Assembly: GCA_039809385.1 (NCBI GenBank)
Contig: JBDHUY010000006.1
Span: 32,001-96,000, forward strand
Source of the DNA: Candidatus Altimarinota bacterium
GTDB taxonomy: Bacteria; Patescibacteriota; Gracilibacteria; JBDHUY01
Direction of reading: 5' to 3'
Length of the DNA stretch: 64,000 nucleotides
Shown here: positions 1 through 64,000 of the stretch, in pieces
How the letters are laid out: every line of letters starts with the position of its first letter
Numbering within the stretch: position 1 is the first letter of the stretch
Position numbers and translations under genes: made by a program
The notes under the pieces: generated by a model
What the model was told of the DNA's origin: nothing
Databases searched by the model: none
What the model saw: the letters and a program-made list of their open reading frames with translations, nothing else

Positions 1-1
1 C

Positions 2-655
2 GGCTCGGGAAAGAGCACCCTGGCCAAAGTCATCCTGGGGCATCCGGCGTATACGGTTCAGAGCGGGAGCATCGAGTTCGATGGCAAAGATATCACCAGT
101 CTTTCACCTGATAAACGTGCAAAGAAAGGCCTGTTTTTAGCTTTTCAGTCACCGCAGAAAATCCCCGGACTGCCAGTATCACAGTTTTTGAGAACTGCGT
201 ATAACGCCGTGCACAAGCCTGTCGAAGAAGAAAAAAGAGGTTTAGGAGTTTTTCAGTTTCAGAAACTGATCAAGGGCAATATGGATAAACTCAAAATTGA
301 CGCACACTTTACCGAACGCTATTTAAACGAAGGCTTTTCGGGCGGAGAAATGAAAAAAACCGAGATTTTGCAAATGGCCTTATTAAAACCGAAAATCGCC
401 ATTCTGGACGAAATCGATTCGGGTCTGGATGTCGACGCGCTCAAGATCGTCTGCAAAAATATCGTCGAGCAACACCGGGAAAACGGTACCGGTATCTTGC
501 TCATAACCCACTATAATCGAATTCTGGATTATCTGAAACCAGACTTCGTGCACGTCATGGTCAACGGAAAATTGGTTCAGTCCGGCGACGCCGCTCTGGC
601 CCAGGAAGTTGAAGAAAAAGGATACAATCATCTCTTAGAAGAAGTTACAGCCTAA
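2..655 (+). CDS. sufC: Fe-S cluster assembly ATPase SufC (5' end lies before the window)
   Basis: Frame from position 2 reads GSGKSTL (Walker A), then LFLAFQ, LNEGFSGGEMKK, LDEIDSGLDVDAL, ITHY; upstream of sufB. Confidence 0.95.
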   Translation, partial: GSGKSTLAKVILGHPAYTVQSGSIEFDGKDITSLSPDKRAKKGLFLAFQSPQKIPGLPVSQFLRTAYNAVHKPVEEEKRGLGVFQFQKLIKGNMDKLKIDAHFTERYLNEGFSGGEMKKTEILQMALLKPKIAILDEIDSGLDVDALKIVCKNIVEQHRENGTGILLITHYNRILDYLKPDFVHVMVNGKLVQSGDAALAQEVEEKGYNHLLEEVTA

Positions 656-662
656 TTAAGAA

Positions 663-700
663 TCCCCTCTCTTAGAGGGGTGCCCCGAAGGGGCGGGGTG
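663..700. repeat. GC-rich double-hairpin REP-like element, left of DUF559
   Basis: tcccctctcttagagggg + tgccccgaaggggcggggtg; an inverted counterpart lies at 1107-1151. Confidence 0.75.
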
Positions 701-722
701 TTTTCTTGAAAGCACGATCATT

Positions 723-1103
723 ATGTCAAACAAGGTTATCCCTTACAATGCAAAGCTGAAAGAACTAGCTCGAAAGCTTAGAAATAACTCTACTCCATCA
801 GAGGTCATCCTCTGGCAACATCTCAAAAATGGAAAAATGCTTGGATATGATTTTCATCGACAGAAACCACTCTTAAACTATATTGTCGATTTTTATTGTC
901 CGGCATTGCAACTGGTGATCGAGATTGATGGTATTACCCACGACGAAAAAATAGAAAAAGATGTAATTCGACAAAGAGACATTGAAAAGTACGGGGTCTC
1001 GTTCCTGCGATTCTGGGATAAAGATGTTAGAACGAATATTGAAGGTGTAATTATGAAAATACAAGAGTGGATTGAGCAATATAGACAATCCGTGCCCTCC
1101 TGA
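723..1103 (+). CDS. DUF559 / Vsr-like endonuclease
   Basis: ARKLRNNSTPSEVILWQHL, FHRQKP..YIVDFYC, LVIEIDG..H, D..R...LRFW motifs. Confidence 0.9.
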   Translation: MSNKVIPYNAKLKELARKLRNNSTPSEVILWQHLKNGKMLGYDFHRQKPLLNYIVDFYCPALQLVIEIDGITHDEKIEKDVIRQRDIEKYGVSFLRFWDKDVRTNIEGVIMKIQEWIEQYRQSVPS

Positions 1104-1106
1104 ACA

Positions 1107-1151
1107 CACCCCCTCCGACCGAAGCGTCGGAGACCCCCTCTCAAGAGGGGA
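1107..1151. repeat. GC-rich double-hairpin REP-like element, right of DUF559 (inverted)
   Basis: caccccctccgaccgaagcgtcggagaccccctctcaagagggga; its reverse complement has the same architecture as 663-700. Confidence 0.75.
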
Positions 1152-1266
1152 TGGAAAACATGAGCCCTCCCTTGATCGATAATTTACTATACCAAAACCA
1201 GCCCCTTGCTTCATACCCCATGCCCCAAAGAATGAAGGCTGAGCAGAAAAGGAAGGATGAAGCTTT

Positions 1267-1301
1267 TATACTTCATACTTGATACCTTATACTTTATACT
1301 T
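1267..1301 (+). repeat. 5 x 7-nt array before sufB
   Basis: tatactt catactt gatacct tatactt tatactt. Confidence 0.85.
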
Positions 1302-1309
1302 GCTCCCCC

Positions 1310-2707
1310 ATGCAGACCCCCGTCATCACCCGCGAACTCTTCGAGACCGCGAACCAATCCGACTACGCCGCCAAAATTAAAAGAGGCCTTTCCGAAGAGC
1401 TTATTCGACGTATTTCATCCGAAAAGAAAGAACCCGAGTGGATGCTGGAAAAACGGCTCAAGGGCTTAAAACTGTTCAACGAAATGCCCATGCCGGCGTT
1501 TGGCCCCGACCTGAGCGCCCTGCATTTTGACGAAATAATCTACTATGCAGTAGCCAGCGACGTGGACGATGCCAAAACCTGGGACGACGTACCGTCCGAT
1601 ATTAAAAATACCTTTGAACGACTCGGTATTCCGCAAGCCGAGCGCGAAATGCTGGCCGGAGTCGGCGCACAGTATGAGTCGAAAGTGGTCTATCATAAAC
1701 TGAAAGAAGAGTGGGAAAAACAGGGTGTCATCTTCGAAGATATGGACGTGGCTTTGCAAAAATACCCCGACCTGGTCAAAAAATATTTTATGACCAACTG
1801 CGTGCCGGCTCACGATCACAAGTTTGCTGCGCTGCACGCCGCGGTTTGGAGTGGCGGAACCTTTCTCTTTGTTCCCAAAGGCGTGTCAATCGATACGCCG
1901 CTGCAAGCCTATTTTCGTATGAATGCCAAAAACATGGGGCAGTTCGAACATACGCTGATTATCATCGAAGAAGGTGCCCAGGCTCACTATATCGAAGGCT
2001 GCTCGGCCCCCAAATACGGCTCATCCTCGCTGCATGCCGGTTGTGTGGAAGTGTATGTGGAAAAGAACGCGCGCTTTCGCTACAGCTCGGTCGAGAACTG
2101 GAGCAAAGATACCTATAATCTCAATACCAAACGCGCCATGGTCAAAGAAAACGCGGTCATGGAATGGGTCGGCGGTAATCTGGGCAGCGGCGTGACCATG
2201 CTGTATCCCTGCAGTTACCTGCTGGGAGAAGGCGGGCGGGCTGACCATCTCGGCGTCGCATTTGCCGGCCCGGGGCAGGAACAAGATACCGGCGCAAAAG
2301 TCATCCACGTAGCTAAAAATACCAGCTCCAAGATTATGATGAAATCCCTCAGCGGCGGGGGTGGAAGATCCGTATACCGCGGATTATTACATGTGTTACC
2401 AAAAGCTTCTAATTGCTCGTCGTCCGTCACCTGCGACGCACTGATCCTGGACGGTGGGTCGGCATCGGATACGTTTCCGGATATCCGCATCGAAAATAAC
2501 AGTGTGACGATCAGCCACGAAGCCTCTGTCGGGAAAATAGGGGAAGAAGAAATTTTTTACCTGACCAGCCGCGGCGTTTCGCCCGAAGAAGCCAAAGCCA
2601 TGATCGTGAACGGATTTATCGAACCGATCGTCAAATCGTTACCGCTGGAATATGCGGTAGAACTGAACCGTTTGATCGAGATGGAAATGGAAGGAGCGGT
2701 GGGGTAA
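1310..2707 (+). CDS. sufB: Fe-S cluster assembly protein SufB
   Basis: GLSEELIRRIS..KKEPEWML, AGVGAQYES, GQFEHTLII, YIEGCSAP, PLEYAVELNRLIEMEMEGAVG. Confidence 0.97.
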   Translation: MQTPVITRELFETANQSDYAAKIKRGLSEELIRRISSEKKEPEWMLEKRLKGLKLFNEMPMPAFGPDLSALHFDEIIYYAVASDVDDAKTWDDVPSDIKNTFERLGIPQAEREMLAGVGAQYESKVVYHKLKEEWEKQGVIFEDMDVALQKYPDLVKKYFMTNCVPAHDHKFAALHAAVWSGGTFLFVPKGVSIDTPLQAYFRMNAKNMGQFEHTLIIIEEGAQAHYIEGCSAPKYGSSSLHAGCVEVYVEKNARFRYSSVENWSKDTYNLNTKRAMVKENAVMEWVGGNLGSGVTMLYPCSYLLGEGGRADHLGVAFAGPGQEQDTGAKVIHVAKNTSSKIMMKSLSGGGGRSVYRGLLHVLPKASNCSSSVTCDALILDGGSASDTFPDIRIENNSVTISHEASVGKIGEEEIFYLTSRGVSPEEAKAMIVNGFIEPIVKSLPLEYAVELNRLIEMEMEGAVG

Positions 2708-2709
2708 CC

Positions 2710-2744
2710 AGTTAGGAGTCAGAAGAACAGAGTTTGGAGTTATA
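2710..2744 (+). repeat. 5 x 7-nt purine-rich array after the sufB stop
   Basis: agttagg agtcaga agaacag agtttgg agttata. Confidence 0.65.
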
Positions 2745-2839
2745 AATTTAAATTTCAAGGCTTTATTCGTCTACTCCAAAAATGTAACCTTTCGGTACAT
2801 ACCGAGATACAAAAGTATATTACTTTTTATGTACTGTAT

Positions 2840-4090
2840 ATGTATACGCACTTACGTTTCAGACTTGCGTTCCTGTGCTTAGTGTTGTTAACTGGATGCA
2901 ACGTTCAAAATCCTTCTCGAATTGCCAACCAGAACGGCACCGCAGGACCAAACACGAACCAGCATGTGACCTGGAAAACGGCTGAAGCAGAAAAGTACGG
3001 TCTTTCGCTCAGTATTCCGGGAAATTGGGATTTTCAGGCACGAGAAGGAAATACCAGTACCGCAGAATCGTTCCTGGTATCTATTCCTGAAAATCGCAAT
3101 GGAAATATTTCGCCCAAAGCTACGATGATTCTTATATTCAAACCTCGTCTCAGAGCAGATAACGACCAAGCGAAACAGAGAAATTACACACTTACGGAAT
3201 ATCTGGAAAAATCACTCGTCGCCACGCGGGGAGAACTGGCCCCAGCGGACGACAAAATGATCAACGGCCTTCATCTTACCGCCGCAGTCGAAACCGACCC
3301 GGACGGCAACAGCCTGATTCGAACATACTATGCCGAGCTACCAGAGTATTTTTTAGAAATCGCTTACCCGAAAAATCATTCCGAAAAAGAAACACTGGAA
3401 AAGATAATCGATAGTATCCGGGTAAACCGGGAAAATACGTCGCATAAAACCTCCGAGAATAAAAACCGTAATACCGATACCGTTGCCGCAACCCCCGAAA
3501 CCGGATTTAGTTTTGAACCTTGCGGGAATCCGCAAAAATATGCCAAAGCATCCTGGTATCCGGATCTGGAAAAAGGGATTGAAAAACTGCCGCTCTATAA
3601 CGATTACGACCGGGATGGCGAGGGAAAAACTCTCAAAAACGACCGAAATCTGACGATGCAGGATATTGCCGAATTGTGTTACGATACCGAAAACCACTTG
3701 GCCATCATTCTGATACCCGCCCGTATCTACGGTGGCGACGGATTCCGTTTATTACAATTCGATACAGTCGATAAAAATCTAAAACAAGCCACCCGGGAAG
3801 ATATTCACGGCGGGAAAAACACACCATATTACAAAAAAACCTGCGAGACAGCGATCAAAGCCGGAGAAAAAAATTGTCCTGAAACATTCGCCTGGTTTGA
3901 TGTACCGGATACCCTCGGCGTCATGGAACAAAACCGCTTCTATCCAACCGCACAAGGCGGAGACGGGGGATGCTTCGCCGAGTCAAGTTTTGTGTATGAC
4001 ATAGCTGAGAACCATCTATCGATCTCGGAACAGTGTAATCAGTGCGGAGAAGACAAAGCAACCCGGCAGTGCAGCACATACGACAACTGA
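2840..4090 (+). CDS. Putative lipoprotein (possible PsbP-like N-terminal domain, Cys-containing C-terminus)
   Basis: Hydrophobic signal with lipobox LTGC; WKT....YGLSLSIPGNW segment; 416-aa ORF. Confidence 0.7.
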   Translation: MYTHLRFRLAFLCLVLLTGCNVQNPSRIANQNGTAGPNTNQHVTWKTAEAEKYGLSLSIPGNWDFQAREGNTSTAESFLVSIPENRNGNISPKATMILIFKPRLRADNDQAKQRNYTLTEYLEKSLVATRGELAPADDKMINGLHLTAAVETDPDGNSLIRTYYAELPEYFLEIAYPKNHSEKETLEKIIDSIRVNRENTSHKTSENKNRNTDTVAATPETGFSFEPCGNPQKYAKASWYPDLEKGIEKLPLYNDYDRDGEGKTLKNDRNLTMQDIAELCYDTENHLAIILIPARIYGGDGFRLLQFDTVDKNLKQATREDIHGGKNTPYYKKTCETAIKAGEKNCPETFAWFDVPDTLGVMEQNRFYPTAQGGDGGCFAESSFVYDIAENHLSISEQCNQCGEDKATRQCSTYDN

Positions 4091-4188
4091 TATTGTCAAA
4101 CAGGATTAATAAATCTACAATCTATTAGAATCAGAAACATCCGTATTAGAATATTGGATGCGACAATTATAATTGTCACTCTATATAT

Positions 4189-4761
4189 ATGCCAGATTTG
4201 AATCGTTCGATTCTAGGAGAAGAAGAAAAATTGCTATTTTCAGGTATAAACAGCCCGCCGCAAGTAACACGAATACTGGCTCCGGGGATAGCAATGCTTA
4301 TCCTGACAGTTCATCTGTTAGCGATACAATCTGTATACGGACAGAAAAATCCGGAGGTACCGGTTGTAGAATCATCACAGCATGTACGGCATAAAGAAAA
4401 TACAAAAAAAAGAGAAGCAGAATCACTGGAGAAACGTATTAAAGAAGGTGGTTATCGATTTACCGCCGAGGCCAAAGATATAGCCATCTATCATGAAATA
4501 CAGATCCTGGAGAACGACCGGCATCAAGTGATTCTTCTGGTATCATATGAGACCGGACAATCGCTCAAGGAGATTCGGACCGGACGAACAGAATCAAACC
4601 AGGAAGAAGACACGACGTATGTCTATTTTCAGGACAAAGGCGAGAATTTTGTCCTACTGATTCCGCACGATGGCAACACATACCAGCTAATCAGAGCAAA
4701 AAACAAGCGATCCACAGTGATTTCCAAAGGATATATTACTGAAATCGACGGGGCAAAATGA
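4189..4761 (+). CDS. Hypothetical protein with one hydrophobic segment
   Basis: 190-aa ORF filling the gap; no recognised motif. Confidence 0.6.
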   Translation: MPDLNRSILGEEEKLLFSGINSPPQVTRILAPGIAMLILTVHLLAIQSVYGQKNPEVPVVESSQHVRHKENTKKREAESLEKRIKEGGYRFTAEAKDIAIYHEIQILENDRHQVILLVSYETGQSLKEIRTGRTESNQEEDTTYVYFQDKGENFVLLIPHDGNTYQLIRAKNKRSTVISKGYITEIDGAK

Positions 4762-4894
4762 GAAGACCCATTTTGGATATCTATTGTAATTCAGGAAAAT
4801 ACCAACAACAATTCATTCGCATTTTCCCTTCAGTTTGATAGAATACATGCTATAATTGGCCGAGCGATTTTTACTTTATTTCAATCAATTCGTT

Positions 4895-5704
4895 ATGGAT
4901 ATTGTCGTAGAAACACTCAAAGGATTAGATTTGTCGGACAAAGAGATCGACGTATATCTGGCTATTTTGGAGCTGGGCAGCGTGCCGGCTTCGGTGATCG
5001 GAAAACGTACCGGGATCGTGCGCAGTACCACTCAATACACCTGCCAGCAGCTTACGCAAAAGGGATTGCTCAGAAGTATTACACGCGGGAATACGTTTCT
5101 CTATAGCGCCGAGTCGCCCGAAAAATTGCTCTATCTCCTGGATCAGCGCAAAAAAGACCTGGAACTCCAGGAAGAAAACGTCCAGCGCATCATCGGCGAA
5201 CTGAAGAAACGCATGAACCCCAAAATCTTGATGCCACGGGTACAATTCATCGAAGGCGAAGACAATATGATCAGCCTGTACCGCGAAATGCTGGATCAAA
5301 AAGAACCGATCTATAACGCTTTTCTCAAACAAGAGGAGATTGCCGAAAAATTCGGAAGATTCATGGACCGGCAATTCATACCTCAGCGGATCCAGCGCGG
5401 CGTCAAAGCATTCGTGTTGTTGAACGATACATCGGACGGAGCTCATGAGGTCGTTGAGACAGACAAACAGAGTAAGCGTGTTACTATGTTAGTTCCTACA
5501 AAGAACTATCCATTTGAAGCAGACGTCAACCTCTATGGGAACAAAGTTGCTTTTTACTCCTACCGAAAAAACGATCTGACCGGAGTAATTATCGAGAACC
5601 AGTACATCCGCGCCTCGATGTTTTCGATGTTCAAGATGGCTTGGGACTATGCCCGAATGCTTCCTATGAACAAGAAATACAAAGACATCGAACTCCCCGG
5701 CTAA
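4895..5704 (+). CDS. TrmB-family transcriptional regulator
   Basis: LSDKEIDVYLAILELG HTH, FIEG, YGNKVAFYS...GVIIEN...FKMAW; start moved to ATG 4895. Confidence 0.88.
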   Translation: MDIVVETLKGLDLSDKEIDVYLAILELGSVPASVIGKRTGIVRSTTQYTCQQLTQKGLLRSITRGNTFLYSAESPEKLLYLLDQRKKDLELQEENVQRIIGELKKRMNPKILMPRVQFIEGEDNMISLYREMLDQKEPIYNAFLKQEEIAEKFGRFMDRQFIPQRIQRGVKAFVLLNDTSDGAHEVVETDKQSKRVTMLVPTKNYPFEADVNLYGNKVAFYSYRKNDLTGVIIENQYIRASMFSMFKMAWDYARMLPMNKKYKDIELPG

Positions 5705-5842
5705 AAGAAAGATCGGAACTACAACCAGTTCGTGGTTTGTAGCTCCTTCGTAAAAGAGGGGGGAGAGTCTATTTATTTTTAAGGCCACGCGGAAAGGCAA
5801 ACCGAGGCTTTTTCTCATCAGTTGTTCCATTTTTAAAAATTC

Positions 5843-6835
5843 ATGTCCACTCTCCTGTTAGAAACAATGACCAAACATACCTCTCTGTCGCTCTCCAAAC
5901 GCCAGCGTTCTTTTTTGGCCCTGTTCGAGCCGGAAATTTTGGAAAGAAGCAGCTCGTCAGACATACGTTTAAACAATGCGCAACAAGAAGAAGGCCTGAT
6001 ACTCATTCAACCGGATCAAAAGATGCCGCATTATACCCTTACTATTACGCAAAATATCGTGGTATCCGACACAATCGAAATACACATGAAACCGGGTATA
6101 TCGCTCGACATTATTGTAGAGAATAACGTCTCGGTAACGATACGCGAAATTCGTCATCGCACAAAGCCTAGTACCGAAAACGTGGTTACCGTTTCGAGCG
6201 TCAGCATCAGGATAGGCGAAAACAGTCAGGTTCAATACATCTACCAGGCAGAAAAGCTTCTACAAAACGATATACAACTGCGCCAGGCTCGCCTCGGAAA
6301 ATCTTCAAGTTGCACCTGGCACCTGCATTACCGACAAAACGACAATATTTTTGCCCATACCCATACCGTATTGGAAGATCGCGCTTCCGTTACTCTGCTG
6401 GGAACTTATCAGCAAAACGAAGGCGAGCGGATACTGCTCGATTACGAAGTCGTACACGAACGTCCGGATACCTCGTCGAATATTCTGGTACACGGCGTAG
6501 GCAGCGGAAAATCACGTTCCGAGTTTGTCGGAAAAATCCATATTAGCGCCGCAGCGGTGGGCAGTGACGCGCATCTGGACGAACATTGTCTCCTGTTTTC
6601 GGAACAGGCAAAACACGACTCCATGCCGATTCTGGAAATCAATACGAATGAAGTAAAAGCGACGCACAGCGCTTCGATCACCCAGATCGACGAGAACTAT
6701 CTTTTTTACCTGGCATCGCGCGGTATCGACGAAGCAAGCGGTAAAGAATTGATCAAGACCAGCTTTCTGGAAAGCATCCTCGGTCGTATGCCGGGAACGC
6801 GGAGTCCTTCGTACAAAGTACCTAGTACAGAGTAG
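5843..6835 (+). CDS. sufD: SufD-family Fe-S assembly protein
   Basis: C-terminal PILEINTNEVKATHSASI...LFYLASRGI; directly upstream of sufS. Confidence 0.88.
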   Translation: MSTLLLETMTKHTSLSLSKRQRSFLALFEPEILERSSSSDIRLNNAQQEEGLILIQPDQKMPHYTLTITQNIVVSDTIEIHMKPGISLDIIVENNVSVTIREIRHRTKPSTENVVTVSSVSIRIGENSQVQYIYQAEKLLQNDIQLRQARLGKSSSCTWHLHYRQNDNIFAHTHTVLEDRASVTLLGTYQQNEGERILLDYEVVHERPDTSSNILVHGVGSGKSRSEFVGKIHISAAAVGSDAHLDEHCLLFSEQAKHDSMPILEINTNEVKATHSASITQIDENYLFYLASRGIDEASGKELIKTSFLESILGRMPGTRSPSYKVPSTE

Positions 6836-6927
6836 AGACCGAAATTTATAAAAATTGAAGGAAATTTATAGAAATTTATTGTATAGAATCAGATTTTGCT
6901 GTCAGCTGCTTGCTGTAGGCTGTCAGC
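6804..6927 (+). repeat. Cluster of short-period arrays at the sufD-sufS junction
   Basis: gtacaaa gtaccta gtacaga gtagaga (6811-6838, contains the sufD stop); 10-nt period gaaatttata units (6841-6878); gctgtca gctgctt gctgtag gctgtca (6898-6925). Confidence 0.75.
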
Positions 6928-6976
6928 CCGTTACTACCGCTCCGTTCTCCCCTCTCCTAACTCCATTCTTGTCCTC

Positions 6977-8191
6977 ATGTTCGACCCTGCCAACATCCGC
7001 TCCGATTTTCCTCTGCTGCAACAAACCGTAAACGGTTATCCCATAATCTATCTGGACAATGCCGCAACCAGCCAAAAACCAAGCATAGTGCTGGAAAGTA
7101 TGGAAACCTATTATCGGGAATACAATGCCAACGTTCACCGCGGCCTCTATACGATGGCTGAAAAAGCTACTCTGGCATACGAAAAAGCCCGGGAAAAAGT
7201 AGCGCATTTTATCGGAGCGGAACAAGACGAAGTTCTATTCGAAAGAAGCGCCACAGGAGCGATCAACCATATTGCCGATCTATTAGTACGTAATCGGTTA
7301 AAAGCCGGAGATGCTATTCTACTGACTCTTTCGGAACATCACAGCAACTTGGTTCCGTGGCAGATCATGGCACAACGCTACGGTTTTGAACTCAAATTTA
7401 TTCCTCTGAATGAGGAAGGAAAGCTGATAATAGACAATCTGGATGAAATGCTAGAGGAAGTAAAAGCAATTGCAATACAGCACGTATCGAATGTGACAGG
7501 AGTAATCCATCCGGTTAAAGAGATTATCGAAAAAGCCCGCGCCAGAGGAATTATCACGTTGATCGATGCCTGCCAGTCGATTCCTCACGTACCAATAGAC
7601 GTCAAAGCGCTCGACTGCGATTTTTTGGTATTTGCCGGTCATAAGGTCTACGGTCCGACCGGGATCGGCGTGTGGTATGGCAAAAAAGAGCTATTGGAAA
7701 GTTTTGAACCCGTCCGCGGCGGCGGCGATATGATTCTGGAAGTCTTCGAACATCATTCCACGTGGAACGAGGTCCCTGCCAAGTTCGAGGCCGGGACTCC
7801 TGCCATTGCCGAAGCCATCGGACTGGGAGCGGCGATTGATTATATTGAGAACCTCCAACTTGCCTCAATTCTCCCGCACGAACAAGAACTGACATCTTAT
7901 ACGATCTCTCGACTGCAGGAGATCCCCGGAGTACGAATACTGGGACCTGCTACGAACAAGAACCGCCTCGGAGCAATTGCCTTCGTTATGGAAGGAATAC
8001 ACCCCCACGATATCGCCGCTTATGTCGATCGCTACGGAATAGCCATCCGTGCCGGACATCACTGCGCGCAACTGCTGCATAAACATTTCCGGATTCCGGC
8101 CTCGGCTCGCATCAGTCTGGGCATGTATAACACCCGCGAGGATATAGATCGGGCGATCAGTGCCCTTCAGGAAGTACGTGCGAAATTCTAA
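6977..8191 (+). CDS. sufS: Cysteine desulfurase SufS
   Basis: YLDNAATSQKP, EHHSNLVPW, FAGHK (PLP lysine), RAGHHCA (group II); start ATG 6977. Confidence 0.97.
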   Translation: MFDPANIRSDFPLLQQTVNGYPIIYLDNAATSQKPSIVLESMETYYREYNANVHRGLYTMAEKATLAYEKAREKVAHFIGAEQDEVLFERSATGAINHIADLLVRNRLKAGDAILLTLSEHHSNLVPWQIMAQRYGFELKFIPLNEEGKLIIDNLDEMLEEVKAIAIQHVSNVTGVIHPVKEIIEKARARGIITLIDACQSIPHVPIDVKALDCDFLVFAGHKVYGPTGIGVWYGKKELLESFEPVRGGGDMILEVFEHHSTWNEVPAKFEAGTPAIAEAIGLGAAIDYIENLQLASILPHEQELTSYTISRLQEIPGVRILGPATNKNRLGAIAFVMEGIHPHDIAAYVDRYGIAIRAGHHCAQLLHKHFRIPASARISLGMYNTREDIDRAISALQEVRAKF

Positions 8192-8197
8192 GGCAAG

Positions 8198-8305
8198 AGT
8201 ATGAGGTATTATGTATAAAGTATGGGAGACTCCTCAATAAGGTCGTAATGAACTGCTTAATTAAGAATACTTACTACTTACTACTTCCTACATTATACTT
8301 AATAC
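8198..8305 (+). repeat. Inverted pair of 7-nt arrays with no gene inside
   Basis: agtatga ggtatta tgtataa agtatgg ... atactta ctactta ctacttc ctacatt atactta. Confidence 0.8.
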
Positions 8306-8316
8306 CCCTGTCCCTC

Positions 8317-8619
8317 ATGTCCCTTCCCCAACCCGGCATCTACCGCCATTACAAAGAAAATCTCTACCGTGTTCTGGGCACGGGACGTCACAGCGAAACC
8401 CTCGAAGAATACGTAGTCTATCAGGGACTCTACGATTCGCCCGAATTTGGTAAAAATCCGCTCTGGGTACGCCCCCTCAATTTGTTCCAGGAACAGGTAA
8501 CGGTAGATGGTCGATCGATACCTCGATTTACCTACATCGGACCCGAGAACGAGAAAGTATTGGAAGATAGAAGAGAGCGTGGAGAATCAAGAATCGAGGG
8601 AGAAGACATCGAATCTTAA
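8317..8619 (+). CDS. DUF1653 domain protein
   Basis: PGIYRHYK..LYRVLG.GRHSETLEEYVVYQ.LY...WVRPL.LF...RF; start ATG 8317. Confidence 0.9.
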   Translation: MSLPQPGIYRHYKENLYRVLGTGRHSETLEEYVVYQGLYDSPEFGKNPLWVRPLNLFQEQVTVDGRSIPRFTYIGPENEKVLEDRRERGESRIEGEDIES

Positions 8620-8675
8620 AAACCGCCACCCGTTCCTTTATAACGGATCTCTACAAATTCCCCTCTGTTTCCCCT

Positions 8676-8703
8676 TTTGACTTCGGACTTTTGACTTGTG
8701 ACT
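8676..8703 (+). repeat. 4 x 7-nt array before sufU
   Basis: tttgact tcggact tttgact tgtgact. Confidence 0.75.
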
Positions 8704-8715
8704 CATCCTCCCCGT

Positions 8716-9087
8716 ATGGACATCTATCAGGAACAAATACTCGACCTCTACAAGCACCCTCTCAATTACGGAAAACTGGAAAAAGCCCAGATTGTTCGAC
8801 ATGAGATCAATCCGACCTGCGGTGACGAAATTACCATGTACCTCTTGTTTGAAGGTGATATACTCAAACATATTACATTTGAAGGCAAAGGCTGCGCTAT
8901 CAGCCAAGCCAGCGCCAGCCTGCTCACAGAGTTTTCAACCGGAAAGTCCATAACCGAACTGGAAGGAATCGGCAAAGCAACGATCCTGGAAATGCTGGGA
9001 ATCGAGCTTGGCCCCACTCGGCTCAAGTGCGCGTTATTATCATTACAAGCATTATCGAGAGGAGTACTGGAGTACAAGAAACAATAA
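8716..9087 (+). CDS. sufU: SufU/IscU-family Fe-S scaffold
   Basis: YQEQILD, NPTCGD, GCAISQASAS, RLKCALL; start ATG 8716. Confidence 0.93.
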   Translation: MDIYQEQILDLYKHPLNYGKLEKAQIVRHEINPTCGDEITMYLLFEGDILKHITFEGKGCAISQASASLLTEFSTGKSITELEGIGKATILEMLGIELGPTRLKCALLSLQALSRGVLEYKKQ

Positions 9088-9211
9088 TTAAAGCTCTAAA
9101 ATCGACCAACACCCTTCAGTTACGGATCAAATTTCGCTATTCTTTTGACAAACCGCAAAGAGTCGTTTTTAATACGCTTAGAGATACGCTGTTTCCTTCA
9201 AAAATATTATT

Positions 9212-10243
9212 ATGCCCAATGGTACTAAATCGGCTCCGCAAGTGATTATCTACAACGGATCTTCCGAAGTGAGAACCGCGAAGCTTCAAAAAGAAGCGAC
9301 TTCTCGTATCATCAGTAATGCCTCAATGATGATGGGAGAAAAATTTGAAGGAAGCAATAATCTCTATCGACTGGACTATCATAACCGTACCCATCTAGAA
9401 TATTTAACCAGAGCGGTGAAAACGATTTTGGAAGCCTGTGGAGTCCCGGACGATAAGCAACGACTTACCCTGATCGCCTTATTTGGACACGATCTGATAT
9501 TCGATTGTAATAAGCCGGCGTCTATTCCAGGACTTATCACCTCACGACTGCGTTCTCCGAAACGAGGAGACAATGAAGAACGCAGTGCACAGTTGATTCT
9601 TGAAATGATGAGAACAGAGCAAGCAAAGTACGCCGAAGAAATCTTCTCCGAGCAGGACTATAGAGATGTTCAACAAGCCGTAGAATTAACCCGGGGACAA
9701 GTAATGCATGATACCTTTGTCCAGACACACTTGCCCGGGAATATTGTACCGCCTCATATTTTTGCGCTCCTTTTCAGCGATATCAACCGATGTCTCTTGG
9801 CAGATCAGAGCCTTCCGCATCACGAACGCGGATATCTTCTCGACGGGCAGCGACTTTTACGGGAGAATTTAGTAGATGTTACCTCATTCATTCGCAGTAA
9901 TCTGCGGGAAATAACCAAAAATCATAAACGCGTATCGGAGGCAGACATACAGAAAATGCAATCCCACCTCCACGACTTTCTGTGGTGGTTTGAAACGCAA
10001 GTAAAATACGTATTTGCCCGATTGAATTATTTTAAGGACACGGATAGCCAGATTATCGATACACCAGCCGGTGGAGAGGTCATGGAGAAGTTGATCACCC
10101 CTGAGCATGCCAGAATAGCGGAAACGGCAGCCAAAAGAAGATTGGAAAGAGCACAAAAGATTGTCGCATCGACACAAACGGTTCAAGCAAAATTTACCCA
10201 GCTGGCTCGGATGGCCGGACATGCGATTCATCCCACGGAGTAA
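9212..10243 (+). CDS. HD-superfamily-like phosphohydrolase, function unknown
   Basis: YHNRTH ... ALFGHD ... NEERSA ... SD pattern. Confidence 0.6.
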   Translation: MPNGTKSAPQVIIYNGSSEVRTAKLQKEATSRIISNASMMMGEKFEGSNNLYRLDYHNRTHLEYLTRAVKTILEACGVPDDKQRLTLIALFGHDLIFDCNKPASIPGLITSRLRSPKRGDNEERSAQLILEMMRTEQAKYAEEIFSEQDYRDVQQAVELTRGQVMHDTFVQTHLPGNIVPPHIFALLFSDINRCLLADQSLPHHERGYLLDGQRLLRENLVDVTSFIRSNLREITKNHKRVSEADIQKMQSHLHDFLWWFETQVKYVFARLNYFKDTDSQIIDTPAGGEVMEKLITPEHARIAETAAKRRLERAQKIVASTQTVQAKFTQLARMAGHAIHPTE

Positions 10244-10249
10244 AGCTGC

Positions 10250-11617
10250 TTATTCCTCCTGCTTTCCGGTCTTTTTCATCATCTCCTCATAGCGCTCCAG
10301 CAATTTCATCCGCTCATCGAAATGCTGTTTCGGATCGACCTGATGTTTTTTCTCATACGCTTTCTCATACTTTTCCAGTAACTCGATCGTGTTGACCGCT
10401 CCCTGATATTCCTTGGTCTCGGACGTCCGTTCGTTCACAATCAGACGGAGCTTCTTATGATGCTCGGTTTTATTGAGTAGATGACTCAAAAAAACATAGC
10501 CGACCGCAATCATAGGCACTGTAATAAACGTCTTTTCCTGATCAAGGGCGAAATTAAACAAACCGTGAAAAAACATCGCAAACAGAAGCCCCTGAAAGAT
10601 CTTTACCTCGTGAAACAGAAACCGGGTACGTCCTTTGAGAATGCTTTGAATGCGACCCCAGAAGAGCATACCCCACTTTTTCTTTTGGGCTTCCTGGAGC
10701 TCATAGGAAGCGAAATGAGCCACGCCGTAGTAGTAACCAAAAATGCCAGAGAAGACCAGATGGGCTAGTGTTGAAAGCAAAGACCGAAAGACAAACGGTA
10801 CCAGTAGAACTCCTACCTGGTGCGTATAGACACCTTTCTCTTGATCAAGTAGGCAGACGTTTGTCGCGATTTCCTGCGGAGTGCACGGAGCCAGCCAGAT
10901 CTTGTCCACGAAATAGAGAATATTCTCCAAAAAGGCAAACCCGAGCGCTACAATGATACTAAATTCAATGGCGCTGCTGATCGAATAAATCGCCTGATCG
11001 TCCGTAAACCGCACGACCAGATGCTTACTGTACTCCTCCAGAAAACCGACCATCACCGACGTCCAGAGAGATCCATAGATTAATTTGGCACTGAGAGAAT
11101 CTCCTAAAACAGGATGCAGTACGACATAGCCTACGACGATCAGTCCGGCAGTGAGCAGCCCGCAGGCAATAAAAATAATCGGCTCTTCGATCGAACGTTT
11201 GGTAACATTGCGCCAGGCATCTCGGATTTTTGTTCCAAACAGAATGTCTGCCACAAACACGATCACCGCGGCCGAAATATAGATCACCAAACTGATGGCG
11301 GTCGTGACGGCGAAAAAGATCGCAATTTTTTCGAGCGATGGATTGGCGCTCAGTGTCTGGATAAAGCGATAAATATTCAGATCCGGAATTTTTATGCCCC
11401 ACAAATCAAAGGAAAAATTGATCGTATGCTGCCAGGCAAACATCGGCAACACCGAGAGCGTGCCGGCCAAAAAAGAGACCAGAACCGTTTTGCGTTTTTC
11501 GGGCGATTTTTTATAAAACACAAACCCCCAGGCTGCTGCCGGCAGCAGCGCCATCAAAAAACCGATCACATACTGCATGACTTGGGTAGCTATTTCGGGA
11601 GAAATTCCGTTCGGCAT
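10250..11617 (-). CDS. PrsW-family intramembrane glutamic protease
   Basis: GFLEEYSK, ALGFAFLENILY, HLVFSGIFGYYYG, HGLFNF; multiple TM segments; start uncertain. Confidence 0.88.
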   Translation of the reverse strand: MPNGISPEIATQVMQYVIGFLMALLPAAAWGFVFYKKSPEKRKTVLVSFLAGTLSVLPMFAWQHTINFSFDLWGIKIPDLNIYRFIQTLSANPSLEKIAIFFAVTTAISLVIYISAAVIVFVADILFGTKIRDAWRNVTKRSIEEPIIFIACGLLTAGLIVVGYVVLHPVLGDSLSAKLIYGSLWTSVMVGFLEEYSKHLVVRFTDDQAIYSISSAIEFSIIVALGFAFLENILYFVDKIWLAPCTPQEIATNVCLLDQEKGVYTHQVGVLLVPFVFRSLLSTLAHLVFSGIFGYYYGVAHFASYELQEAQKKKWGMLFWGRIQSILKGRTRFLFHEVKIFQGLLFAMFFHGLFNFALDQEKTFITVPMIAVGYVFLSHLLNKTEHHKKLRLIVNERTSETKEYQGAVNTIELLEKYEKAYEKKHQVDPKQHFDERMKLLERYEEMMKKTGKQEE

Positions 11618-11748
11618 AGAAAGAACAAAAAAACTAAGAAGAATGAGAAATATTCTTAGCAGTATACCATACCGGAGCATCAAGATACAATGACAACTCG
11701 ATGAAACAAAGAGACTCCAAGATTTTGCGTTTATTGAGGATGATAGCC

Positions 11749-13428
11749 TTAATACATGTCTTTTTGGTAACATGTTTCGCAATACACGATCTCCTTTCGA
11801 TCAGGAGCATAACTCGTTTGAATCGGGGTACGGCATTTCATGCAAGTCCGATCCCACAATTTGCGCGGGTTGCGCAGCGCCATCCGGTTTTTATGCCGGC
11901 AATCGGGACACTTGCGAGGAACAGGTAGATGCATCTCGCGATAAAACCGCAGTTCCTGTACGATCACTTTGTATTTGCGGGAACAAGTCGCACAGGTCAG
12001 GATTTGTTTTGTGATATCGTCCGATACGTCACGGATATTATCGGGAATCTCGATTTTGGGTCCAAAATATTTGGTTGTTTCCGTATCCTCTTTCCAGCGA
12101 TATCCTCGCCGTACCGCCTCCGCTTTTTCAAGCGGGAAATATTCCTGCGCTACCGTTTCGTTATACGCAAAGGGCGACAATTGCATCGGAAAAAATTCGC
12201 CCCATTCGCCGTTTTTTTGCATCTGTTCAATAATTTTCGGAATCAGTTTCTCATACTCTTCTTTGGTATATTGCTTGTTTAAAATGCAGTAACGTTTGTT
12301 TTTCAGCCCGACACAGCCAAACAGATCCCGACAACTGTTCATGCAAAGATAAGAATACAAAATATCTTGTGCGCCGATACAAGTCACGCTAAAGATATTC
12401 CTATACGCAGCTCCTCCGACTTCCATACATTCATAACACAATTCGGCCGTTGATCCCCAGGCAAAGATATCCTGGCAATCTTTTGCCGTGTGCAACCAAC
12501 TCACATAGCGACAATCTTCCAAAGCACTTACATCGTAGGCATCAAATGTGTCTTTGCAATAGTAAATACTACTTCCGCTCACGTGATCATTTGATTGGCC
12601 TATCATATACTTTCTGGGATATGAAAGAGCATACGTTCTGAAATACTCTACCATCTTTGCCAGACTGTCGTATTTACCCATCTGTATTTTTTGAAGCTGT
12701 TTTTGGTATTCGTCCCTCGTTAGCTGCTTATTCAAAAAACAGTACTGTTGATGCCGGAGATTGACGCAACCGAAACAATCATTACAACCGATGCAATCGA
12801 TCAGAAACGCCGATGTAGAACAATTCAGGCAATTTTGAGAGAAGAAACACTGAAAACACCCCTCGCAATCAATACACTGATAGCAACGCTCGCAACCGCG
12901 GATCATGCAATTATCAATACAGTTTTGCGAGTCGTTTATATAATTTCCGTACAGGCAATCCTGGTTCCTGTTACCGGCCGCAATGAGATAGCAGTTTTTG
13001 GAAGCGGATATAGATTGGTTATAGTCGCAATTGATACTCTCGCTATCCATCATGAGAGCAAACAGAGGTACTCTCTGGAGAAGAACGGAGAATTGCTCAA
13101 AAAAACTCTTCCGAAAATCAAATTCTTGGGCATACAACGACGCATCCCAGCTATCGGACCACCATTCTTTATTGGCATAGACAACTTGATTTTTATCAGG
13201 GGAAAGCACTGAAATAATTTCCTGGCCGGACAGATCAGATTTGCGGTTATACAGTTTGCGTTCGTTACGCCAGGCCAGACGCCGCTGCTGCCGGCAATCC
13301 GGACACAACGTCGGCGGTGGAATTCGATACGTCTGTCCCTCAAATACCGGCGAGATTTTCTCGTAGAAGGCACAATCGGAATCAGTGATTTCAAAGGAAA
13401 CTTTGCAATGACGACAGGTCTGGTACAT
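11749..13428 (-). CDS. Cys-rich repeat protein (CPR-type), copy 1
   Basis: CxxC, PPPTLCPDCRQQRR, periodic Cys repeats, YCILNKQYTKEEY, GEWGEFFP..LSPFAYNET, RNPRKLW.R.C..C...YCE.CY. Confidence 0.85.
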   Translation of the reverse strand: MYQTCRHCKVSFEITDSDCAFYEKISPVFEGQTYRIPPPTLCPDCRQQRRLAWRNERKLYNRKSDLSGQEIISVLSPDKNQVVYANKEWWSDSWDASLYAQEFDFRKSFFEQFSVLLQRVPLFALMMDSESINCDYNQSISASKNCYLIAAGNRNQDCLYGNYINDSQNCIDNCMIRGCERCYQCIDCEGCFQCFFSQNCLNCSTSAFLIDCIGCNDCFGCVNLRHQQYCFLNKQLTRDEYQKQLQKIQMGKYDSLAKMVEYFRTYALSYPRKYMIGQSNDHVSGSSIYYCKDTFDAYDVSALEDCRYVSWLHTAKDCQDIFAWGSTAELCYECMEVGGAAYRNIFSVTCIGAQDILYSYLCMNSCRDLFGCVGLKNKRYCILNKQYTKEEYEKLIPKIIEQMQKNGEWGEFFPMQLSPFAYNETVAQEYFPLEKAEAVRRGYRWKEDTETTKYFGPKIEIPDNIRDVSDDITKQILTCATCSRKYKVIVQELRFYREMHLPVPRKCPDCRHKNRMALRNPRKLWDRTCMKCRTPIQTSYAPDRKEIVYCETCYQKDMY

Positions 13429-13449
13429 AAAAATAATTAGGTAATGAAC

Positions 13450-13479
13450 CGTAGAGACGCAATGCATTGCGTCTCTACG
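13450..13479. repeat. Perfect 30-bp palindrome, GTAG-type REP-like
   Basis: cgtagagacgcaatgcattgcgtctctacg. Confidence 0.8.
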
Positions 13480-13530
13480 CGTGGCATGTCCTGGGGGAGA
13501 TATTCTAATTTATTCTTCAACGCTCGCAAT

Positions 13531-15243
13531 TCAATAAACGCTTTCCTGATAACACTTCTCGCAATACACGATCTCTTTCCTGTCAGGAGCATAACTCGTT
13601 TGAATCGGCGTACTGCATTTCATGCAAGTCCGATCCCACAATTTGCGCGGGTTGCGCAGTTCCAGGCGTTTTAAATGCCGGCAATCAAAGCATTGACGGG
13701 GAAGAGGCAAGTTCATCATTTGATAGAATCGCAACTCATGAACAATGATTTTGTAGCGCCTGTGGCAACTGCTACAGGAGAGGATCTGATTCGTAATATC
13801 TGCCGGAGTACCCCCGATATCGTCAGCAATTTCAATCGATGGCCCGTAGTATTTTGAACTTTCTTGCTCTTCCTTCCACATAATACCCCGTTGTAGTACT
13901 TGATCTCTTTTAAGAGGGAAAAAATCCTGAGCAATTGTTTCGTTATAGGCAAATGGGGATAATGACATGGGAAAAAATTCGCCCCATTCGCCACTTTTTT
14001 GCATATGCTCAATAATTTTCGGTACCAATATTTCGTATTCTTCCTTGGTATACTGTTTATTTAAGATACAATACTGTTTGTGTCTGAGTCCGATACAACC
14101 GAAACAATCAGTCGTGTTATTAAAACAAAGCTCGCAATAGTAAAGATTCTGCGTCCCCCACCATGCAATGTTAATAAAAAGACAATGATTTCCACTTACC
14201 ATGCTGTGTGTTTCATAGCACTGTGTAGACCCGCCACTATAGGAAGAATCAAAACAACTGTAATTGCCATTAACGGAATACTGAAGATATGCGCCATCTT
14301 GAGAATCGCTCGTATCGAAGCAAGAACGGCATTTTTTGGCATTTTCCAGATAGTCTCCGGTAGAATCATCGCAGGTATACTGATGGGTAGAAATGTGTGG
14401 TGTTCTTTGATCAAATGCGTCAAAAAAATTCCTCGCCTTAGAAAAACCCGTATACGTATACAACTTCAATTGTTCCATAAGCTTGAAGTACTCCCCCTTG
14501 CTGTATTGTTTGTTTAAAATACAATACTGCTTATCTCTCAGCCCTTTACAGGCAATACAGTTTTTAGAGCGTTTACAATCTGACAAGAAATAGGATTCAC
14601 TACAATCAGTGCAATTGCGCGAGGAGACTAATCGGTAACAGTTTTTACAGTCCGATACGTCGACGCAGTATTGGCAATCCGAGATATTAATCGCATCAAG
14701 ACAACTGGTACATTTGCTCAAACACGTTCCATAGTAGCAATTTTCATTATGTCCATAGGAATTGCTGAAAATGAGATACGCGTTTTTATTATTGGCAGTA
14801 TAGTTTGTATATTCTGAATTTTCGCTGTTGGTATTGAGAATACTCACCCGTGGCACTTCCTTTTGAAGCTCCCGGAACTGTTCAAAAAATGGTCGATTAA
14901 AATCAAAATCGCGACCATACTGTAAAGGATCCCATTGATCTGACCACCATTCTTTTTGATCGTATACCCGGAAGGGTTTGTCAGCTGAATACATGGAAAT
15001 GATCTCTTTGCCTGTCAGATCGCAACGCCGGTTATATAATTTCCGTTCATTGCGAAAAGCGGAACGCCGCTGCTGCCGGCAGTCAGGACACAGTGTTGGA
15101 ACGGGAATAGTATATTTTTTATGACCAAAAACCGCCGCAATCCTGTCATAAAACAGCTGATCTTCTTTGCTGATCAGAAAGGAATGTTGTTTATTCTGAG
15201 CGCAAATCCGGGGAATATTGGTCATATGCATTGTGGAAATCAT
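13531..15243 (-). CDS. Cys-rich repeat protein, copy 2 (tandem paralog)
   Basis: Same motifs as 11749-13428; the start may be a slightly downstream Met. Confidence 0.85.
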   Translation of the reverse strand: MISTMHMTNIPRICAQNKQHSFLISKEDQLFYDRIAAVFGHKKYTIPVPTLCPDCRQQRRSAFRNERKLYNRRCDLTGKEIISMYSADKPFRVYDQKEWWSDQWDPLQYGRDFDFNRPFFEQFRELQKEVPRVSILNTNSENSEYTNYTANNKNAYLIFSNSYGHNENCYYGTCLSKCTSCLDAINISDCQYCVDVSDCKNCYRLVSSRNCTDCSESYFLSDCKRSKNCIACKGLRDKQYCILNKQYSKGEYFKLMEQLKLYTYTGFSKARNFFDAFDQRTPHISTHQYTCDDSTGDYLENAKKCRSCFDTSDSQDGAYLQYSVNGNYSCFDSSYSGGSTQCYETHSMVSGNHCLFINIAWWGTQNLYYCELCFNNTTDCFGCIGLRHKQYCILNKQYTKEEYEILVPKIIEHMQKSGEWGEFFPMSLSPFAYNETIAQDFFPLKRDQVLQRGIMWKEEQESSKYYGPSIEIADDIGGTPADITNQILSCSSCHRRYKIIVHELRFYQMMNLPLPRQCFDCRHLKRLELRNPRKLWDRTCMKCSTPIQTSYAPDRKEIVYCEKCYQESVY

Positions 15244-15398
15244 TCACGAAGAGTATACCAATCACACAAACACATGACAGAAAATGAGACAATAGCAATA
15301 TAATGTTATCATTCATTTTACTCTTCATAAAGCTTGAAACAGCCATCGAATATTTGTTAAAATATCTGTAGACGGGCATCGACAACACCGCTTGCACG

Positions 15399-15514
15399 AA
15401 ATATCAAAATCCAAATTTCAAATGACAAAATAATCACAACTATCAAAACCGCAATATGGACAATCCTTCGTTTTGGTATTTGGGCTTTGACATTCTTTTG
15501 AGATTTGAACTTTT
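15399..15514. repeat. A-rich/T-rich 7-nt-period inverted arms (gene-free hairpin)
   Basis: aaatatcaaaatccaaatttcaaatgacaaaa ... ttttggtatttgggctttgacattcttttgagatttgaactttt. Confidence 0.7.
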
Positions 15515-15520
15515 AATCCT

Positions 15521-16279
15521 ATGCTTCACGATGACCTTCACGAACTGGGGCTGGCCGACGAAGAGATCAAAGTCTATTTGAGCGTACTTGAACTGGGCGG
15601 CGGATTTGTGTCGAGCATTGCGCGCAAAGCCGGGGTACACCGGGTGACCTGCTACAATACGCTCGGCAATCTGGAAAAAAAAAGCGTGATACGGAGTACC
15701 ATGCAAAAAAATGTACGGTTCTACTCGGCAGAACCGCCACAAGTATTGCTGAACCAGATCGAGGAAAAATACCACCGGGCACAAAAGCTCCTGCCTGAAC
15801 TGGAAGCGCTCTATCGTGCTGCGGCGTTTACGCCGCGGATCCAGTTTTTCGAAGATCGTAAAAATATCATCCCGCTGTTCGAACAGATGACCCAGGCCGG
15901 TTCCGAGATTCTGGGATATACGAATTTGGCTCCTTTAAGCAAAATTTTCGGCGATACGCTCAATCAATTCGGAGAAAAATTGATTGTTCAAAAAAGGAAG
16001 TGCCGCTTACTCTGCCCGTACGATGTGGCCAATACCGAACTGGTGGAAAAGTATTTTTCCCTGGCAGTAAACAGAAATCACCTGGAAGTGCTGTGCGTAA
16101 ATCCGGAACAGTTTCCGTTCAAAAACGGGGTCTTCTTCTATGACGATAAAATGGCGATTATTTCATACGACAAAGACGAACTACTCGGTGTCATTATTCA
16201 AAGCTCGGTCAATACCCAGACCCAGAAAGCCATGTTCGATCTGGCGTGGCTCGGCGCGACGAGTTTTATTGTACGGTAG
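15521..16279 (+). CDS. TrmB-family transcriptional regulator
   Basis: LGLADEEIKVYLSVLELG, RVTCYNTL..L, YDDKMAIISY...GVIIQS...FDLAW. Confidence 0.88.
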   Translation: MLHDDLHELGLADEEIKVYLSVLELGGGFVSSIARKAGVHRVTCYNTLGNLEKKSVIRSTMQKNVRFYSAEPPQVLLNQIEEKYHRAQKLLPELEALYRAAAFTPRIQFFEDRKNIIPLFEQMTQAGSEILGYTNLAPLSKIFGDTLNQFGEKLIVQKRKCRLLCPYDVANTELVEKYFSLAVNRNHLEVLCVNPEQFPFKNGVFFYDDKMAIISYDKDELLGVIIQSSVNTQTQKAMFDLAWLGATSFIVR

Positions 16280-16290
16280 CTTTTCGGGTG

Positions 16291-17613
16291 TTAGTTGCGT
16301 CTTTCGATCAAAGATTTCCCCCCCATAAAAGGCCTAAGAACTTCGGGCACCGTAATACTTCCGTCGGCATTCTGATAGTTTTCCAGGATGGCGATAAAAA
16401 TGCGCGGAGAGGGCAGGGCCGTATTATTGAGCATATACACAAATTTGCGGTTGCCGTCTTTGTCGATGTAACGAACGTTTAAACGCCGGGACTGCCAATC
16501 CAGAAAATTACTAGCCGAACCGGTTTCGCCATAGCTGTCACGGCTGGGAATCCAGGCTTCGAGGTCAAACATCTTGTACTTGCCGGCGTGCATATCTCCG
16601 GTACAGATCATCAGCTGGCGGTAAGGCAAGCCGAGCTCCTCGTGCATCTCTTTGGAGATACTAATCATTTCTTGCTGCAGCTTATCAGCTTGTTCCACAT
16701 CGGCTCGGGCAAGAATTACCTGCTCGACTTTCATGAATTCATGAACGCGATATATCCCCTTGGTATCCTTACCATACGAACCAATCTCGCTACGGTAGCA
16801 CTGGCTGTAACCGGCAAAGCGGATCGGCAAGTTTTCTTCTTTTAACACTTCATCGCTGTAGTAGGCCAATAGAGAAGGTTCGGATGTTCCAACAAGAAAT
16901 TTCTTCTCCTTACTGGTAGTTCCATCCACTTCCTTATCCTGGCTCGCAACCTGATAGATCTCATCGACTTCGGTATCATATTCCATACCTTTGAAATAGC
17001 CGCTGCCAAAGAGCGCCGCGCCTTTTATCAGCGTCGGCGGAATGACGAGCGAATAGCCCTTAGCATTCATTTTCTGTAAAGCATAGTTCATGAAACCCAT
17101 CATGAGCAGCACACCGTCATTTTTGACATAATATCCGCGGTATCCGCCAACTTTTACCCCTCGTTCGATATCCAAAATGTCCAATTCTTTTCCCAAGGTA
17201 ATATGATCTTTAACCGGAAAGTCAAACTGCCGCGGCGTTCCCCATTTGTATATTTCGACGTTTTCGCTATCGTCTTTGCCGAAAGGAACGTCTGGGGCGG
17301 GAATAGTGGGAACCCGGCACATCAGATTCGTAAATTCAGGCCCGGTCTTGTTAAGCTCTTCTTCAATTGTTGCGATCTCTTCTTTTAATCGCCGCCCTTC
17401 GGCAATAGCTGTTTCATCGGGTTTTCCGGCCGTTTTTTTCAAAATCTCGGCATTCTCGTTGCGCTGTCTCTGAAGTTCCTCCAGTTTTCGCTGCAACTCG
17501 GACCGTTCTTTGTCAAGTGCCAGAAGGCGATCGAGGTCCAGTTTGATATTTTTATCCTGGGCGGCTTTCCGGATCTTTTCAGGATATTCGCGAATGAATT
17601 TGATGTCGACCAT
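16291..17613 (-). CDS. serS: Serine--tRNA ligase
   Basis: MVDIKFIRE, coiled arm, GTSE, CYRSEIG, RVHEFMKVEQ, SASN, LNNTAL, ILENYQ; start ATG 17613. Confidence 0.97.
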   Translation of the reverse strand: MVDIKFIREYPEKIRKAAQDKNIKLDLDRLLALDKERSELQRKLEELQRQRNENAEILKKTAGKPDETAIAEGRRLKEEIATIEEELNKTGPEFTNLMCRVPTIPAPDVPFGKDDSENVEIYKWGTPRQFDFPVKDHITLGKELDILDIERGVKVGGYRGYYVKNDGVLLMMGFMNYALQKMNAKGYSLVIPPTLIKGAALFGSGYFKGMEYDTEVDEIYQVASQDKEVDGTTSKEKKFLVGTSEPSLLAYYSDEVLKEENLPIRFAGYSQCYRSEIGSYGKDTKGIYRVHEFMKVEQVILARADVEQADKLQQEMISISKEMHEELGLPYRQLMICTGDMHAGKYKMFDLEAWIPSRDSYGETGSASNFLDWQSRRLNVRYIDKDGNRKFVYMLNNTALPSPRIFIAILENYQNADGSITVPEVLRPFMGGKSLIERRN

Positions 17614-17754
17614 GAGACAAAGTTCGTAATAGGATAAAACTAAAAACAGAGATATCTTAAAATATCGAGATTTAAATATCAAATATCAAACACACAAGTA
17701 CGGAAATAAAGCAAAGAAGATGCTACGCCAAAAATAAAAAAGTGATAAATCATT

Positions 17755-17784
17755 TTGACATTTATACATTCTTAAATATAAAAT
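17755..17784 (+). promoter_or_regulatory. Sigma70-type promoter
   Basis: TTGACA at 17755-60 with TATAAA (16-nt spacer) or TAAAAT (18-nt spacer). Confidence 0.6.
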
Positions 17785-17889
17785 ACGTTTCCTATGTCGC
17801 ATGACGAGACTTTTTTCTTATATTGTCACTTTTAAGAAAATGAGCTCCGTCTCGAAATAGGAAGATCTTTGAACAAAGGGGAAATTAAA

Positions 17890-18432
17890 ATGAAAGAGCT
17901 GTTAAGAATGCTCTGGAACAGGTATATAAAAGTTACCTGCAGCGAAGAAAAATGTAATTGGTGGTTGGAAAAAGGAAAAGTAAACTGGCAGGATACAGAA
18001 CACTTTGCATCTTGTGCAAAGTTTTCTCCAGACTCAACAGTGAAGCTGGTCAGAATAATACAAGATGAAGTCTTTCATAAAAAGTTAAACACTTTACTGA
18101 TATCTTCAATCCAAATTGACTTTTTCAATGAAGCAGGAGACGAAGAAAGTCTAATCCTAGACAAGAACGAAAATTCTGAAGTCTTTATCTTAGAGGGAGA
18201 CGACTGGTTCGGATCTCTAACAGTGCAACTAGAAGATGGAAATATAGAGATTCTGAAAGTTGCCATAAATGTTAGAAAACAGAAAATCCTCGCGGAAGAT
18301 AGGATCAATCCTCTACCCGTTATCAATGACAAGTTCTTAAAACTAAATTCTTGGCAACACCTGGAAGTAACTTTTAAACAAGAAAATAATTCATTCTATA
18401 TAAGAACTGACTTTATAACACTCGATCATTAA
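17890..18432 (+). CDS. AT-rich hypothetical protein
   Basis: ORF preceded by SD-like aaaggggaa; has its own promoter and terminator. Confidence 0.65.
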   Translation: MKELLRMLWNRYIKVTCSEEKCNWWLEKGKVNWQDTEHFASCAKFSPDSTVKLVRIIQDEVFHKKLNTLLISSIQIDFFNEAGDEESLILDKNENSEVFILEGDDWFGSLTVQLEDGNIEILKVAINVRKQKILAEDRINPLPVINDKFLKLNSWQHLEVTFKQENNSFYIRTDFITLDH

Positions 18433-18455
18433 ACCTTCCCCCTTCTTCGAAGAAT

Positions 18456-18488
18456 AAAAGAGCTGGTATACCTGTACCAGCTCTTTTT
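18456..18488 (+). terminator. Rho-independent terminator
   Basis: aaaagagctggta-tacctg-taccagctcttttt. Confidence 0.8.
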
Positions 18489-18671
18489 CCATAAATGCGC
18501 TCGGCTTGAGCTTGTAAAATCTCATTTTTTTTGTATGCTAAAGTAAATATCAAAGCTTAAAAGTCACAGCTCAAAAAATTAATTACTTTCAGACTTTATT
18601 CCTCAGATCTAAGCATTTTTTACTAAGAACTTTTGACTTTAAGTACCTTATAAACTTTATAAAATCCTCCT

Positions 18672-19427
18672 ATGTCCGGACACAGCAAATGGGCCACCAC
18701 CAAACACCACAAAGCCATCGTCGACGCGAAACGCGGCAAATCGTTTAGCCGTCATTCCAAAAACATCATCGTCGCCGCGCGCTTGGGCGGCGGCGACCCG
18801 GCCATGAACAACGCGCTCGCCCTCGCTATCGAACGTGCTAAAGCCGACAACATGCCAAACGCCAATATCGACCGCGCCATCAAAAGCGGAACCGGCGAAC
18901 TGAAAGACGGGGCCGAAATCAGCGAAGTCATGTACGAAGGCTACGGTCCGGGCGGCGTAGCCGTGCTAATCCGAGTTTTGACCGACAACAAAAACCGGGC
19001 CGTCGCCAACGTCCGGCATACCCTGGAAAGCAGCGGCGGATCCCTCGGGACCAGCGGCACCGTCGCCTGGATGTTCAAACGCAAAGGCACTGTCACCATT
19101 CCCATAAACGGAAAAGATCGAGATTCGCTCACCCTCGAGTTGATCGATCTGGGTGCCGACGACGTCCAGGATCACGGAGATGCCTTACTCCTTATCACGG
19201 AAGCGACGAAACTTCCCCAACTGCAGGGGACGTTGAAAGAAAAGAAAATAGAATTTGCGAATCCTGCCGTGTCCTACATCGCCGACAATCTCGTTCCCGT
19301 AAACGACGAAGAAGTAGCCAGAAAGGTTCTTAAAATGATGGAAAAACTCGAAGAAGACGAAGACATCGACGAAGTATTCAGTAATTTCGATATGGAGGAG
19401 GGAGTGATGGAGAAAGTAATGGGGTAG
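18672..19427 (+). CDS. yebC: YebC/PmpR-family protein
   Basis: MSGHSKW, YEGYGPGGVA, TDNKNR, VFSN. Confidence 0.96.
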   Translation: MSGHSKWATTKHHKAIVDAKRGKSFSRHSKNIIVAARLGGGDPAMNNALALAIERAKADNMPNANIDRAIKSGTGELKDGAEISEVMYEGYGPGGVAVLIRVLTDNKNRAVANVRHTLESSGGSLGTSGTVAWMFKRKGTVTIPINGKDRDSLTLELIDLGADDVQDHGDALLLITEATKLPQLQGTLKEKKIEFANPAVSYIADNLVPVNDEEVARKVLKMMEKLEEDEDIDEVFSNFDMEEGVMEKVMG

Positions 19428-19457
19428 CGGTCAGCGGCTAGCGATGAGCGGTTAGCA
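19423..19457 (+). repeat. 5 x 7-nt array, left arm around the four-helix-bundle gene
   Basis: ggtagcg gtcagcg gctagcg atgagcg gttagca; contains the yebC TAG. Confidence 0.85.
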
Positions 19458-19498
19458 ATACAAGGAACAGGATACGTAATTTTTTATGAGAAGTTATC

Positions 19499-19864
19499 AT
19501 GATAAAACTTCCTTTCACAAACCTCTCTATCTGGCAGAAAGGGATGCAATTGGCACATGATATTTATCAAATCGCTAAGAAGTTTCCCAAGGAAGAACTA
19601 TTTGGTATTACTTCACAAATGAGAAGATCATCATTATCGATCCCCAGTAATATTGCAGAAGGAAGTCAACGATCAACCGATAAAGACTTTGCCCATTTTA
19701 TTTCAATGGCAAGGGGATCATTAGCAGAACTTCAGACGCAAAGCATATTCTCGTATGAAGAGAACTATATTTCTGAATCTGAACACTACAGCATTCAGGA
19801 CAAGATTATCGAACTAAGCAAAATGCTACGTTCATTTTACAAAAAGCTAACCGCCGACCGCTAA
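19499..19864 (+). CDS. Four helix bundle protein (23S rRNA intervening-sequence protein / Avd-like family)
   Basis: L.IWQK, FPKEELFGITSQMRRSS.SIPSNIAEG, F...ARGS..E..TQ. Confidence 0.93.
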   Translation: MIKLPFTNLSIWQKGMQLAHDIYQIAKKFPKEELFGITSQMRRSSLSIPSNIAEGSQRSTDKDFAHFISMARGSLAELQTQSIFSYEENYISESEHYSIQDKIIELSKMLRSFYKKLTADR

Positions 19865-19879
19865 CCGCTGGTCGCTTGT
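19845..19879 (+). repeat. 5 x 7-nt array, right arm (complement of 19423-19457)
   Basis: agctaac cgccgac cgctaac cgctggt cgcttgt; contains the gene's TAA. Confidence 0.85.
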
Positions 19880-19884
19880 ACCCT

Positions 19885-20580
19885 ATGGAAAGAAGGTTCT
19901 TCATTCTCAAAGCCATTGTCGAGAGTTTCATCGAATCGGCCGAACCGGTCGGTTCCAAATATTTGATGAAAAAATACGATATGGAAATCAGTCCGGCTAC
20001 CATACGGAATGACATGTCCGTGTTGGAGCACCTTGGACTAATCTACCAACCCTTTACCTCAGCTGGACGGATCCCCACCGATCTGGGGTTCCGTATGTTC
20101 GTCGACGAACTGATGGATGAGATCCCCCAGGTCCGGGAACTGAAACAGCAAGCCAGCGCGCAGATAAAAAGCCTGCGCCACGAAGAACGCGTCTACAATG
20201 CCGTGTCGCTTCTAGCCCGTACCTGCGACAATGTCAGCTTTGCCATGTTACCGGAGCAGCATCGCGCCTACTACCTCGGATTGGCTAATATCTTACGCAA
20301 ACCCGAATTCACTGAATCGGCCAAAGCCTATACTGTAGTCAAAATCCTCGAAGATGCCGACAATTTCATGGAGATCCTCAACAGTCTCTCTATCGACGAA
20401 AAAACCAAAGTATTTATCGGCCGGGAAAATGTCATTCCCGAAATAAAAAGCTGCAGTATCATCGCTACCCGCTACAGCATAAAAAACTATGGCTCGGGGA
20501 TCTTGGGCATCTTGGGCCCTATTCGTATGAACTACCCTTTCAATATTGGTGCGCTGGAGTATGTGAAGAAGGAGTTGTAA
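19885..20580 (+). CDS. hrcA: Heat-inducible repressor HrcA (short form)
   Basis: ILKAIVESFI.SAEPVGS, SPATIRNDM..LE..GLI.QPFTSAGRIPTD.GFR, GILGPIRMNY. Confidence 0.93.
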   Translation: MERRFFILKAIVESFIESAEPVGSKYLMKKYDMEISPATIRNDMSVLEHLGLIYQPFTSAGRIPTDLGFRMFVDELMDEIPQVRELKQQASAQIKSLRHEERVYNAVSLLARTCDNVSFAMLPEQHRAYYLGLANILRKPEFTESAKAYTVVKILEDADNFMEILNSLSIDEKTKVFIGRENVIPEIKSCSIIATRYSIKNYGSGILGILGPIRMNYPFNIGALEYVKKEL

Positions 20581-20592
20581 AAATAATATATT

Positions 20593-21336
20593 TCACCGCA
20601 AATCATGCTTTAGCGTATTCCACATAAAATGGAATATATTTTTAAAAGAGGTATAAGCCGCCTTGCTTTCTATAATCATGCCCACATACTCTTCTCCGAA
20701 TGAACAAATGGATACTTTGTTCGGATAGATTTGTATTTCCAGTTCAAGCTCAAACCATGGTTCATTTACCAACAATGTTTCCCGTAGATCATAGGAGTCG
20801 CGACTTTTATATACTTGCGCCTCTGGGCTTTTAGGCGCAATCACATACGCTTTTATATTTTTCTGCTTTCGTCGTGCGATATGATCCATCAAAAAATCGT
20901 ATAATCGATCATCAGGTTTATGGATCTTTACATAAGCAAAAAGGTCATAGTTTTCGACAAGTAAGGTCTCGTTATACACTTCTTTAATACCTTCTATCCC
21001 CTCAAAGAAGTATATTTTGGGATGAAAAGGTCTTTTATTATAGATACCCATCAAGTATGGTACGTAATCGCTAAGACGTCTAAGACTTTTTTTAAAATCG
21101 ATTAATAACAAATTGGGATCAAGAGGATGGTAGAGCTTTTGATTCTCGTAAAAGACTTCAGAAATCCATCCATGTTCCTTCATAAGCTCGATGATATCTA
21201 GAAGCTTAGCGGTCGATATCCTAACTTTCTTGGAAAGAACAGGCAAGGAAATCGCTCCCATCTCTAATAAAGAAATATAAATTCGTGCCTGATCTTTGGT
21301 CATTCCAACCGATTCAAGAATGGTAGAAGTATCCAT
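20593..21336 (-). CDS. TrmB-family transcriptional regulator
   Basis: LESVGMT..QARIY.SLLE.G, FFEGIEGIKEVY, IYPNKVSI...GMIIES...F.FMW. Confidence 0.85.
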   Translation of the reverse strand: MDTSTILESVGMTKDQARIYISLLEMGAISLPVLSKKVRISTAKLLDIIELMKEHGWISEVFYENQKLYHPLDPNLLLIDFKKSLRRLSDYVPYLMGIYNKRPFHPKIYFFEGIEGIKEVYNETLLVENYDLFAYVKIHKPDDRLYDFLMDHIARRKQKNIKAYVIAPKSPEAQVYKSRDSYDLRETLLVNEPWFELELEIQIYPNKVSICSFGEEYVGMIIESKAAYTSFKNIFHFMWNTLKHDLR

Positions 21337-21451
21337 AGAGATAAAGAAGAATAGGTCTAAATCTATAAATTTATATTTTTTTCATACTTTTACATGTAAG
21401 CTATAGTCAGCCTTCTCAGAATCTATATAAAAAGCCTTACTCTTACTATTT

Positions 21452-23101
21452 ATGAAGCCAAGAATTGAAATTAATAGCCAACGGATCAGGCAAGATTTTT
21501 CTGAAAAGTATTCGGATTTTTTTACTTACCAGGATACGGTCATTCGCACTCCTTTAACTATACCGATTTTATCAGTAAAACATAAGGGAATTATAGATAT
21601 TTCCTCGATCAGGTTGAAACTTCCGGTAGATATGTGGGTGGGTACCAGAATAGCTATTTCTCAGAAAACGGAAGTGGAAATAGAATATTTTAATCCTCTC
21701 AAAAACAGCTTTGATGTCTATAAAAATACAGACATTCGCGAAAAGATTTTATATGGATTACTCAAACTGCGCCAGTATTTTGATTTTAACGATCAAACAG
21801 GAATTTCTATAAAAGTACTGATGGAAAATGAGGTGGAATTAGATCATATTTTGCCAAGTATATGCCTCCTTATATGTCTTCTATTGGCTATTAACTTGGA
21901 AAAAGTTACTGTGCCTCCTCATCGAAGTATTTCTTTGACATCAGAGGAAAAGAAGCTTTTATTGAACCTATTACGTCAATTTGATAATAACGAACGATTC
22001 CTGCAAGAAGCATGGGGGTCCTTCTCTCCATCATTAGGCCTTGTATATGAAAGATCAGCACCACTAGCAGATACTATCGATCATATGATAGGTATGGAAA
22101 AGAGCTTTTCTCCTGCAACAAACGATCTTCCCTTTGATATTTACTACTTTTCCTACGGTGAGACTCAAAATAATACTAAAGATTCATCTTCTACAAGGAA
22201 AAAACTTACCACGTATATTGAACTGGGAAGAAAACATCTGGGAAGTTATAATTTACCCAAAAATACCACCGTGCGCTATACGGACTTAATAGAAGATATC
22301 GCCATTGCAGTATGGTTTCAAATAGGTATAAACTTGGAGAATCCATTGGACATCAAAGAAACTTTGTCTTTGATCCAAGACCTTAAGCTTTTCAACTTGC
22401 TACAGGAAGTCGAAGAAGGCATCAGTATTTCTACTTCGATCACGGAAACCATATCGCATTATCTCGGCAGCGATTTTTGTCTAGCTTCTTATCCTCAATC
22501 TAGATTTTGTATATTAATTACACCTCAAGGCTCGAAATATCGAGATCTTGTAGCAAAAGCTTTTGAAGATTTATATGAAAAAGATACTCTTTTCCATATA
22601 AACTATCTTTCGTTTCAGGATGGAATAGGAGATGGGGGAATAACATTGGAAAAAAATATATTTCAGGATTTATACTCGAAACATGAAGAGAATAAAAGTT
22701 TACTCATCAAGGATAGTTATGACCGTATTACGTATGCTCAAAGTCTGGATGAAGTTCTTAATAGAAATTATGATATCTTACTCAATCTCATCGAAAATAA
22801 AATATATATCCAGAGCAAAGGAATTACCTCCAAAGAGCTTCACAGTCAGCGGATGACGATTGATATCATAAAAACTCTCCTCTCACAAAAAGGACAGGAA
22901 ATAAGTAACCAAGATCTACCTGCTTCAGCTTATGCCGAAAGCAAAAACGAAATGACGGGAAAGATTATTATTCCTCTTAAAAAGATAGTGAAAGAAAAAA
23001 CTGGAAAAGATTTATTGCTATCATGTCATGGCTCTAACACACACTTCTTTCTGAAACTAGCCATAACAAATATAAGCATAGCACAAATGAGTAGAAGGTA
23101 A
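21452..23101 (+). CDS. Uncharacterised protein; possibly degenerate GHMP-like N-terminus and C-terminal winged-helix-like domain
   Basis: 549-aa ORF; C-terminus NKIYI....ITSKELHSQ..TI.I...LL...G..ISN..LP.SAY...KNEM.GKII.PL resembles a DNA-binding module. Fold calls are inference. Confidence 0.5.
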   Translation: MKPRIEINSQRIRQDFSEKYSDFFTYQDTVIRTPLTIPILSVKHKGIIDISSIRLKLPVDMWVGTRIAISQKTEVEIEYFNPLKNSFDVYKNTDIREKILYGLLKLRQYFDFNDQTGISIKVLMENEVELDHILPSICLLICLLLAINLEKVTVPPHRSISLTSEEKKLLLNLLRQFDNNERFLQEAWGSFSPSLGLVYERSAPLADTIDHMIGMEKSFSPATNDLPFDIYYFSYGETQNNTKDSSSTRKKLTTYIELGRKHLGSYNLPKNTTVRYTDLIEDIAIAVWFQIGINLENPLDIKETLSLIQDLKLFNLLQEVEEGISISTSITETISHYLGSDFCLASYPQSRFCILITPQGSKYRDLVAKAFEDLYEKDTLFHINYLSFQDGIGDGGITLEKNIFQDLYSKHEENKSLLIKDSYDRITYAQSLDEVLNRNYDILLNLIENKIYIQSKGITSKELHSQRMTIDIIKTLLSQKGQEISNQDLPASAYAESKNEMTGKIIIPLKKIVKEKTGKDLLLSCHGSNTHFFLKLAITNISIAQMSRR

Positions 23102-23213
23102 AAAATAGAAGGTCTTTATACTTAAAATACCTGCGAATTTATAAATTTCTTATAAAAAAATCTTTGCAAGACTATTCTTTTGTTCTATCCTAACAACTGA
23201 ACTTACGTGCTGT

Positions 23214-24095
23214 ATGGAGAAATTACAAACGATCAGTACATCTTTTGAAAAACTGAAAAGCCTTATTTCTCGAAAAGATAAGGAGTTTTTTGAAAAGGCA
23301 CATTTATTTGCCGCAAAAGCCCACGAAGGCCAAAAGAGAATTACCGGAGAACCGTATATAATCCATCCGCTGGAAGTAGCTTTTTTGGTACATAAGAAAT
23401 TTGGTGATATAGAGATGACTGCCGCGGCTTTATTACACGATGTAGTTGAAGACTGCAATGTTGAGGTAGAAAAGATATACACCAATTTTGGCAATACTGT
23501 AGGATTTCTGGTAGACGGACTTACAAAGACGAGAAAAAACTTTTACCAGAAAAAAAAACCTGTTTTTGAAGACAAGATTGAAAGATTGCTGTGGGCAGGT
23601 ATACAGGATGTACGGGTCTTATTGGTCAAAATAGCCGATCGAACAAATAACATTGAAACGCTTGAAAAACTCAAGGACTCAAAGCAAGTTCGGATGGCAT
23701 TTGAAACGCAAGCCATTTATCAGCCGATGATTAAGATTTTGCACTGGCAGCTTAATATCTCGTTACAAGACACGACGAATACTTTCCACAAGTATCTCTC
23801 CGCAAAACATATTTCAGACGAGAAGCAATTTAAAGAATTGTTATATAAACAAACTTTCCAGAATTTTACGGGAAATATGTATGATTATGTGTACAATAAT
23901 TCAAGCAAGATTATATGGGAAATCAACGATTTTAAATGGTACCATCAACTATGCCAAGATAAAGAATTTGCAAGAAAGATCCAACCAATCTCTCTGTGGG
24001 CTACGAATACAAATTTCAAGGCCATATTCTACTTTAAACAAGGATTTATCATTGATAATATTGAATCGTCGATCAAACTCGTAAATTCACTCTGA
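23214..24095 (+). CDS. RSH-type HD protein (small alarmone hydrolase-like) with C-terminal extension
   Basis: AHEGQKR.TGEPYIIHP, AALLHDVVED, VDGLTK, VKIADRTNN; no synthetase domain. Confidence 0.85.
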   Translation: MEKLQTISTSFEKLKSLISRKDKEFFEKAHLFAAKAHEGQKRITGEPYIIHPLEVAFLVHKKFGDIEMTAAALLHDVVEDCNVEVEKIYTNFGNTVGFLVDGLTKTRKNFYQKKKPVFEDKIERLLWAGIQDVRVLLVKIADRTNNIETLEKLKDSKQVRMAFETQAIYQPMIKILHWQLNISLQDTTNTFHKYLSAKHISDEKQFKELLYKQTFQNFTGNMYDYVYNNSSKIIWEINDFKWYHQLCQDKEFARKIQPISLWATNTNFKAIFYFKQGFIIDNIESSIKLVNSL

Positions 24096-24102
24096 CTTTT
24101 AT

Positions 24103-25065
24103 ATGGGATTCCTCAAGACTCTAATATCGGATGCAAAACTGGAAATAGACCTCCTAGAGAACTTAAAAAGCAGAACGATAGAACAAAAACACTTATACAC
24201 TGGTAACGGAGCTAAGAGATTTTATGTAGTAGGATATAAGCCACGCAACTTTTTCAAAGCTCATTCAGATCCTCAAGATGAGTTCGTTTTTTTAGAACAA
24301 TCGTACCTTAGGTCTAACCAAAATTTTACGCTCATATCTTTAGGATGCGGCAATGGTCAAAGAGAAAGAAACATTTTAAAGGGCCTTTACGACAATAAGT
24401 ACCATTACACATATCTGGGAGTAGACGCCTCTCGCGACATGTTAAATCTCGCTGAGAAGCACTTACGAGATATTCCGGTCGAAAAGTTTTTTATCTGTTC
24501 TGACTTTACGGCACAGGATTTTATTCCTGAATTCAAAAATGTTATCAGTAAATATGATAGTAAGATATTTGCTTTATTGGGCTATACATTAGGGAATTTC
24601 AGAGCATCTTACATCATCAGTACACTCTACAATATCATTCAATCTCCCAATGATGCTCTATGGTTCGATATTATCTTACGGGAAGGAGTAGGGCATGAAA
24701 ATGATCTTATGAGCTTCGATCATTATAAAAGCAGATTATCCGACAATGATTGGAATAGATTTGTATTCTCACCCTTGGAAGCTCTCGGAGTAAAGTTCGA
24801 AAGTGGCGAAATGGCATGCGATATGATCTATGAAGAGGAAGCCGGAGTCATCAATTTCAGGTTCTCGTTTGTGTTCAAAACTAATACAGATATCGAAATA
24901 CGTGAACAGGTAATCAAGATTTTGGGCGGTGAAAAAGTAGAACTCTTAAACATACGTCTATATGATAAAAACACCCTTATAAATTTTTTTAAGAGTCACG
25001 GATTCGTTTGCAGTAATTTTCTAAGGAAAGGAAATTTAGGATATTTTATGCTGAAGAAAGCATAG
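24103..25065 (+). CDS. EgtD-like (Methyltransf_33) SAM-dependent methyltransferase
   Basis: L..R.IEQKHLY, LISLGCGNG, Y.GVDASRDML, DF, LGYTLGNF, GEKVEL. Confidence 0.75.
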   Translation: MGFLKTLISDAKLEIDLLENLKSRTIEQKHLYTGNGAKRFYVVGYKPRNFFKAHSDPQDEFVFLEQSYLRSNQNFTLISLGCGNGQRERNILKGLYDNKYHYTYLGVDASRDMLNLAEKHLRDIPVEKFFICSDFTAQDFIPEFKNVISKYDSKIFALLGYTLGNFRASYIISTLYNIIQSPNDALWFDIILREGVGHENDLMSFDHYKSRLSDNDWNRFVFSPLEALGVKFESGEMACDMIYEEEAGVINFRFSFVFKTNTDIEIREQVIKILGGEKVELLNIRLYDKNTLINFFKSHGFVCSNFLRKGNLGYFMLKKA

Positions 25066-25113
25066 AAATCAGAACATATATACCGTAACAAGCTTATATA
25101 CCCAAAGCCGATC

Positions 25114-27228
25114 CTATTTCTCCACCTCCACCTTCTTTACGCTTTTATTCTCACTGAACTTCTTTTTCAAATCTTCGAAACGGGCAAAGATTTTTTCGGA
25201 GACTTGGCAGACGATGAAACACTCTCCGCCCTCCGGACTTTTTTCTAACGTCATGTCCTCGAGTTCCACATCGATCGTATCGAGGCAGGCAAGCAATTCG
25301 CGCAGAATTTTGTTGGAATCAGACAAAATAACCTGTAAACGCAATGTGACCGCCGGTTTTTTCCAGGCCGCAGGTAAAATGCGACTCTGATCGAGCCCCT
25401 GTAAAATGCGACAATCGGGCCGATGGATCGACATACTCTTCCCCCTGGTTACATAGCCGACAATTGCTTGAGGTTCTCTCGGAGCACAACACGCCGCCAG
25501 ATGAAAATGCGCCCACGGTTCGCCAGCCACCAGTAAAGTTTTCCGGACGGTCATAAATCCTTTGGAGGCAGCAGCACTCGGGCGCACTTTTTTTCCTACG
25601 CCAAACAGCTTTTTGACCACCGAAGAAACTGTAATCGAACCGTTTCCGATCCGTTCCAGCAAATCGGTACGATCCGTCAAAGACAGATCCCGGTCGTCAT
25701 AGTGACGCAGGAGACTGAAATCGGCGTCGAGCACGGGACGTCCGAGAGCAATCAACTGTTCGTTCAACATCTGTTTCCCCTGGTATATCATCTCGTCCTG
25801 ATTCTGTAGAAAGAACCACGCTTTTATCTTGGATCGGGCCACATGAGTTTTGACGAAACTCAACCAATATTCGTTCGGTCCCAACGTATTCTTCGTCAGA
25901 ATTTCGACAATATCACCGTTTTGGAGCTGATAATCCAGCGGGACGATACCGTTATCGACCCGGGCTCCCTTGACCCGGTGTCCCAAATCGGTGTGAATGA
26001 CATATGCAAAATCAACTGGGGTACTACCTTTCGGCAACTCTTTTATATCTCCTTTAGGGGTAAGTACATAGATATACTCGTTCACCGATGAAGAGGAAGA
26101 AACTTGATGAAATTCATAAACACTTTCGCGTTGGGCCAGAGAAAATGCCGGAGAAAGGGCAGACAATTCGGATCCGTGTTCTTTATACAAGTGATGCGCG
26201 GCCACACCGTATTCGGCTTCCTGATGCATCACATGCGTCCGGATCTGAATTTCGGTCGGTTCGTGACGCAACTGGTGACCAATCCCGATCACGGTAGTAT
26301 GCAGGCTTTGATAATTATTCGGTTTTGGAACGGCGATATAATCTTTGAAACGTCCCGACAACGGAACGAACCGATTATGAATTACCCCAAGAGCGGCGTA
26401 ACAGTCGGACTTGTCGGGAACCAAAACGCGTAGCGCAAAGATATCGTACAATTCGTCAATCGAAGCACGGGCTTTCTGCTCCATTTTTTTAAAAATACTG
26501 TACGAGGATTTGATACGTCCGGAAACTTCGGCGCTGATCCCGCCATTAAGCAGAACCGTTTTAACCTGCGTGATGGCCGAATTTAGAAAAGTATCGCGCT
26601 CCAGACTTTTCACATCGAGCTGTTGCGTAATATCGGCATACTCATCCGGGTAAGCGATTTGGAAGCTGAATCGTTCCAGCTTATCTTTCATCGAATAGAT
26701 ACCCAAACGGGCAGCGATCGGCGCATACACATTCAGCGTCTCCAGGGCAATGCGGCGCCGCTCTTCCGGAACGGGATAATATTCGATCGTTTCCAGATTA
26801 TGAAGACGCTCGCTAAATTTGATCAGCGCAAGGCGGTGATCCTGAGCAATGGCCATAAACAACTTTCGCATGTTTTCAATATTTTCTTCTTTTCCCTGAT
26901 ATCGAATCTTCCGAATCGAGGTAAAACTGACAAGTAATCCGACAACCTCGGCATCAAATTCTTTCTGAACCTGATCGAGCGTCACAGAAGTATCTTCCAG
27001 CACATCGTGCAACAATGTAGCTTGAATCGTAGCGATATCGGGTTTCAAATCCATCAAGTGCAGAGCGGCATGGAGCGGGTGGGTTATATAATCGTCGCCG
27101 GAGTAACGTTTTTGGCCGAGGTGCGCCCGCCAGGCAAATTCAAAGGCATGACGAATCTTTTCTTCCGTTTCGGGTGTGGGCAGGTAAGAAGCCAGATCGA
27201 TAATACGCTGAAGCAGAGTAAGTGGCAT
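25114..27228 (-). CDS. rel: Long RelA/SpoT homolog (HD-SYNTH-TGS-ZFD-ACT)
   Basis: HLGQKR.SG..YI.HP, LLHDVLED, GRIKS.YSI, RFKDYIA.PKPN.YQSLHT, EIQIRT, TPKG...LP..STPVDFAY, CC.P, HRPDC. Confidence 0.95.
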   Translation of the reverse strand: MPLTLLQRIIDLASYLPTPETEEKIRHAFEFAWRAHLGQKRYSGDDYITHPLHAALHLMDLKPDIATIQATLLHDVLEDTSVTLDQVQKEFDAEVVGLLVSFTSIRKIRYQGKEENIENMRKLFMAIAQDHRLALIKFSERLHNLETIEYYPVPEERRRIALETLNVYAPIAARLGIYSMKDKLERFSFQIAYPDEYADITQQLDVKSLERDTFLNSAITQVKTVLLNGGISAEVSGRIKSSYSIFKKMEQKARASIDELYDIFALRVLVPDKSDCYAALGVIHNRFVPLSGRFKDYIAVPKPNNYQSLHTTVIGIGHQLRHEPTEIQIRTHVMHQEAEYGVAAHHLYKEHGSELSALSPAFSLAQRESVYEFHQVSSSSSVNEYIYVLTPKGDIKELPKGSTPVDFAYVIHTDLGHRVKGARVDNGIVPLDYQLQNGDIVEILTKNTLGPNEYWLSFVKTHVARSKIKAWFFLQNQDEMIYQGKQMLNEQLIALGRPVLDADFSLLRHYDDRDLSLTDRTDLLERIGNGSITVSSVVKKLFGVGKKVRPSAAASKGFMTVRKTLLVAGEPWAHFHLAACCAPREPQAIVGYVTRGKSMSIHRPDCRILQGLDQSRILPAAWKKPAVTLRLQVILSDSNKILRELLACLDTIDVELEDMTLEKSPEGGECFIVCQVSEKIFARFEDLKKKFSENKSVKKVEVEK

Positions 27229-27313
27229 AGGGACAGAACAAAAATTCCGGTGCAGACATATTCATTTTACTATACCATATATGAGCGAAACATAAAACTT
27301 TCCGACTTCCTGA

Positions 27314-28087
27314 TCAGCGCCGTTGTTCATATTCCTGGCGGGACAGGATCAATTTTATTTGAGGATCGGGAAGATCGACTACTTGCACACCTTTGATCAG
27401 CGCTTCGCGGTTGGCCCGCACAAAATCGAGCCTGGAAGTGAAGAGCTGTTGTGCCAAAGTATATTTGGCACGCAGCGTTTCCAAAACTCGTACTTGGCTG
27501 GAAAGCTCTCCTGTTTGTTGTTTGGCAGTTAGAAAACGGTTGAAAGCTTCTTCCGCGTCCAGAGGTTTTTTCTGGTCGATGGTCGTAAAAACCCGAGTTT
27601 CCAGCTCGTTCTGCCGGGTCTGAGCCTGGTCTAACACAGAAGAGAGAGAGGCAATCTGTTTTTCGAGAATATCGCCGCGGTCGCGGGCGGTAGTTTGTTG
27701 ATGTACCAACTCCTCCTGATACACAGTCAGCGTATCCGCGCGGGAAGCAGAAGAATTCAATACATCCGGTACGTTAAGTTCCAGTAAAGAAGCCATTTGG
27801 GAAATACGTTCCACATCATCGAACAGGAAGCGGGTCGTGGCAACGTTGACCTCTTCTCCGGTCAAGAATCCGGCCGAAATACCCCGGTAAAATCCTCGTA
27901 CCTCCTGAAGATTGCTCTGAAGCCGATCTTCTCCGTTACCGATACTCATCGTTCCGCGAATACCAGTCCGATAACCGGAGGTATCGGCAACAGTGACGGC
28001 ATTTCCTTCGAATGCGCGAGAAAGTCCAAATGACAGGAATTGGAGCAGAATAAAGAGCAAAGCGGCACCGAAAAAGTATTTTTTCAT
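27314..28087 (-). CDS. Exported coiled-coil hypothetical protein
   Basis: N-terminal signal/TM and helical body; TTGACA promoter candidate near 28142-28147 on the minus strand. Confidence 0.7.
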   Translation of the reverse strand: MKKYFFGAALLFILLQFLSFGLSRAFEGNAVTVADTSGYRTGIRGTMSIGNGEDRLQSNLQEVRGFYRGISAGFLTGEEVNVATTRFLFDDVERISQMASLLELNVPDVLNSSASRADTLTVYQEELVHQQTTARDRGDILEKQIASLSSVLDQAQTRQNELETRVFTTIDQKKPLDAEEAFNRFLTAKQQTGELSSQVRVLETLRAKYTLAQQLFTSRLDFVRANREALIKGVQVVDLPDPQIKLILSRQEYEQRR

Positions 28088-28229
28088 AGATTCGACGGTA
28101 AGAATCTAAAAAGGAAAGAATAATACAATAAATATACAAAATGTCAATGTATTTTACAGAGCCGTAGCAAAGAGGGATAGAAGAGACAAAGATTGTTGCT
28201 ATAATAGGCCTGTTTTTTTGTAATTACTT

Positions 28230-29252
28230 ATGCGCTTACTGGTAACCGGCGGGGCCGGATTCATCGGTTCGAATTTTATCCGATATTGGCTTCGCTCGCA
28301 CGAGCAAGATGCTGTGATCAACCTCGATGCGCTAACGTATGCCGGAAATTTGGAAAATCTGCGGGATATCGAGCATTCACAAAATGAGAGGTATCAATTT
28401 GTTCAAGCCGATATTACTGACGAAAAGAGTATAACAAAAATCATAGGAAGCGAAAAACCTGACTGCATCGTCAATTTCGCAGCGGAGTCGCATAACAGCC
28501 TGGCTATTGTCAACCCGGGCGCTTTTTTTCGTACTAACGTGTTGGGAACCCAAACGTTACTGGAAGCTGCGCGTCAAAACAACATTTCGCGTTTTCATCA
28601 TATATCGACCTGTGAGGTGTATGGCGACCTGGATCTGGAGACAACCGAACGATTCAGCGAAACCTCACCCTACCGCCCCCGCACGCCGTATAACGCCTCC
28701 AAAGCCGGAGCGGATATGGCGGTGAGAGCCTATTTCGAAACCTTTGGACTCCCGGTCACTATTTCGAACTGCTGTAACAACTACGGCCCCTATCAATTTC
28801 CCGAAAAGGTCATTCCGCTGTTTATTACCAACATTTTGTCCGGCGAAAAACTCCCGGTTTATCAGAGCAGTCAGAACCGACGCGAATGGATACAGGTAGA
28901 TGATCATTGTCGAGCGATCGATCTTATTTTGCACCAAGGCAAACTCGGTGAAACGTACAATATCGGTACCGGCATCGAGAAAAGCGTGGAAGAGATCGCC
29001 GCGCTGATTTTAAGCGCGCTGGAAAAAGATGAGAATTGGAAAATCTACGTCCCCGACCGGCCCGGACACGACCGTCGCTATCTGCTCGACAGCTCCAAAA
29101 TCAAGCAAGAACTCGGCTGGCAACCGGAGATACCTTTTAACGAAGGCATACAAGCTACAATTCAATGGTATCAAGAACATCCGGAGTGGTGGCAACCCTT
29201 AAGAGCGAAACGACTCGTACAAGAGGCACAATGGAAAAATACCAATAACTAA
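28230..29252 (+). CDS. rmlB: dTDP-glucose 4,6-dehydratase
   Basis: LVTGGAGFIGSNF, DALTYAGN, FAAESH, YNASK, NNYGPYQFPEK, DRPGHDRRY. Confidence 0.95.
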   Translation: MRLLVTGGAGFIGSNFIRYWLRSHEQDAVINLDALTYAGNLENLRDIEHSQNERYQFVQADITDEKSITKIIGSEKPDCIVNFAAESHNSLAIVNPGAFFRTNVLGTQTLLEAARQNNISRFHHISTCEVYGDLDLETTERFSETSPYRPRTPYNASKAGADMAVRAYFETFGLPVTISNCCNNYGPYQFPEKVIPLFITNILSGEKLPVYQSSQNRREWIQVDDHCRAIDLILHQGKLGETYNIGTGIEKSVEEIAALILSALEKDENWKIYVPDRPGHDRRYLLDSSKIKQELGWQPEIPFNEGIQATIQWYQEHPEWWQPLRAKRLVQEAQWKNTNN

Positions 29253-29262
29253 TTAATATTTT

Positions 29263-29562
29263 ATGGAAAGTATTCTCCATGCTGTCACATTTTTTGTCAT
29301 ATATTTCTTCCTGTTTCCCGGGTTTTCGATCGGAAGCGTGGTTCCCTGTGAGTGGACTACGAATGATACTTTCGTTTTAAGCGTAGTTCTATCGTATTAT
29401 TTATTTTTGATTGGTATTGGTATCCTCCTCTCTAAAAAGCACAAAAAGAAGAAAACCAATATCTGGCTTGTATTGACCATAACGCATTTGATCTTTTTCA
29501 TTATAGGGATACCGTTAACATTTATGGCTTTCCGTTGTGTAAAACTGAGTATCATCTGGTAG
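29263..29562 (+). CDS. Small membrane protein
   Basis: About three hydrophobic segments; FLFPGF motif shared with the next ORF. Confidence 0.6.
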   Translation: MESILHAVTFFVIYFFLFPGFSIGSVVPCEWTTNDTFVLSVVLSYYLFLIGIGILLSKKHKKKKTNIWLVLTITHLIFFIIGIPLTFMAFRCVKLSIIW

Positions 29563-29666
29563 CAAAAACAAAGCACACGTTACCGCACGTATCACTGTCA
29601 ATTTAATGCAAGATACCTGCCTGCTCGACAATACACTGCCAATACTATTCCTTTCCTTTTAGTTCT

Positions 29667-29930
29667 ATGGAAGCATTGTTACGCAGCCTTTTTTTATTCC
29701 CGGGGTTCATACCAGCATTCTTTTTTTCCTGTTCGGCTTTTAGATCTGATACGTTTAATCCAAGTATGCTAGTTTATTATATCTCGCTAACAGCCGGAGG
29801 GCTGATTGCAGTGATTTTTTTTAAAAAGAATCCCGGGAAAATATTGAAATACCTGCTTTTTTTCCACATAACTACCTTTATGGTGCTGATAATACCCCTA
29901 TTGTTTATCGCACTCTCCTGTTTGTCGTAA
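29667..29930 (+). CDS. Small membrane protein (paralog of 29263-29562)
   Basis: FLFPGF, DTF, H..F...IP..F.A..C shared. Confidence 0.6.
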   Translation: MEALLRSLFLFPGFIPAFFFSCSAFRSDTFNPSMLVYYISLTAGGLIAVIFFKKNPGKILKYLLFFHITTFMVLIIPLLFIALSCLS

Positions 29931-30010
29931 TATCTCTTTTACTCCTGTTATCGTCAGCCCTTTTTACGGCGTCAGCATTATATGGATCGCGTTTTATTAT
30001 TCTCACTCCC

Positions 30011-30562
30011 ATGCATGTAACCAAAACAGCTATCGAGGACGTATTGCTTCTGACACCCCGGATATTCCAGGACGAACGCGGCTATCTGTTTGAAACCTTT
30101 CAGCAACAAACATTTGCGCATGACACAGGAACGGATTACAGCTTTGTCCAGGACAATCAGGTATTTTCAAAGCAATATGTACTACGCGGCCTGCATTACC
30201 AGATACAAAACCCGCAGGGGAAGCTGATCCACGCCATACAGGGGGAGATATTTGACGTAGCCGTCGATATGAGAACTTCAAGTAAAACATTTGGGCAATT
30301 CATAACGGTAACATTATCCGATAAAAATAAGGATCATTTGTTTATTCCGCCCGGTTTTGCGCACGGATTTCTGGTTTTGTCTCCCGAAGCCACGATTATC
30401 TACAAGATGACCGAGTATTGGAAGCCCGAGTATGAACGGACCCTCACGTGGGATGATCCAGATCTGGCGATTCCATGGCCGCTAGGAAATGAAAGTCTGC
30501 CTGTTTTATCAACGAAAGACCGCGCAGGAACGTCCTGGCACGACGCTGAAAAATTTATCTAA
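30011..30562 (+). CDS. rmlC: dTDP-4-dehydrorhamnose 3,5-epimerase
   Basis: DERG.LFE, FVQDN, LRGLHYQ...QGKL, DVAVD.R, PGFAHGF, WDDPDL.I.WP. Confidence 0.96.
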   Translation: MHVTKTAIEDVLLLTPRIFQDERGYLFETFQQQTFAHDTGTDYSFVQDNQVFSKQYVLRGLHYQIQNPQGKLIHAIQGEIFDVAVDMRTSSKTFGQFITVTLSDKNKDHLFIPPGFAHGFLVLSPEATIIYKMTEYWKPEYERTLTWDDPDLAIPWPLGNESLPVLSTKDRAGTSWHDAEKFI

Positions 30563-30579
30563 CCCTCCACACCAAAACC

Positions 30580-31422
30580 ATGTCAAAAAAGAAAGTTTTC
30601 TTGTTCGGCGCCCGGGGGATGCTGGGACAGGCAGTCCGGGAGCAATTCGAACAGCTGTTCGATCTGACCGGATATGCGCATGCAGCATTGGACATCAACG
30701 ATGAACCTGCTGTCTGGAAAGCTGTGGAAGAAAAAAATCCTGAGATTCTGATCAATTGCGCCGGGTATACCAATGTCGACCAGTGCGAAGCGTCTCCGGA
30801 GGTGGCATTTCAAGTAAACGGACTGGCTTTAAAAGCGGTCTCACAGGCCGCCAGGCATGTCGGAGCAAAGTTGATTCACATCTCTACCGATTACGTATTT
30901 GACGGTTCTGACGAGGCGTATGACGAGATCGCAGTAAAAAATCCGTTATCTGTATACGGACAATCGAAAAGCGTCGGAGAAGATCTGCTACTGGAAACAT
31001 ACCCCGAAGGAAGCTATATTCTGCGAACCGCCTGGCTGTTTGGACCTGGAGGCAAGAACTTCGTAAATACCATGCTGGACCTGGCAGCTAAAGGCGAACC
31101 GGTGCGGGCGGTGACCGATCAAGTGGGATCTCCTACATACACGGTCGACCTGGCAGCCATGATAAGACTTCTGATAGAGAGCGATCGTCCCGCCGGTATA
31201 TACCATGTCACCAATACCGGTTACTGCAACTGGCTGGAGTTCGCAACATATATTTTTCAGACCTATAATCCGGCCCAACTCATCACTCCGGTTACCTGGT
31301 CCGACCTGAAGCGCCCGGCACAGCGCCCCTCACGGGTAATCCTACAGAACACAAAACTACCTCCGTTACGCCCTTGGCAGGATGCCCTCGGAGACTATTT
31401 AGCAAAAATACAGACCGCCTAA
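30580..31422 (+). CDS. rmlD: dTDP-4-dehydrorhamnose reductase
   Basis: GARGMLG, NCAGYTNVD, HISTDYVFDG, YGQSK, DQVGSPT. Confidence 0.95.
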   Translation: MSKKKVFLFGARGMLGQAVREQFEQLFDLTGYAHAALDINDEPAVWKAVEEKNPEILINCAGYTNVDQCEASPEVAFQVNGLALKAVSQAARHVGAKLIHISTDYVFDGSDEAYDEIAVKNPLSVYGQSKSVGEDLLLETYPEGSYILRTAWLFGPGGKNFVNTMLDLAAKGEPVRAVTDQVGSPTYTVDLAAMIRLLIESDRPAGIYHVTNTGYCNWLEFATYIFQTYNPAQLITPVTWSDLKRPAQRPSRVILQNTKLPPLRPWQDALGDYLAKIQTA

Positions 31423-31502
31423 GCGCTTTCCGATTGACCGGAATCGCGTTTACGGGTAAGATATTCTGCGCACGAAGTATATTTCCTTACTTTCACACCT
31501 TT

Positions 31503-32006
31503 ATAAAACAGCTACGTATTAACCAGCAGATCCGGCAACCATCGGTAACGTTGGTCGAAGAATCGGGCGAAATACGCACAATTTCTCTGGAAGAAGCTCT
31601 AAGCAGTGCCGAAAGCCAGGGGCTAGATCTGGTAGAAGTAGACGGAACCAAAACGCCGCCAATCGTAAAAATCATGGATTATGGCAAGTTTCTGTATAAG
31701 CAGCGCAAACTCGAAACCAAGAATAAAAAAATGCAGAAACAGGTCGAGGTAAAAAGCGTACGGATCGGATTTGGAACCGGCGAGCACGATTTGGTGGTCA
31801 AGGAAAAACAGATCCACCGCTTTATCGAGAAACGTAACCAGGTACGCGTATTTCTGGTCATGAAAGGGCGCGAGATGAGCCATCTGGATCTGGCCAAGGA
31901 GAAACTGCGCGATTTTTCCCAAAGGTTCGAAGATATCTGCAAAATCGAGATTGAGAATACGAAACAGAACAACAAACTTGCCGTTTTGCTCACCCCGCTC
32001 AAATAG
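31503..32006 (+). CDS. infC: Translation initiation factor IF-3 (probable non-canonical ATA start)
   Basis: RINQQIR, GLDLVEV, PPIVKIMDYGKF.Y, GEHDL..K, MKGRE; the conserved part begins at ATA 31503 with no in-frame ATG upstream. Confidence 0.92.
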   Translation: MKQLRINQQIRQPSVTLVEESGEIRTISLEEALSSAESQGLDLVEVDGTKTPPIVKIMDYGKFLYKQRKLETKNKKMQKQVEVKSVRIGFGTGEHDLVVKEKQIHRFIEKRNQVRVFLVMKGREMSHLDLAKEKLRDFSQRFEDICKIEIENTKQNNKLAVLLTPLK

Positions 32007-32056
32007 CTTCATATCGATTTCCCAAGGGAGAGAAACACATCACTCAGTAAAATATC

Positions 32057-32091
32057 TCATCATTCATCCTTTATCATTCATCCTTTATCAT
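32057..32091 (+). repeat. 5 x 7-nt array before rpmI
   Basis: tcatcat tcatcct ttatcat tcatcct ttatcat. Confidence 0.85.
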
Positions 32092-32094
32092 TTC

Positions 32095-32295
32095 ATGAAA
32101 TTGAAAACCCACAGTTCAACCAAAAAACGCGTTCGGATTACCGGAACAGGCAAAATCCGCGTATCCAAGTCCACAAAACAGCATTTATTGATCAACAAGT
32201 CGTCCAAGGCAAAACGGTCAAACCAGAGCTCACACGGTAAAATTTTGGATAAAACTCTCGAGAACCGCGCGCATCGCTTGTTGCCGTATGCTTAA
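32095..32295 (+). CDS. rpmI: 50S ribosomal protein L35
   Basis: MKLKTHSSTKKRVRITGTGK ... HLL.NKS ... LLPY; sits between infC and rplT. Confidence 0.95.
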   Translation: MKLKTHSSTKKRVRITGTGKIRVSKSTKQHLLINKSSKAKRSNQSSHGKILDKTLENRAHRLLPYA

Positions 32296-32332
32296 AATCA
32301 CTATTCATTTTATTCATCAATAATTTTACGCC

Positions 32333-32677
32333 ATGACCCGTATTAAACGAGGAGTAATGACGCACAAGCGTCACAAAAAGATTTTAAAAGCCGCCAAAGG
32401 TTTTCAGGGACGCCAGCGTACTAATTTTAAGCTCGCAAAAGCCGCTACCCTCAAAGCAAAAATTCATGCCTATCGCGATCGTAAACTGAAAAAGCGTACC
32501 TTTCGCAGTTTGTGGATCACCCGCCTCTCGGCTGCCGCAAAAATGCACGGACTCAACTACAGCCTGCTAGTAAAACAGATGAAAGAAAAAAGTATGCTGC
32601 TAGACCGCAAAGTCTTGTCGAATATTGCCGCCATGTATCCGGAAGTGTTTGGCAAAATCATAGAAGGCCTCAAATAG
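32333..32677 (+). CDS. rplT: 50S ribosomal protein L20
   Basis: MTRIKRG, AKGF.G, AYRDRK.KKR.FR.LWI.R, LDRKVL. Confidence 0.97.
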   Translation: MTRIKRGVMTHKRHKKILKAAKGFQGRQRTNFKLAKAATLKAKIHAYRDRKLKKRTFRSLWITRLSAAAKMHGLNYSLLVKQMKEKSMLLDRKVLSNIAAMYPEVFGKIIEGLK

Positions 32678-32705
32678 AAAAAGTCGAATTATTGTAACTA
32701 TAATA

Positions 32706-32739
32706 AAAAAAGAGTCCCGCCTGTGGCGGGACTCTTTTT
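32706..32739 (+). terminator. Rho-independent terminator after rplT
   Basis: aaaaaagagtcccgc-ctgtg-gcgggactcttttt. Confidence 0.85.
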
Positions 32740-32758
32740 AGTTCTAACTCAAGGATGA

Positions 32759-32835
32759 TACCGGGAATAGCCCGATTATTTAAAACTACCGGGAATCCCG
32801 GTAGTTTGACAAAATACCCAACTTCCCGGTAAAAT
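32759..32835 (+). promoter_or_regulatory. Promoter overlapped by repeated TACCGGGAA operator-like sites
   Basis: TTGACA 32806-11 and TAAAAT 32830-35; palindrome aaactaccggga-a-tcccggtagttt 32783-32807; further half-sites at 32759 and 32823. Confidence 0.65.
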
Positions 32836-32857
32836 AGTAACGAATTCTACAAAAAAT

Positions 32858-33820
32858 ATGAAGATTCATATACCAAACAGTGCTTTTTTGGGGAACATCA
32901 ATCCTTTTCTGTATGGCTTCGATCCTACCCAACCGGAAACTCTGGAATTGACAACAAATAAAAAATGGATGTCAGTTCATCCTATCGTTTTATGCATGAT
33001 TACTGCGCTGGGGATACCCCTTATTCAGGGAAACATTCGGTGCGATACACTCGAAGCCAAATCAAAACACTACCTGGAAAGAATGGGACTCTTTAAATTT
33101 TTAAACATCGATTCGGGGATAAAGATTCAAGAACATGAGCTGGCCGGAAGGTTTATCCCGCTGACACAAATCGAAAATTCAGACCAGCTAAGCCATTTTA
33201 TCCAGGATATGACGCCACTCCTTCACCTGGAGCCAAAGCAGGCTGAACCAATACGATATATTATGAGTGAACTGATTAGGAATGTGCTGGAACATTCGTT
33301 ATCCAAGTATGGTGCGATAGTTTCCGCACAATATCACGATAAGAGCAAAACGGTGCGCATTGGAATTGCAGATACAGGAATTGGCATATATAACAGCATA
33401 AAAAGATCCCATTATGTGATGAGCGATATGGAGGCTCTGCAGTTGGCGTTGACGCCCGGTATTACCGGAACAACCGCACGCGAAGGCGGGACGGACTATA
33501 ACGCAGGGGCCGGATTGTTCTTTATCAAATCGATTGCGGTCATAAATCGCGATTTCTTTGTTTTATATAGTGGAAAGGCGCTTTATAAGCTGCTCAAACG
33601 TCGCGAAGAAGTAGTACGTCTCTATGCCGATCCTCTCAAAGATCGACATAGCAAGGCCGAAAATATGCCATACTGGCAAGGAACACTCGTCGGGATTGAT
33701 ATTTCTCTGGAAAACCTGCAGCAATTTCCGATATTGCTGGAAATGATCAACAAAACATATAGCAAGACCATTCAGGAGAGAAGAAAAGCGCAATATAAAC
33801 AACCACGTTTTATTCCATAG
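32858..33820 (+). CDS. HATPase_c (GHKL) domain protein
   Basis: SELIRNVLEHS (N box), IADTGIGI (G1), GAGLF (G2), WQGT.V. Confidence 0.82.
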   Translation: MKIHIPNSAFLGNINPFLYGFDPTQPETLELTTNKKWMSVHPIVLCMITALGIPLIQGNIRCDTLEAKSKHYLERMGLFKFLNIDSGIKIQEHELAGRFIPLTQIENSDQLSHFIQDMTPLLHLEPKQAEPIRYIMSELIRNVLEHSLSKYGAIVSAQYHDKSKTVRIGIADTGIGIYNSIKRSHYVMSDMEALQLALTPGITGTTAREGGTDYNAGAGLFFIKSIAVINRDFFVLYSGKALYKLLKRREEVVRLYADPLKDRHSKAENMPYWQGTLVGIDISLENLQQFPILLEMINKTYSKTIQERRKAQYKQPRFIP

Positions 33821-33831
33821 ACTCGTTCATC

Positions 33832-34122
33832 ATGAGTACCGTAAAAATATTCCCTCTCACCGGCACGTTTGCAGAGAACAAAGATACTGCCAAGATCATA
33901 CGACTTGACCAAATCATTCCTGCTCTTTCAAAAGGAGATAGCGTTATTTTGGATTTTGAAAAGATTGACGGAGTAACCCAGTCTTTTATGCATGTGTTGA
34001 TTAGCGACCTGATTCGGTTATATGGTCCGGGAGTTATCGATAAAATAAGCTTCAAAGCCTGCAACGAGACAGTTCAGAAAATCGTTACTATAGTGATAAA
34101 CTATATGCAGGAAAGTCTATAG
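33832..34122 (+). CDS. STAS-like domain protein (DUF4325-type)
   Basis: VILDFEKIDGVTQSF; follows the HATPase. Confidence 0.78.
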   Translation: MSTVKIFPLTGTFAENKDTAKIIRLDQIIPALSKGDSVILDFEKIDGVTQSFMHVLISDLIRLYGPGVIDKISFKACNETVQKIVTIVINYMQESL

Positions 34123-34129
34123 AACAGAC

Positions 34130-34681
34130 TTACCGACGATATGGACTTTTTTTGGTCCCGTGAGCCTTGAAGTTTTTCAGCAGGTATTTTTCCGGATGCT
34201 CATCTAAATCAAAAAAAGTATGGGCAATCTCTTTGACCTTGGCCGAAGTACTTTTGCCAAAAGCAGCTATTTCGACCCGGCACCCCAGAAATTTGAGGTA
34301 ATGCAGGAGTTCGCTGAAATCGCCGTCGCCGCTGCAGATGATCACCGTATCGAGTTTGGGAGCCTGTTTGATGGCATCCATGGCGATACCGACATCCCAG
34401 TCGGCTTTTTTCTGGCCGCCGTAAAATATCTGGAGGTCTTTGGTTTTTACCTCGATACCGATATTTTCGAGCGCTTCGAAAAAAGTCTGTTCCTGTGGAT
34501 TTTCAGCTCGAACGGCATAGGCAATGGCCCGTACCAGGATCCGATCATGGACAATATCCTGAACGATCGCCTGAAAATTTACTTTTTTTCCGTAAATCGC
34601 CTGGGCCGAGTAATAGAGATTTTGCACATCGATAAATACCCCGACGCGCTGATGGGTTTGTAGTAGTGGTTTGGAAGTCAT
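34130..34681 (-). CDS. NYN / LabA-DUF88 domain protein (PIN fold)
   Basis: VFIDVQNLY, KADWDVGIAMD, SGDGDF. Confidence 0.92.
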   Translation of the reverse strand: MTSKPLLQTHQRVGVFIDVQNLYYSAQAIYGKKVNFQAIVQDIVHDRILVRAIAYAVRAENPQEQTFFEALENIGIEVKTKDLQIFYGGQKKADWDVGIAMDAIKQAPKLDTVIICSGDGDFSELLHYLKFLGCRVEIAAFGKSTSAKVKEIAHTFFDLDEHPEKYLLKNFKAHGTKKSPYRR

Positions 34682-34688
34682 AAGAGAA

Positions 34689-34838
34689 AGTATGTAGTAT
34701 AAGGTATTAGGTATAACGTATGGGACAAGGAGGAGCCAGTTGAGAGTGTGAAGAGAGAGAAGAAGAAAGAAACAAGAAAACAGTTAAAATTTGTTCTGTA
34801 TCAAATCCTAGATTCTATATTCTAAATTCTAGCTTCTG
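34689..34838 (-). repeat. Two 5 x 7-nt arrays between miaB and the NYN gene
   Basis: Plus strand: agtatgt agtataa ggtatta ggtataa cgtatgg (34689-723) and aatccta gattcta tattcta aattcta gcttctg (34804-838). Confidence 0.8.
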
Positions 34839-34857
34839 CCATGATTCGTACTTCAAG

Positions 34858-36285
34858 TCAGGCAGATTTCGTTCGATTCGAAACCACAGCCAGGCGATTT
34901 TTTCTAGGAGCGGTGACAGAGAGTGACTCAACCCGGGATTGCTCGTTCTCCAGCGTACCATAGAGCATCCAGGTTGACGTCTTGTGTACTCGGACGGTAT
35001 AACGTTTACCGATGATAAGATGCGGAGCATGTTCAACAGTCAAGCGCTTCATCTCAAACGTATCGCCGACATACCCGTGTTCTGTATGCTCACGAATAAG
35101 CACCTCGACCAATTGGTTCTGATACGTCTGATTTTTACGCTCGACGATGGACTCCATGAGAATCTGTAGGGTATTCCAACGCTCTTTTTTGGTCTTTAAA
35201 GAGACCTGACCGGGCATACGCGCAGCCGGCGTATGCGAACGGGGAGAGTATATCGCGGTATAGGAAATGTCGAAATCGGCGTGCCCATACAGTTCGACGG
35301 TATGCTGGAATTGCTCATCGGTTTCGCCCGGGAAACCTACAATGATATCGGTTCCGAGTGCCATGGCGGGTTTCTTGGCTTTGATCTTGCCAACCAGATC
35401 CAGGAAATTCTGGCGGGTATAGCCGCGGTTCATGCGTTTGAGAACCGTATCGTCTCCGGCCTGAACCGGTAGATGCAGGTAATTGACCATGCACGGTAGA
35501 GTGAGCGCGTCGATCACTTCGTCACTCATATCGCGCGGATGGGGTGCGGTAAAGTGCACCCAGGGGATACCGATTTGATTTATTTCCCACAACAGTGCGG
35601 CAAAATCGTCCCTGTAAGGATTTTGAGAACTCTTCCAGTCGTTATCTTCGGGATGATAGCTATTTACATTTTGGCCCAAGAGCGTAACAAGCTGATAATC
35701 GCGTTCTTTTAATGCACGGATTTCCTGCAAGACTTCGACGCCGGTCCGGCTCTTTTCACGCCCCCTGGAATAGGGTACGATACAGAAGGTGCAAAACTTG
35801 TTACAGCCGCTCATGATGGGCACAAACGCTTCAAACGAGCTGGCATATTTTGACCCCAGCTTGAGATAGGCGACTGGCGAGTCGCTGGTAAGATCGTCGG
35901 TTACTTGTTCATAGCGCAGTTCGGTGATTTTCTTAGGAAGATTTTCGATTTCGGAGATCGGAAAATACAGATCGACCATCGGCATACGTTTCCACAGCTT
36001 CTTTTTGGTGTCATGTCCGACCATGCAGCCGGTAACACCCAAGATCAGATGAGGTCTGGCTTCTTTCAATTTGCCATAATTGTGCATGAGTCCGTAGACG
36101 CGATCTTCGGCATTTTGGCGTACAGAACAGGTATTTAGAATAATAATATCGGCCCGTTCGGGCTGATCAGTTTCAGACATATCGATCCCTTCCAGCACCA
36201 ATTTGAGGCGTTCGGAATCGCTTTTATTCATCTGACAGCCGAAGGTTTGGATGAAATAGTGTTGGGAGGAAGAGTTGGAATGCAT
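34858..36285 (-). CDS. miaB: tRNA methylthiotransferase MiaB
   Basis: TFGCQMNKSDSE, NTCSVR..AE, GCNKFCTFCIVP (radical SAM), LLGQNVNSY, DIIVGFPGET, TRAM domain. Confidence 0.95.
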   Translation of the reverse strand: MHSNSSSQHYFIQTFGCQMNKSDSERLKLVLEGIDMSETDQPERADIIILNTCSVRQNAEDRVYGLMHNYGKLKEARPHLILGVTGCMVGHDTKKKLWKRMPMVDLYFPISEIENLPKKITELRYEQVTDDLTSDSPVAYLKLGSKYASSFEAFVPIMSGCNKFCTFCIVPYSRGREKSRTGVEVLQEIRALKERDYQLVTLLGQNVNSYHPEDNDWKSSQNPYRDDFAALLWEINQIGIPWVHFTAPHPRDMSDEVIDALTLPCMVNYLHLPVQAGDDTVLKRMNRGYTRQNFLDLVGKIKAKKPAMALGTDIIVGFPGETDEQFQHTVELYGHADFDISYTAIYSPRSHTPAARMPGQVSLKTKKERWNTLQILMESIVERKNQTYQNQLVEVLIREHTEHGYVGDTFEMKRLTVEHAPHLIIGKRYTVRVHKTSTWMLYGTLENEQSRVESLSVTAPRKNRLAVVSNRTKSA

Positions 36286-36519
36286 AGGAACATGAACCGA
36301 TACCAATATACGAATGTATACTAATACTACGGATTAAATACAAAACCCCAAGTCAAAATTATAGTCTACAGCCAGAAAGGTACAAAATAGTATTATTTCT
36401 CGATTCCGATGGTCAGGCATTTGCCCGGTATATTTGACTATCTTCGTTTTCAAGTATGCCATCTGAACTTTAGAGGTGAGTATAGTATCCTTTTACCAAA
36501 AATCACTCTATCAGGCACT

Positions 36520-36900
36520 TTACTTTGTATGAACATCTGTTCCAAAGACAAACCGAATCAATTGATTGGATAGAATGAGTTGGATATTTTTTCGTCTCTC
36601 ATCATCTTTTTGAAGAGCCAATACCTTCAAGAGGCTTATGAAAAATTCCGATTGACTAGCCAAATGCGCCTCAAGATAATTACATACTTCCTGATTCAGT
36701 GATTGTTCCCAAAAATACTGTAAATATATCTTCTGGAATTTTTCATAGCATTCTTTCAGGACAATATCATTGGGCTGAGTGGAATCTGGATTGGACGAGT
36801 GCATCTGGGCAAATAGGGGTTGTAATATCTCCACAAGACCATCTGATACACGTTTGACATCAACATCGGTGTTACCAGAAGCATCAGGGCTATTGTTCAT
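36520..36900 (-). CDS. Hypothetical protein
   Basis: ORF from MNNSPD; TTGACA-type promoter candidate just upstream. Confidence 0.55.
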   Translation of the reverse strand: MNNSPDASGNTDVDVKRVSDGLVEILQPLFAQMHSSNPDSTQPNDIVLKECYEKFQKIYLQYFWEQSLNQEVCNYLEAHLASQSEFFISLLKVLALQKDDERRKNIQLILSNQLIRFVFGTDVHTK

Positions 36901-37041
36901 GGATACGGAAGAAAATAGTATTTTGGGCACTATTCTAGCAGTGTCAATATACATTGGCTATGGAAAATAAAATAATACGCCTTGGTTTGGCGAATTTCAT
37001 AAAAGAATAGAATAGATAGATCACTATTCCATTACCATCTA

Positions 37042-37533
37042 TTACGGAAGATCTTCCGTACAAGCCTTTTTCATGATATCCGAGGTAATCTTATCACAGA
37101 TCGTCTTATCTTTTTTTTGTTTGGCGAGCGTTGAATAACAAGTCACGCGCAAAATGTCGTTGGCATCCTTTCCGATCTTTTCGCATACGCTTGGGTCAGT
37201 TTTCTTTACCGCCACATTTGTATAGCAAACTGCTTGTAAAGAGGAATCATTGCCAAACTTCGTATCACAAATACTGATATCACCCGAATTTCTGGCTTCA
37301 TTGGACCAACAACCGGCTTCACAAAGTTGCTGTCCTTTACCAGTACTTCCTGTCAGAGCCTGGCATCCTGCCAGACAGGTATCGATATTTTGAACCGCTG
37401 CCTTCAGAGCGGTATTTTTTGCATCATCCAAAGCCTTTGAGGCCGGACTACCGGAATAATTTGTCGGCCCGGTAGAAGTACAACCGGATACGATGGCCAG
37501 AAATAAAACTGCTGAAAAGAATAATTTATGCAT
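37042..37533 (-). CDS. Cys-repeat lipoprotein
   Basis: Lipobox VSGC; repeated CY..A....D...C.KI units. Confidence 0.8.
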   Translation of the reverse strand: MHKLFFSAVLFLAIVSGCTSTGPTNYSGSPASKALDDAKNTALKAAVQNIDTCLAGCQALTGSTGKGQQLCEAGCWSNEARNSGDISICDTKFGNDSSLQAVCYTNVAVKKTDPSVCEKIGKDANDILRVTCYSTLAKQKKDKTICDKITSDIMKKACTEDLP

Positions 37534-37568
37534 ATACGGAGAAAAGGTAAAAGAGATAATGTTCTATT

Positions 37569-37949
37569 TCATGCGAAAAAATCGTCCAGTTCGTCCTGTT
37601 TTTCGGCAAACCCCCATCCTTCCACGATTTTATGATTCACATCGAGGCGAAAGACATGCGCTCCGTCCATATCCACTCGTTTGCCTTTACGCTCTCCTCG
37701 AAAATGCACCGTCGCCACTACCAAATTTGTATTTTCCATAAGGTGTTTCACTTCGAATTCCCATCGATCAAGCGGCGCCATTTTGGCAGGCATTTCGGTA
37801 AAGTAAGCTTCGCCGCGGTAATTGCCCGAAACTGGATTGCTTCCCGGAACATGCCAGACGAAATCAGGAGCAAAATAGGAACGTTCCAGTTCGGATCCGC
37901 CATGGGAGAAAGCATCGTACAGACGTTGAACTGTTTCAAGGTAGTTCAT
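37569..37949 (-). CDS. SnoaL/NTF2-like protein
   Basis: YDAF..G, APDFVWHVPG.NP.SG.Y.G, VFRL....IVE.W, DDFF. Confidence 0.85.
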   Translation of the reverse strand: MNYLETVQRLYDAFSHGGSELERSYFAPDFVWHVPGSNPVSGNYRGEAYFTEMPAKMAPLDRWEFEVKHLMENTNLVVATVHFRGERKGKRVDMDGAHVFRLDVNHKIVEGWGFAEKQDELDDFFA

Positions 37950-37967
37950 AAAGAGAAGACTAAGAAG

Positions 37968-38600
37968 TTAGATGGTCTTGCTCTTGGTAGAAGGTCTCTT
38001 TTTGGGACTACGCTCCTCGAGTCTGACCTGCAGACTGGCCAAAATACTGATACCGATCTGCATAGCCCATTCGCGTGCTTTTACATCGATATCGGCGCCG
38101 TGAGACGCGCGATTTAAGACCGATATCAAGTCATCCAAGATACCCCGTTCCTGAAAAGAGATCAGCTCGTAACGAGTGAGATAAGAAAGCAATTCCCGTA
38201 TTTTTAAATACTGAACTTGTTCTTCTCCCTGTTCGTTTTTTTGGGCTATCAGGCGCAATTTCTTTTCGATTTCAATGCGCAAGCCGGTCAATGATAGGTT
38301 CGGATCTTGATTATAGATCTGACGAAACGTATCCGAAACTTTATCCGTTTTTTTCTGCTGATGCGAATTGAGCAAACCGGCATGTCTGGCCTGTTCGGCT
38401 ACATCTTCCAGTTCTTTGAACTCAATACTGAGGTTGCCCCAGGCAAAGCTTTTGAGCAATGGATAAAACCACGGAAAGAGCGCAAACGCAAACAGAAAAA
38501 TGGTTACCACGTCGATCGGTAGTTGCGGAAAGATGATCCGCAAGACAATGAGCAGAATCGCGATCAGACTGATCAACCAGGGAAACAGGGAACGGGACAT
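37968..38600 (-). CDS. Membrane-anchored protein with a possible degenerate HEPN-like domain
   Basis: Two N-terminal TM segments; DPNLSL.GLRIEIEK.L; LNRASHG. Confidence 0.6.
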   Translation of the reverse strand: MSRSLFPWLISLIAILLIVLRIIFPQLPIDVVTIFLFAFALFPWFYPLLKSFAWGNLSIEFKELEDVAEQARHAGLLNSHQQKKTDKVSDTFRQIYNQDPNLSLTGLRIEIEKKLRLIAQKNEQGEEQVQYLKIRELLSYLTRYELISFQERGILDDLISVLNRASHGADIDVKAREWAMQIGISILASLQVRLEERSPKKRPSTKSKTI

Positions 38601-38757
38601 GTTACAATCCGTAATTAAAGATGGACGGACCGATAGAGAAACGATATGTCGTCAGCATACCATACCCGTTGGCAGGGTTCAACCAAGAAAACCAATCAAA
38701 ATAAACATATTTTCGGTCAACATAACAAGAAAAAATGCAACTATATCGCAGGAAGTC

Positions 38758-39846
38758 CTATAGTTCTGCTAAAATCTTTGCTAGGTTTTTACGTCCATTA
38801 TCAGTCAGCAACTTGGTGTAAAGTTCGCATTGTGGCCATAATTGACGAAGCGTCATAATAAGAACAGTAGCATGCTGAAGGGAACCAACGTTGAGAGCAT
38901 CAATGAGGTTCGATCGGAGGTTGGAATAAATTGTCATTTCCTGGATATCAAATTGATGGTTACGGGAAAAGTGAATCCACTGCATCATGTCTTCCAAAGA
39001 AGCCTCTATATCAGGTCGTTTGAAGCTTACAGCCTTAAGGTTCGCATGTACTTTGTTGAGAAGCGCCATCTGAACAACCGTTCGAAAAGGAAATGGCGAA
39101 TCATGGCGCATAACATGCAATATATATTTCAGCGGCCCCGGAATTTTATACTCCGTTTCTGCGGAAACCAGACAGAACCAGAATTGAAGATCGTCCTTTT
39201 TCCCCAGGTTAATGAGCACATTAAGCAATGTCCCGTAATGATAGTGGACATACGCCAGGAGAAAATTCGTCAATCTTAAGGGGATGTTCCCTTCCAGTGC
39301 TTGTCGAAGTATCAAAAAAAAGTCTTCGTATTGCGGCGGATCGCTCACAAATCGATGGTGCAGCTCATTCTCAAAGAATCTGGCCTTCGCTTGGTCAGCG
39401 TAACGGGACATTCGTTGCAGAATAATATCTTGTTTGAATGCTTCAAAAAAAGAATCGATCGTGGCTGATGCAGCTTGTATAGCTTCTAGCAAGATTGAAG
39501 CATGGTGCTGTTGATTCAGCTGAAGCATGTGCAATTTGGTTGTAAGAAAATCTTCTACGTCAAACTTTACGTCGAGGCACCGGGAGTTAATGTCCACAAG
39601 GGCATGAAACTGGGCGCAGATATTTTTATAATAATCCGATAGGGCAAACGACTTTCCACCATGACTATGAAAACCTTCATGTCTTGGATTTTTGTGATAC
39701 TGATAGAAAAGTTCGATATACGAACTTAAAACCTTCAGACATTGTTCATATTCCTTGTAGATTTTTTCCCGTTCCGAATCATGCCTATTTGAGGTGACCG
39801 GCAACGTAAAATGGTCGCCTTCGAAAGGATCTGGTACATCAGCCAT
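38758..39846 (-). CDS. Hypothetical protein
   Basis: 362-aa ORF with an upstream TTGACA..TAGCAT promoter candidate. Confidence 0.65.
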   Translation of the reverse strand: MADVPDPFEGDHFTLPVTSNRHDSEREKIYKEYEQCLKVLSSYIELFYQYHKNPRHEGFHSHGGKSFALSDYYKNICAQFHALVDINSRCLDVKFDVEDFLTTKLHMLQLNQQHHASILLEAIQAASATIDSFFEAFKQDIILQRMSRYADQAKARFFENELHHRFVSDPPQYEDFFLILRQALEGNIPLRLTNFLLAYVHYHYGTLLNVLINLGKKDDLQFWFCLVSAETEYKIPGPLKYILHVMRHDSPFPFRTVVQMALLNKVHANLKAVSFKRPDIEASLEDMMQWIHFSRNHQFDIQEMTIYSNLRSNLIDALNVGSLQHATVLIMTLRQLWPQCELYTKLLTDNGRKNLAKILAEL

Positions 39847-40240
39847 GAAAAGTATGGTTTTCTTTAGAAAAAAGCGCCACTATGCTAACAGTCATTTATA
39901 AAATGTCAAACCATACTTTCGATTATTTTTCCTTACATTGTTAAAGTAAATCGGATTATAGTCTCTATCAGTGTCACGAGTCTTTGTCATTCTGAAAACT
40001 CTAAAAAAAGCGTAGAAATAACATCACAACAGATAAGATACGGTAAAGATTTACAGCGAATAATAGCCAAGTAAGCAGGAAGAGAAACAGAGAACTTTAA
40101 TTTTACACCTTCCCGGCTTGATAGTATGATCAAGCCTGGCCATACTCATGGGCCGCAGACACAAAGAACATGGCTATGCTGGCAATACAGCAGAAAAAGA
40201 GATATCAGCTCGTTTACTTCTTTCTCCAATAGAAATTCCG

Positions 40241-41716
40241 ATGAAAAAAAAAGTTGTGGTTATCGGTGCCGGATTTGGCGGACTCAGCATTGCCGCCTTA
40301 TTAGCTCAGGACGGCTATGACGTGACGGTCGTAGAGAAAAACGATCAATCCGGCGGCCGGGGGATGATGTTTAGCGACGGCGAGTTCCGTTTTGATATGG
40401 GACCATCATGGTACCTGATGCCCGAAGTATTTGAGCGTTTCTTCGCGCTTTTTGATAAAAAACCGGAAGATTATTATCGCTTACAAAGACTGGATCCCTC
40501 TTACCGTATATTCTTTGGTCCCCAGGATTGGGTAGATATTGTGGCAGACTTAGAGAAGAATCTGGAAACGTTCGAACAAATGGAGACTGGCGCGGCCCAA
40601 ACACTGAAGAAGTATTTAGAAAAGTCCAAGTACCAGTATGAAGTTTCCATGCAAGAATTTTTGTACAAAGACTACACCTCGATTCTAGATTTTTTTAACA
40701 AGCGGATGCTCATAGAAGGCAGCCGGTTGAACGTATTCGAAAACCTGGACAAGTATCTCAAACGGAACTTTAAAAACGAGCGGCTGCGTAAAATTTTGGC
40801 GTACAGTATGGTATTCCTCGGTGGCGCGCCCAACAATACACCGGCGATCTACTCACTCATGTCGCATATCGATTTTAACCTGGGCGTATGGTACCCGTTG
40901 GGCGGTATGAATGCAGTTGCGCGGGGGATCGAACGTTTAGGAACAGAGCTCGGAGTGGAATTTGTGTACAACCAGGAGGTCAAAAAAATTCTGGTCAACA
41001 GCCAAGGCCGAGCTACCGGGATTCTCACCAAGACGGGCGAACTCGCGGCCGATCTGGTGATCGGTAATGCGGATTATCACCATATCGAAACTGTACTCCT
41101 TGACCCGGAATACCAGTCGTATACGGAAGCATATTGGAAAAAAAGGACAATAGCCCCTTCGGCTTTTATTTTGTATGTAGGATTGACGAAGAGATTAAAG
41201 GGATTAATTCATCACAATCTGAGTTTCGAATATGACTGGATGAAACATTTTGATGACATTTTTAAAAATCCGGTGTGGTCCGAAAATCCCTCGTATTATA
41301 TTTGCGCTCCGGCCAAAACCGAGCCCGGCATGGCGCCGCCGGGAGGAGAAAACCTGTTTATCCTGGTTCCGCTGGCTGCCGGACTCCGTGATACCGACGA
41401 GGTGCGGGAAAGGTATACCGAAAAGATCCTGCGCCATCTGGAAGTCTTGTTAGGAGAGTCGATTATCGACGCGATAGCGGTAAAGCATATCTTCAGCCAG
41501 CGCGATTTCTTTACTACGTTCAATGCCTATAAAGGCACAGCGCTGGGGTTAAGCCATACACTTTTTCAGACAGCCTTTTTCCGCCCCCGGCATAGAAGCA
41601 AAAAAGTGAAAAATCTCTATTTTACCGGTCAGTATACGCATCCGGGCATTGGGGTTCCGATCTGTCTGATTTCATCCCAGATTGTACGAGATCTGATAAC
41701 GAATCAATCCAGATAA
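40241..41716 (+). CDS. crtI: Phytoene desaturase family (CrtI/CrtD)
   Basis: VVIGAGFGGL, FDMGPSW, YPLGGM, G.ALGL.HT..QT..FRP, LYF.G..THPGIGVP. Confidence 0.92.
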   Translation: MKKKVVVIGAGFGGLSIAALLAQDGYDVTVVEKNDQSGGRGMMFSDGEFRFDMGPSWYLMPEVFERFFALFDKKPEDYYRLQRLDPSYRIFFGPQDWVDIVADLEKNLETFEQMETGAAQTLKKYLEKSKYQYEVSMQEFLYKDYTSILDFFNKRMLIEGSRLNVFENLDKYLKRNFKNERLRKILAYSMVFLGGAPNNTPAIYSLMSHIDFNLGVWYPLGGMNAVARGIERLGTELGVEFVYNQEVKKILVNSQGRATGILTKTGELAADLVIGNADYHHIETVLLDPEYQSYTEAYWKKRTIAPSAFILYVGLTKRLKGLIHHNLSFEYDWMKHFDDIFKNPVWSENPSYYICAPAKTEPGMAPPGGENLFILVPLAAGLRDTDEVRERYTEKILRHLEVLLGESIIDAIAVKHIFSQRDFFTTFNAYKGTALGLSHTLFQTAFFRPRHRSKKVKNLYFTGQYTHPGIGVPICLISSQIVRDLITNQSR

Positions 41717-41848
41717 TCAATGCGCCTAAAGATATTCTTTTTATTGAGGATACGTATTGACTGTACAAGATTAAGGAAAGTGTTCAGGTGGGATCTGGCG
41801 TATTTCAGTCGGTGGAAAAAAAGCATCTGATAAAGAAAGCGTCTCTTT

Positions 41849-42391
41849 CTACACAACGGGTGAATTTTTTATCCAGCCTATCGGATGTACACTATTTTTC
41901 ATAGCTCCATCTGGAGCGCGTAGGGAGAACTTCGCGTCAATCGTGATTCCGACTACGGTGTGTGGAGTAGCTGCTTGGGAAGTACAAACTATGTCGCCGA
42001 TCTTTATTCCCTGTTCTTCGATATAGCGAAAGTTGGAATACGGGCTACTGGAACTAATACGATTCGAAGACGAAGTAAATGCCTGGAACGATATTGGTTC
42101 TTTCGTTATTTCACGCATTAAAGAGCAATATCGGGCATAGCATAGTTCCTGAGATTTACGTCTCATCCAATCCTCCACCACCAGAGATGCGGCACGTTCC
42201 TCGCTGGCATTTTGTGGATCGTTAGACATTAGTTTATTGAGTCGATCGCGTGCAGCCGTAACCAGGCCAGCTACCTCGGCAGAAAACTGAGCATAAAAAT
42301 CCTGGGCTTTCTTTTGCATCACCTGGATGACTAACGCATGCATTCTATCTTGAGCTCTATCTTCAGGAGAATCTGGAACGCCATTGGTCAT
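41849..42391 (-). CDS. Hypothetical protein, antisense within the crt cluster
   Basis: ORF from MTNGVPD. Confidence 0.55.
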   Translation of the reverse strand: MTNGVPDSPEDRAQDRMHALVIQVMQKKAQDFYAQFSAEVAGLVTAARDRLNKLMSNDPQNASEERAASLVVEDWMRRKSQELCYARYCSLMREITKEPISFQAFTSSSNRISSSSPYSNFRYIEEQGIKIGDIVCTSQAATPHTVVGITIDAKFSLRAPDGAMKNSVHPIGWIKNSPVV

Positions 42392-42502
42392 AAAAAAAGT
42401 ATCGTAAACGTTATAAAAAGTACCACTGGTAAAAAACATTTCACAGAGCTGTCATATTGATTAGAATAAGCATACTTCTTTGTATTCTCGTAACAAATCA
42501 GT

Positions 42503-43339
42503 GTGATTACAGAAACAAATTCACAAGCATCTATTTTTAAAAGAGGCAGCACTACATTTTTCACCAGCAGTTTATTTTTTCCGAAAAAGGCACGCGAACA
42601 AGTAACAACCCTCTATGCTTTTGTGCGTACGGCAGATGACTTTGTCGATTCAATTCCTCAAGCAAAACAGAATTTCCTGAATTTTAAGCGGCAGTATTAT
42701 ACTACAATAAAAAAAGGCGGCAAGTGTAATTTTTCAGTTATTTCGAACTTTATCGTTTTACAGCAAACAGCACAATTCTCCCAGGAATGGGTTGACGCCT
42801 TTTTACACTCCATGGAAATGGACTTGCACAAAAAGAGCTATCAAGATTTTGTAGAACTGGACGAATATTTATACGGATCCTCCGAAGTGATCGGACTGAT
42901 GATGGCAAAAATCATGCAGTTGCCCAACGAAAGTCTGCCCTACGCCAGACAGCTCGGTAAAGCGTTCCAATATATCAATTTTATCAGAGATATTGCCGAA
43001 GACTGGGACTTGGGAAGAACCTACATTCCTCAATCCGAATTAGCTAGATACAATCTTAAGACAATAGATCCGTCGGTAGCCAAGGCTGAACCCGAAAAAT
43101 TCGCGTACCTTCTACGTAGACAACTTGATATTTTCGAACAATGGTTGAAAGAAGCAGAAAAAGGTTTTCATTTCTTACCCCGACACGCTAGAATTCCAAT
43201 AAAAACAGCCACTGCCATGTACCGGTATACCGCTAAAAAAATTATGCAGAACCCCTTGATCGTACTGCGGAACAAAGTAAAACCGCATAAACTCAGGATT
43301 CTCGCGCAAGCGATCTCTTATTTTTTGACCGAACGATAA
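42503..43339 (+). CDS. crtB: Phytoene synthase
   Basis: STTFF.SS.FF, LYAFVRTADDFVD, M.MDL, GKAFQYINFIRDIAED...GRTYIP. Confidence 0.93.
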   Translation: MITETNSQASIFKRGSTTFFTSSLFFPKKAREQVTTLYAFVRTADDFVDSIPQAKQNFLNFKRQYYTTIKKGGKCNFSVISNFIVLQQTAQFSQEWVDAFLHSMEMDLHKKSYQDFVELDEYLYGSSEVIGLMMAKIMQLPNESLPYARQLGKAFQYINFIRDIAEDWDLGRTYIPQSELARYNLKTIDPSVAKAEPEKFAYLLRRQLDIFEQWLKEAEKGFHFLPRHARIPIKTATAMYRYTAKKIMQNPLIVLRNKVKPHKLRILAQAISYFLTER

Positions 43340-43346
43340 TTTCTCC

Positions 43347-44405
43347 ATGCAACGCTATCTGTCAACCAGAAGAGCAAAGATTCAACGCGCCATCCAGTAT
43401 TTTCTCGGAAAAGAAAGACAACGATACGTGTCAGTAAATCAATGGAGCAACGATGTATTCGACCGTCTCCTTGATTTTTGCCAGAAAGGCAAAATGCTAC
43501 GTGGCATTATGGTCGTTTTTGCCTATGAAGCCTGCGGGGGCAAGAATATGAGAATAGCTTACCAACTAGCTGCAGTTATGGAATTCCTCCATGCCACTCT
43601 CCTGATTCACGACGATATCATGGATCGCGACATACTGCGCCGCGGAACATACTCGATTCAAGGACAATACAACCGCTACGCTACACAAAAAGGCTACCAG
43701 GACGCCGAACATTTCGGACATAGTATGGCAATCAACGTAGGAGACATTGGATTTTTTTTGGCGCTGAAGCTACTTCGGCAAACGATCAATGGGCACAAAC
43801 ACGAAAAAAACATGACAGAATTAGTCTATCAAGAACTTATTTCCGTGGGTCTGGCCCAGATGGAAGACATGGCTCTGGGTTTTGAGCAAGAAATCCCCGA
43901 TCAGGGCCGGGTAAGTCAAATGTACTACCATAAAACAGCTCGTTATAGCTTCATACTGCCTCTGCTGATCGGCACAATCCTTGCAGGTGGATCGCGCGTA
44001 TTGCAACAACAATTTACAACAATGGGCGAATCACTGGGAATTTTATACCAGATCAAAGACGACGAATTGGGGTTGTTTGGCAATGCGGCAGAGGTGGGCA
44101 AAACCTCAGGGCTCGATATCATCGAAGGGAAAAAGACGATGGCCCTTTTGGCCCTATTTCAGGCATGCAACTTTACGGAACGGAAAAAACTGAAAACCAT
44201 TCTGGGCATCCGGCAGACGAATACCGCCATGGTGCACTGGGTCATACGCTTAATGGAAAAATATCAGATCTCGGACGAACTGCATGCAAAAGAGGAGATA
44301 ATAGGAGAAAAAGTGCGAAAGATTATAAAGCGCCTCAAAGTCAAAGCAGAGTACAAAGACACGCTCAATGACTTTTTGGACTATAATCTCACGCGAACCC
44401 GTTAA
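43347..44405 (+). CDS. crtE: Polyprenyl (GGPP) synthase
   Basis: GKMLR, LIHDDIMD....RRG, KTARYS, YQIKDD.LG.FG, D..EGKKT. Confidence 0.88.
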   Translation: MQRYLSTRRAKIQRAIQYFLGKERQRYVSVNQWSNDVFDRLLDFCQKGKMLRGIMVVFAYEACGGKNMRIAYQLAAVMEFLHATLLIHDDIMDRDILRRGTYSIQGQYNRYATQKGYQDAEHFGHSMAINVGDIGFFLALKLLRQTINGHKHEKNMTELVYQELISVGLAQMEDMALGFEQEIPDQGRVSQMYYHKTARYSFILPLLIGTILAGGSRVLQQQFTTMGESLGILYQIKDDELGLFGNAAEVGKTSGLDIIEGKKTMALLALFQACNFTERKKLKTILGIRQTNTAMVHWVIRLMEKYQISDELHAKEEIIGEKVRKIIKRLKVKAEYKDTLNDFLDYNLTRTR

Positions 44406-44410
44406 CCTCT

Positions 44411-45262
44411 ATGGATCTACAGGCATTGCTGAAGTCATCCCGGCCGCGTTTCTGGCTCTATCTGGCTGGACCGTACGCGCTTGGGTATGCGGCCGGAGTA
44501 ACAGACATCTATGCGCTGGGAAACTGGCATTTTTTGATCCATCTGATCTATTTTCTCGTGCCCGCCAATATCCTCCTATATGGCATTAACGATCTGTTTG
44601 ACCGGGAGACAGATCGTACGAATCGAAAAAAAGATAAAAAGGAACATCGCTTAAAGCCAACGGAAACGCGCAATCTCATACGAATCGTATTAGTCGTAGG
44701 GATCTTAAGTTTCATACTATTGAGCGCTTCGAAGAGTCTAACCGAGTTTCTATTATGGCTGTTTTTTTTGGGACTCTCGGTATTTTACAGCACCCCGCCA
44801 CTGCGTTTCAAGGCTCGTCCGGTGCTTGATTTTGTCAGCAATATTCTCTACATCGTCCCTGGCATATTGGCTTATACCCAGGTCACCGGGAAAATAGCTC
44901 CCGCCGAAATCTGGATCGCCGGGGCAGCCTGGACCGGCGCAATGCATCTGTACTCGGCGATTCCCGATATCGAGAGTGACAAAAAAGCCAAGATCTCTAC
45001 TACGGCAACTCGGTTAGGTCATTCATTATCGCTGTTGCTGTGCGTCCTGCTTTGGACAGTCAGCCTTCTTATCGCTCTTACCAAACAAGAGTTATGGCCC
45101 TGGAGCTTGATGGGCATTCTTTACCCCTTAATTCCGCTGGTATTGATCTTTCAAAAAAAAGAGATGGTGGAAAAGGTCTACTGGTATTTCCCGCTGCTCA
45201 ACGGGATCATGGGTTTTGTGCTTTTTTGGCTGTTGGTTGGGCAGAGTGTGGCAGCTTATTAG
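44411..45262 (+). CDS. UbiA-family prenyltransferase, lycopene elongase (LyeJ/CrtEb)-like
   Basis: SRPRFW.YLAGP, P.N..LYGIND.FD.ETD..N.KK, YSTPPLRFK.RP.LD, AMHL.SAIPDI..D. Confidence 0.82.
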   Translation: MDLQALLKSSRPRFWLYLAGPYALGYAAGVTDIYALGNWHFLIHLIYFLVPANILLYGINDLFDRETDRTNRKKDKKEHRLKPTETRNLIRIVLVVGILSFILLSASKSLTEFLLWLFFLGLSVFYSTPPLRFKARPVLDFVSNILYIVPGILAYTQVTGKIAPAEIWIAGAAWTGAMHLYSAIPDIESDKKAKISTTATRLGHSLSLLLCVLLWTVSLLIALTKQELWPWSLMGILYPLIPLVLIFQKKEMVEKVYWYFPLLNGIMGFVLFWLLVGQSVAAY

Positions 45263-45512
45263 ACAAGATAGACGAGAATAATTGGGCTGTGTGCGGTTTT
45301 ACAATATTTCTTATGTACGATTAAATTTCACGAACATTCCAAATCCTGAACCCCCTAGCCCCCTTATCAGGGGGAACGGAAAAAGTTCTTTCTTCAAATT
45401 ACCATACATTTGTGTATTTGTGCCCTTTAGACTCGTTTGACTATTTCGACTTTTGTACCTGTCCTAATTTTGAATTTTGCACTTTTCACTTTGCATTTAC
45501 TGACTACTCCTC

Positions 45513-46220
45513 ATGCCTCGTATCAGCATTATCATTCCAACTCTGAACGAAGAAAAGTATATTGGGAAACTATTACAATCGATTCAAGCGCAAAGTAAAC
45601 AGCCAGACGAAGTATTTGTCGTCGATGCGGGATCGCACGATAATACAAGGGATGAAATCGGACACTTTCCCGAGGTACGGTTTCTTCCGTTTCATCCGCC
45701 AGTAGGAGGACAACGTAGCGAAGGTGGGAGAAGCGCAACCGGAGACATCTTGTTCTTTCTGGATGCCGATACCGAACTAACACCGGATTTTATAGAAAGA
45801 AGTCTTCGCCACATTGAACGGCAAAAGCTGGAAATTGCCTGTCCGTATTATTGGCCACAGCGTTCAACCCCCGGGATAAAACTGGTGTTTGCTTTTTTCA
45901 ACAGTATGTTTTTTCTGTTTCAAAAAATCATCCCGAGCGGCGCAGGCCCCTGTATTATTGTCAAAAAAGAGTTGTTTGAAAAGGTAGGCGGCTTTCAGGG
46001 ACAGTTGGTTTATGACGATATCGCATTTATCCGTAGCGCTTCCAGAAAAGGCCGTTTTGGGATGGTTCACGCCACCATTTCGGTATCAGATCGGCGGTTT
46101 AAAACGTTCGGAACCTGGAGAACATTCGGTAAGTATCTTTTGCTGTCCTTCCTGTTCTCAATAGGCGCATTTCGCCTAGCCAATAGTATAAAATATCCCT
46201 TTGGCCGGCACAAATTCTAA
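45513..46220 (+). CDS. GT2 glycosyltransferase
   Basis: ISIIIPTLNEE, VDAGS.D.T, FLDAD, SDRRF. Confidence 0.88.
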   Translation: MPRISIIIPTLNEEKYIGKLLQSIQAQSKQPDEVFVVDAGSHDNTRDEIGHFPEVRFLPFHPPVGGQRSEGGRSATGDILFFLDADTELTPDFIERSLRHIERQKLEIACPYYWPQRSTPGIKLVFAFFNSMFFLFQKIIPSGAGPCIIVKKELFEKVGGFQGQLVYDDIAFIRSASRKGRFGMVHATISVSDRRFKTFGTWRTFGKYLLLSFLFSIGAFRLANSIKYPFGRHKF

Positions 46221-47302
46221 ATAATAATACCACCGCCCAAGACCTCCTCGTTCCGGTAAAAAACCGCAGACTGACCGGGAGTCAGCGCCCGAACGGGAGA
46301 ATGAAACGCGAGCCGATAGGTACCGTTTTCTTTAACAAGATCGGCTTTAAAAGGATTTTTTGTATACCGCGGTTTTACCAAAACATTGTCGATACGGTCG
46401 GGGAAAACAGGATTCAAAAAAGTGACATCTTCGAGCCGACAGGAATCAGAAAACAGATCGGCCTCGTCGCCCAGCCAGACAGTATTGTCTTTCGTGTCGA
46501 AGCCAGTGACATAGAGAGGACGGGAATAGCCTTTGATATGAATACCCCGGCGCTGACCGATGGTAAAATGAAAGAGACCATTATGGGTGCCCAAAACTTC
46601 CCCGTCTTTGGTCTTGAGCACGCCTGGCTGCTGGAGAGAAGTAGGCAAATAACGTTCCAGAAAATTATACGGCTTATCTTCGGGGTAAAAACATAAGTTT
46701 TGGCTTTCCTGATACTGGGTTCGTTTAAAACCGTCGAGACCGAACTTTTGGGCCAGATCCTTAACTTCTTCTTTAGTCAAATTCCCAAGCGGAAAAATCG
46801 TTTTGGACAATTTTTTTTGGTCAAGCGCATATAAAAAATAGGACTGATCTTTCGCCTTATCTTTGGCTTCGAATAAATGAAATATACCATTATTTTCACG
46901 AATAGAAGCATAGTGACCGGTAGCCCAGTACTGAGCACCGAATTCAGACAATTTATCGATCATGAGACCAAACTTCACATCCCGGTTGCACATAATACAC
47001 GGATTGGGCGTCCAGCCCTTTTCATAGCCATTGAGATAATAATCGACTACCTTTTCTTTAAAAGCATCGACCAGATTCAGTACGTAAAAGGGTATATCGA
47101 GCTTATCGGCAACCTGCCGGGCCCGTAATTGGGTTTCGAGGGAACAGCATTTGTTCTCCTTGGCACCGTCGTACACGACCATCGGATCGACCCAGAAACG
47201 CAAAAAAACGCCCACCACATTGTACCCCTGCTCTTTAAGTAACATGGCGGTCACGCTGGAATCGACCCCTCCCGACATACCGACAACGACTGTTTTGGGC
47301 AT
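46217..47302 (-). CDS. mnmA: tRNA 2-thiouridylase MnmA
   Basis: GMSGGVDSSV, CC, PNPC..CN, ATGHY, KDQSYFL, FTIGQRRG, TPGQSAVFY. Confidence 0.96.
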   Translation of the reverse strand: MPKTVVVGMSGGVDSSVTAMLLKEQGYNVVGVFLRFWVDPMVVYDGAKENKCCSLETQLRARQVADKLDIPFYVLNLVDAFKEKVVDYYLNGYEKGWTPNPCIMCNRDVKFGLMIDKLSEFGAQYWATGHYASIRENNGIFHLFEAKDKAKDQSYFLYALDQKKLSKTIFPLGNLTKEEVKDLAQKFGLDGFKRTQYQESQNLCFYPEDKPYNFLERYLPTSLQQPGVLKTKDGEVLGTHNGLFHFTIGQRRGIHIKGYSRPLYVTGFDTKDNTVWLGDEADLFSDSCRLEDVTFLNPVFPDRIDNVLVKPRYTKNPFKADLVKENGTYRLAFHSPVRALTPGQSAVFYRNEEVLGGGIII

Positions 47303-47437
47303 ACTGATAGCATAAAAATTGTATCATTTTCCATTGCCTCATCATACTGAAGCAGGCATCAAAAAACATGAATGCAGGGATATACTGGTCAAAAAGGCGC
47401 TTGGGCTATATATCCTATAGATTGCTCAAAGTTTTTT

Positions 47438-48394
47438 TCATAATTGAAAGACAAACTGTCCGACTTTTCCGTCTTGAAAACTTCCGAGACAAGCAAGGCC
47501 GTATTCGCCGAAATAATCGATAAGCGCTTCTTTAAGATAATATCGGGTCCGAAAAAGTTCAATCTCTTCCCCCGGCATGATAATGGTATGCGTACTGCGA
47601 AAATTTATGCTGATCTTTTGTTTGCTTTGAAAAAAGTAGATGAGTTCTATGCCCTTGGCCGGGATACTTTTGACAAGGCGTAGTCCCATGGTACCTGCCG
47701 CGGAAGGCACATTCAACTGCTGCAGCGGTAGAAAATAACGATGCTTTGCCGGGTCGTGATCTATTTTTGCGGAGACTTCTTTAAACAATTTCATGGTACT
47801 CATTTCGGTCTCGTCGGGACGCAGATCTGTATCAAACCATAGAATATCGCCTTTGCGGAGCAGATTTACCAGGATATCCATAATCTCGGTAAGTACAAAA
47901 CTGCCAAAAGTCGTTCCCAAAAAGACATATACTCTCGGAGCGTTCATATCGATAACTTCATTCATTTCGGCGATAAAATAGTATTTGGAAAAATCGCCGC
48001 GGATAAAGTGACAGGGAAAAGAAACACCGCTGTAAGCAGCTTCGGCCAATTTGATCATTTCCGCGGAGGAATCAATGGCGACGTAGGAGAATTGAGACGA
48101 TTGACGGGACAGGCTGTCCAGGAGCTCGTGTTCCTGACAACCATTCCCGCTGGCTAAGGAAATGAATACAAATGGGCGACCTTTCAGATGAGGTGCTATA
48201 ATTTTTTTAAAGAACGGGGCATAGTGGGTAGGGTCGAGATTTCCCCCTTTTTGAATACGGTTTTGTCGCATGGAATAGTACTGGCTGGCGCCATTGGACA
48301 TATACGAATATTTCTGATCGAGTGACCGATGCCGCAAATCATCGATCAGATCCTGATTGACTTCGCGATCCGAGATAATATCAATATGATCCAT
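47438..48394 (-). CDS. Second EgtD-like SAM-dependent methyltransferase
   Basis: LDQKYSY, ISLASGNG, IDSSAEMI, GDF, FLGTTFG, GEEIEL; aligns by eye with 24103-25065. Confidence 0.72.
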   Translation of the reverse strand: MDHIDIISDREVNQDLIDDLRHRSLDQKYSYMSNGASQYYSMRQNRIQKGGNLDPTHYAPFFKKIIAPHLKGRPFVFISLASGNGCQEHELLDSLSRQSSQFSYVAIDSSAEMIKLAEAAYSGVSFPCHFIRGDFSKYYFIAEMNEVIDMNAPRVYVFLGTTFGSFVLTEIMDILVNLLRKGDILWFDTDLRPDETEMSTMKLFKEVSAKIDHDPAKHRYFLPLQQLNVPSAAGTMGLRLVKSIPAKGIELIYFFQSKQKISINFRSTHTIIMPGEEIELFRTRYYLKEALIDYFGEYGLACLGSFQDGKVGQFVFQL

Positions 48395-48616
48395 GGTATA
48401 AAAGAAAGAAATGCGACCTGGATATTATACCGAAAAAGGGAAAACAGGCTAAAGTATTTCATCATTGTAGCCCTCAACAAAATTCAGTGATAGTTGACCA
48501 AAATGGAGAAAAAGCAATGTTCCGAACAAAATTTTGACAACAAATCACAACAAGAATAGTGTTACAAGTGTCCACTTCCTTTCATTTCATTTTATTTCAC
48601 TTTCTTTCATTTCTTT

Positions 48617-48916
48617 ATGGAAAATCCAACCAACCTGGCTATCGGGCTGTGGAAATTTAAGGATACGGTGCCGTTATCCAGATTATTGGAAGTTGCGCAG
48701 GATTGGTCGAAGGAACCTGCTTATACACATTTATATCTGCGTAAATGCTCCAAAGATCAACATGCGATCGGTTTTGAATATGAGCTTTCGGAAAAGAGTG
48801 AAAAAGCCCATCGCGACTATTTTGACCAAACATCTGACCTGTTAAAGCGTTCTTTCGGCAACGATTTCGTGGGGTGGGACGTCAGTTCCGGCAACAATGT
48901 TCACATTGTCAAATAG
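48617..48916 (+). CDS. Hypothetical protein
   Basis: 99-aa ORF; TTGACA-17-TAGTGT at 48534. Confidence 0.65.
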   Translation: MENPTNLAIGLWKFKDTVPLSRLLEVAQDWSKEPAYTHLYLRKCSKDQHAIGFEYELSEKSEKAHRDYFDQTSDLLKRSFGNDFVGWDVSSGNNVHIVK

Positions 48917-48945
48917 TCTTTGACCAAGAATGACTAAGATGTAGA

Positions 48946-48990
48946 GGAAGACCTGTCAAGAAACCCAAGAAAGTGGTCGACAGGTCTTCT
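48946..48990. terminator. Hairpin between convergent genes
   Basis: gaagacctgtc ... gacaggtcttc. Confidence 0.5.
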
Positions 48991-49437
48991 TCAAAATGTA
49001 TCGGTATCAAAGTTCAATGTAAACGGTCCGTCGTTCACCAAAGAAACCACCATATGCGCCCCGAAACGTCCGGTCTGGACCCGTACCCCGCCCTGTTCCA
49101 GTTCCCTAATACAGGATTCGTACAGAGGTACAGCCTGCTCGGGACGAGCGGCATTGGTAAAACTGGGTCTCCTGCCGGACGAAAGATCGGCATACAGCGT
49201 AAACTGGGAAATCAGCAAGATCTCGCCGCCAGCGTCTAAAATAGACAGATTCGTCTTGCCATCGCTGTCTGAGAAAAAACGAGTATTCAGAAGCTTATTG
49301 ACCATTTTTTCGAGCGAAGAAACAGTATCCTCATGAGAGATTCCCAATAATACCAGAGCTCCGGCTCCGATAGAACCGACAACCTCCCCATCGACCGAAA
49401 CCGAAGCCGAAGTAACACGCTGAACGGTTGCCCGCAT
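48991..49437 (-). CDS. dtd: D-aminoacyl-tRNA deacylase
   Basis: MRATVQRV..ASV, SQFTL, GRRPSF, G.FGAHM.V.LVNDGP.T. Confidence 0.96.
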   Translation of the reverse strand: MRATVQRVTSASVSVDGEVVGSIGAGALVLLGISHEDTVSSLEKMVNKLLNTRFFSDSDGKTNLSILDAGGEILLISQFTLYADLSSGRRPSFTNAARPEQAVPLYESCIRELEQGGVRVQTGRFGAHMVVSLVNDGPFTLNFDTDTF

Positions 49438-49561
49438 AGGATTTTTTGTGGTAAGGTACACAACGATATGTATTCTACACGGGATGATGGGCTACAGGCA
49501 AGCCAAGGATGTGTAAGATACACGAAAGATTCCTCCCTCTACCAATTTCAATAAGGTATCC

Positions 49562-50953
49562 ATGAAAATCGGCAGTATAACATACTTTTGGGTAAGTGTC
49601 TTCCTTCTCGCTGTTCTGGCAAGTCATCTAGTGTTACCCTCGATCGCTTTTGCCGCCACAAATCTAACGGTAGGACCCCAAGATATTCGTTTTTCCAAAG
49701 CTGAACCGCTGGTGGGAGAAAGTATCCGTATCTATGCCAAGATCGCTAACCGCGGCAACGACGACCAGCGCGGCATCGTAAAATTTTTTGAAGGAAAAAA
49801 CAAACAGATCGGCCCCGACCAGCCTTTTTCGATCCTGCAAAACAACACGGCCGACGTATTTACCGATTATACCAACCTGGCTTACGGCGAAAAAAATATC
49901 AGCGTGCGGGTGATTCCCTTCGGCAAGGCCGGCGAACTGATTACCTCCCAGACAACTTTGTTTGTCGACAGGGACAGCGACCAGGATGGAACTCCAGACC
50001 GCAAAGACGACGATGACGACAACGATGGTGTCATCGATGAAAAAGACGCTTTTCCGTTTGATCCAAAAGAGTCGGCCGACAACGACAAAGATGGGATAGG
50101 CGACAATAAAGACAGCGATGACGACAACGACGGCCTGCTGGATCAGGAAGAAGAAGCCAAAGGTACCGATCCGAAGCGGTTCGATAGTGACGGAGACGAG
50201 CGGGGCGATAAAGACGACATCTTTCCGCTGGATAAAAACGAATGGGAAGACAGCGATCAGGACGGTATCGGCAATAATAGCGAATCGGACGATGATAACG
50301 ACGGTGTTCCAGATGAAGAGGACGCTTTTCCAAGGGATAAAAGCGAATCTCGGGACTTTGACCAGGATCGGATCGGCGACAATCGTGATCTGGATGACGA
50401 CAACGACGGGCTATCGGACGGTCGGGAAAAGGACTTGGGTACGAATGCTCTGGACCCCGATACCGACGGCGACGGCACACTGGATGGACAAGATGATTTT
50501 CCGCTCGACAGTTCGGAGGATAAAGATACCGATCATGACGGTCTGGGGGATAAGCTCGATCCGAACAACCGGAATAAGGGGCCACTCCTCAAATACCGCG
50601 TAGAAACGGATCTAAGTCCGTTTTTACCGTACTTTTTTGACGCGGAACAAAGCAGCGATCCTGATGGAGAGATTGCAAAAATAGCATGGAAGATTGACAA
50701 TCGTGTAATCGAAGAAACCGGTTTTGTGGATTTTTTTCTCATGCCGGGAAATCATACGCTGGAACTCACCGTAACCGACAATGACGGCGAATACCGGAAA
50801 AAAACTTTTATACTGTGGGTCTCTCCGGTGATCTACATTCTTATTATCCTTATCGGACTAACAATCTGGATAGTACGCAAAGTTTTGAAAAGACGTACGA
50901 CAAAGCCGTTTACTCGGAAAGAGATCGAGCAAAAGAACTTAAGAAATAAGTAG
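49562..50953 (+). CDS. Membrane-anchored surface protein: CARDB-like, thrombospondin type-3 repeats, PKD
   Basis: Signal peptide; many D.D.DG..D..DAFP.D..E..D.D.DGIGDN repeats; FDA..S.DPDG...W...G.H...LTVTDNDG; C-terminal TM. Confidence 0.88.
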   Translation: MKIGSITYFWVSVFLLAVLASHLVLPSIAFAATNLTVGPQDIRFSKAEPLVGESIRIYAKIANRGNDDQRGIVKFFEGKNKQIGPDQPFSILQNNTADVFTDYTNLAYGEKNISVRVIPFGKAGELITSQTTLFVDRDSDQDGTPDRKDDDDDNDGVIDEKDAFPFDPKESADNDKDGIGDNKDSDDDNDGLLDQEEEAKGTDPKRFDSDGDERGDKDDIFPLDKNEWEDSDQDGIGNNSESDDDNDGVPDEEDAFPRDKSESRDFDQDRIGDNRDLDDDNDGLSDGREKDLGTNALDPDTDGDGTLDGQDDFPLDSSEDKDTDHDGLGDKLDPNNRNKGPLLKYRVETDLSPFLPYFFDAEQSSDPDGEIAKIAWKIDNRVIEETGFVDFFLMPGNHTLELTVTDNDGEYRKKTFILWVSPVIYILIILIGLTIWIVRKVLKRRTTKPFTRKEIEQKNLRNK

Positions 50954-50972
50954 TTTGAATTAAGAAATTTAC

Positions 50973-51107
50973 GCAGGACTAGGTCTCTGACCTGGTGCTG
51001 TCCTTTTAGAAAACAGATTTATCCTTCATCCAAAAAGTACACCACTTACGATCCTACCTGAACGTTTTGTAAAAAGTTATGAATCAGATCAGGAGATCTG
51101 ATCCTGC
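50973..51107. repeat. Inverted pair of imperfect palindromes (REPIN-like)
   Basis: gcaggactaggtctctgacctggt ... atcagatcaggagatctgatcctgc. Confidence 0.55.
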
Positions 51108-51208
51108 CAAGAATGAGCAGAAAAGAGACAACTAGTTATATGGAGCCATACGAGCAGGCGCAGCAGCGAAACTTTTATTCGGAAAATTACGAATATCAGC
51201 ATTTAACT

Positions 51209-51481
51209 TTAGTCTGAATCGAACATTTTCAAAGTTGCCTCTACACGAGCTAACAGCGTATCAAAAACGAGATGCGGGTGTAAGGAACGGTCGGTTATGA
51301 TAAACTCGGTTAACCAAGGAGACAGAAACCACATTAAATGCTGTGGAGGAAGTCTTTCATCGCCCAATTGCTGAAAACGTTCCAAAAAAAGATTCAAAGC
51401 CTTTGAGAAATCATTAAAACGAGGCTGGCGAGAGACTCTTTCAGACGTCTCCTGAGACAAAGTTTGCTGAATTTCAAGCAT
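51209..51481 (-). CDS. Hypothetical protein downstream of 5S
   Basis: ORF from MLEIQQTLSQE after a T-rich leader. Confidence 0.45.
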   Translation of the reverse strand: MLEIQQTLSQETSERVSRQPRFNDFSKALNLFLERFQQLGDERLPPQHLMWFLSPWLTEFIITDRSLHPHLVFDTLLARVEATLKMFDSD

Positions 51482-51532
51482 ATACAAAAAAGAAAAAGGC
51501 TCCAATTTGTTCAGACACAAAAAAAGGCACTG

Positions 51533-51649
51533 TCCTGGCGGCTACCCACTCTCCCACCCGCAGTGCGAGCAGTACCATAGGCCTTGGAGAGCTTAACTTC
51601 TGTGTTCGGGATGGGAACAGGTGTGACCTCTCCAGCATAACCACCAAGA
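51533..51649 (-). rRNA. rrf: 5S rRNA
   Basis: Reverse complement contains cacctgttcccatcccgaacacagaagttaag and gggagagtgggtagccgccagg; closed by the flanking stem aaaaaaggcactgtc/gacagtgcctttttt. Confidence 0.95.
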
Positions 51650-51667
51650 CAGTGCCTTTTTAGTATT

Positions 51668-51982
51668 TTATCTGTTATTTTTCCATAAGTCCGGACGTGT
51701 AGACCACCAGAGCAGAAACTCGTTTCTGTAGTGATTTACAGCGTTGATTAAATCACCATGCGTATCCAGATGTTTTAGGCCGTAGTGTTCCAGCAAAAAT
51801 CGAGGATCGACATTAGGATTTTGACCAAAATGGTAATTCTGAAGAGTTGCTGAAGGCAAATGATCTCTCAATGACCTCAATTCTTCAGGCATTTGAGTCA
51901 CAAAATCCGGGATGACTTCGCTATTAGCCGGAGTGTAATCCGGAGGAAGTTGACCCAGAAAAATATTTGTTTTTATTCTCAT
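51668..51982 (-). CDS. Hypothetical protein between 23S and 5S
   Basis: 104-aa ORF filling most of the roughly 450-nt spacer, co-oriented with the rRNAs. Confidence 0.5.
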   Translation of the reverse strand: MRIKTNIFLGQLPPDYTPANSEVIPDFVTQMPEELRSLRDHLPSATLQNYHFGQNPNVDPRFLLEHYGLKHLDTHGDLINAVNHYRNEFLLWWSTRPDLWKNNR

Positions 51983-52099
51983 ACATGCAGATTCATGAAT
52001 CCCAAATACTGCTTGGGATTTTTGCTAAGTTATGGACCAGGACGTATTTTTCGTCCTTCTTGCCATAAACTACTAGTCAAATTTGAGCAGAAAGAAAAA

Positions 52100-55316
<3,217 letters not shown>

Positions 55317-55500
55317 AATATTTCTTTCCACTCGTATTGACTAGTAGTCCATAGCAAGAAGCTAGGAACTACCATTTTTTATTTTATCTGTTTTGTATGA
55401 ATGAACGATAATCAAACGATCGTCTGATTATCGGTATAGTTGACGATCAACTAATTGTGACAGATACGTTTGTGTCGTATCAAAAATATCTGTCCCGATA

Positions 55501-55686
55501 TGTCAAAGGTCAAAAAAGGGTGTGAATCCTCACACCCTCAAGACCAAAACAATATACTTGGTTTTACGCAAGTGGGTGTTTACGTCTCAAGGTTGTGGGG
55601 AAAAAACTTCATTCAAACTTTGTTCAAAACTTGCTCTCTCAAAACAAGGAGCGTGGTTATTGTTGCAAAATAGAAAAACAAAGTCA
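55501..55686 (-). promoter_or_regulatory. Candidate rRNA promoter and boxA-like element upstream of 23S
   Basis: Minus strand: TTGACT-17-AACAAT near 55686-55658 and tgacctttgaca at 55512-55501; several leader hairpins in 55340-55500. Confidence 0.5.
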
Positions 55687-56101
55687 AATCATTTTTTTAA
55701 AATTTTTTAGCAATTCGTCAAATTACTAGCCGAATCGGCTACAATTAAGGATTTAACTTTCGTGAAAATTTAAAAAACCGATCACCCGGAAAGAAATTTT
55801 TATTACAATTATACAAAACTCAGCGATACAATCAGAGAACAACCAACACAAATCTTTAGAAAGGGGCCGAAAACTTTGCTCCTCAAAAAAACGAATTCTC
55901 TGCGCAATACTGTTGGAAGAAAAGGCGTTCCTCAATCGTTTTACACGAACAACATAAAACCACATCCCAGCATCGGGAAGAATAGACAAGTATTATATAC
56001 ATGCCATCCACCGGCTTTATAGAATGTCTCCGCTCGGCCGCCAAATATTTCACAGGATACAGCTTCGATAGCAAAAGGCAACGATCTGGTTTTCCGGATA
56101 C

Positions 56102-56181
56102 AAAAAAACCACCCGGATTAGGGGTGGTCTTTTTTGAGAAACAAAACCTCAAGCGGGGATACAAGATCTTGTATCCCCGCT
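56102..56181 (-). terminator. Tandem hairpins/terminator after the S-layer gene
   Basis: Perfect palindrome agcggggatacaagatcttgtatccccgct (56152-81), then accaccc..gggtggt followed by a T run on the minus strand. Confidence 0.75.
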
Positions 56182-56199
56182 ATTTTCTATGACAACAAA

Positions 56200-59100
56200 C
56201 TAGTTGCTGACAGAGAGGTTGACGAAGCTGAGAGGCAGCTCATCGAAGAATTGACCGGACATATGGTCAAATGCGGCGATGGTACCACCCGGCTCTGAGT
56301 TGTCACTCCAGATGATGAAACATCCATCAGCCTGTCGTGCAGCCAGAGATTCGGCTTCAAAGTTACAGCCAGCTTCTTCGGCAACGCGAGTCGAAACGGA
56401 GTGCGTACCGAAACCATAGATTCCGGAAGCAAAGTTCACGTCTCCCTTCACCACAAAGGTTCGGGAAGAGCCGCGATCAACCGTCTCTCCGCTCGAAGGA
56501 TTGCTGTCGTCCAGATCGATTGTGATCTGGCAGAGTTCTCCATCGGTCGGATTAGCATCAGAATTATCATCACACATTGCCACAACACTGTTGAGCTGAT
56601 CGTTGTTCGGATCGCGAACAGTAATATTGGATACACCCGCAGCCACAACACTCATGTCGAAGGTAACCCGGTTAAGGTCAAAATCGTTATGAGCATCCGA
56701 AGCGACTACAAAAGTGTACAGTGTTTGCTCAGATCCTTGTACCAGGGTCGTAGAACCAGGAGTTACATTGGCAAATGTGCCTTTGGTATCGGTAATGACA
56801 AAGTCATCGGAGAAACCGCTAACAGCGAGTTCGCCGGCTCCCAATTCCTGTCCCAGACTATCGGAAATGGCGTACACACCATCGGTAGCGGCAGGATCAA
56901 ACAGACCCGGATCGGTCGGATCAAAACCTGTGCCCTGACCGACGATCTCGGGGATCGTAGCCAGTGTCAGAACCTTACCGGTATCGATAGCCTGTGTAAT
57001 GTCGTTGGTGATAGCCTTGACCGTTACCTTGACACTTTGATCTTTGTTGATCTTCAGTGTGCTGGTCGATCCGAGGTTGAATTTCACCAGACCGTTCACC
57101 GCAGCGGCAGTCGTACTGCCACCCGGATAACTCAATTCGTACAGGGAAACCCGACCGTCGGTATCATTGACCGTATTAAAGCTGCTGTCTACAGTTCCGA
57201 GAGAGAACTCACGAACCTGAACAGCATCGTTTTTGGCAGTCATCTTCAAGACGAATACGCCCGTACCGCTGGACTCGGCTACGATAAAGCCTGAATCCGG
57301 AGTACTGTCATCGCGTACGACGGTCAGAGTACCGGTATTCTGGACCTGGAAGTAGGCCGTATTTGCCAGAGGCAGAGTAGGATTGAAGGTAGCACCGTTG
57401 CTGTTATCGTCTTCAATATCCAGATTGTTCAGCTGGAATCCGACAACGTTTCCGCCCGGAGCACCGGTAGAAATGTCGCAGCGCAATTCCATCTGTTTAT
57501 CCGTATTTCGAGCCAAGGGGACATTGAGACCGTTGAAGGTCATCGTAGCGTTACCGGCAGCACCGTTCGGAACTTCGGCATCGCCCACCTGAGAACCTCC
57601 GATATAGAGGTAACAAGCCGGGATGAAGGAAGTGTCCAGATCGGTTCCGGCAGCGTCGAAGGTCTTGATGACCGCTTCGCGGATCGTCAGATCGGCAGCG
57701 TCGTTGGCGCGGATATTCCATTTGGCAAAGGTCTCCATCTGGACACCCGGTACGACATCTTCAGGACTGGTGAAACCGTCGTTGCGGCTTACCGTTACGA
57801 GAGAATTCTGAATAGTAACGACGTTACCCGTAGCCTGTCCGACTGTATCGGTCGGAAGTACGTTTTCATCATTAGTATATTCAGCAGACTGTCCAGAGAG
57901 AAAGTCATGATCTCCAGCATCCTGAGCGCGGACAACAGCAGAGAATCTGTTTCCGGTTGTAGCAGCGTTGTCAATATCGGCAACGATCTTGATCTTGGTA
58001 TCCTGAGTAACCGTGTAGGAAGAATCGAATGTCAAGATGTAATCGTTTGCTACCGTTCCTTGACATGGATTCGTGGTACCGCTGGCAACAAAATCGGTAG
58101 CCGTACCGGAGATACTGTCAATCAGAGAATCGCCGATATACAATTTGATATCGGACAGCTGATTGGCAACACCAGCAGGGGTGTTCTGATTGGAACAAAC
58201 GTGTAAGTTCAAACCGTCGGCGCTGAAAGGCTGGCCGACATTGAGTTTGGCAACCAAGAGGGTGACCTCGTCGCTATCCAGTGCGACGGACTGTGTCGGA
58301 GGCGTCGAAGGATCGCGGGAAACCGTAATCGTACCTCCTTCAATAGTATAGGTAGGCAGGAAGTCGGTAGCACCGTCGGACCAGTTTCCGGTAGCGCCGA
58401 AACCAGTACTGGTTTCAAACGCTCGCAGGTCTTCAAGGTAGCGGACGCGGAACTGGATCGTGTCGTTATTGTCGCCATCGACGATATCGGCACGGATAGT
58501 ATAGGTCCTGGTCTTACCGTCATCAATCAAAGAGTTGATATTGTCGAAGATCAGATAATCTCCGGCAATCTGTACGGTAACAGGCAGTTTCTTGCCAGCC
58601 TCGTACAAACCGACATTGGCCAAAGCTACTTCAAGATCGGCACTGCCTTCGTTCTTGAAAGCAACATACTTGAAGTTGACCGTCTTATTGTCGGAAAGAT
58701 TTTCCAGATCGAAACGACCGAGCTCGACATCGGTATCGCCGATATCATAGTTGGTATCGTTCCCCTGAGGATCGTAATCCAGGCGAGTTACGAGGTAGCC
58801 GGAAGTCTGCATGGTAGCTCCGGTCAAAGGAAAAGTCCCGGTAACCTGAGCAGCTGTAGAAGCTACATCGTTAGCACTCTGAAGAGAGATAGCGTTATAC
58901 TTGCCGGAAATCGGATTTCCGAAAGCATCCAGAGCATCCATCTGAGCCATGACAACCAGATCGATCGAGCTGCCGGCTTTGACAACCAAAGCAGGGCTGA
59001 AGATCAGATTGATACGGTCATCAGTAGTAGGACTCTGGCGATTGGAAACGCGAACCCCGTTATACTCGACCCAAACCTTATCCAGATCATCAGCGTCACC

Positions 59101-60048
59101 CTGCCCGACACGCATAAGCGTCAAACCGGAGAGCTGAATATCATTGGAAGCGCCGGCAGTCACACGATAGACAACATAGGTTGCCGAAGTGGTATTTGCA
59201 GGGACGATCTGAGCATTCGGAGTATTCGGAGAGAGCTGAATATCCAGAGTACCAGCCTTGGGGATATTGCTCGAGCTGTTGCTGTTACCATTTTTATTGG
59301 TATTAACATTGGCAGCGTTGCTGTTACCGTTAGTAACAGGAGCATTGCTGTTGCCATTGCCGGCTACGCGATCTTTCGGACTGAGCGCATTCAGAGTGAT
59401 TTTGGCCATCTGACCGCGTGTCAGTTTCTGATCGGGACCGAAGGTCGTAGCAGTCAGACCATCAAGAACGCTCTTGTTATAAGAGGTAGTGATGAAATCT
59501 TTGGCCCAATGGGAAAGAATATCGGTAAACGGAGCAGCCGGAGAGATCTTATTTGGAATACCGGCGCAGTTTACAGCGATCTTGGTAAATTCCGCGCGGG
59601 TGACAGGATTACCAGGACCAAATTGTCCGGTAGGAGTACCGGAAGAGGTCTTGTATCCGCTCATCAAACCGGCTTTGGTAACAGTGTAGATATAATCACT
59701 GGCCCATGATGCACCGGTTCCCCGAGCTACGTCAGTGAAGATAACCGGAGGATTGGTAGCATCGAGATCGGAGAGAATACCGACACGCTTGGCCATCTGA
59801 TAACAGATCTTGGCGGCCTGATCGCGTGTGACATTATCCTCCGGAAAATATCGATTGCCCTTTTCAGATTTAGGGCCATCGACAAAACCCAGTTTGACCA
59901 GTTCATTGATATGATCGTGGGCAAAGTAGGTAGTAGGAACATCAACAAAGGTGTCGTTGGCCCGGGCGAGCGGAACCGTCAGGACGACTCCCAAGCTGAT
60001 CATGGCAGTACTAAGAGCTGCCATTAGCTTTTTAAACCCAATATTCAT
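56200..60048 (-). CDS. S-layer protein with N-terminal SLH domains
   Basis: Signal peptide; three F.D(V/I)...G...F.P...(V/L)TR repeats; Asn-rich linker; long acidic beta-rich body. Confidence 0.9.
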   Translation of the reverse strand: MNIGFKKLMAALSTAMISLGVVLTVPLARANDTFVDVPTTYFAHDHINELVKLGFVDGPKSEKGNRYFPEDNVTRDQAAKICYQMAKRVGILSDLDATNPPVIFTDVARGTGASWASDYIYTVTKAGLMSGYKTSSGTPTGQFGPGNPVTRAEFTKIAVNCAGIPNKISPAAPFTDILSHWAKDFITTSYNKSVLDGLTATTFGPDQKLTRGQMAKITLNALSPKDRVAGNGNSNAPVTNGNSNAANVNTNKNGNSNSSSNIPKAGTLDIQLSPNTPNAQIVPANTTSATYVVYRVTAGASNDIQLSGLTLMRVGQGDADDLDKVWVEYNGVRVSNRQSPTTDDRINLIFSPALVVKAGSSIDLVVMAQMDALDAFGNPISGKYNAISLQSANDVASTAAQVTGTFPLTGATMQTSGYLVTRLDYDPQGNDTNYDIGDTDVELGRFDLENLSDNKTVNFKYVAFKNEGSADLEVALANVGLYEAGKKLPVTVQIAGDYLIFDNINSLIDDGKTRTYTIRADIVDGDNNDTIQFRVRYLEDLRAFETSTGFGATGNWSDGATDFLPTYTIEGGTITVSRDPSTPPTQSVALDSDEVTLLVAKLNVGQPFSADGLNLHVCSNQNTPAGVANQLSDIKLYIGDSLIDSISGTATDFVASGTTNPCQGTVANDYILTFDSSYTVTQDTKIKIVADIDNAATTGNRFSAVVRAQDAGDHDFLSGQSAEYTNDENVLPTDTVGQATGNVVTIQNSLVTVSRNDGFTSPEDVVPGVQMETFAKWNIRANDAADLTIREAVIKTFDAAGTDLDTSFIPACYLYIGGSQVGDAEVPNGAAGNATMTFNGLNVPLARNTDKQMELRCDISTGAPGGNVVGFQLNNLDIEDDNSNGATFNPTLPLANTAYFQVQNTGTLTVVRDDSTPDSGFIVAESSGTGVFVLKMTAKNDAVQVREFSLGTVDSSFNTVNDTDGRVSLYELSYPGGSTTAAAVNGLVKFNLGSTSTLKINKDQSVKVTVKAITNDITQAIDTGKVLTLATIPEIVGQGTGFDPTDPGLFDPAATDGVYAISDSLGQELGAGELAVSGFSDDFVITDTKGTFANVTPGSTTLVQGSEQTLYTFVVASDAHNDFDLNRVTFDMSVVAAGVSNITVRDPNNDQLNSVVAMCDDNSDANPTDGELCQITIDLDDSNPSSGETVDRGSSRTFVVKGDVNFASGIYGFGTHSVSTRVAEEAGCNFEAESLAARQADGCFIIWSDNSEPGGTIAAFDHMSGQFFDELPLSFVNLSVSN

Positions 60049-61007
60049 AGTAGAAACATGTTGGGTTAGAGAAATAAAACACCCAAGAAACACCACCTCG
60101 TGCTTTCAACGCGTAAAAACGTCGTCAAAAATGAGAAGGGGCGGGTGAGAGGTTGAAAGAAACGGAAAGATAAGGTTGGTATGATGGGGACACTCTTACA
60201 TTATTATATGAAAACAATACGCAAGAGGAATTTCTGGGAGAAATTCTTCTCCCTGTTCCAGCCTTGTAAAAATCACGCGTTTCCTTCGAAAAACAGAAAA
60301 CTTTCTTTTTGCGGAAATAGCCTTTTCTTTTCCCCAATTTTCAAAGATCGCTTCTTTTCGGCTTCGAAAATCAATAGAATTCGCAATCTACTGCACAAAA
60401 ATCTTGTGCACAACTACACGGAGCCGATTGTAGCAAATGGGTTTTTCTCTGTCAATAAAAACAAAAACCTTGTTTTCACGTCAGAAAGAGATTGCCCTAC
60501 CAAATGGTGTTTGCCACCATCAAACCATGCAAGATTGCGCTTTTTCCGTGACTCACATGTACAAACGAACCAAAAAGGACTTTGTTTCAAAAAAAATAAT
60601 TGAAGTATTTTAATATTATTCTTTAATAACACTTCTCCGATCCTTGTGGAGAAATAATCATCTAATGAAACCTAGGCCATAATGTGAGATACGTTTATCA
60701 TATTCCCTCCTTACCGGTCTGCGTTCTTGCCAAGAAAGCGGTATCAATACGAGACATAGGTCCCTCGCAACGCCAAACGTGCTATTTGTTCGTTTTCTAC
60801 GCAAAAAGAGCCCCTTACGTTCAAAGTGTACGCATACCGAAAACCCTTTTTCGTAATGAAAGAACCGACGATCAAGCATGCAGAGCCACCCCTCTGCGAA
60901 TCTCACACAGTGCCAGATGGAGTGATATCCCCGAGGCTACTTCGATTTCTTTGGATGAAAGCATTTTCCCCTTTGTCACATTTCCTATTAAAAAGAGTGG
61001 CAAGTAG

Positions 61008-61036
61008 TTGCAGAAATTCGCTAAAAAGCTTATAAT
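61008..61036 (+). promoter_or_regulatory. Sigma70-type promoter
   Basis: TTGCAG-17-TATAAT. Confidence 0.6.
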
Positions 61037-61287
61037 GCTATGAACCTTGCTAAAAATATAACTTTTCACAAAACAAAAATATGGCTTTGGAAAAACAAAA
61101 GTCGTCCGCCGCGGCAGATAAAACCAAAATGACCGCGAAGAGAACACGGGCAATGACCAAGAATTTTTTCGTCGTTCGCCCGATCGGTCTAGCTGAAGGA
61201 GCTGCCCCAACCAACCTTACTAAACGTGCTTAATCTTTTCGTTAAGCATTTTTTTACACACTTATTTACTTTTATTTACTACCAAGT

Positions 61288-64000
61288 ATGGAAAACAAGA
61301 AACCGACGGCAGCGGATATGAAGAGAAACTGGATTCTGTTCGGACTGATTCTGGGAGTTGCCGCACTGGCCGTGGCAGCCTATGTTATGAATCAAAACGC
61401 CCGGCAGTACAAGGGAGCCTCAATTGATCCAAACGACATCAACCCCAGCCAAAACTTTACACAAATTGATGGTATCGGCGATACCGGAGGTCTGGGAATT
61501 AGTAATGGCTGCCCAAATAGTACGCCCTTTCTCTGTTCAGATGGGAGTTGTGCTTCAACCATCACTCAATGTGACCAGCTGTCTCAATGTACGACAAACT
61601 GTAATGCGGTACCGTCTTCTTTTGCTACATCCTGTATCCAGCAAGGCGGAAGTTATTCCTGTGATAGCTGTGGATATGGCTGTGAAGGACTGCCTTCCTC
61701 AAGTTCGAGCAGTTCATCCGGTAGTTCCAGTGGGGGGTTTCAGATCTGTTATGTACAAAGCTGTAATACTTTGGGACAATGTGTAGGAAGAACTCAGAAA
61801 GTTGGAATCGGCGATCCTTGTCCAGTAAGTCAATGCTCCTCGGACGCGGTTTGCGGAATTTTGACCGATCCGTGCGGTGACGGAATTTGCTCGCTCGGTG
61901 AAAGTCCCATCAGTTGCCCGTCAGATTGTAGTGGCGGGACCAGCAGCGGCGGCACGACCGCATTGTCAATCACCAATCTGAATCCAATTACGAGTCCGGT
62001 GGGTACAGCCACGACCGTTACCATCACTGGAACCGGCTTCAATTCCACGACGAACACCGTCCGTTTTACTGGAACGAATTTCAATGCCGATATACCAGCA
62101 ACAGTCCTATCAGGCGGTACTGGTGGACAATGCGGAAACAGAATTTGTGAGACCGGTGAGACCAGTCTGAATTGTCCTTCGGATTGTCCTATAAATGCGG
62201 CGCAGTATAAATGCTCGTCCAGATTTATTCACGGCCAACCGATCGAATTTTGCCGACAATGTACTACCGGAGAAACTGGTTGTACGAGTCAAGAAGAATG
62301 TTCACTCAGTTGCGGAACCGGACTTCTCAACTATAAAGATCAAAAAGATAGCTCTTTTGCCGAGGCCCTTGGGATACCTCGAGCCGAGGCTCTGTCTGGA
62401 ATCCCACTTCAATGTGGTGACGGAGATACAACGATATGTCAAAGCTGTTCCCAAATGGGAGGAGTCGGTTGTTTGCCAAATTGCGGAGGATCGGCCGATA
62501 CCGGCAGCACTTGCTATGAATGCGCTAATCCATTAGACGTTTACTGTAAACCCAAAACGATTATCATTCGTCCGTTGGTCTGTGATCCGGCCTGTTCTGC
62601 GGGAGAATCCTGCATCGACGGTATATGTATTTCTTCCGGCGGAGGTACCAGCGGCGGAGGTACAGGTACCGCGACGCAGCTTCAATTTGTAGTCCCGGAC
62701 ACTGCACCAGTCGGAAGTTATTCTGTTCGGGTCTATACCGGAGCACCGAATCCGAGGGCACTCGTGCTGAGCAATAGTCTTCCTTATACGATAACTCCGG
62801 TTTGCGGCAACAATATGTGCGAAGCCGGAGAAACGACTACGAGCTGCCCGGCCGACTGCGGAAATACGAATGTTAATTCCGGCAACGGAAATGGTAATGG
62901 CAATCCGAATTCCAACAACGGTAACAACAATGGAGGATTGATGTGCGATCCCAATAGCATCCAGGCTTTTGGAACCCCCAGCACCGGTCCGGCTCCTCTG
63001 AACGTTCAATTCGGTACAACTCCCAGCAGCACCCAATGCAGCAACAGTTATACTTGCAGTTGGTTCTACGACGACGGTCCGCAGCAGGACGTTTTAACCG
63101 GTTGTACGCCGACACATACGTATAGCAGTGCGGGTACCTACCATCCCACCGTCACTATTACGAATAACAAAGGAGTAACAAGTACAAAGACCATTACGGT
63201 TACGGTTACACAGGGGGCGGCACAATGCGAGCTACCGGGTGACGTCAATGCCGACAAGAAAGTCGATATTTCTGATCTGGCCAAAATGGCCGACTACCTG
63301 AGTTTGGCTATTCCTCTGGACGAGCCATTAAGACTTTGCGGCAATGTGGCTCAACCTTGTAATAATGTGCTGGACATTTCGGATCTCTCGACACTGGCCG
63401 ACTACCTGAGTCTGGCAATTCCGACACTGCAAGTCTGTAGCAGCAGCGGCAGCATGAATAACAATACCAATAGTTCTACAGCGACGGTAACACTGTCCTC
63501 ATTATCGCCAACCAGCGGTCCGGTTGGAACACTGGTAACGATAACCGGTGCGGGATTTACATTGAGCGGGAATGAAGTGTTCTTTGGAAACGGATATATC
63601 CCGAACGTTGCTTCCACGAACAACGGCACGACGCTCCAGTTCAGGGTTCCGGGCACGCTGGTCCCCAAATGTACCCTACTCCCTACGACAAGTTGTCTCC
63701 TGCCTGTCCGGATTACTGTGGAAGGAGCATACGACATTACTGTTGTAAATGGTCAGGGCGTACAGGGCCAAAAGAGTCTTAGTTTTACCGTAACCTCAGG
63801 CACTACAAGCGATACAGGATATAAGTGTGTCGGGACAACCAATAGTATTCCCCCAAGCTACATCTGCCAAGCCTGTACTATCGGCGAGACCGGCTGCAGT
63901 GATCTCAACAGCTGCCAGACAAGCTGCGGAGCATCAGGTAGTCAATTCAGCAGCGACACCTCGGCTGTCTATTTTCTAACGCAAGAAGCTACTCAGACAT
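61288..64000 (+). CDS. Large Cys-rich surface protein (IPT/TIG, PKD, dockerin-like, CGxxxC repeats); 3' end beyond the window; absent from the ORF track
   Basis: Manual translation from ATG 61288 (MENKKPTAADMKRNWILFGLILGVAALAVAAY...) showed no stop to the window end; motifs TVTITGTGF, GPAPLNVQF..HTYSSAGTY, GDVNADKKVDISDL. Confidence 0.88.
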   Translation, partial: MENKKPTAADMKRNWILFGLILGVAALAVAAYVMNQNARQYKGASIDPNDINPSQNFTQIDGIGDTGGLGISNGCPNSTPFLCSDGSCASTITQCDQLSQCTTNCNAVPSSFATSCIQQGGSYSCDSCGYGCEGLPSSSSSSSSGSSSGGFQICYVQSCNTLGQCVGRTQKVGIGDPCPVSQCSSDAVCGILTDPCGDGICSLGESPISCPSDCSGGTSSGGTTALSITNLNPITSPVGTATTVTITGTGFNSTTNTVRFTGTNFNADIPATVLSGGTGGQCGNRICETGETSLNCPSDCPINAAQYKCSSRFIHGQPIEFCRQCTTGETGCTSQEECSLSCGTGLLNYKDQKDSSFAEALGIPRAEALSGIPLQCGDGDTTICQSCSQMGGVGCLPNCGGSADTGSTCYECANPLDVYCKPKTIIIRPLVCDPACSAGESCIDGICISSGGGTSGGGTGTATQLQFVVPDTAPVGSYSVRVYTGAPNPRALVLSNSLPYTITPVCGNNMCEAGETTTSCPADCGNTNVNSGNGNGNGNPNSNNGNNNGGLMCDPNSIQAFGTPSTGPAPLNVQFGTTPSSTQCSNSYTCSWFYDDGPQQDVLTGCTPTHTYSSAGTYHPTVTITNNKGVTSTKTITVTVTQGAAQCELPGDVNADKKVDISDLAKMADYLSLAIPLDEPLRLCGNVAQPCNNVLDISDLSTLADYLSLAIPTLQVCSSSGSMNNNTNSSTATVTLSSLSPTSGPVGTLVTITGAGFTLSGNEVFFGNGYIPNVASTNNGTTLQFRVPGTLVPKCTLLPTTSCLLPVRITVEGAYDITVVNGQGVQGQKSLSFTVTSGTTSDTGYKCVGTTNSIPPSYICQACTIGETGCSDLNSCQTSCGASGSQFSSDTSAVYFLTQEATQT

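Follow-up and report, generated by a model that had tools for sequence, protein, structure and literature searches.

The analyzed window is a stretch of 64,000 nucleotides from the 1.87-Mb MAG of a Peribacteria-like CPR bacterium, which is 95% complete. Short tandem arrays of heptamers lie beside genes on both strands of this window. A sequence-only reading had listed 13 such stretches, and all 13 carry the sequence it reported. Under a strict criterion of at least 4 invariant columns over 4 consecutive 7-nt units, 10 of the 13 qualify as arrays, while the weak or irregular stretches at 2710–2744, about 17650–17690 and about 36296–36333 do not. The invariant-column scan adds three further arrays, at 6937–6969, 15399–15432 and 19422–19456.

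Several arrays adjoin suf genes. A solo arm in pyrimidine form, built of five TATACTT-type units with an ATAC core (1264–1304), precedes a C-rich box and the ATG of sufB (1310). Directly after the sufB stop lies the weak purine-rich array of AGTnnnn units (2710–2744) that fails the four-column test. The sufD stop codon is contained in a purine-form array with a GTAC/GTAG core (6807–6838). Upstream of sufS, a pyrimidine-form GCTG array (6895–6927) precedes the added pyrimidine-form CTCC array (6937–6969), which is a common order of these two families. The sufS stop is directly followed by a purine-form array with a GTAT core (8196–8226); next come a pyrimidine-form array with a TAC/ATAC core (8266–8306), a C-rich box and, at 8317, the ATG that starts a DUF1653 gene. 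These two arrays form a same-family pair, which folds no better than shuffles (z −0.5 and −0.86). A pyrimidine-form TTTGACT-type array (8673–8706) stands before sufU.

The remaining arrays are spread over the window. The added array at 15399–15432 is in purine form and belongs to the CAAA/TTTG family. At the start of serS the repeat is irregular (17650–17690), with a clean 2.4-copy heptamer only at 17674–17690. A pyrimidine-form TCATCAT/TCATCCT array with a perfect 14-nt double unit (32055–32094) is located between infC and the next ATG. Two arrays are associated with minus-strand genes: a GTAT-core array (34687–34724), which is pyrimidine-form in the sense of the NYN-domain gene it precedes, and a TTCTA-core array (34802–34840) just past the miaB stop, which is purine-form in the sense of miaB. 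The arrays at 8198 and 34689 had been described as near-identical families, and both have the GTAT core. The stretch at the miaB start (36296–36333) is irregular and was not confirmed as an array. A pyrimidine-form TTTTGCA-type array (45465–45498) precedes a glycosyltransferase gene.

One intact cassette was identified in the window (19422–19876). Its left arm is a purine-form array of five GGTnAGC units (19422–19456), whose best duplex (−55.1 kcal/mol) is on the downstream side, and its right arm consists of pyrimidine-form GCTnACC units (19846–19876) that overlap the 3′ end of the ORF call. These two arms, 31 nt long, show 81% complementarity. The cargo between them is a plus-strand four-helix-bundle gene (19499–19864; PF05635, 23S rRNA IVS protein/S23p/Avd-like; E 8e-40), and its product matches PDB 2gsc_A (E 1.5e-21), an entry with five chains. 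The same arrangement is found at every PF05635 (S23p/Avd-like) locus of the genome: all 10 lie between matching inverted arrays, purine-form on the left and pyrimidine-form on the right, regardless of the strand of the gene. In a class-wide set of 49 PF05635 loci, 40 of them found in other genomes and the rest being 9 of this genome's 10, lag-7 arrays were present on both flanks of 23 loci and on one flank of 14, compared with 0 and 2 at lag 6, 3 and 4 at lag 8, and 2 and 4 at lag 9. Some PF05635 cassettes have arms of period 8 or 9. The proposal that the arrays are arms of cassettes able to carry a four-helix-bundle gene is borne out by these loci. Two other suggested cargoes did not hold: the DUF559 genes are flanked by G+C-rich hairpins instead of heptamer arms, and no GxxExxY/PDDEXK_3 gene was found in the genome. 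Cargo genes are few (10, against 345 arrays). Within this assembly, the CTCC family lacks any counterpart with cargo, and no recent intragenomic copies of the elements were seen.

Genome-wide, the invariant-column scan detected 345 lag-7 arrays, 295 of them intergenic, against 2 in a Markov shuffle; it gave 7 arrays at lag 8 and 14 at lag 6. A lag-match scan yielded 208 arrays at lag 7 (153 intergenic), 4 at lag 8 and 2 at lag 9, with 3 lag-7 arrays in the shuffle. TRF reported 272 rows of period 7 (40 in a third-order Markov shuffle), 97 of period 14 (4 in the shuffle) and 13 of period 21 (1 in the shuffle). The lag-7 signal exceeds the shuffles in both scans, and the observation of the sequence-only reading is thus confirmed as real and strong. 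The arrays contain 4–6 imperfect heptamers and occur at a density of about one per kb of intergenic DNA. They comprise 45 core types in at least five main families, and a few cores account for most arrays.

The heptamer unit has a consistent anatomy, a contiguous 4-nt core plus about three variable bases. Among the 255 arrays with 4 invariant columns, 142 have a contiguous core (20% expected by chance), and mismatches between units are concentrated in three adjacent columns. Exact ATAC cores at 7-nt spacing form 121 runs of two (96 in the shuffle), 13 of three, 16 of four, 31 of five and 2 of six, and none longer; in the period 6 and 8 controls, runs never exceeded two for ATAC or three for any tested core. 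Copy number is thus peaked rather than geometric: ATAC arrays have most often 5 units, CTCC and GCTG arrays 4, with a ceiling of 6. Neighbouring spacers are identical more rarely than their pools predict, in 7/133 cases for ATAC (8.7% expected) and 1/74 for CTCC (8.3% expected). Given the peaked copy number and the unlike neighbours, simple slippage is a poor fit, as had been suggested. Long perfect arrays of 18–19 copies are also present (C11:17355, C8:31055 and C4:127552), and several contigs terminate in long perfect heptamer arrays.

The orientation of the arrays is non-random. Leaving aside arrays within genes (25), at the edges of contigs (12) or without an assigned family (44), 221 of 264 arrays follow the rule that a purine-rich array comes after the left gene and a pyrimidine-rich array before the right gene. 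Read in the mRNA sense, pyrimidine-form arrays make up 133 of 154 at gene 5′ ends and purine-form arrays 88 of 110 at 3′ ends. This part of the earlier claim of a transcription-linked polarity stands, but the link to transcription as such does not, since 22 of 25 arrays between convergent genes keep the same purine-to-pyrimidine order. Polarity is a fixed order of purine arm then pyrimidine arm inside each intergenic gap. Where a gap holds both forms, the purine form comes first in 37 cases and the order is mixed or reversed in 3. The two forms share a gap far more often than expected (41 observed, 9.5 expected; odds ratio 8.8, p 1e-18), and arrays flanking one gene are much less linked (odds ratio 2.2). 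In array-free gaps, gene 3′ sides are purine-neutral (0.49–0.51), so the 3′ polarity is not an effect of composition. A C-rich box beside ATAC arrays is as frequent at gene 3′ ends (14/25) as at 5′ ends (30/51), which speaks against a start-codon signal. The genes that adjoin arrays have a higher codon-usage score (6.0 vs 5.2 per 100 nt; Mann-Whitney p 7e-9), in keeping with the suggested preference for core genes.

Cognate arms pair specifically. Their duplexes average −37.1 kcal/mol, compared with −14.3 (sd 8.3) for non-cognate arms; in 17 of 22 cassettes, the cognate arm ranked first of 22. Same-family array pairs fold with a mean z of −3.26 (8 of 11 below −2), and different-family pairs do not fold (mean z −0.18, 20 pairs). 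When a partner is required to reach −30 kcal/mol, 30 of 134 purine-form arrays find one on the side predicted and 17 on the wrong side; the corresponding numbers for the 130 pyrimidine-form arrays are 25 and 17. For most of the genome's arrays no pairing was demonstrated, and these are regarded as solo or mismatched arms. The many solo arrays may be scars of lost elements, but they retain invariant cores and a peaked copy number, so that plain decay of lost hairpins is insufficient to explain them. Folding of the sense strand is no better than that of the antisense strand (17 vs 16), and selection on an RNA stem is therefore not supported.

The window also contains a copy inside 23S rRNA. This ORF-less intervening sequence (54535–54712, minus strand) follows LSU model position 583, which may be the helix-25 IVS site. 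Its purine-rich arm is built of AAATTC-type units and, beyond a loop, its pyrimidine-rich arm of GAATTT-type units. The folding energy is −55.8 kcal/mol (z −8.36), which none of 200 shuffles equalled. An RNase III gene is located at C2:32749-33138.

The elements turn over between related genomes. Of 14 orthologous intervals with an array in genome G101, only 3 hold one in the congeneric G126, always with different units. In comparisons between these two genomes where the other gap carries no extra gene, array-holding gaps are about 60–230 nt longer. At one orthologous gap, G126 has a PF05635 cassette where G101 has an empty palindrome. Orthologous gaps thus differ in presence, family and cargo, in keeping with the proposed gain and loss. 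In 200-kb samples of 10 genomes, a lag-7 excess was found in 7 of 8 genomes with PF05635 and in neither of the two without; the sample of G017, which has three PF05635 genes, showed no excess. One genome, which has a single cargo gene, shows 26 arrays per 200 kb. The only genome of the same family lacks the ATAC pattern.

We consider it likely that the heptamer arrays are the repeat-built arms of IVS-type stem-loop elements, either paired or orphaned. An intact element, on either strand, consists of a purine-rich arm of 4–5 imperfect heptamers, a loop and a complementary pyrimidine-rich arm, and the loop is short or holds a PF05635 four-helix-bundle gene. Such elements would fill short intergenic spaces of this compact genome; another lies in 23S rRNA. 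The purine arm would abut the left gene and the pyrimidine arm the right gene because the element fills the gap; read on the mRNA strand, a gap-filling element would give the appearance of purines after stops and pyrimidines before starts. Gain, loss and replacement of the elements are rapid. The analysis directly shows the anatomy, the association with PF05635 genes, the specificity of cognate-arm pairing, the rRNA copy and the turnover. Once transcribed, paired arms may, by analogy with rRNA IVSs, fold into a long stem and be cut there by RNase III. Such a cut would excise the rRNA copy, and between genes it may separate cistrons or release the cargo mRNA.

It is rather unlikely that the arrays serve as binding sites. 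TRAP and HutP are proteins that read spaced triplets in RNA, omega repressor and ParG read heptads or tetramer boxes in DNA, and the arrays would similarly be bound by a ring-shaped or multimeric protein, likeliest the pentameric four-helix-bundle protein, with one subunit per heptamer core. Each paralogue would then have its own heptamer family, and the dispersed ORF-less arrays would be putative targets for regulation or mobilisation. The contiguous cores, the copy-number peaks at 5 and 4 with their ceiling of 6, the rarity of identical adjacent spacers, the retention of cores in solo arrays and the five-chain entry matched by the window protein all favor this possibility, as does the Xanthomonas S23p, which is termed a homopentamer in the available text of PMC4990558. 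Among 331 arrays distant from cargo, 26 exactly match the genome's own cassette arms; random sets of 10 foreign arms averaged 8.2 such matches and reached at most 18 in 500 draws. At a threshold of at least 6/7 matches, however, the 150 matches of own arms fall within the range of foreign arms (mean 102, maximum 157). Protein identity correlates with arm likeness across 35 cassettes (Mantel r 0.27, p 0.0005), but this correlation is confounded by shared descent because the closest pairs come from one genus, and proteins that are 60–79% identical can have quite different arms. Arms of period 8 or 9 and the 26 arrays per 200 kb in a genome with one cargo gene also argue against it. We regard it as doubtful that putative pentameric rings grip about five heptamers, one subunit per unit, with a paralogue and its inverted arms as the autonomous member and ORF-less arrays as targets. 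If true, intergenic hairpins would be shaped, marked or moved by a system acting in trans, which could also explain why cyanobacteria, Beggiatoaceae and Bacteroidetes have heptamer arrays (STRR, TAACTGA). Binding of this kind is compatible with the stem-loop elements.

It is very improbable that the arrays are ordinary heptanucleotide microsatellites, generated by slippage, blurred by point mutation and filtered in orientation by the base composition of leaders. Long perfect arrays, some at contig ends, and perfect 14-nt double units, such as that at 32059–32092, point in this direction, and the genome's leaders are G-poor and T-rich throughout. In most prokaryotes, the long simple repeat found most often is reported to be the heptanucleotide, for which slippage has been proposed as the cause (Mrazek 2007, cited from the available text of PMC4679880), and Coxiella strains differ by one heptamer in the IVS, according to the accessible part of PMC4990558. 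However, slippage does not predict the peaked copy number, the clustering of mismatches in three adjacent columns, neighbours less alike than chance or the dominance of few cores; the 3′ polarity, kept between convergent genes, is not compositional, and the PF05635 link and complementary partners are left unexplained. No 7-nt indel is listed for the arrays of window positions 1–20000 in contigs of four runs from two studies, where depth was low (1–8) and contigs drop rare variants; the absence of a row does not prove sameness.

The least credible reading takes pyrimidine-form arrays as translation-initiation leaders, unstructured S1-binding tracts that replace Shine-Dalgarno (SD) sites, and purine-form arrays as by-products. 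In its favor, 67 of 154 5′-side arrays have their end between −30 and +15 nt relative to the called start, ATAC arrays mostly end 0–15 nt before an ORF-opening ATG (30/57), positions −25 to −1 have about 10% G and no SD motif despite the usual CCUCC tail of 16S, an S1 protein with four S1 domains is encoded, and Beggiatoaceae TAACTGA repeats are interpreted likewise in the available text of PMC4679880. Against it, the module, including its C-rich box, adjoins 3′ ends too, a 5′ array occurs at only 141 of 1477 genes, arrays are not retained at orthologous starts of the congeneric genome, the same-family genome lacks the ATAC pattern, and no cold-shock-domain gene was found in the genome.

Several known systems share features with the arrays. 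PF05635 proteins resemble Avd, the accessory protein of DGRs, in the available part of PMC10053308; no reverse transcriptase (RVT_1) match was found in this 95% complete genome, and the cassettes were therefore rejected as DGRs. The omega repressor of pSM19035 (7-bp units, direct and inverted; PMC10532202, in part) and ParG at the parH centromere (4-bp boxes with spacers; PMC3130281, in part) are small multimeric proteins that read runs of short units in direct and inverted orientation, an arrangement of units also present here, but theirs are a few plasmid sites of one motif read by ribbon-helix-helix proteins.

REP/BIME sequences are intergenic palindromic repeats linked to RAYT, a Y1 transposase. 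Like the present elements, they are short imperfect palindromes that fill intergenic gaps in many copies. This candidate was rejected, as the genome has only a weak Y1 transposase match (E 1.3e-4); the array-rich genomes G050, G071, G091 and G168 are outside the 95 of 201 genomes with such a match.

Cyanobacterial STRR heptamers are intergenic repeats of 7-nt period and patchy spread. The arrays resemble them and other 7-nt LSSRs in period, intergenic location and patchy phylogenetic distribution, and long perfect arrays occur here too. They differ in their degenerate units with a fixed core, the 4–5 copy peak, the purine-then-pyrimidine order, the complementary partners and the cargo gene, and the hallmarks of slippage, near-identical neighbours and falling copy number, were not found. 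The TAACTGA repeats of marine Beggiatoaceae, some Cyanobacteria and Bacteroidetes are described as 2–6 heptamers, mostly intergenic and just upstream of starts (PMC4679880, available text). The likeness lies in the position upstream of start codons where SD sites are rare and in the patchy distribution. In the same portion of that source, however, they consist of one heptamer, almost only forward, with a single inverted case, and S23p and intervening sequences are nowhere named in PMC4679880 (0 occurrences). In this genome the families are numerous, and inverted pairs and post-stop arrays occur; a TAACTGA-type repeat is ruled out by the 45 core types and the 110 oriented arrays at gene 3′ ends.

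The closest relatives are the 23S rRNA IVSs of Coxiella, Leptospira, Xanthomonas and Salmonella, which have complementary ends, a long stem and a loop with an optional PF05635 ORF. Complementary stem-forming ends occur here in the 23S copy and the cognate arms, together with the optional S23p/23S_rRNA_IVP ORF, but were not found for most solo arrays. In Coxiella, 2–3 tandem heptamers stand ahead of the S23p ORF in the rRNA IVS, and the first of them is the site of RNase III cleavage (PMC4990558, available text). PF05635 ORFs are also known from rRNA insertions of CPR bacteria (PMC11270868). Unlike in those systems, nearly all copies here lie between protein-coding genes, with about 340 arrays outside rRNA, both arms are built of 4–5 degenerate heptamers, many families coexist in one genome and most copies are without a pairing partner.

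The genome under study is assembled into 26 contigs (C1, C2 and so on; 1.87 Mb, 46% G+C, 95% complete) and belongs to an organism of an activated-sludge community. The nearest relatives of its SufB, with 76% identity at best, lie on MAG contigs that bear the name Candidatus Peribacteria or Peregrinibacteria, and the host is therefore a Peribacteria-like CPR bacterium. The window corresponds to C6:32001-96000 and contains a suf operon with foreign genes inside, serS, infC-rplT, miaB and a 23S-5S rRNA pair. Non-suf genes break up the suf operon at window 2840-5704 and 8317-8619; they comprise a DUF1653 gene, a TrmB-like regulator and two ORFs, one of 416 aa that weakly matches PsbP_2 and one of 190 aa without family. 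Sequence comparison suggests an intein or other insertion in sufB of several relatives; the SufB match extends over ~1.94-2.04 kb in L002, L003, L005, L006, L009 and L027 (loci from other MAGs) versus the usual ~1.38 kb. Genes were called with a crude codon-score caller, and 16% of the genome falls outside its calls. Most genes of the PF05635 family (23S_rRNA_IVP) were missed by this caller, including in the comparison at window 19499-19864, and their codon usage is therefore atypical for the genome. The missed genes appeared as 380-540-nt "spacers" flanked by matching arms.

A total of 10 PF05635 loci were identified in the genome, and in all of them (10/10) a purine-form (R) heptamer array lies on the left and a pyrimidine-form (Y) array of matching family on the right, whichever strand carries the gene. 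In the window, the left arm (19422-19456) and the right arm (19846-19876; 31 nt, 81% complementary) enclose an ORF at 19499-19864 that matches the solved Xanthomonas protein 2gsc (E 1.5e-21). The arm units of this cassette are GGTnAGC and GCTnACC, and another paralogue, at C3:44039, has GTAT/ATAC arms. In this genome, heptamer arrays make up the arms of intervening sequence (IVS)-type hairpins, with the PF05635 gene within the loop. The sequence-only reading had inferred four-helix-bundle-type cassettes or co-opted translation/processing signals, and had proposed a check for four-helix-bundle, GxxExxY or DUF559 genes between matching arms in related genomes; the ten PF05635 loci bear out the four-helix-bundle cassettes. 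A search for GxxExxY genes gave no PDDEXK_3 match in the genome. Three DUF559 (Vsr-like endonuclease domain) genes are located at window 655-1310, C6:31455-31775 and C3:113173-113496. The pair on C6, one of which sits between sufC and sufB, is bracketed by G+C-rich hairpins of the CCCCTCT..AGAGGGG type, and the C3 gene by other G+C-rich inverted repeats. Since the flanks of all three copies carry G+C-rich hairpins and no heptamers, DUF559 was rejected as cargo of the heptamer cassettes; these loci look like a separate small selfish insert.

The cassettes were also compared class-wide in a set of 49 loci, including 40 PF05635 loci added from 38 further genomes within this class, with two flanks masked. 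Lag-7 arrays are present on both flanks in 23 of the 49 loci and on one flank in 14, versus 0 and 2 at lag 6, 3 and 4 at lag 8, and 2 and 4 at lag 9. Duplex energy averages -37.1 kcal/mol for cognate arms and -14.3 kcal/mol (sd 8.3) for non-cognate arms, and the cognate arm ranks best of 22 in 17/22 cassettes; the arms are cassette-specific. The period and polarity of the cassettes are tendencies and not strict rules. In a few cassettes of other genomes (L163, L167, L171, L173, L175 and L180) the arrays on the flanks repeat every 8 or 9 nt, and the pyrimidine-rich arm sits on the left in L166.

The window 23S rRNA gene is 3219 nt long, versus a model of 2925 positions. An inserted sequence follows model position 583; AAATTC-type units form its purine-rich arm and GAATTT-type units its pyrimidine-rich arm, with a loop between them. 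It encodes no ORF and folds at -55.8 kcal/mol (z -8.36). It is a classical ORF-less intervening sequence built like the cassettes, and its unit family is shared with two cargo-bearing cassettes, C9:95012 and C6:2226.

All 13 stretches flagged as arrays in the window read as originally transcribed (13/13). Ten of them pass an invariant-column scan, and those at 2710, ~17650 and ~36296 fail it. Array abundance was measured genome-wide with three independent measures. Relative to a 3rd-order Markov shuffle, Tandem Repeats Finder (TRF) reported 272 versus 40 rows of period 7, 97 versus 4 of period 14, and 13 versus 1 of period 21 across the whole genome. The lag-match scan (≥75% matches across 4 units) gave 208 arrays at lag 7, 153 of them intergenic, versus 3 in the shuffle, with 4 at lag 8 and 2 at lag 9. 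The invariant-column scan (≥4 invariant columns over 4 consecutive units) gave 345 versus 2 at lag 7, with 7 at lag 8 and 14 at lag 6. The lag-7 excess over shuffled sequence, for which a genome-wide check had been proposed, is thus far above shuffle in both scans. Most lag-7 arrays (295/345) fall outside the crude gene calls.

Among 255 arrays with exactly 4 invariant columns, these columns are adjacent in 142 (20% expected), and the unit therefore consists of a 4-nt core and ~3 variable bases, with mean column conservation of 0.95 and 0.62, respectively. The dominant cores, counted in both orientations, are ATAC/GTAT (63), TTTG/CAAA (58), CTCC/GGAG (39) and GCTG/CAGC (at least 25), followed by ATTT and ATTCA. 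Copy numbers cluster around a peak: counted as exact cores 7 nt apart, ATAC forms runs of 3 (13), 4 (16), 5 (31) and 6 (2) units and none longer, CTCC cores runs of 3 (21), 4 (24), 5 (6) and 6 (2), and GCTG cores runs of 3 (17) and 4 (24), with a maximum of 3 in period 6 and 8 controls. An alternative count, in which the best 4-unit window was extended, was set aside for its bias towards 4. Identical neighbouring spacers are rarer than in random draws from the pool, both for ATAC (7/133 versus 8.7%) and for CTCC (1/74 versus 8.3%). The adjacent core columns, the peaked copy number and the unlike neighbouring spacers do not look like fresh slippage followed by decay.

A few arrays elsewhere in the genome are long and perfect, with 18-19 units of GACTTTG, CTGATTG and AGTCAAA; they lie at C11:17355-17485, C8:31055-31196 and C4:127552-127683. 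Several contigs, among C10, C14, C19 and C22, end at AGTCAAA or 14-nt double-unit arrays, and the assembly therefore breaks there. HIP1-type cyanobacterial palindromes are not enriched in the genome (38 GCGATCGC). A second motif with a period of ~10 nt, of the GAAATTTATA / TAGAAATT type, was observed at window 6841-6879. It occupies mid-gap between R and Y arrays and is also central in other gaps (e.g., C2:116668, C17:31468, C18:13966 and C1:127442). Lag-10 arrays number 35 (28 intergenic) versus 10 in the shuffle, and the motif may be promoter-related or a regulator site.

For polarity, oriented arrays were assigned to the closest gene boundary; arrays within genes (25), at contig edges (12) or without family assignment (44) were omitted. 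Read on the mRNA strand, 133 of the 154 arrays at 5' ends are pyrimidine-form and 88 of the 110 at 3' ends are purine-form. The orientation rule proposed in the sequence-only reading is thus genome-wide, but its link to transcription does not stand, as 22 of 25 arrays between convergent genes, with no start codon near, obey the R-then-Y rule too. Polarity is more simply restated as the purine form followed by the pyrimidine form in each intergenic gap, on either strand; where a gap has both forms, R precedes Y in 37 gaps and not in 3. Both forms occur within one gap 41 times versus 9.5 expected (odds ratio 8.8), and arrays on the two flanks of one gene are weakly linked (odds ratio 2.2). The organising unit is the gap, rather than the gene or transcript. 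In this compact genome a 100-200-nt element fills an entire gap, which brings its arms next to stops and starts. Base composition alone as the source of the 3' polarity was ruled out, as array-free gaps beside stop codons have a neutral purine fraction (0.49-0.51). A C-rich box follows many ATAC arrays directly ahead of ATG. It is gene-proximal at 14 of 25 3' ends as well as at 30 of 51 5' ends (distal side, 10/76), which speaks against the start signal that it resembled. Where pairing is good, its partner is a G-rich box next to the end of the neighbouring gene, and it is a piece of the element's end.

A minority of arrays in the genome have a strongly complementary partner; the partner scan, run across 650 nt, returns ~-22 kcal/mol even for the wrong side, which is a high background. 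Same-family pairs fold, with a mean z of -3.26 and 8 of 11 below -2. An RNA hairpin as the general function was rejected: different-family pairs show no folding excess (mean z -0.18, n=20), the two R..Y gaps of the window are no more stable than their shuffles (z -0.5 and -0.09), and sense and antisense strands fold equally (17 versus 16). Solo arrays retain the invariant cores and the ceiling of 5-6 units. The Xanthomonas S23p is reported to be a homopentamer (PMC4990558) and the family is described as resembling Avd (PMC10053308), which suggests that the cores may be read by a protein, perhaps the cargo protein itself. Evidence for such a reader is slender. The arms of the genome's own cassettes are matched exactly by 26 of 331 dispersed arrays, and foreign arms by at most 18. 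The likeness of proteins is weakly correlated with that of their arms (r 0.27), and shared descent can account for the correlation.

Of the 201 genomes in the class, 20 contain four ATAC cores at 7-nt spacing; the pattern is abundant in scattered families and absent in the same-family genome. A 400-kb sample of G050, a genome of the class with 60% G+C, contains 53 lag-7 arrays versus 5 at lag 8, nearly all arranged as a purine arm, a 15-45-nt spacer and a pyrimidine arm. In 200-kb samples of 10 genomes, a lag-7 excess was detected in 7 of 8 with PF05635 and 0 of 2 without. Since only one same-family genome was available for comparison, with a SufS identity of 49%, turnover was compared between two congeneric genomes, G101 and G126, that belong to a different family in the class. 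These share ~74% identity over aligned stretches, mostly genes; synteny is shared but the arrays are not. G101 has an array in 14 orthologous intervals, 3 of which contain one in G126 as well, built of other units, and array-bearing gaps are longer by ~60-230 nt. One orthologous gap consists of an empty palindrome in G101 and carries a PF05635 cassette in G126, the kind of junction that the sequence-only reading had proposed to look for. The window arrays at 1-20000 were matched, at low depth and with no indel listed, in contigs of four runs from two studies.

Leaders of 1006 genes (-25 to -1) contain ~10% G and 40-47% T and no Shine-Dalgarno motif, in agreement with the earlier view that the genome largely lacks such motifs. 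The genome encodes an S1 protein containing 4 S1 domains. Sigma-70 promoters (19 versus 15.9) and intrinsic terminators (14 versus 12.9) are at chance in scans of window 1-10300. An altered anti-SD was rejected, as the 16S rRNA (C23:16349-17848) ends in the usual CCUCC. A RAYT/REP model fails, as array presence is uncorrelated with the Y1 transposase. A cold-shock protein as array reader and a DGR or retro-homing by the genome's own RT were dismissed, as the genome has no cold-shock-domain gene and no RVT_1 match, respectively.

For decades, tandem heptamers have been recorded in the intergenic DNA of bacteria, and we know of no convincing origin for them. The 23S-rRNA-IVS-protein family is widespread, to our knowledge with no known function. 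This genome links the two puzzles. If the tie is general, the protein gains a concrete and testable substrate, its own arms, and intervening sequences extend from an rRNA curiosity to a common intergenic occupant of compact CPR genomes. It would also caution annotators that periodic purine- or pyrimidine-rich tracts by stops and starts need not signal expression. Published accounts include IVS elements with S23p ORFs and RNase III excision (PMC4990558), PF05635 ORFs in CPR rRNA insertions (PMC11270868), and an overall over-representation of 7-nt simple repeats together with TAACTGA arrays near start codons (PMC4679880). By analogy, RNase III may also cut the intergenic copies. In our literature search, confined to the articles themselves, neither intergenic IVS-type hairpins with heptamer-built arms nor the rule of PF05635 genes between heptamer arms had been described. 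The nearest published match to these intergenic heptamer-armed cassettes is the report on the Coxiella IVS, which contains tandem heptamers (PMC4990558).

What the first reader, a model, noticed from the sequence alone, without database searches (positions are those of the whole stretch)
19423..19879. Four-helix-bundle (IVP/Avd-like) gene bracketed by complementary five-unit heptamer arrays: candidate protein-plus-RNA-hairpin element
Seen: the gene sits between yebC and hrcA, flanked on the left by 5 x 7-nt (ggtagcg gtcagcg gctagcg atgagcg gttagca) and on the right by 5 x 7-nt of roughly complementary sequence (agctaac cgccgac cgctaac cgctggt cgcttgt). The arrays contain the yebC stop and the gene's own stop. 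Established: this family was first found inside 23S rRNA intervening sequences and is related to the DGR accessory protein Avd; solved members are homopentamers and Avd binds nucleic acid. Inference: in the operon mRNA the arms could pair into a roughly 35-bp stem that loops out the whole gene (an mRNA-level intervening sequence, perhaps cut by RNase III). Five units per arm would suit one unit per subunit of a pentamer, as TRAP does with its repeats. No transposase or reverse transcriptase is nearby, so any mobility mechanism is unknown. Repeats beside this family may have been noticed before, but I know of no established function for them.
Basis: partly seen in the sequence, partly recalled or inferred. 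Interest (0 to 1): 0.85.

Follow-up and report, generated by a model that had tools for sequence, protein, structure and literature searches.

The report
Heptamer-armed IVS cassette between yebC and hrcA
A small four-helix-bundle gene sits inside a hairpin made of two mirrored runs of 7-base repeats, wedged exactly between two host genes; relatives of this gene in many bacterial phyla show the same packaging, which suggests a small selfish cassette whose own protein may read the repeats.

Summary
Window 19423-19879 is a 457-nt cassette. It has a left array of 5 x 7 nt, a 121-aa PF05635/TIGR02436 gene and a complementary right array of 5 x 7 nt, and it fills the yebC|hrcA junction. In the nearest relative that junction is 3 nt long.

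The same layout surrounds all 10 PF05635 copies of this genome (by eye). It also surrounds most of 138 homologues fetched from other genomes, which come from at least 11 phylum-level groups.

Cassettes are co-oriented with both neighbours (66 of 71 on each side). They reach from the upstream stop codon to the downstream start codon.

Each heptamer has a conserved core plus free positions, and the core differs by protein subfamily: TAGY, C[T/G]AAA or NAAAA. All three kinds live in this one genome, so the cassette's own protein is the likely reader of the core (inference).

The arms fold into a roughly 34-bp RNA stem (z -4.8). The 23S rRNA gene in this window carries an ORF-less insert with the same type of arms. 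In the published Coxiella 23S IVS, which carries a gene of this family, heptamer arms form the stem that RNase III cuts.

Best reading: an IVS-type selfish cassette living in an operon. The idea of five units for a pentamer is only loosely supported (mode 4-5, range 2-17).

Novelty: new variant of a known kind.

The parts
18672..19427 (+). yebC (TACO1/YebC family). Its stop codon TAG (19425-19427) lies in the first heptamer of the left array.
19423..19457 (+). Left arm: 5 degenerate heptamers (NNNAGCG on the sense strand). This is the 'TAGY/AGN' core type of this protein subfamily.
19458..19498 (+). A 41-nt A/T-rich spacer between the left arm and the ATG of the four-helix-bundle gene. Its function was not tested.
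   Evidence: Across 43 loci the spacer length is 7-69 nt (10th-90th percentile).
19499..19864 (+). A 121-aa four-helix-bundle protein (PF05635 / TIGR02436, the '23S rRNA intervening sequence protein' or S23p family). The last 6 codons and the stop codon are encoded within the right arm.
19845..19879 (+). Right arm: 5 degenerate heptamers (CGCTNNC), the reverse complement of the left-arm unit.
19885..20580 (+). hrcA. The likely start is the ATG at 19885, 6 nt after the right arm.
54538..54710 (-). An ORF-less insert of about 180 nt in the 23S rRNA gene. It sits in the loop of the hairpin at Rfam LSU model position 583/584. Its arms are heptamer arrays of the C[T/G]AAA type, the type that flanks the C9-type paralogue of this genome.
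8201..8305 (.). A gene-less inverted pair of heptamer arrays (GTATNNN x4 and NNNATAC x5-6) in an intergenic spacer. This unit type also flanks the paralogue on contig C3.

Best explanation
The element is a roughly 460-nt selfish cassette of the same kind as the ORF-bearing intervening sequences (IVS) of 23S rRNA. Here it sits in a protein-coding operon instead of in rRNA.

What it consists of (shown): a left arm of about five degenerate heptamers, a short spacer, a gene for a PF05635/TIGR02436 four-helix-bundle protein of about 120 aa, and a right arm that is the inverted copy of the left arm.

Where it sits (shown): in the sense orientation, exactly between the stop codon of yebC and the start of hrcA.

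How it is expressed (inferred): it is transcribed by read-through from the host operon.

What the arms do in RNA (computed fold): they pair into a stem of about 34 bp that closes off the insert and brings the two host cistrons back together.

How the stem is processed (inferred from precedent): the host's RNase III cuts the stem, as it does in rRNA IVSs, and releases the loop mRNA.

Who reads the repeats (inferred): the 7-nt periodicity with a conserved core is not needed for a stem. The core differs between protein subfamilies that coexist in one genome. So the repeats are most likely read, one core per unit, by the cassette's own protein. That protein is a ring of five in solved relatives. 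Binding on single-stranded arms, in the manner of TRAP, would compete with stem formation. It could then control processing, translation or propagation of the cassette.

The mechanism of mobility is unknown.
For: Anatomy and significance of the focal copy.

Empty site:
- In the only same-family relative (G001), yebC and hrcA are separated by 3 nt.
- By tblastn coordinates the two genes are also adjacent in G015 and G024.

Generality of the layout:
- By eye, all 10 PF05635 loci of the own genome have repeat arrays on both sides, with different units.
- Five inverted array pairs with loops of 362-416 nt each hold a PF05635 gene.
- In the 74 usable of 80 cross-phylum loci, 88 of 148 flank windows have a period-7 score of at least 0.70, against 24 of 1168 control windows in the same loci.
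- With lenient TRF settings the figures are 132 of 148 against 98 of 805.
- A left flank versus reverse-complemented right flank local score of at least 28 is reached in 50 of 81, 19 of 29 and 20 of 28 loci. With a shuffled right flank it is reached in 1 of 405, 0 of 145 and 0 of 140.

Position in the host genome:
- The cassette is co-oriented with the upstream neighbour in 66 of 71 loci and with the downstream neighbour in 66 of 71 (3 loci had no neighbour on each side).
- The upstream stop ends a median of 3 nt before the left arm. The downstream start lies a median of 10 nt after the right arm. Cassette length is 430-546 nt.

Subfamily-specific cores:
- The three cores are seen.
- Consensus-unit distance is 2.78 within subfamilies against 3.52 between them, with 0 of 2000 label permutations as extreme.
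- The AGN type changes 10 times on the protein tree, against 20.4 for shuffled labels, with 0 of 300 shuffles as low.
- All three core types are present in this one genome.

Link to rRNA IVS:
- The window's 23S rRNA gene has an ORF-less insert with C[T/G]AAA-type arms.
- The Coxiella IVS has tandem GACAGAT heptamers in a 28-bp stem that RNase III cuts (PMC4990558, passages).
- An RNase III gene is present in this genome.
- The nearest solved relatives, 2GSC (E 1.5e-21) and 2RLD, are each deposited with 5 chains.
Against: - No RNA data exist for this organism. No RNA run was listed, so neither transcription nor cleavage is shown.
- Arm mismatches give no sign of selection for sense-strand RNA pairing: 34 G.U-compatible, 64 antisense-compatible and 110 transversions among 208 mismatches.
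- Unit-order shuffling barely lowers arm identity (0.827 against 0.809). Only 2 of 45 loci reach the 5% level. The arms therefore match as arrays of one unit, which fits protein-binding sites in inverted orientation (DNA-level ends) at least as well as it fits a stem under selection.
- Unit number is not fixed at five (range 2-17).
- Not every homologue has clear arrays. Both flanks pass the period-7 threshold in only 31 of 74 loci. One of three cyanobacterial plasmid copies shows no complementary arms.
- No binding of this protein family to heptamers has been shown anywhere that I could find.
- Contigs from four public DNA runs show the cassette in place and no excision joint.
- Kinship inflates the permutation statistics.
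Confidence: 0.6

Rival explanations
1. A DNA-level mobile element. The two arrays are terminal inverted repeats made of several protein-binding sites, like the sub-terminal repeats of some transposons. The four-helix-bundle protein binds and pairs the ends. A host or trans-acting enzyme, or replication slippage across a DNA hairpin, moves the cassette. On this view the RNA stem and any RNase III cleavage are by-products.
For: - Selection acts on units, not on base pairs.
- There is no excess of sense-strand G.U mismatches.
- Cores are specific to the protein subfamily.
- Presence and absence differ at the same junction among relatives.
- Gene-less array pairs and solo arrays are dispersed in this genome: 317 arrays are not next to the gene, and 154 of them are within one mismatch of a resident cassette's unit against 89 expected.
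Against: - No catalytic domain is recognisable in the protein.
- No transposase lies nearby.
- No target-site duplication could be defined.
- No excision joint appears in contigs of four DNA runs.
- The 93% co-orientation with neighbours and the exact filling of stop-to-start junctions are not predicted by a DNA-only model.
- A ring of five is hard to fit onto straight duplex DNA with a 7-bp period (inference).
Confidence: 0.25
2. A host regulatory module rather than a selfish element. On this view the protein is a TRAP-like post-transcriptional regulator. The heptamer arrays next to stop and start codons across the genome are its operators, and they tune translation or coupling of neighbouring genes such as hrcA.
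For: - The genome has 328 period-7 arrays against 17 in shuffled sequence, and 271 of them lie outside the crude coding mask.
- In co-oriented spacers a quarter of arrays lie within 17 nt of the upstream stop, and a quarter lie within 9 nt of the downstream start.
- About half resemble the units of resident cassettes.
Against: - Neighbouring genes are unrelated from genome to genome. None of 138 other loci has yebC or hrcA.
- The nearest relative lacks the insert.
- Two of the 10 copies in this genome are broken.
- In other phyla arrays are rare away from the gene (24 of 1168 control windows).
- Only 44 of 328 arrays have a complementary partner within 700 nt, against 26 in the control.
Confidence: 0.1
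3. The gene merely landed by chance in pre-existing simple-sequence repeats, or the repeats are an assembly artefact.
For: This genome is rich in heptamer arrays in any case.
Against: - The same bracketed layout recurs in other phyla where arrays are otherwise rare.
- An independent contig from a public run spans the cassette with no differences.
- Complementarity exceeds all 300 shuffles.
Confidence: 0.02

Closest known systems
ORF-bearing intervening sequences (IVS) of 23S rRNA (Leptospira, Coxiella; helices 25 and 45)
   Same: - The ORF belongs to the same family (S23p / PF05635).
- The size is similar (about 430-760 nt in the literature, 457 nt here).
- Terminal inverted repeats form a long stem around the ORF.
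- In Coxiella the arm consists of tandem heptamers whose number varies between strains, and RNase III cuts in that stem (PMC4990558, passages read).
   Different: - The focal copy is not in rRNA. It lies between two protein genes of an operon.
- 0 of 40 related loci tested lie in rRNA.
- Excision here would cut an mRNA.
- The literature I could search does not describe subfamily-specific heptamer cores, nor the layout as a general rule outside rRNA.
Avd, the accessory protein of diversity-generating retroelements
   Same: - It has a homologous four-helix-bundle fold and is a pentamer.
- It is basic and works with nucleic acid (recalled).
- The sequence match is weak: PF22296 35.6 bits, NF033474 35.1 bits.
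   Different: - Both matches fall below the curated cut-offs (40 and 80 bits).
- No reverse transcriptase was found in the genome.
- There is no template or variable repeat pair.
TRAP (trp RNA-binding attenuation protein)
   Same: Both are ring-shaped homo-oligomers (inferred from PDB relatives for the protein here). TRAP's target is a run of short cores, (G/U)AG, at regular spacing (recalled). The focal subfamily's core is likewise T-A-G-Y once per unit.
   Different: - The fold is unrelated.
- TRAP has 11 subunits with 11 triplets.
- Here the repeats come as two inverted arrays around the protein's own gene.
- Binding is not shown, and unit number is not fixed.
REP sequences / REPINs and their RAYT transposase
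   Same: A gene is flanked by inverted copies of a short repeat. The same repeat is also dispersed through intergenic DNA of the same genome as hairpin-forming pairs without a gene.
   Different: RAYT is a Y1/HUH enzyme, whereas the protein here has no recognisable catalytic domain. The repeats here are tandem heptamers rather than single palindromes.
STRR heptamer repeats of heterocystous cyanobacteria
   Same: Both are short tandem arrays of 7-nt units in intergenic DNA with unknown function (recalled). Cyanobacterial plasmid copies of this gene in Nostoc punctiforme and Anabaena sp. 90 are bracketed by such arrays.
   Different: No link between STRR and this gene family is in the literature I could search. 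I did not test STRR arrays genome-wide in a cyanobacterium.

Membership tests
PF05635 / TIGR02436 four-helix-bundle protein (S23p, '23S rRNA IVP') | Scores above the curated cut-off of the family models | tested here: met
   PF05635 scores 136.4 bits (cut-off 33.8). TIGR02436 scores 130.4 bits (cut-off 24).
PF05635 / TIGR02436 four-helix-bundle protein (S23p, '23S rRNA IVP') | Homopentamer of four-helix bundles | not tested
   Sequence relatives only: 2GSC (E 1.5e-21) and 2RLD, each deposited with 5 chains. No fold or complex was predicted here.
23S rRNA intervening sequence (IVS) | Inserted in a 23S rRNA helix (25 or 45) | tested here: not met
   The focal cassette lies between yebC and hrcA. 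A separate ORF-less insert with heptamer arms does sit in the 23S gene of the window.
23S rRNA intervening sequence (IVS) | Complementary termini form a long stem that encloses the insert | tested here: met
   The arms are 81% complementary over 31 nt. The MFE fold pairs 19419-19457 with 19846-19886, with z -4.84.
23S rRNA intervening sequence (IVS) | Excision by RNase III | not testable with these tools
   An RNase III gene is present. No RNA run was listed.
DGR accessory protein Avd | Equivalog score, plus an adjacent reverse transcriptase with template and variable repeats | tested here: not met
   NF033474 scores 35.1 bits against a cut-off of 80. There is no RVT_1 match in the 95%-complete genome.
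TRAP-like ring binding to tandem cores | A short conserved core repeated at fixed spacing in the target | tested here: met
   Per-position frequencies: T .56, A .79, G .67, T .57, with the remaining positions free. The other subfamilies have C[T/G]AAA and AAAA.
TRAP-like ring binding to tandem cores | Number of repeats equals number of subunits | tested here: inconclusive
   The mode is 4-5 units, the median 4.9 and the range 2-17. Arm alignments have a median length of 32 nt.
TRAP-like ring binding to tandem cores | Direct binding of the protein to the repeats | not testable with these tools
   Indirect evidence only: the core co-varies with protein subfamily.
Transposon or MITE with terminal inverted repeats | A transposase and target-site duplications | tested here: not met
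   No transposase domain is in the cassette or its neighbours. The junctions with the empty site of G001 cannot be aligned well enough to define a duplication.
REP/RAYT-type system | A gene flanked by inverted repeats that are also dispersed genome-wide | tested here: met
   The defining Y1 transposase is absent, so this is a likeness in layout only.

The most novel reading that the evidence does not exclude
PF05635 'four-helix-bundle' genes and their inverted heptamer arrays form a previously unrecognised, cross-phylum class of mobile cassette. Its only gene encodes a non-enzymatic pentameric reader of its own 7-nt repeats, with a specificity code that differs between subfamilies. rRNA IVSs are just the copies that landed in rRNA. 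The abundant gene-less heptamer arrays of some genomes (this Peribacteria-like genome, and possibly the cyanobacterial STRR) would be the cassette's ORF-less offspring, as REPINs are to RAYTs.
Probability: 0.3. Interest if true: 0.9.

Novelty: new variant of a known kind. Interest (0 to 1): 0.75.

Why it matters
PF05635/TIGR02436 is a very widespread family with no known function. For example, 134 of 401 sampled genomes of this phylum carry a match to just one subfamily. Its name comes from a rare location: none of the 40 loci checked here lie in rRNA.

A conserved packaging would give the family a concrete, testable job. The packaging is inverted arrays of a subfamily-specific heptamer, inserted in the sense orientation and reaching from a stop codon to the next start codon. 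The job would be to read the protein's own repeats.

It would also do three other things:
- It would unify rRNA intervening sequences with inserts in ordinary operons.
- It would offer an origin for enigmatic intergenic heptamer repeats.
- It could explain spurious 'associations' of this gene with other systems. One copy sits between cas6 and cas4-cas1d on an Anabaena plasmid, and a published CRISPR survey lists the domain among adaptation-module associates. I saw only that figure legend.

For annotation, these arrays can mislead gene-end and repeat callers.

Tried and rejected
- **Expression data:** The look-up of sequencing runs listed 13 DNA holders and no RNA holder.
- **Read laying:** Contigs of four runs showed one contig identical over 18736-19907. 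There was no joint across the cassette, so there is no evidence on excision either way.
- **Sense-strand G.U test:** no enrichment.
- **Unit-order shuffle test for register-specific pairing:** no signal.
- **Exact-core chain counts:** these undercount degenerate units and were not used for unit number.
- **Single-linkage clustering of unit consensuses:** it collapsed into one cluster and was dropped.
- **Complementary partners for all 328 arrays:** only 44 had a partner at 19/24 or better, against 26 in the control. Most arrays in this genome are therefore not obvious hairpins.
- **Gene remnants in ORF-less loops:** the family search of the genome gave no match in the gene-less loops. A deletion origin for those loops is therefore not shown.
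- **Same junction elsewhere:** only G005 also has the gene at yebC|hrcA. Its right flank holds a run of N, so ancient insertion and a hot spot cannot be told apart.
- **Phage records:** no match.
- **PADLOC:** no meaningful match.
- **Literature:** eight searches found only the Coxiella paper for heptamers beside this gene. Subscription journals and supplementary files were not visible, so earlier notice elsewhere cannot be excluded. The TIGRFAM and Pfam free-text comments were not visible either.
- **Not used:** Structure prediction, complex prediction, the protein database searches and the atlas.
Full report
**1. The observation**

- Five heptamers with the pattern NNNAGCG occupy 19423-19457. 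The yebC stop TAG lies in the first unit.
- A 121-aa ORF occupies 19499-19864.
- Five heptamers with the pattern CGCTNNC occupy 19845-19879. The ORF's own stop TAA lies in the third unit.
- hrcA most likely starts at the ATG at 19885.
- Lag-7 self-match is 18/28 and 19/28. Other lags give 3-7 matches.
- The arms are 81% complementary over 31 nt, that is 25/31. The best value in 300 shuffles was 22.
- The ORF matches PF05635 (E 5.3e-40) and TIGR02436 (E 3e-38). It falls below the cut-offs of the Avd models.
- The neighbours are seryl-tRNA synthetase, a hypothetical protein, YebC, HrcA, a TrmB-like regulator and another hypothetical protein. None is a transposase.

**2. The same genome**

The window lies in a 1.87-Mb, 26-contig genome that is 95% complete. 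The nearest named homologue of the ORF is in a MAG titled Candidatus Peribacteria.

The genome has 10 PF05635 loci, of which two are broken. By eye, every one is bracketed by short tandem repeats whose right-hand set is the complement of the left-hand set. The unit differs from copy to copy:
- NNNAGCG, NNNAGTG, GTATNNN, ACAGCNN, GTGAAAA-like, GTCAAAA-like, ATTAANN and AAATTCK;
- one copy has 8-9-nt units.

A strict scan called arrays beside 6 of the 10 genes. Related proteins carry related units:
- The focal copy and its 62%-identical paralogue have AGCG and AGTG.
- The two AAATTCK copies are also each other's closest relatives.

Genome-wide counts:
- There are 328 period-7 arrays, against 17 in shuffled sequence. 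Periods 5, 8 and 9 are near background, and period 6 is only mildly raised.
- 271 of the 328 lie outside a crude coding mask that covers 85% of the genome.
- Unit number peaks at 4-5.
- There are 23 inverted array pairs within 1.5 kb. The 12 with loops of 16-281 nt hold no gene. The 5 with loops of 362-416 nt each hold a PF05635 gene. The 6 wider pairs span ordinary genes and may be chance matches between recurring unit families.
- Most arrays have no clear complementary partner (44 of 328, against 26 in a control).
- Of the 317 arrays not next to the gene, 154 are within one mismatch of a resident cassette's unit, against 89 expected.

**3. An insert in the 23S rRNA gene of the window**

Rfam places a 23S rRNA gene at 52098-55316 on the minus strand. 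It is about 294 nt longer than the model. An insert of about 180 nt sits in the loop of the hairpin at model position 583/584. I take that hairpin to be helix 25, from memory.

The insert's arms (54538-54593 and 54655-54710) are arrays of the AAATTCK / C[T/G]AAA type, and it holds no ORF. So this one genome holds three forms of the element:
- gene-bearing cassettes between protein genes;
- gene-less hairpins in intergenic DNA;
- a gene-less IVS in rRNA built from the same kind of arms.

**4. Relatives and the empty site**

YebC was found in 40 of 41 genomes of the class. I examined 29 relatives' loci.
- hrcA follows yebC in five of them.
- In the only same-family genome (G001), the stop and the next start are 3 nt apart.
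- In G015 and G024 the two genes are also adjacent by tblastn coordinates.
- G006 has a 124-nt spacer without the gene.
- G005 has a PF05635 gene (42% identical) at the same junction. Its arrays have NNTAGCT-like units, and its right flank is interrupted by a run of N.
- G026 has a bracketed copy upstream of yebC.
- None of 138 loci from other genomes has yebC or hrcA beside the gene.

**5. Other phyla**

A pattern scan of one genome per species returned at least 595 relatives, and the best 80 were kept. Together with three cyanobacterial plasmid loci (section 8), their record titles cover these groups:
- Bacteroidota, Clostridia and other Bacillota;
- Planctomycetota, Acidobacteriota, Chloroflexota and Verrucomicrobiota;
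- Collinsella, Thermodesulfobacteriota, Ignavibacteria and Paceibacterota;
- Cyanobacteria.

Results for the 74 usable loci:
- 88 of 148 flank windows have a period-7 score of at least 0.70, against 24 of 1168 control windows elsewhere in the same loci.
- A further set is period 8 (10 of 148 against 3 of 1168).
- Both flanks pass the period-7 threshold in 31 of 74 loci, and at least one flank passes in 57 of 74.
- Lenient TRF finds a period 7/8/14/15/16 array in 132 of 148 flank windows, against 98 of 805 controls.
- A local alignment of the left flank to the reverse-complemented right flank scores at least 28 in 50 of 81 loci. With a shuffled right flank this happens in 1 of 405 trials. In direct orientation it happens in 9 of 81.
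- Aligned arms have a median length of 32 nt.

**6. Position and orientation**

- The gene is on the same strand as its upstream neighbour in 66 of 71 loci, and as its downstream neighbour in 66 of 71. In the own genome about two thirds of adjacent pairs are co-oriented.
- In 43 loci with aligned arms, the upstream stop ends a median of 3 nt before the left arm (inter-quartile range -10 to +2).
- The first possible downstream start lies a median of 10 nt after the right arm (inter-quartile range 1-17).
- The cassette measures 430-546 nt.
- The search ranges were limited to 80 nt beyond the arms, so part of this tightness is by construction.

The cassette thus replaces the whole spacer of a co-oriented gene pair. 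When the stem forms, the two host genes are again only a few nucleotides apart.

**7. Cores and protein subfamilies**

Within a unit some positions are conserved and others vary freely, even between neighbouring units of one array.
- **Focal subfamily:** the sense-strand left arm has a T-A-G-Y core, with frequencies .56.79.67 and .57.
- **C9-type paralogue:** 29 relatives from other genomes of the phylum (50-64% identical) carry C[T/G]AAA, with frequencies C .80, T/G .83 and A .90.92.76.
- **C4-type paralogue:** 28 relatives carry NNNAAAA.

Flank complementarity also holds in these two sets (19 of 29 and 20 of 28, against 0 of 145 and 0 of 140 with a shuffled right flank).

Two statistics support the link between protein and core:
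- Consensus units are closer within subfamilies than between them (2.78 against 3.52; 0 of 2000 label permutations as extreme).
- Within the focal subfamily, the base after AG changes 10 times on the protein tree, against 20.4 for shuffled labels (0 of 300 as low).

Kinship inflates both statistics. The logos were also phased to seeds that I chose.

The argument I draw from this is an inference:
- A host factor such as RNase III cannot explain three different cores in one cell.
- A plain stem does not need a periodic core at all.
- The one cassette-specific protein is therefore the likely reader.

**8. RNA stem or DNA ends?**

For an RNA stem:
- The focal RNA folds with the arms paired (about 34 bp; MFE -133.9 kcal/mol; z -4.84).
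- RNase III is encoded in the genome.
- The Coxiella IVS is a direct precedent. It is a 428-nt insert in helix 45 with an S23p ORF and a 28-bp terminal stem. It has three tandem GACAGAT units plus a degenerate fourth, their number varies among strains, and RNase III cuts at the start of the first repeat (PMC4990558, passages only).
- Sense orientation and junction filling fit a life in transcripts.

Against an RNA stem under selection:
- Arm mismatches are not biased towards sense-strand G.U pairs (34, against 64 antisense-compatible and 110 transversions).
- Shuffling the order of units in the right arm leaves its best match to the left arm almost unchanged (0.827 against 0.809; 2 of 45 loci at the 5% level).

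The arms therefore match because both are arrays of one unit. This fits inverted protein-binding sites as well as it fits a stem. I keep the DNA-level rival at 0.25.

Other context:
- No reverse transcriptase was found in the genome, so a DGR role is unlikely here.
- No phage record holds the gene.
- 42 plasmid records do, mostly from cyanobacteria.
- Two of the three plasmid copies I looked at have heptamer arms (Nostoc punctiforme and Anabaena sp. 90). The Anabaena copy sits between cas6 and cas4-cas1d.

**9. Five units for a pentamer?**

- Solved relatives are deposited with five chains.
- Unit number peaks at 4 and 5 (40 and 41 of 132 arrays), with a median of 4.9, but it ranges from 2 to 17.
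- Left and right arms differ by at most one unit in 33 of 58 loci.

This is compatible with one ring per arm, but it is not a sharp rule.

**10. Literature and novelty**

Eight full-text searches found heptamers beside this gene only in the Coxiella paper, where they are treated as a strain-variable detail. A CRISPR survey lists the domain in a figure legend. I found nothing on four points:
- the layout outside rRNA;
- subfamily-specific cores;
- sense insertion at gene junctions;
- a link to intergenic heptamer repeats.

I class the finding as a new variant of a known kind: an IVS-type cassette in an operon. The family-wide rule is the more interesting result.

**11. Verdict**

Rough odds for the separate claims:
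- It is a conserved cassette of the IVS type: about 0.9.
- The arms act as an RNase III-cut RNA stem: about 0.55.
- The protein reads the heptamer cores: about 0.5.
- There is strictly one unit per subunit: about 0.3.

Noticed in passing
window 54538-54710 (within the 23S rRNA gene at 52098-55316, minus strand): The 23S rRNA gene is about 294 nt longer than the Rfam model. An ORF-less insert of about 180 nt with heptamer-array arms sits in the hairpin loop at model position 583/584. The remaining extra length, about 110 nt, was not located.
   Followed up: partly
window 1265-1301, 8201-8305, 8674-8703, 18550-18638, 34697-34837: There are further intergenic heptamer arrays without a four-helix-bundle gene. 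Several end a few nucleotides before a start codon. The two arrays at 34697-34721 and 34803-34837 flank one spacer but are not complementary to each other.
   Followed up: partly
window 1300-1312, 8305-8320, 8700-8716, 19879-19887: C/T-rich stretches (such as ctccccc, ccctc and cctcccc) lie just upstream of start codons where a purine-rich ribosome-binding site would be expected. This may say something about how translation starts in this organism.
   Followed up: no
L184 (Anabaena sp. 90 plasmid pANA02), locus 1180-1548: A four-helix-bundle cassette with GGTGACA/TGTCACC arms sits between cas6 and cas4-cas1d of a type I-D CRISPR-Cas operon. Such insertions could create apparent 'associations' of this domain with CRISPR adaptation genes.
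   Followed up: no
L021 (G005) 2236-2790: A distant relative of the same class has a PF05635 gene at the same yebC|hrcA junction, with similar TAGC-containing units. Its right flank contains a run of about 110 N.
   Followed up: partly
G000 C8:34762-35089 and C6:2085-2465: Two of the 10 copies in the genome are broken. One is split by a frameshift, and the other has a degenerate C-terminal half. Both still carry flanking arrays.
   Followed up: no
table (G012, G022, G029, G030, G034): Several genomes of the same class show many in-frame TGA codons in YebC (4-20). This is consistent with TGA recoding in part of the class. The window's own genome shows none.
   Followed up: no
L074, L092, L098, L108, L111, L117 and G000 C8:34700-35160: A minority of cassettes have arms with an 8-nt rather than a 7-nt period (for example AAGGTTCA-like units).
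   Followed up: no
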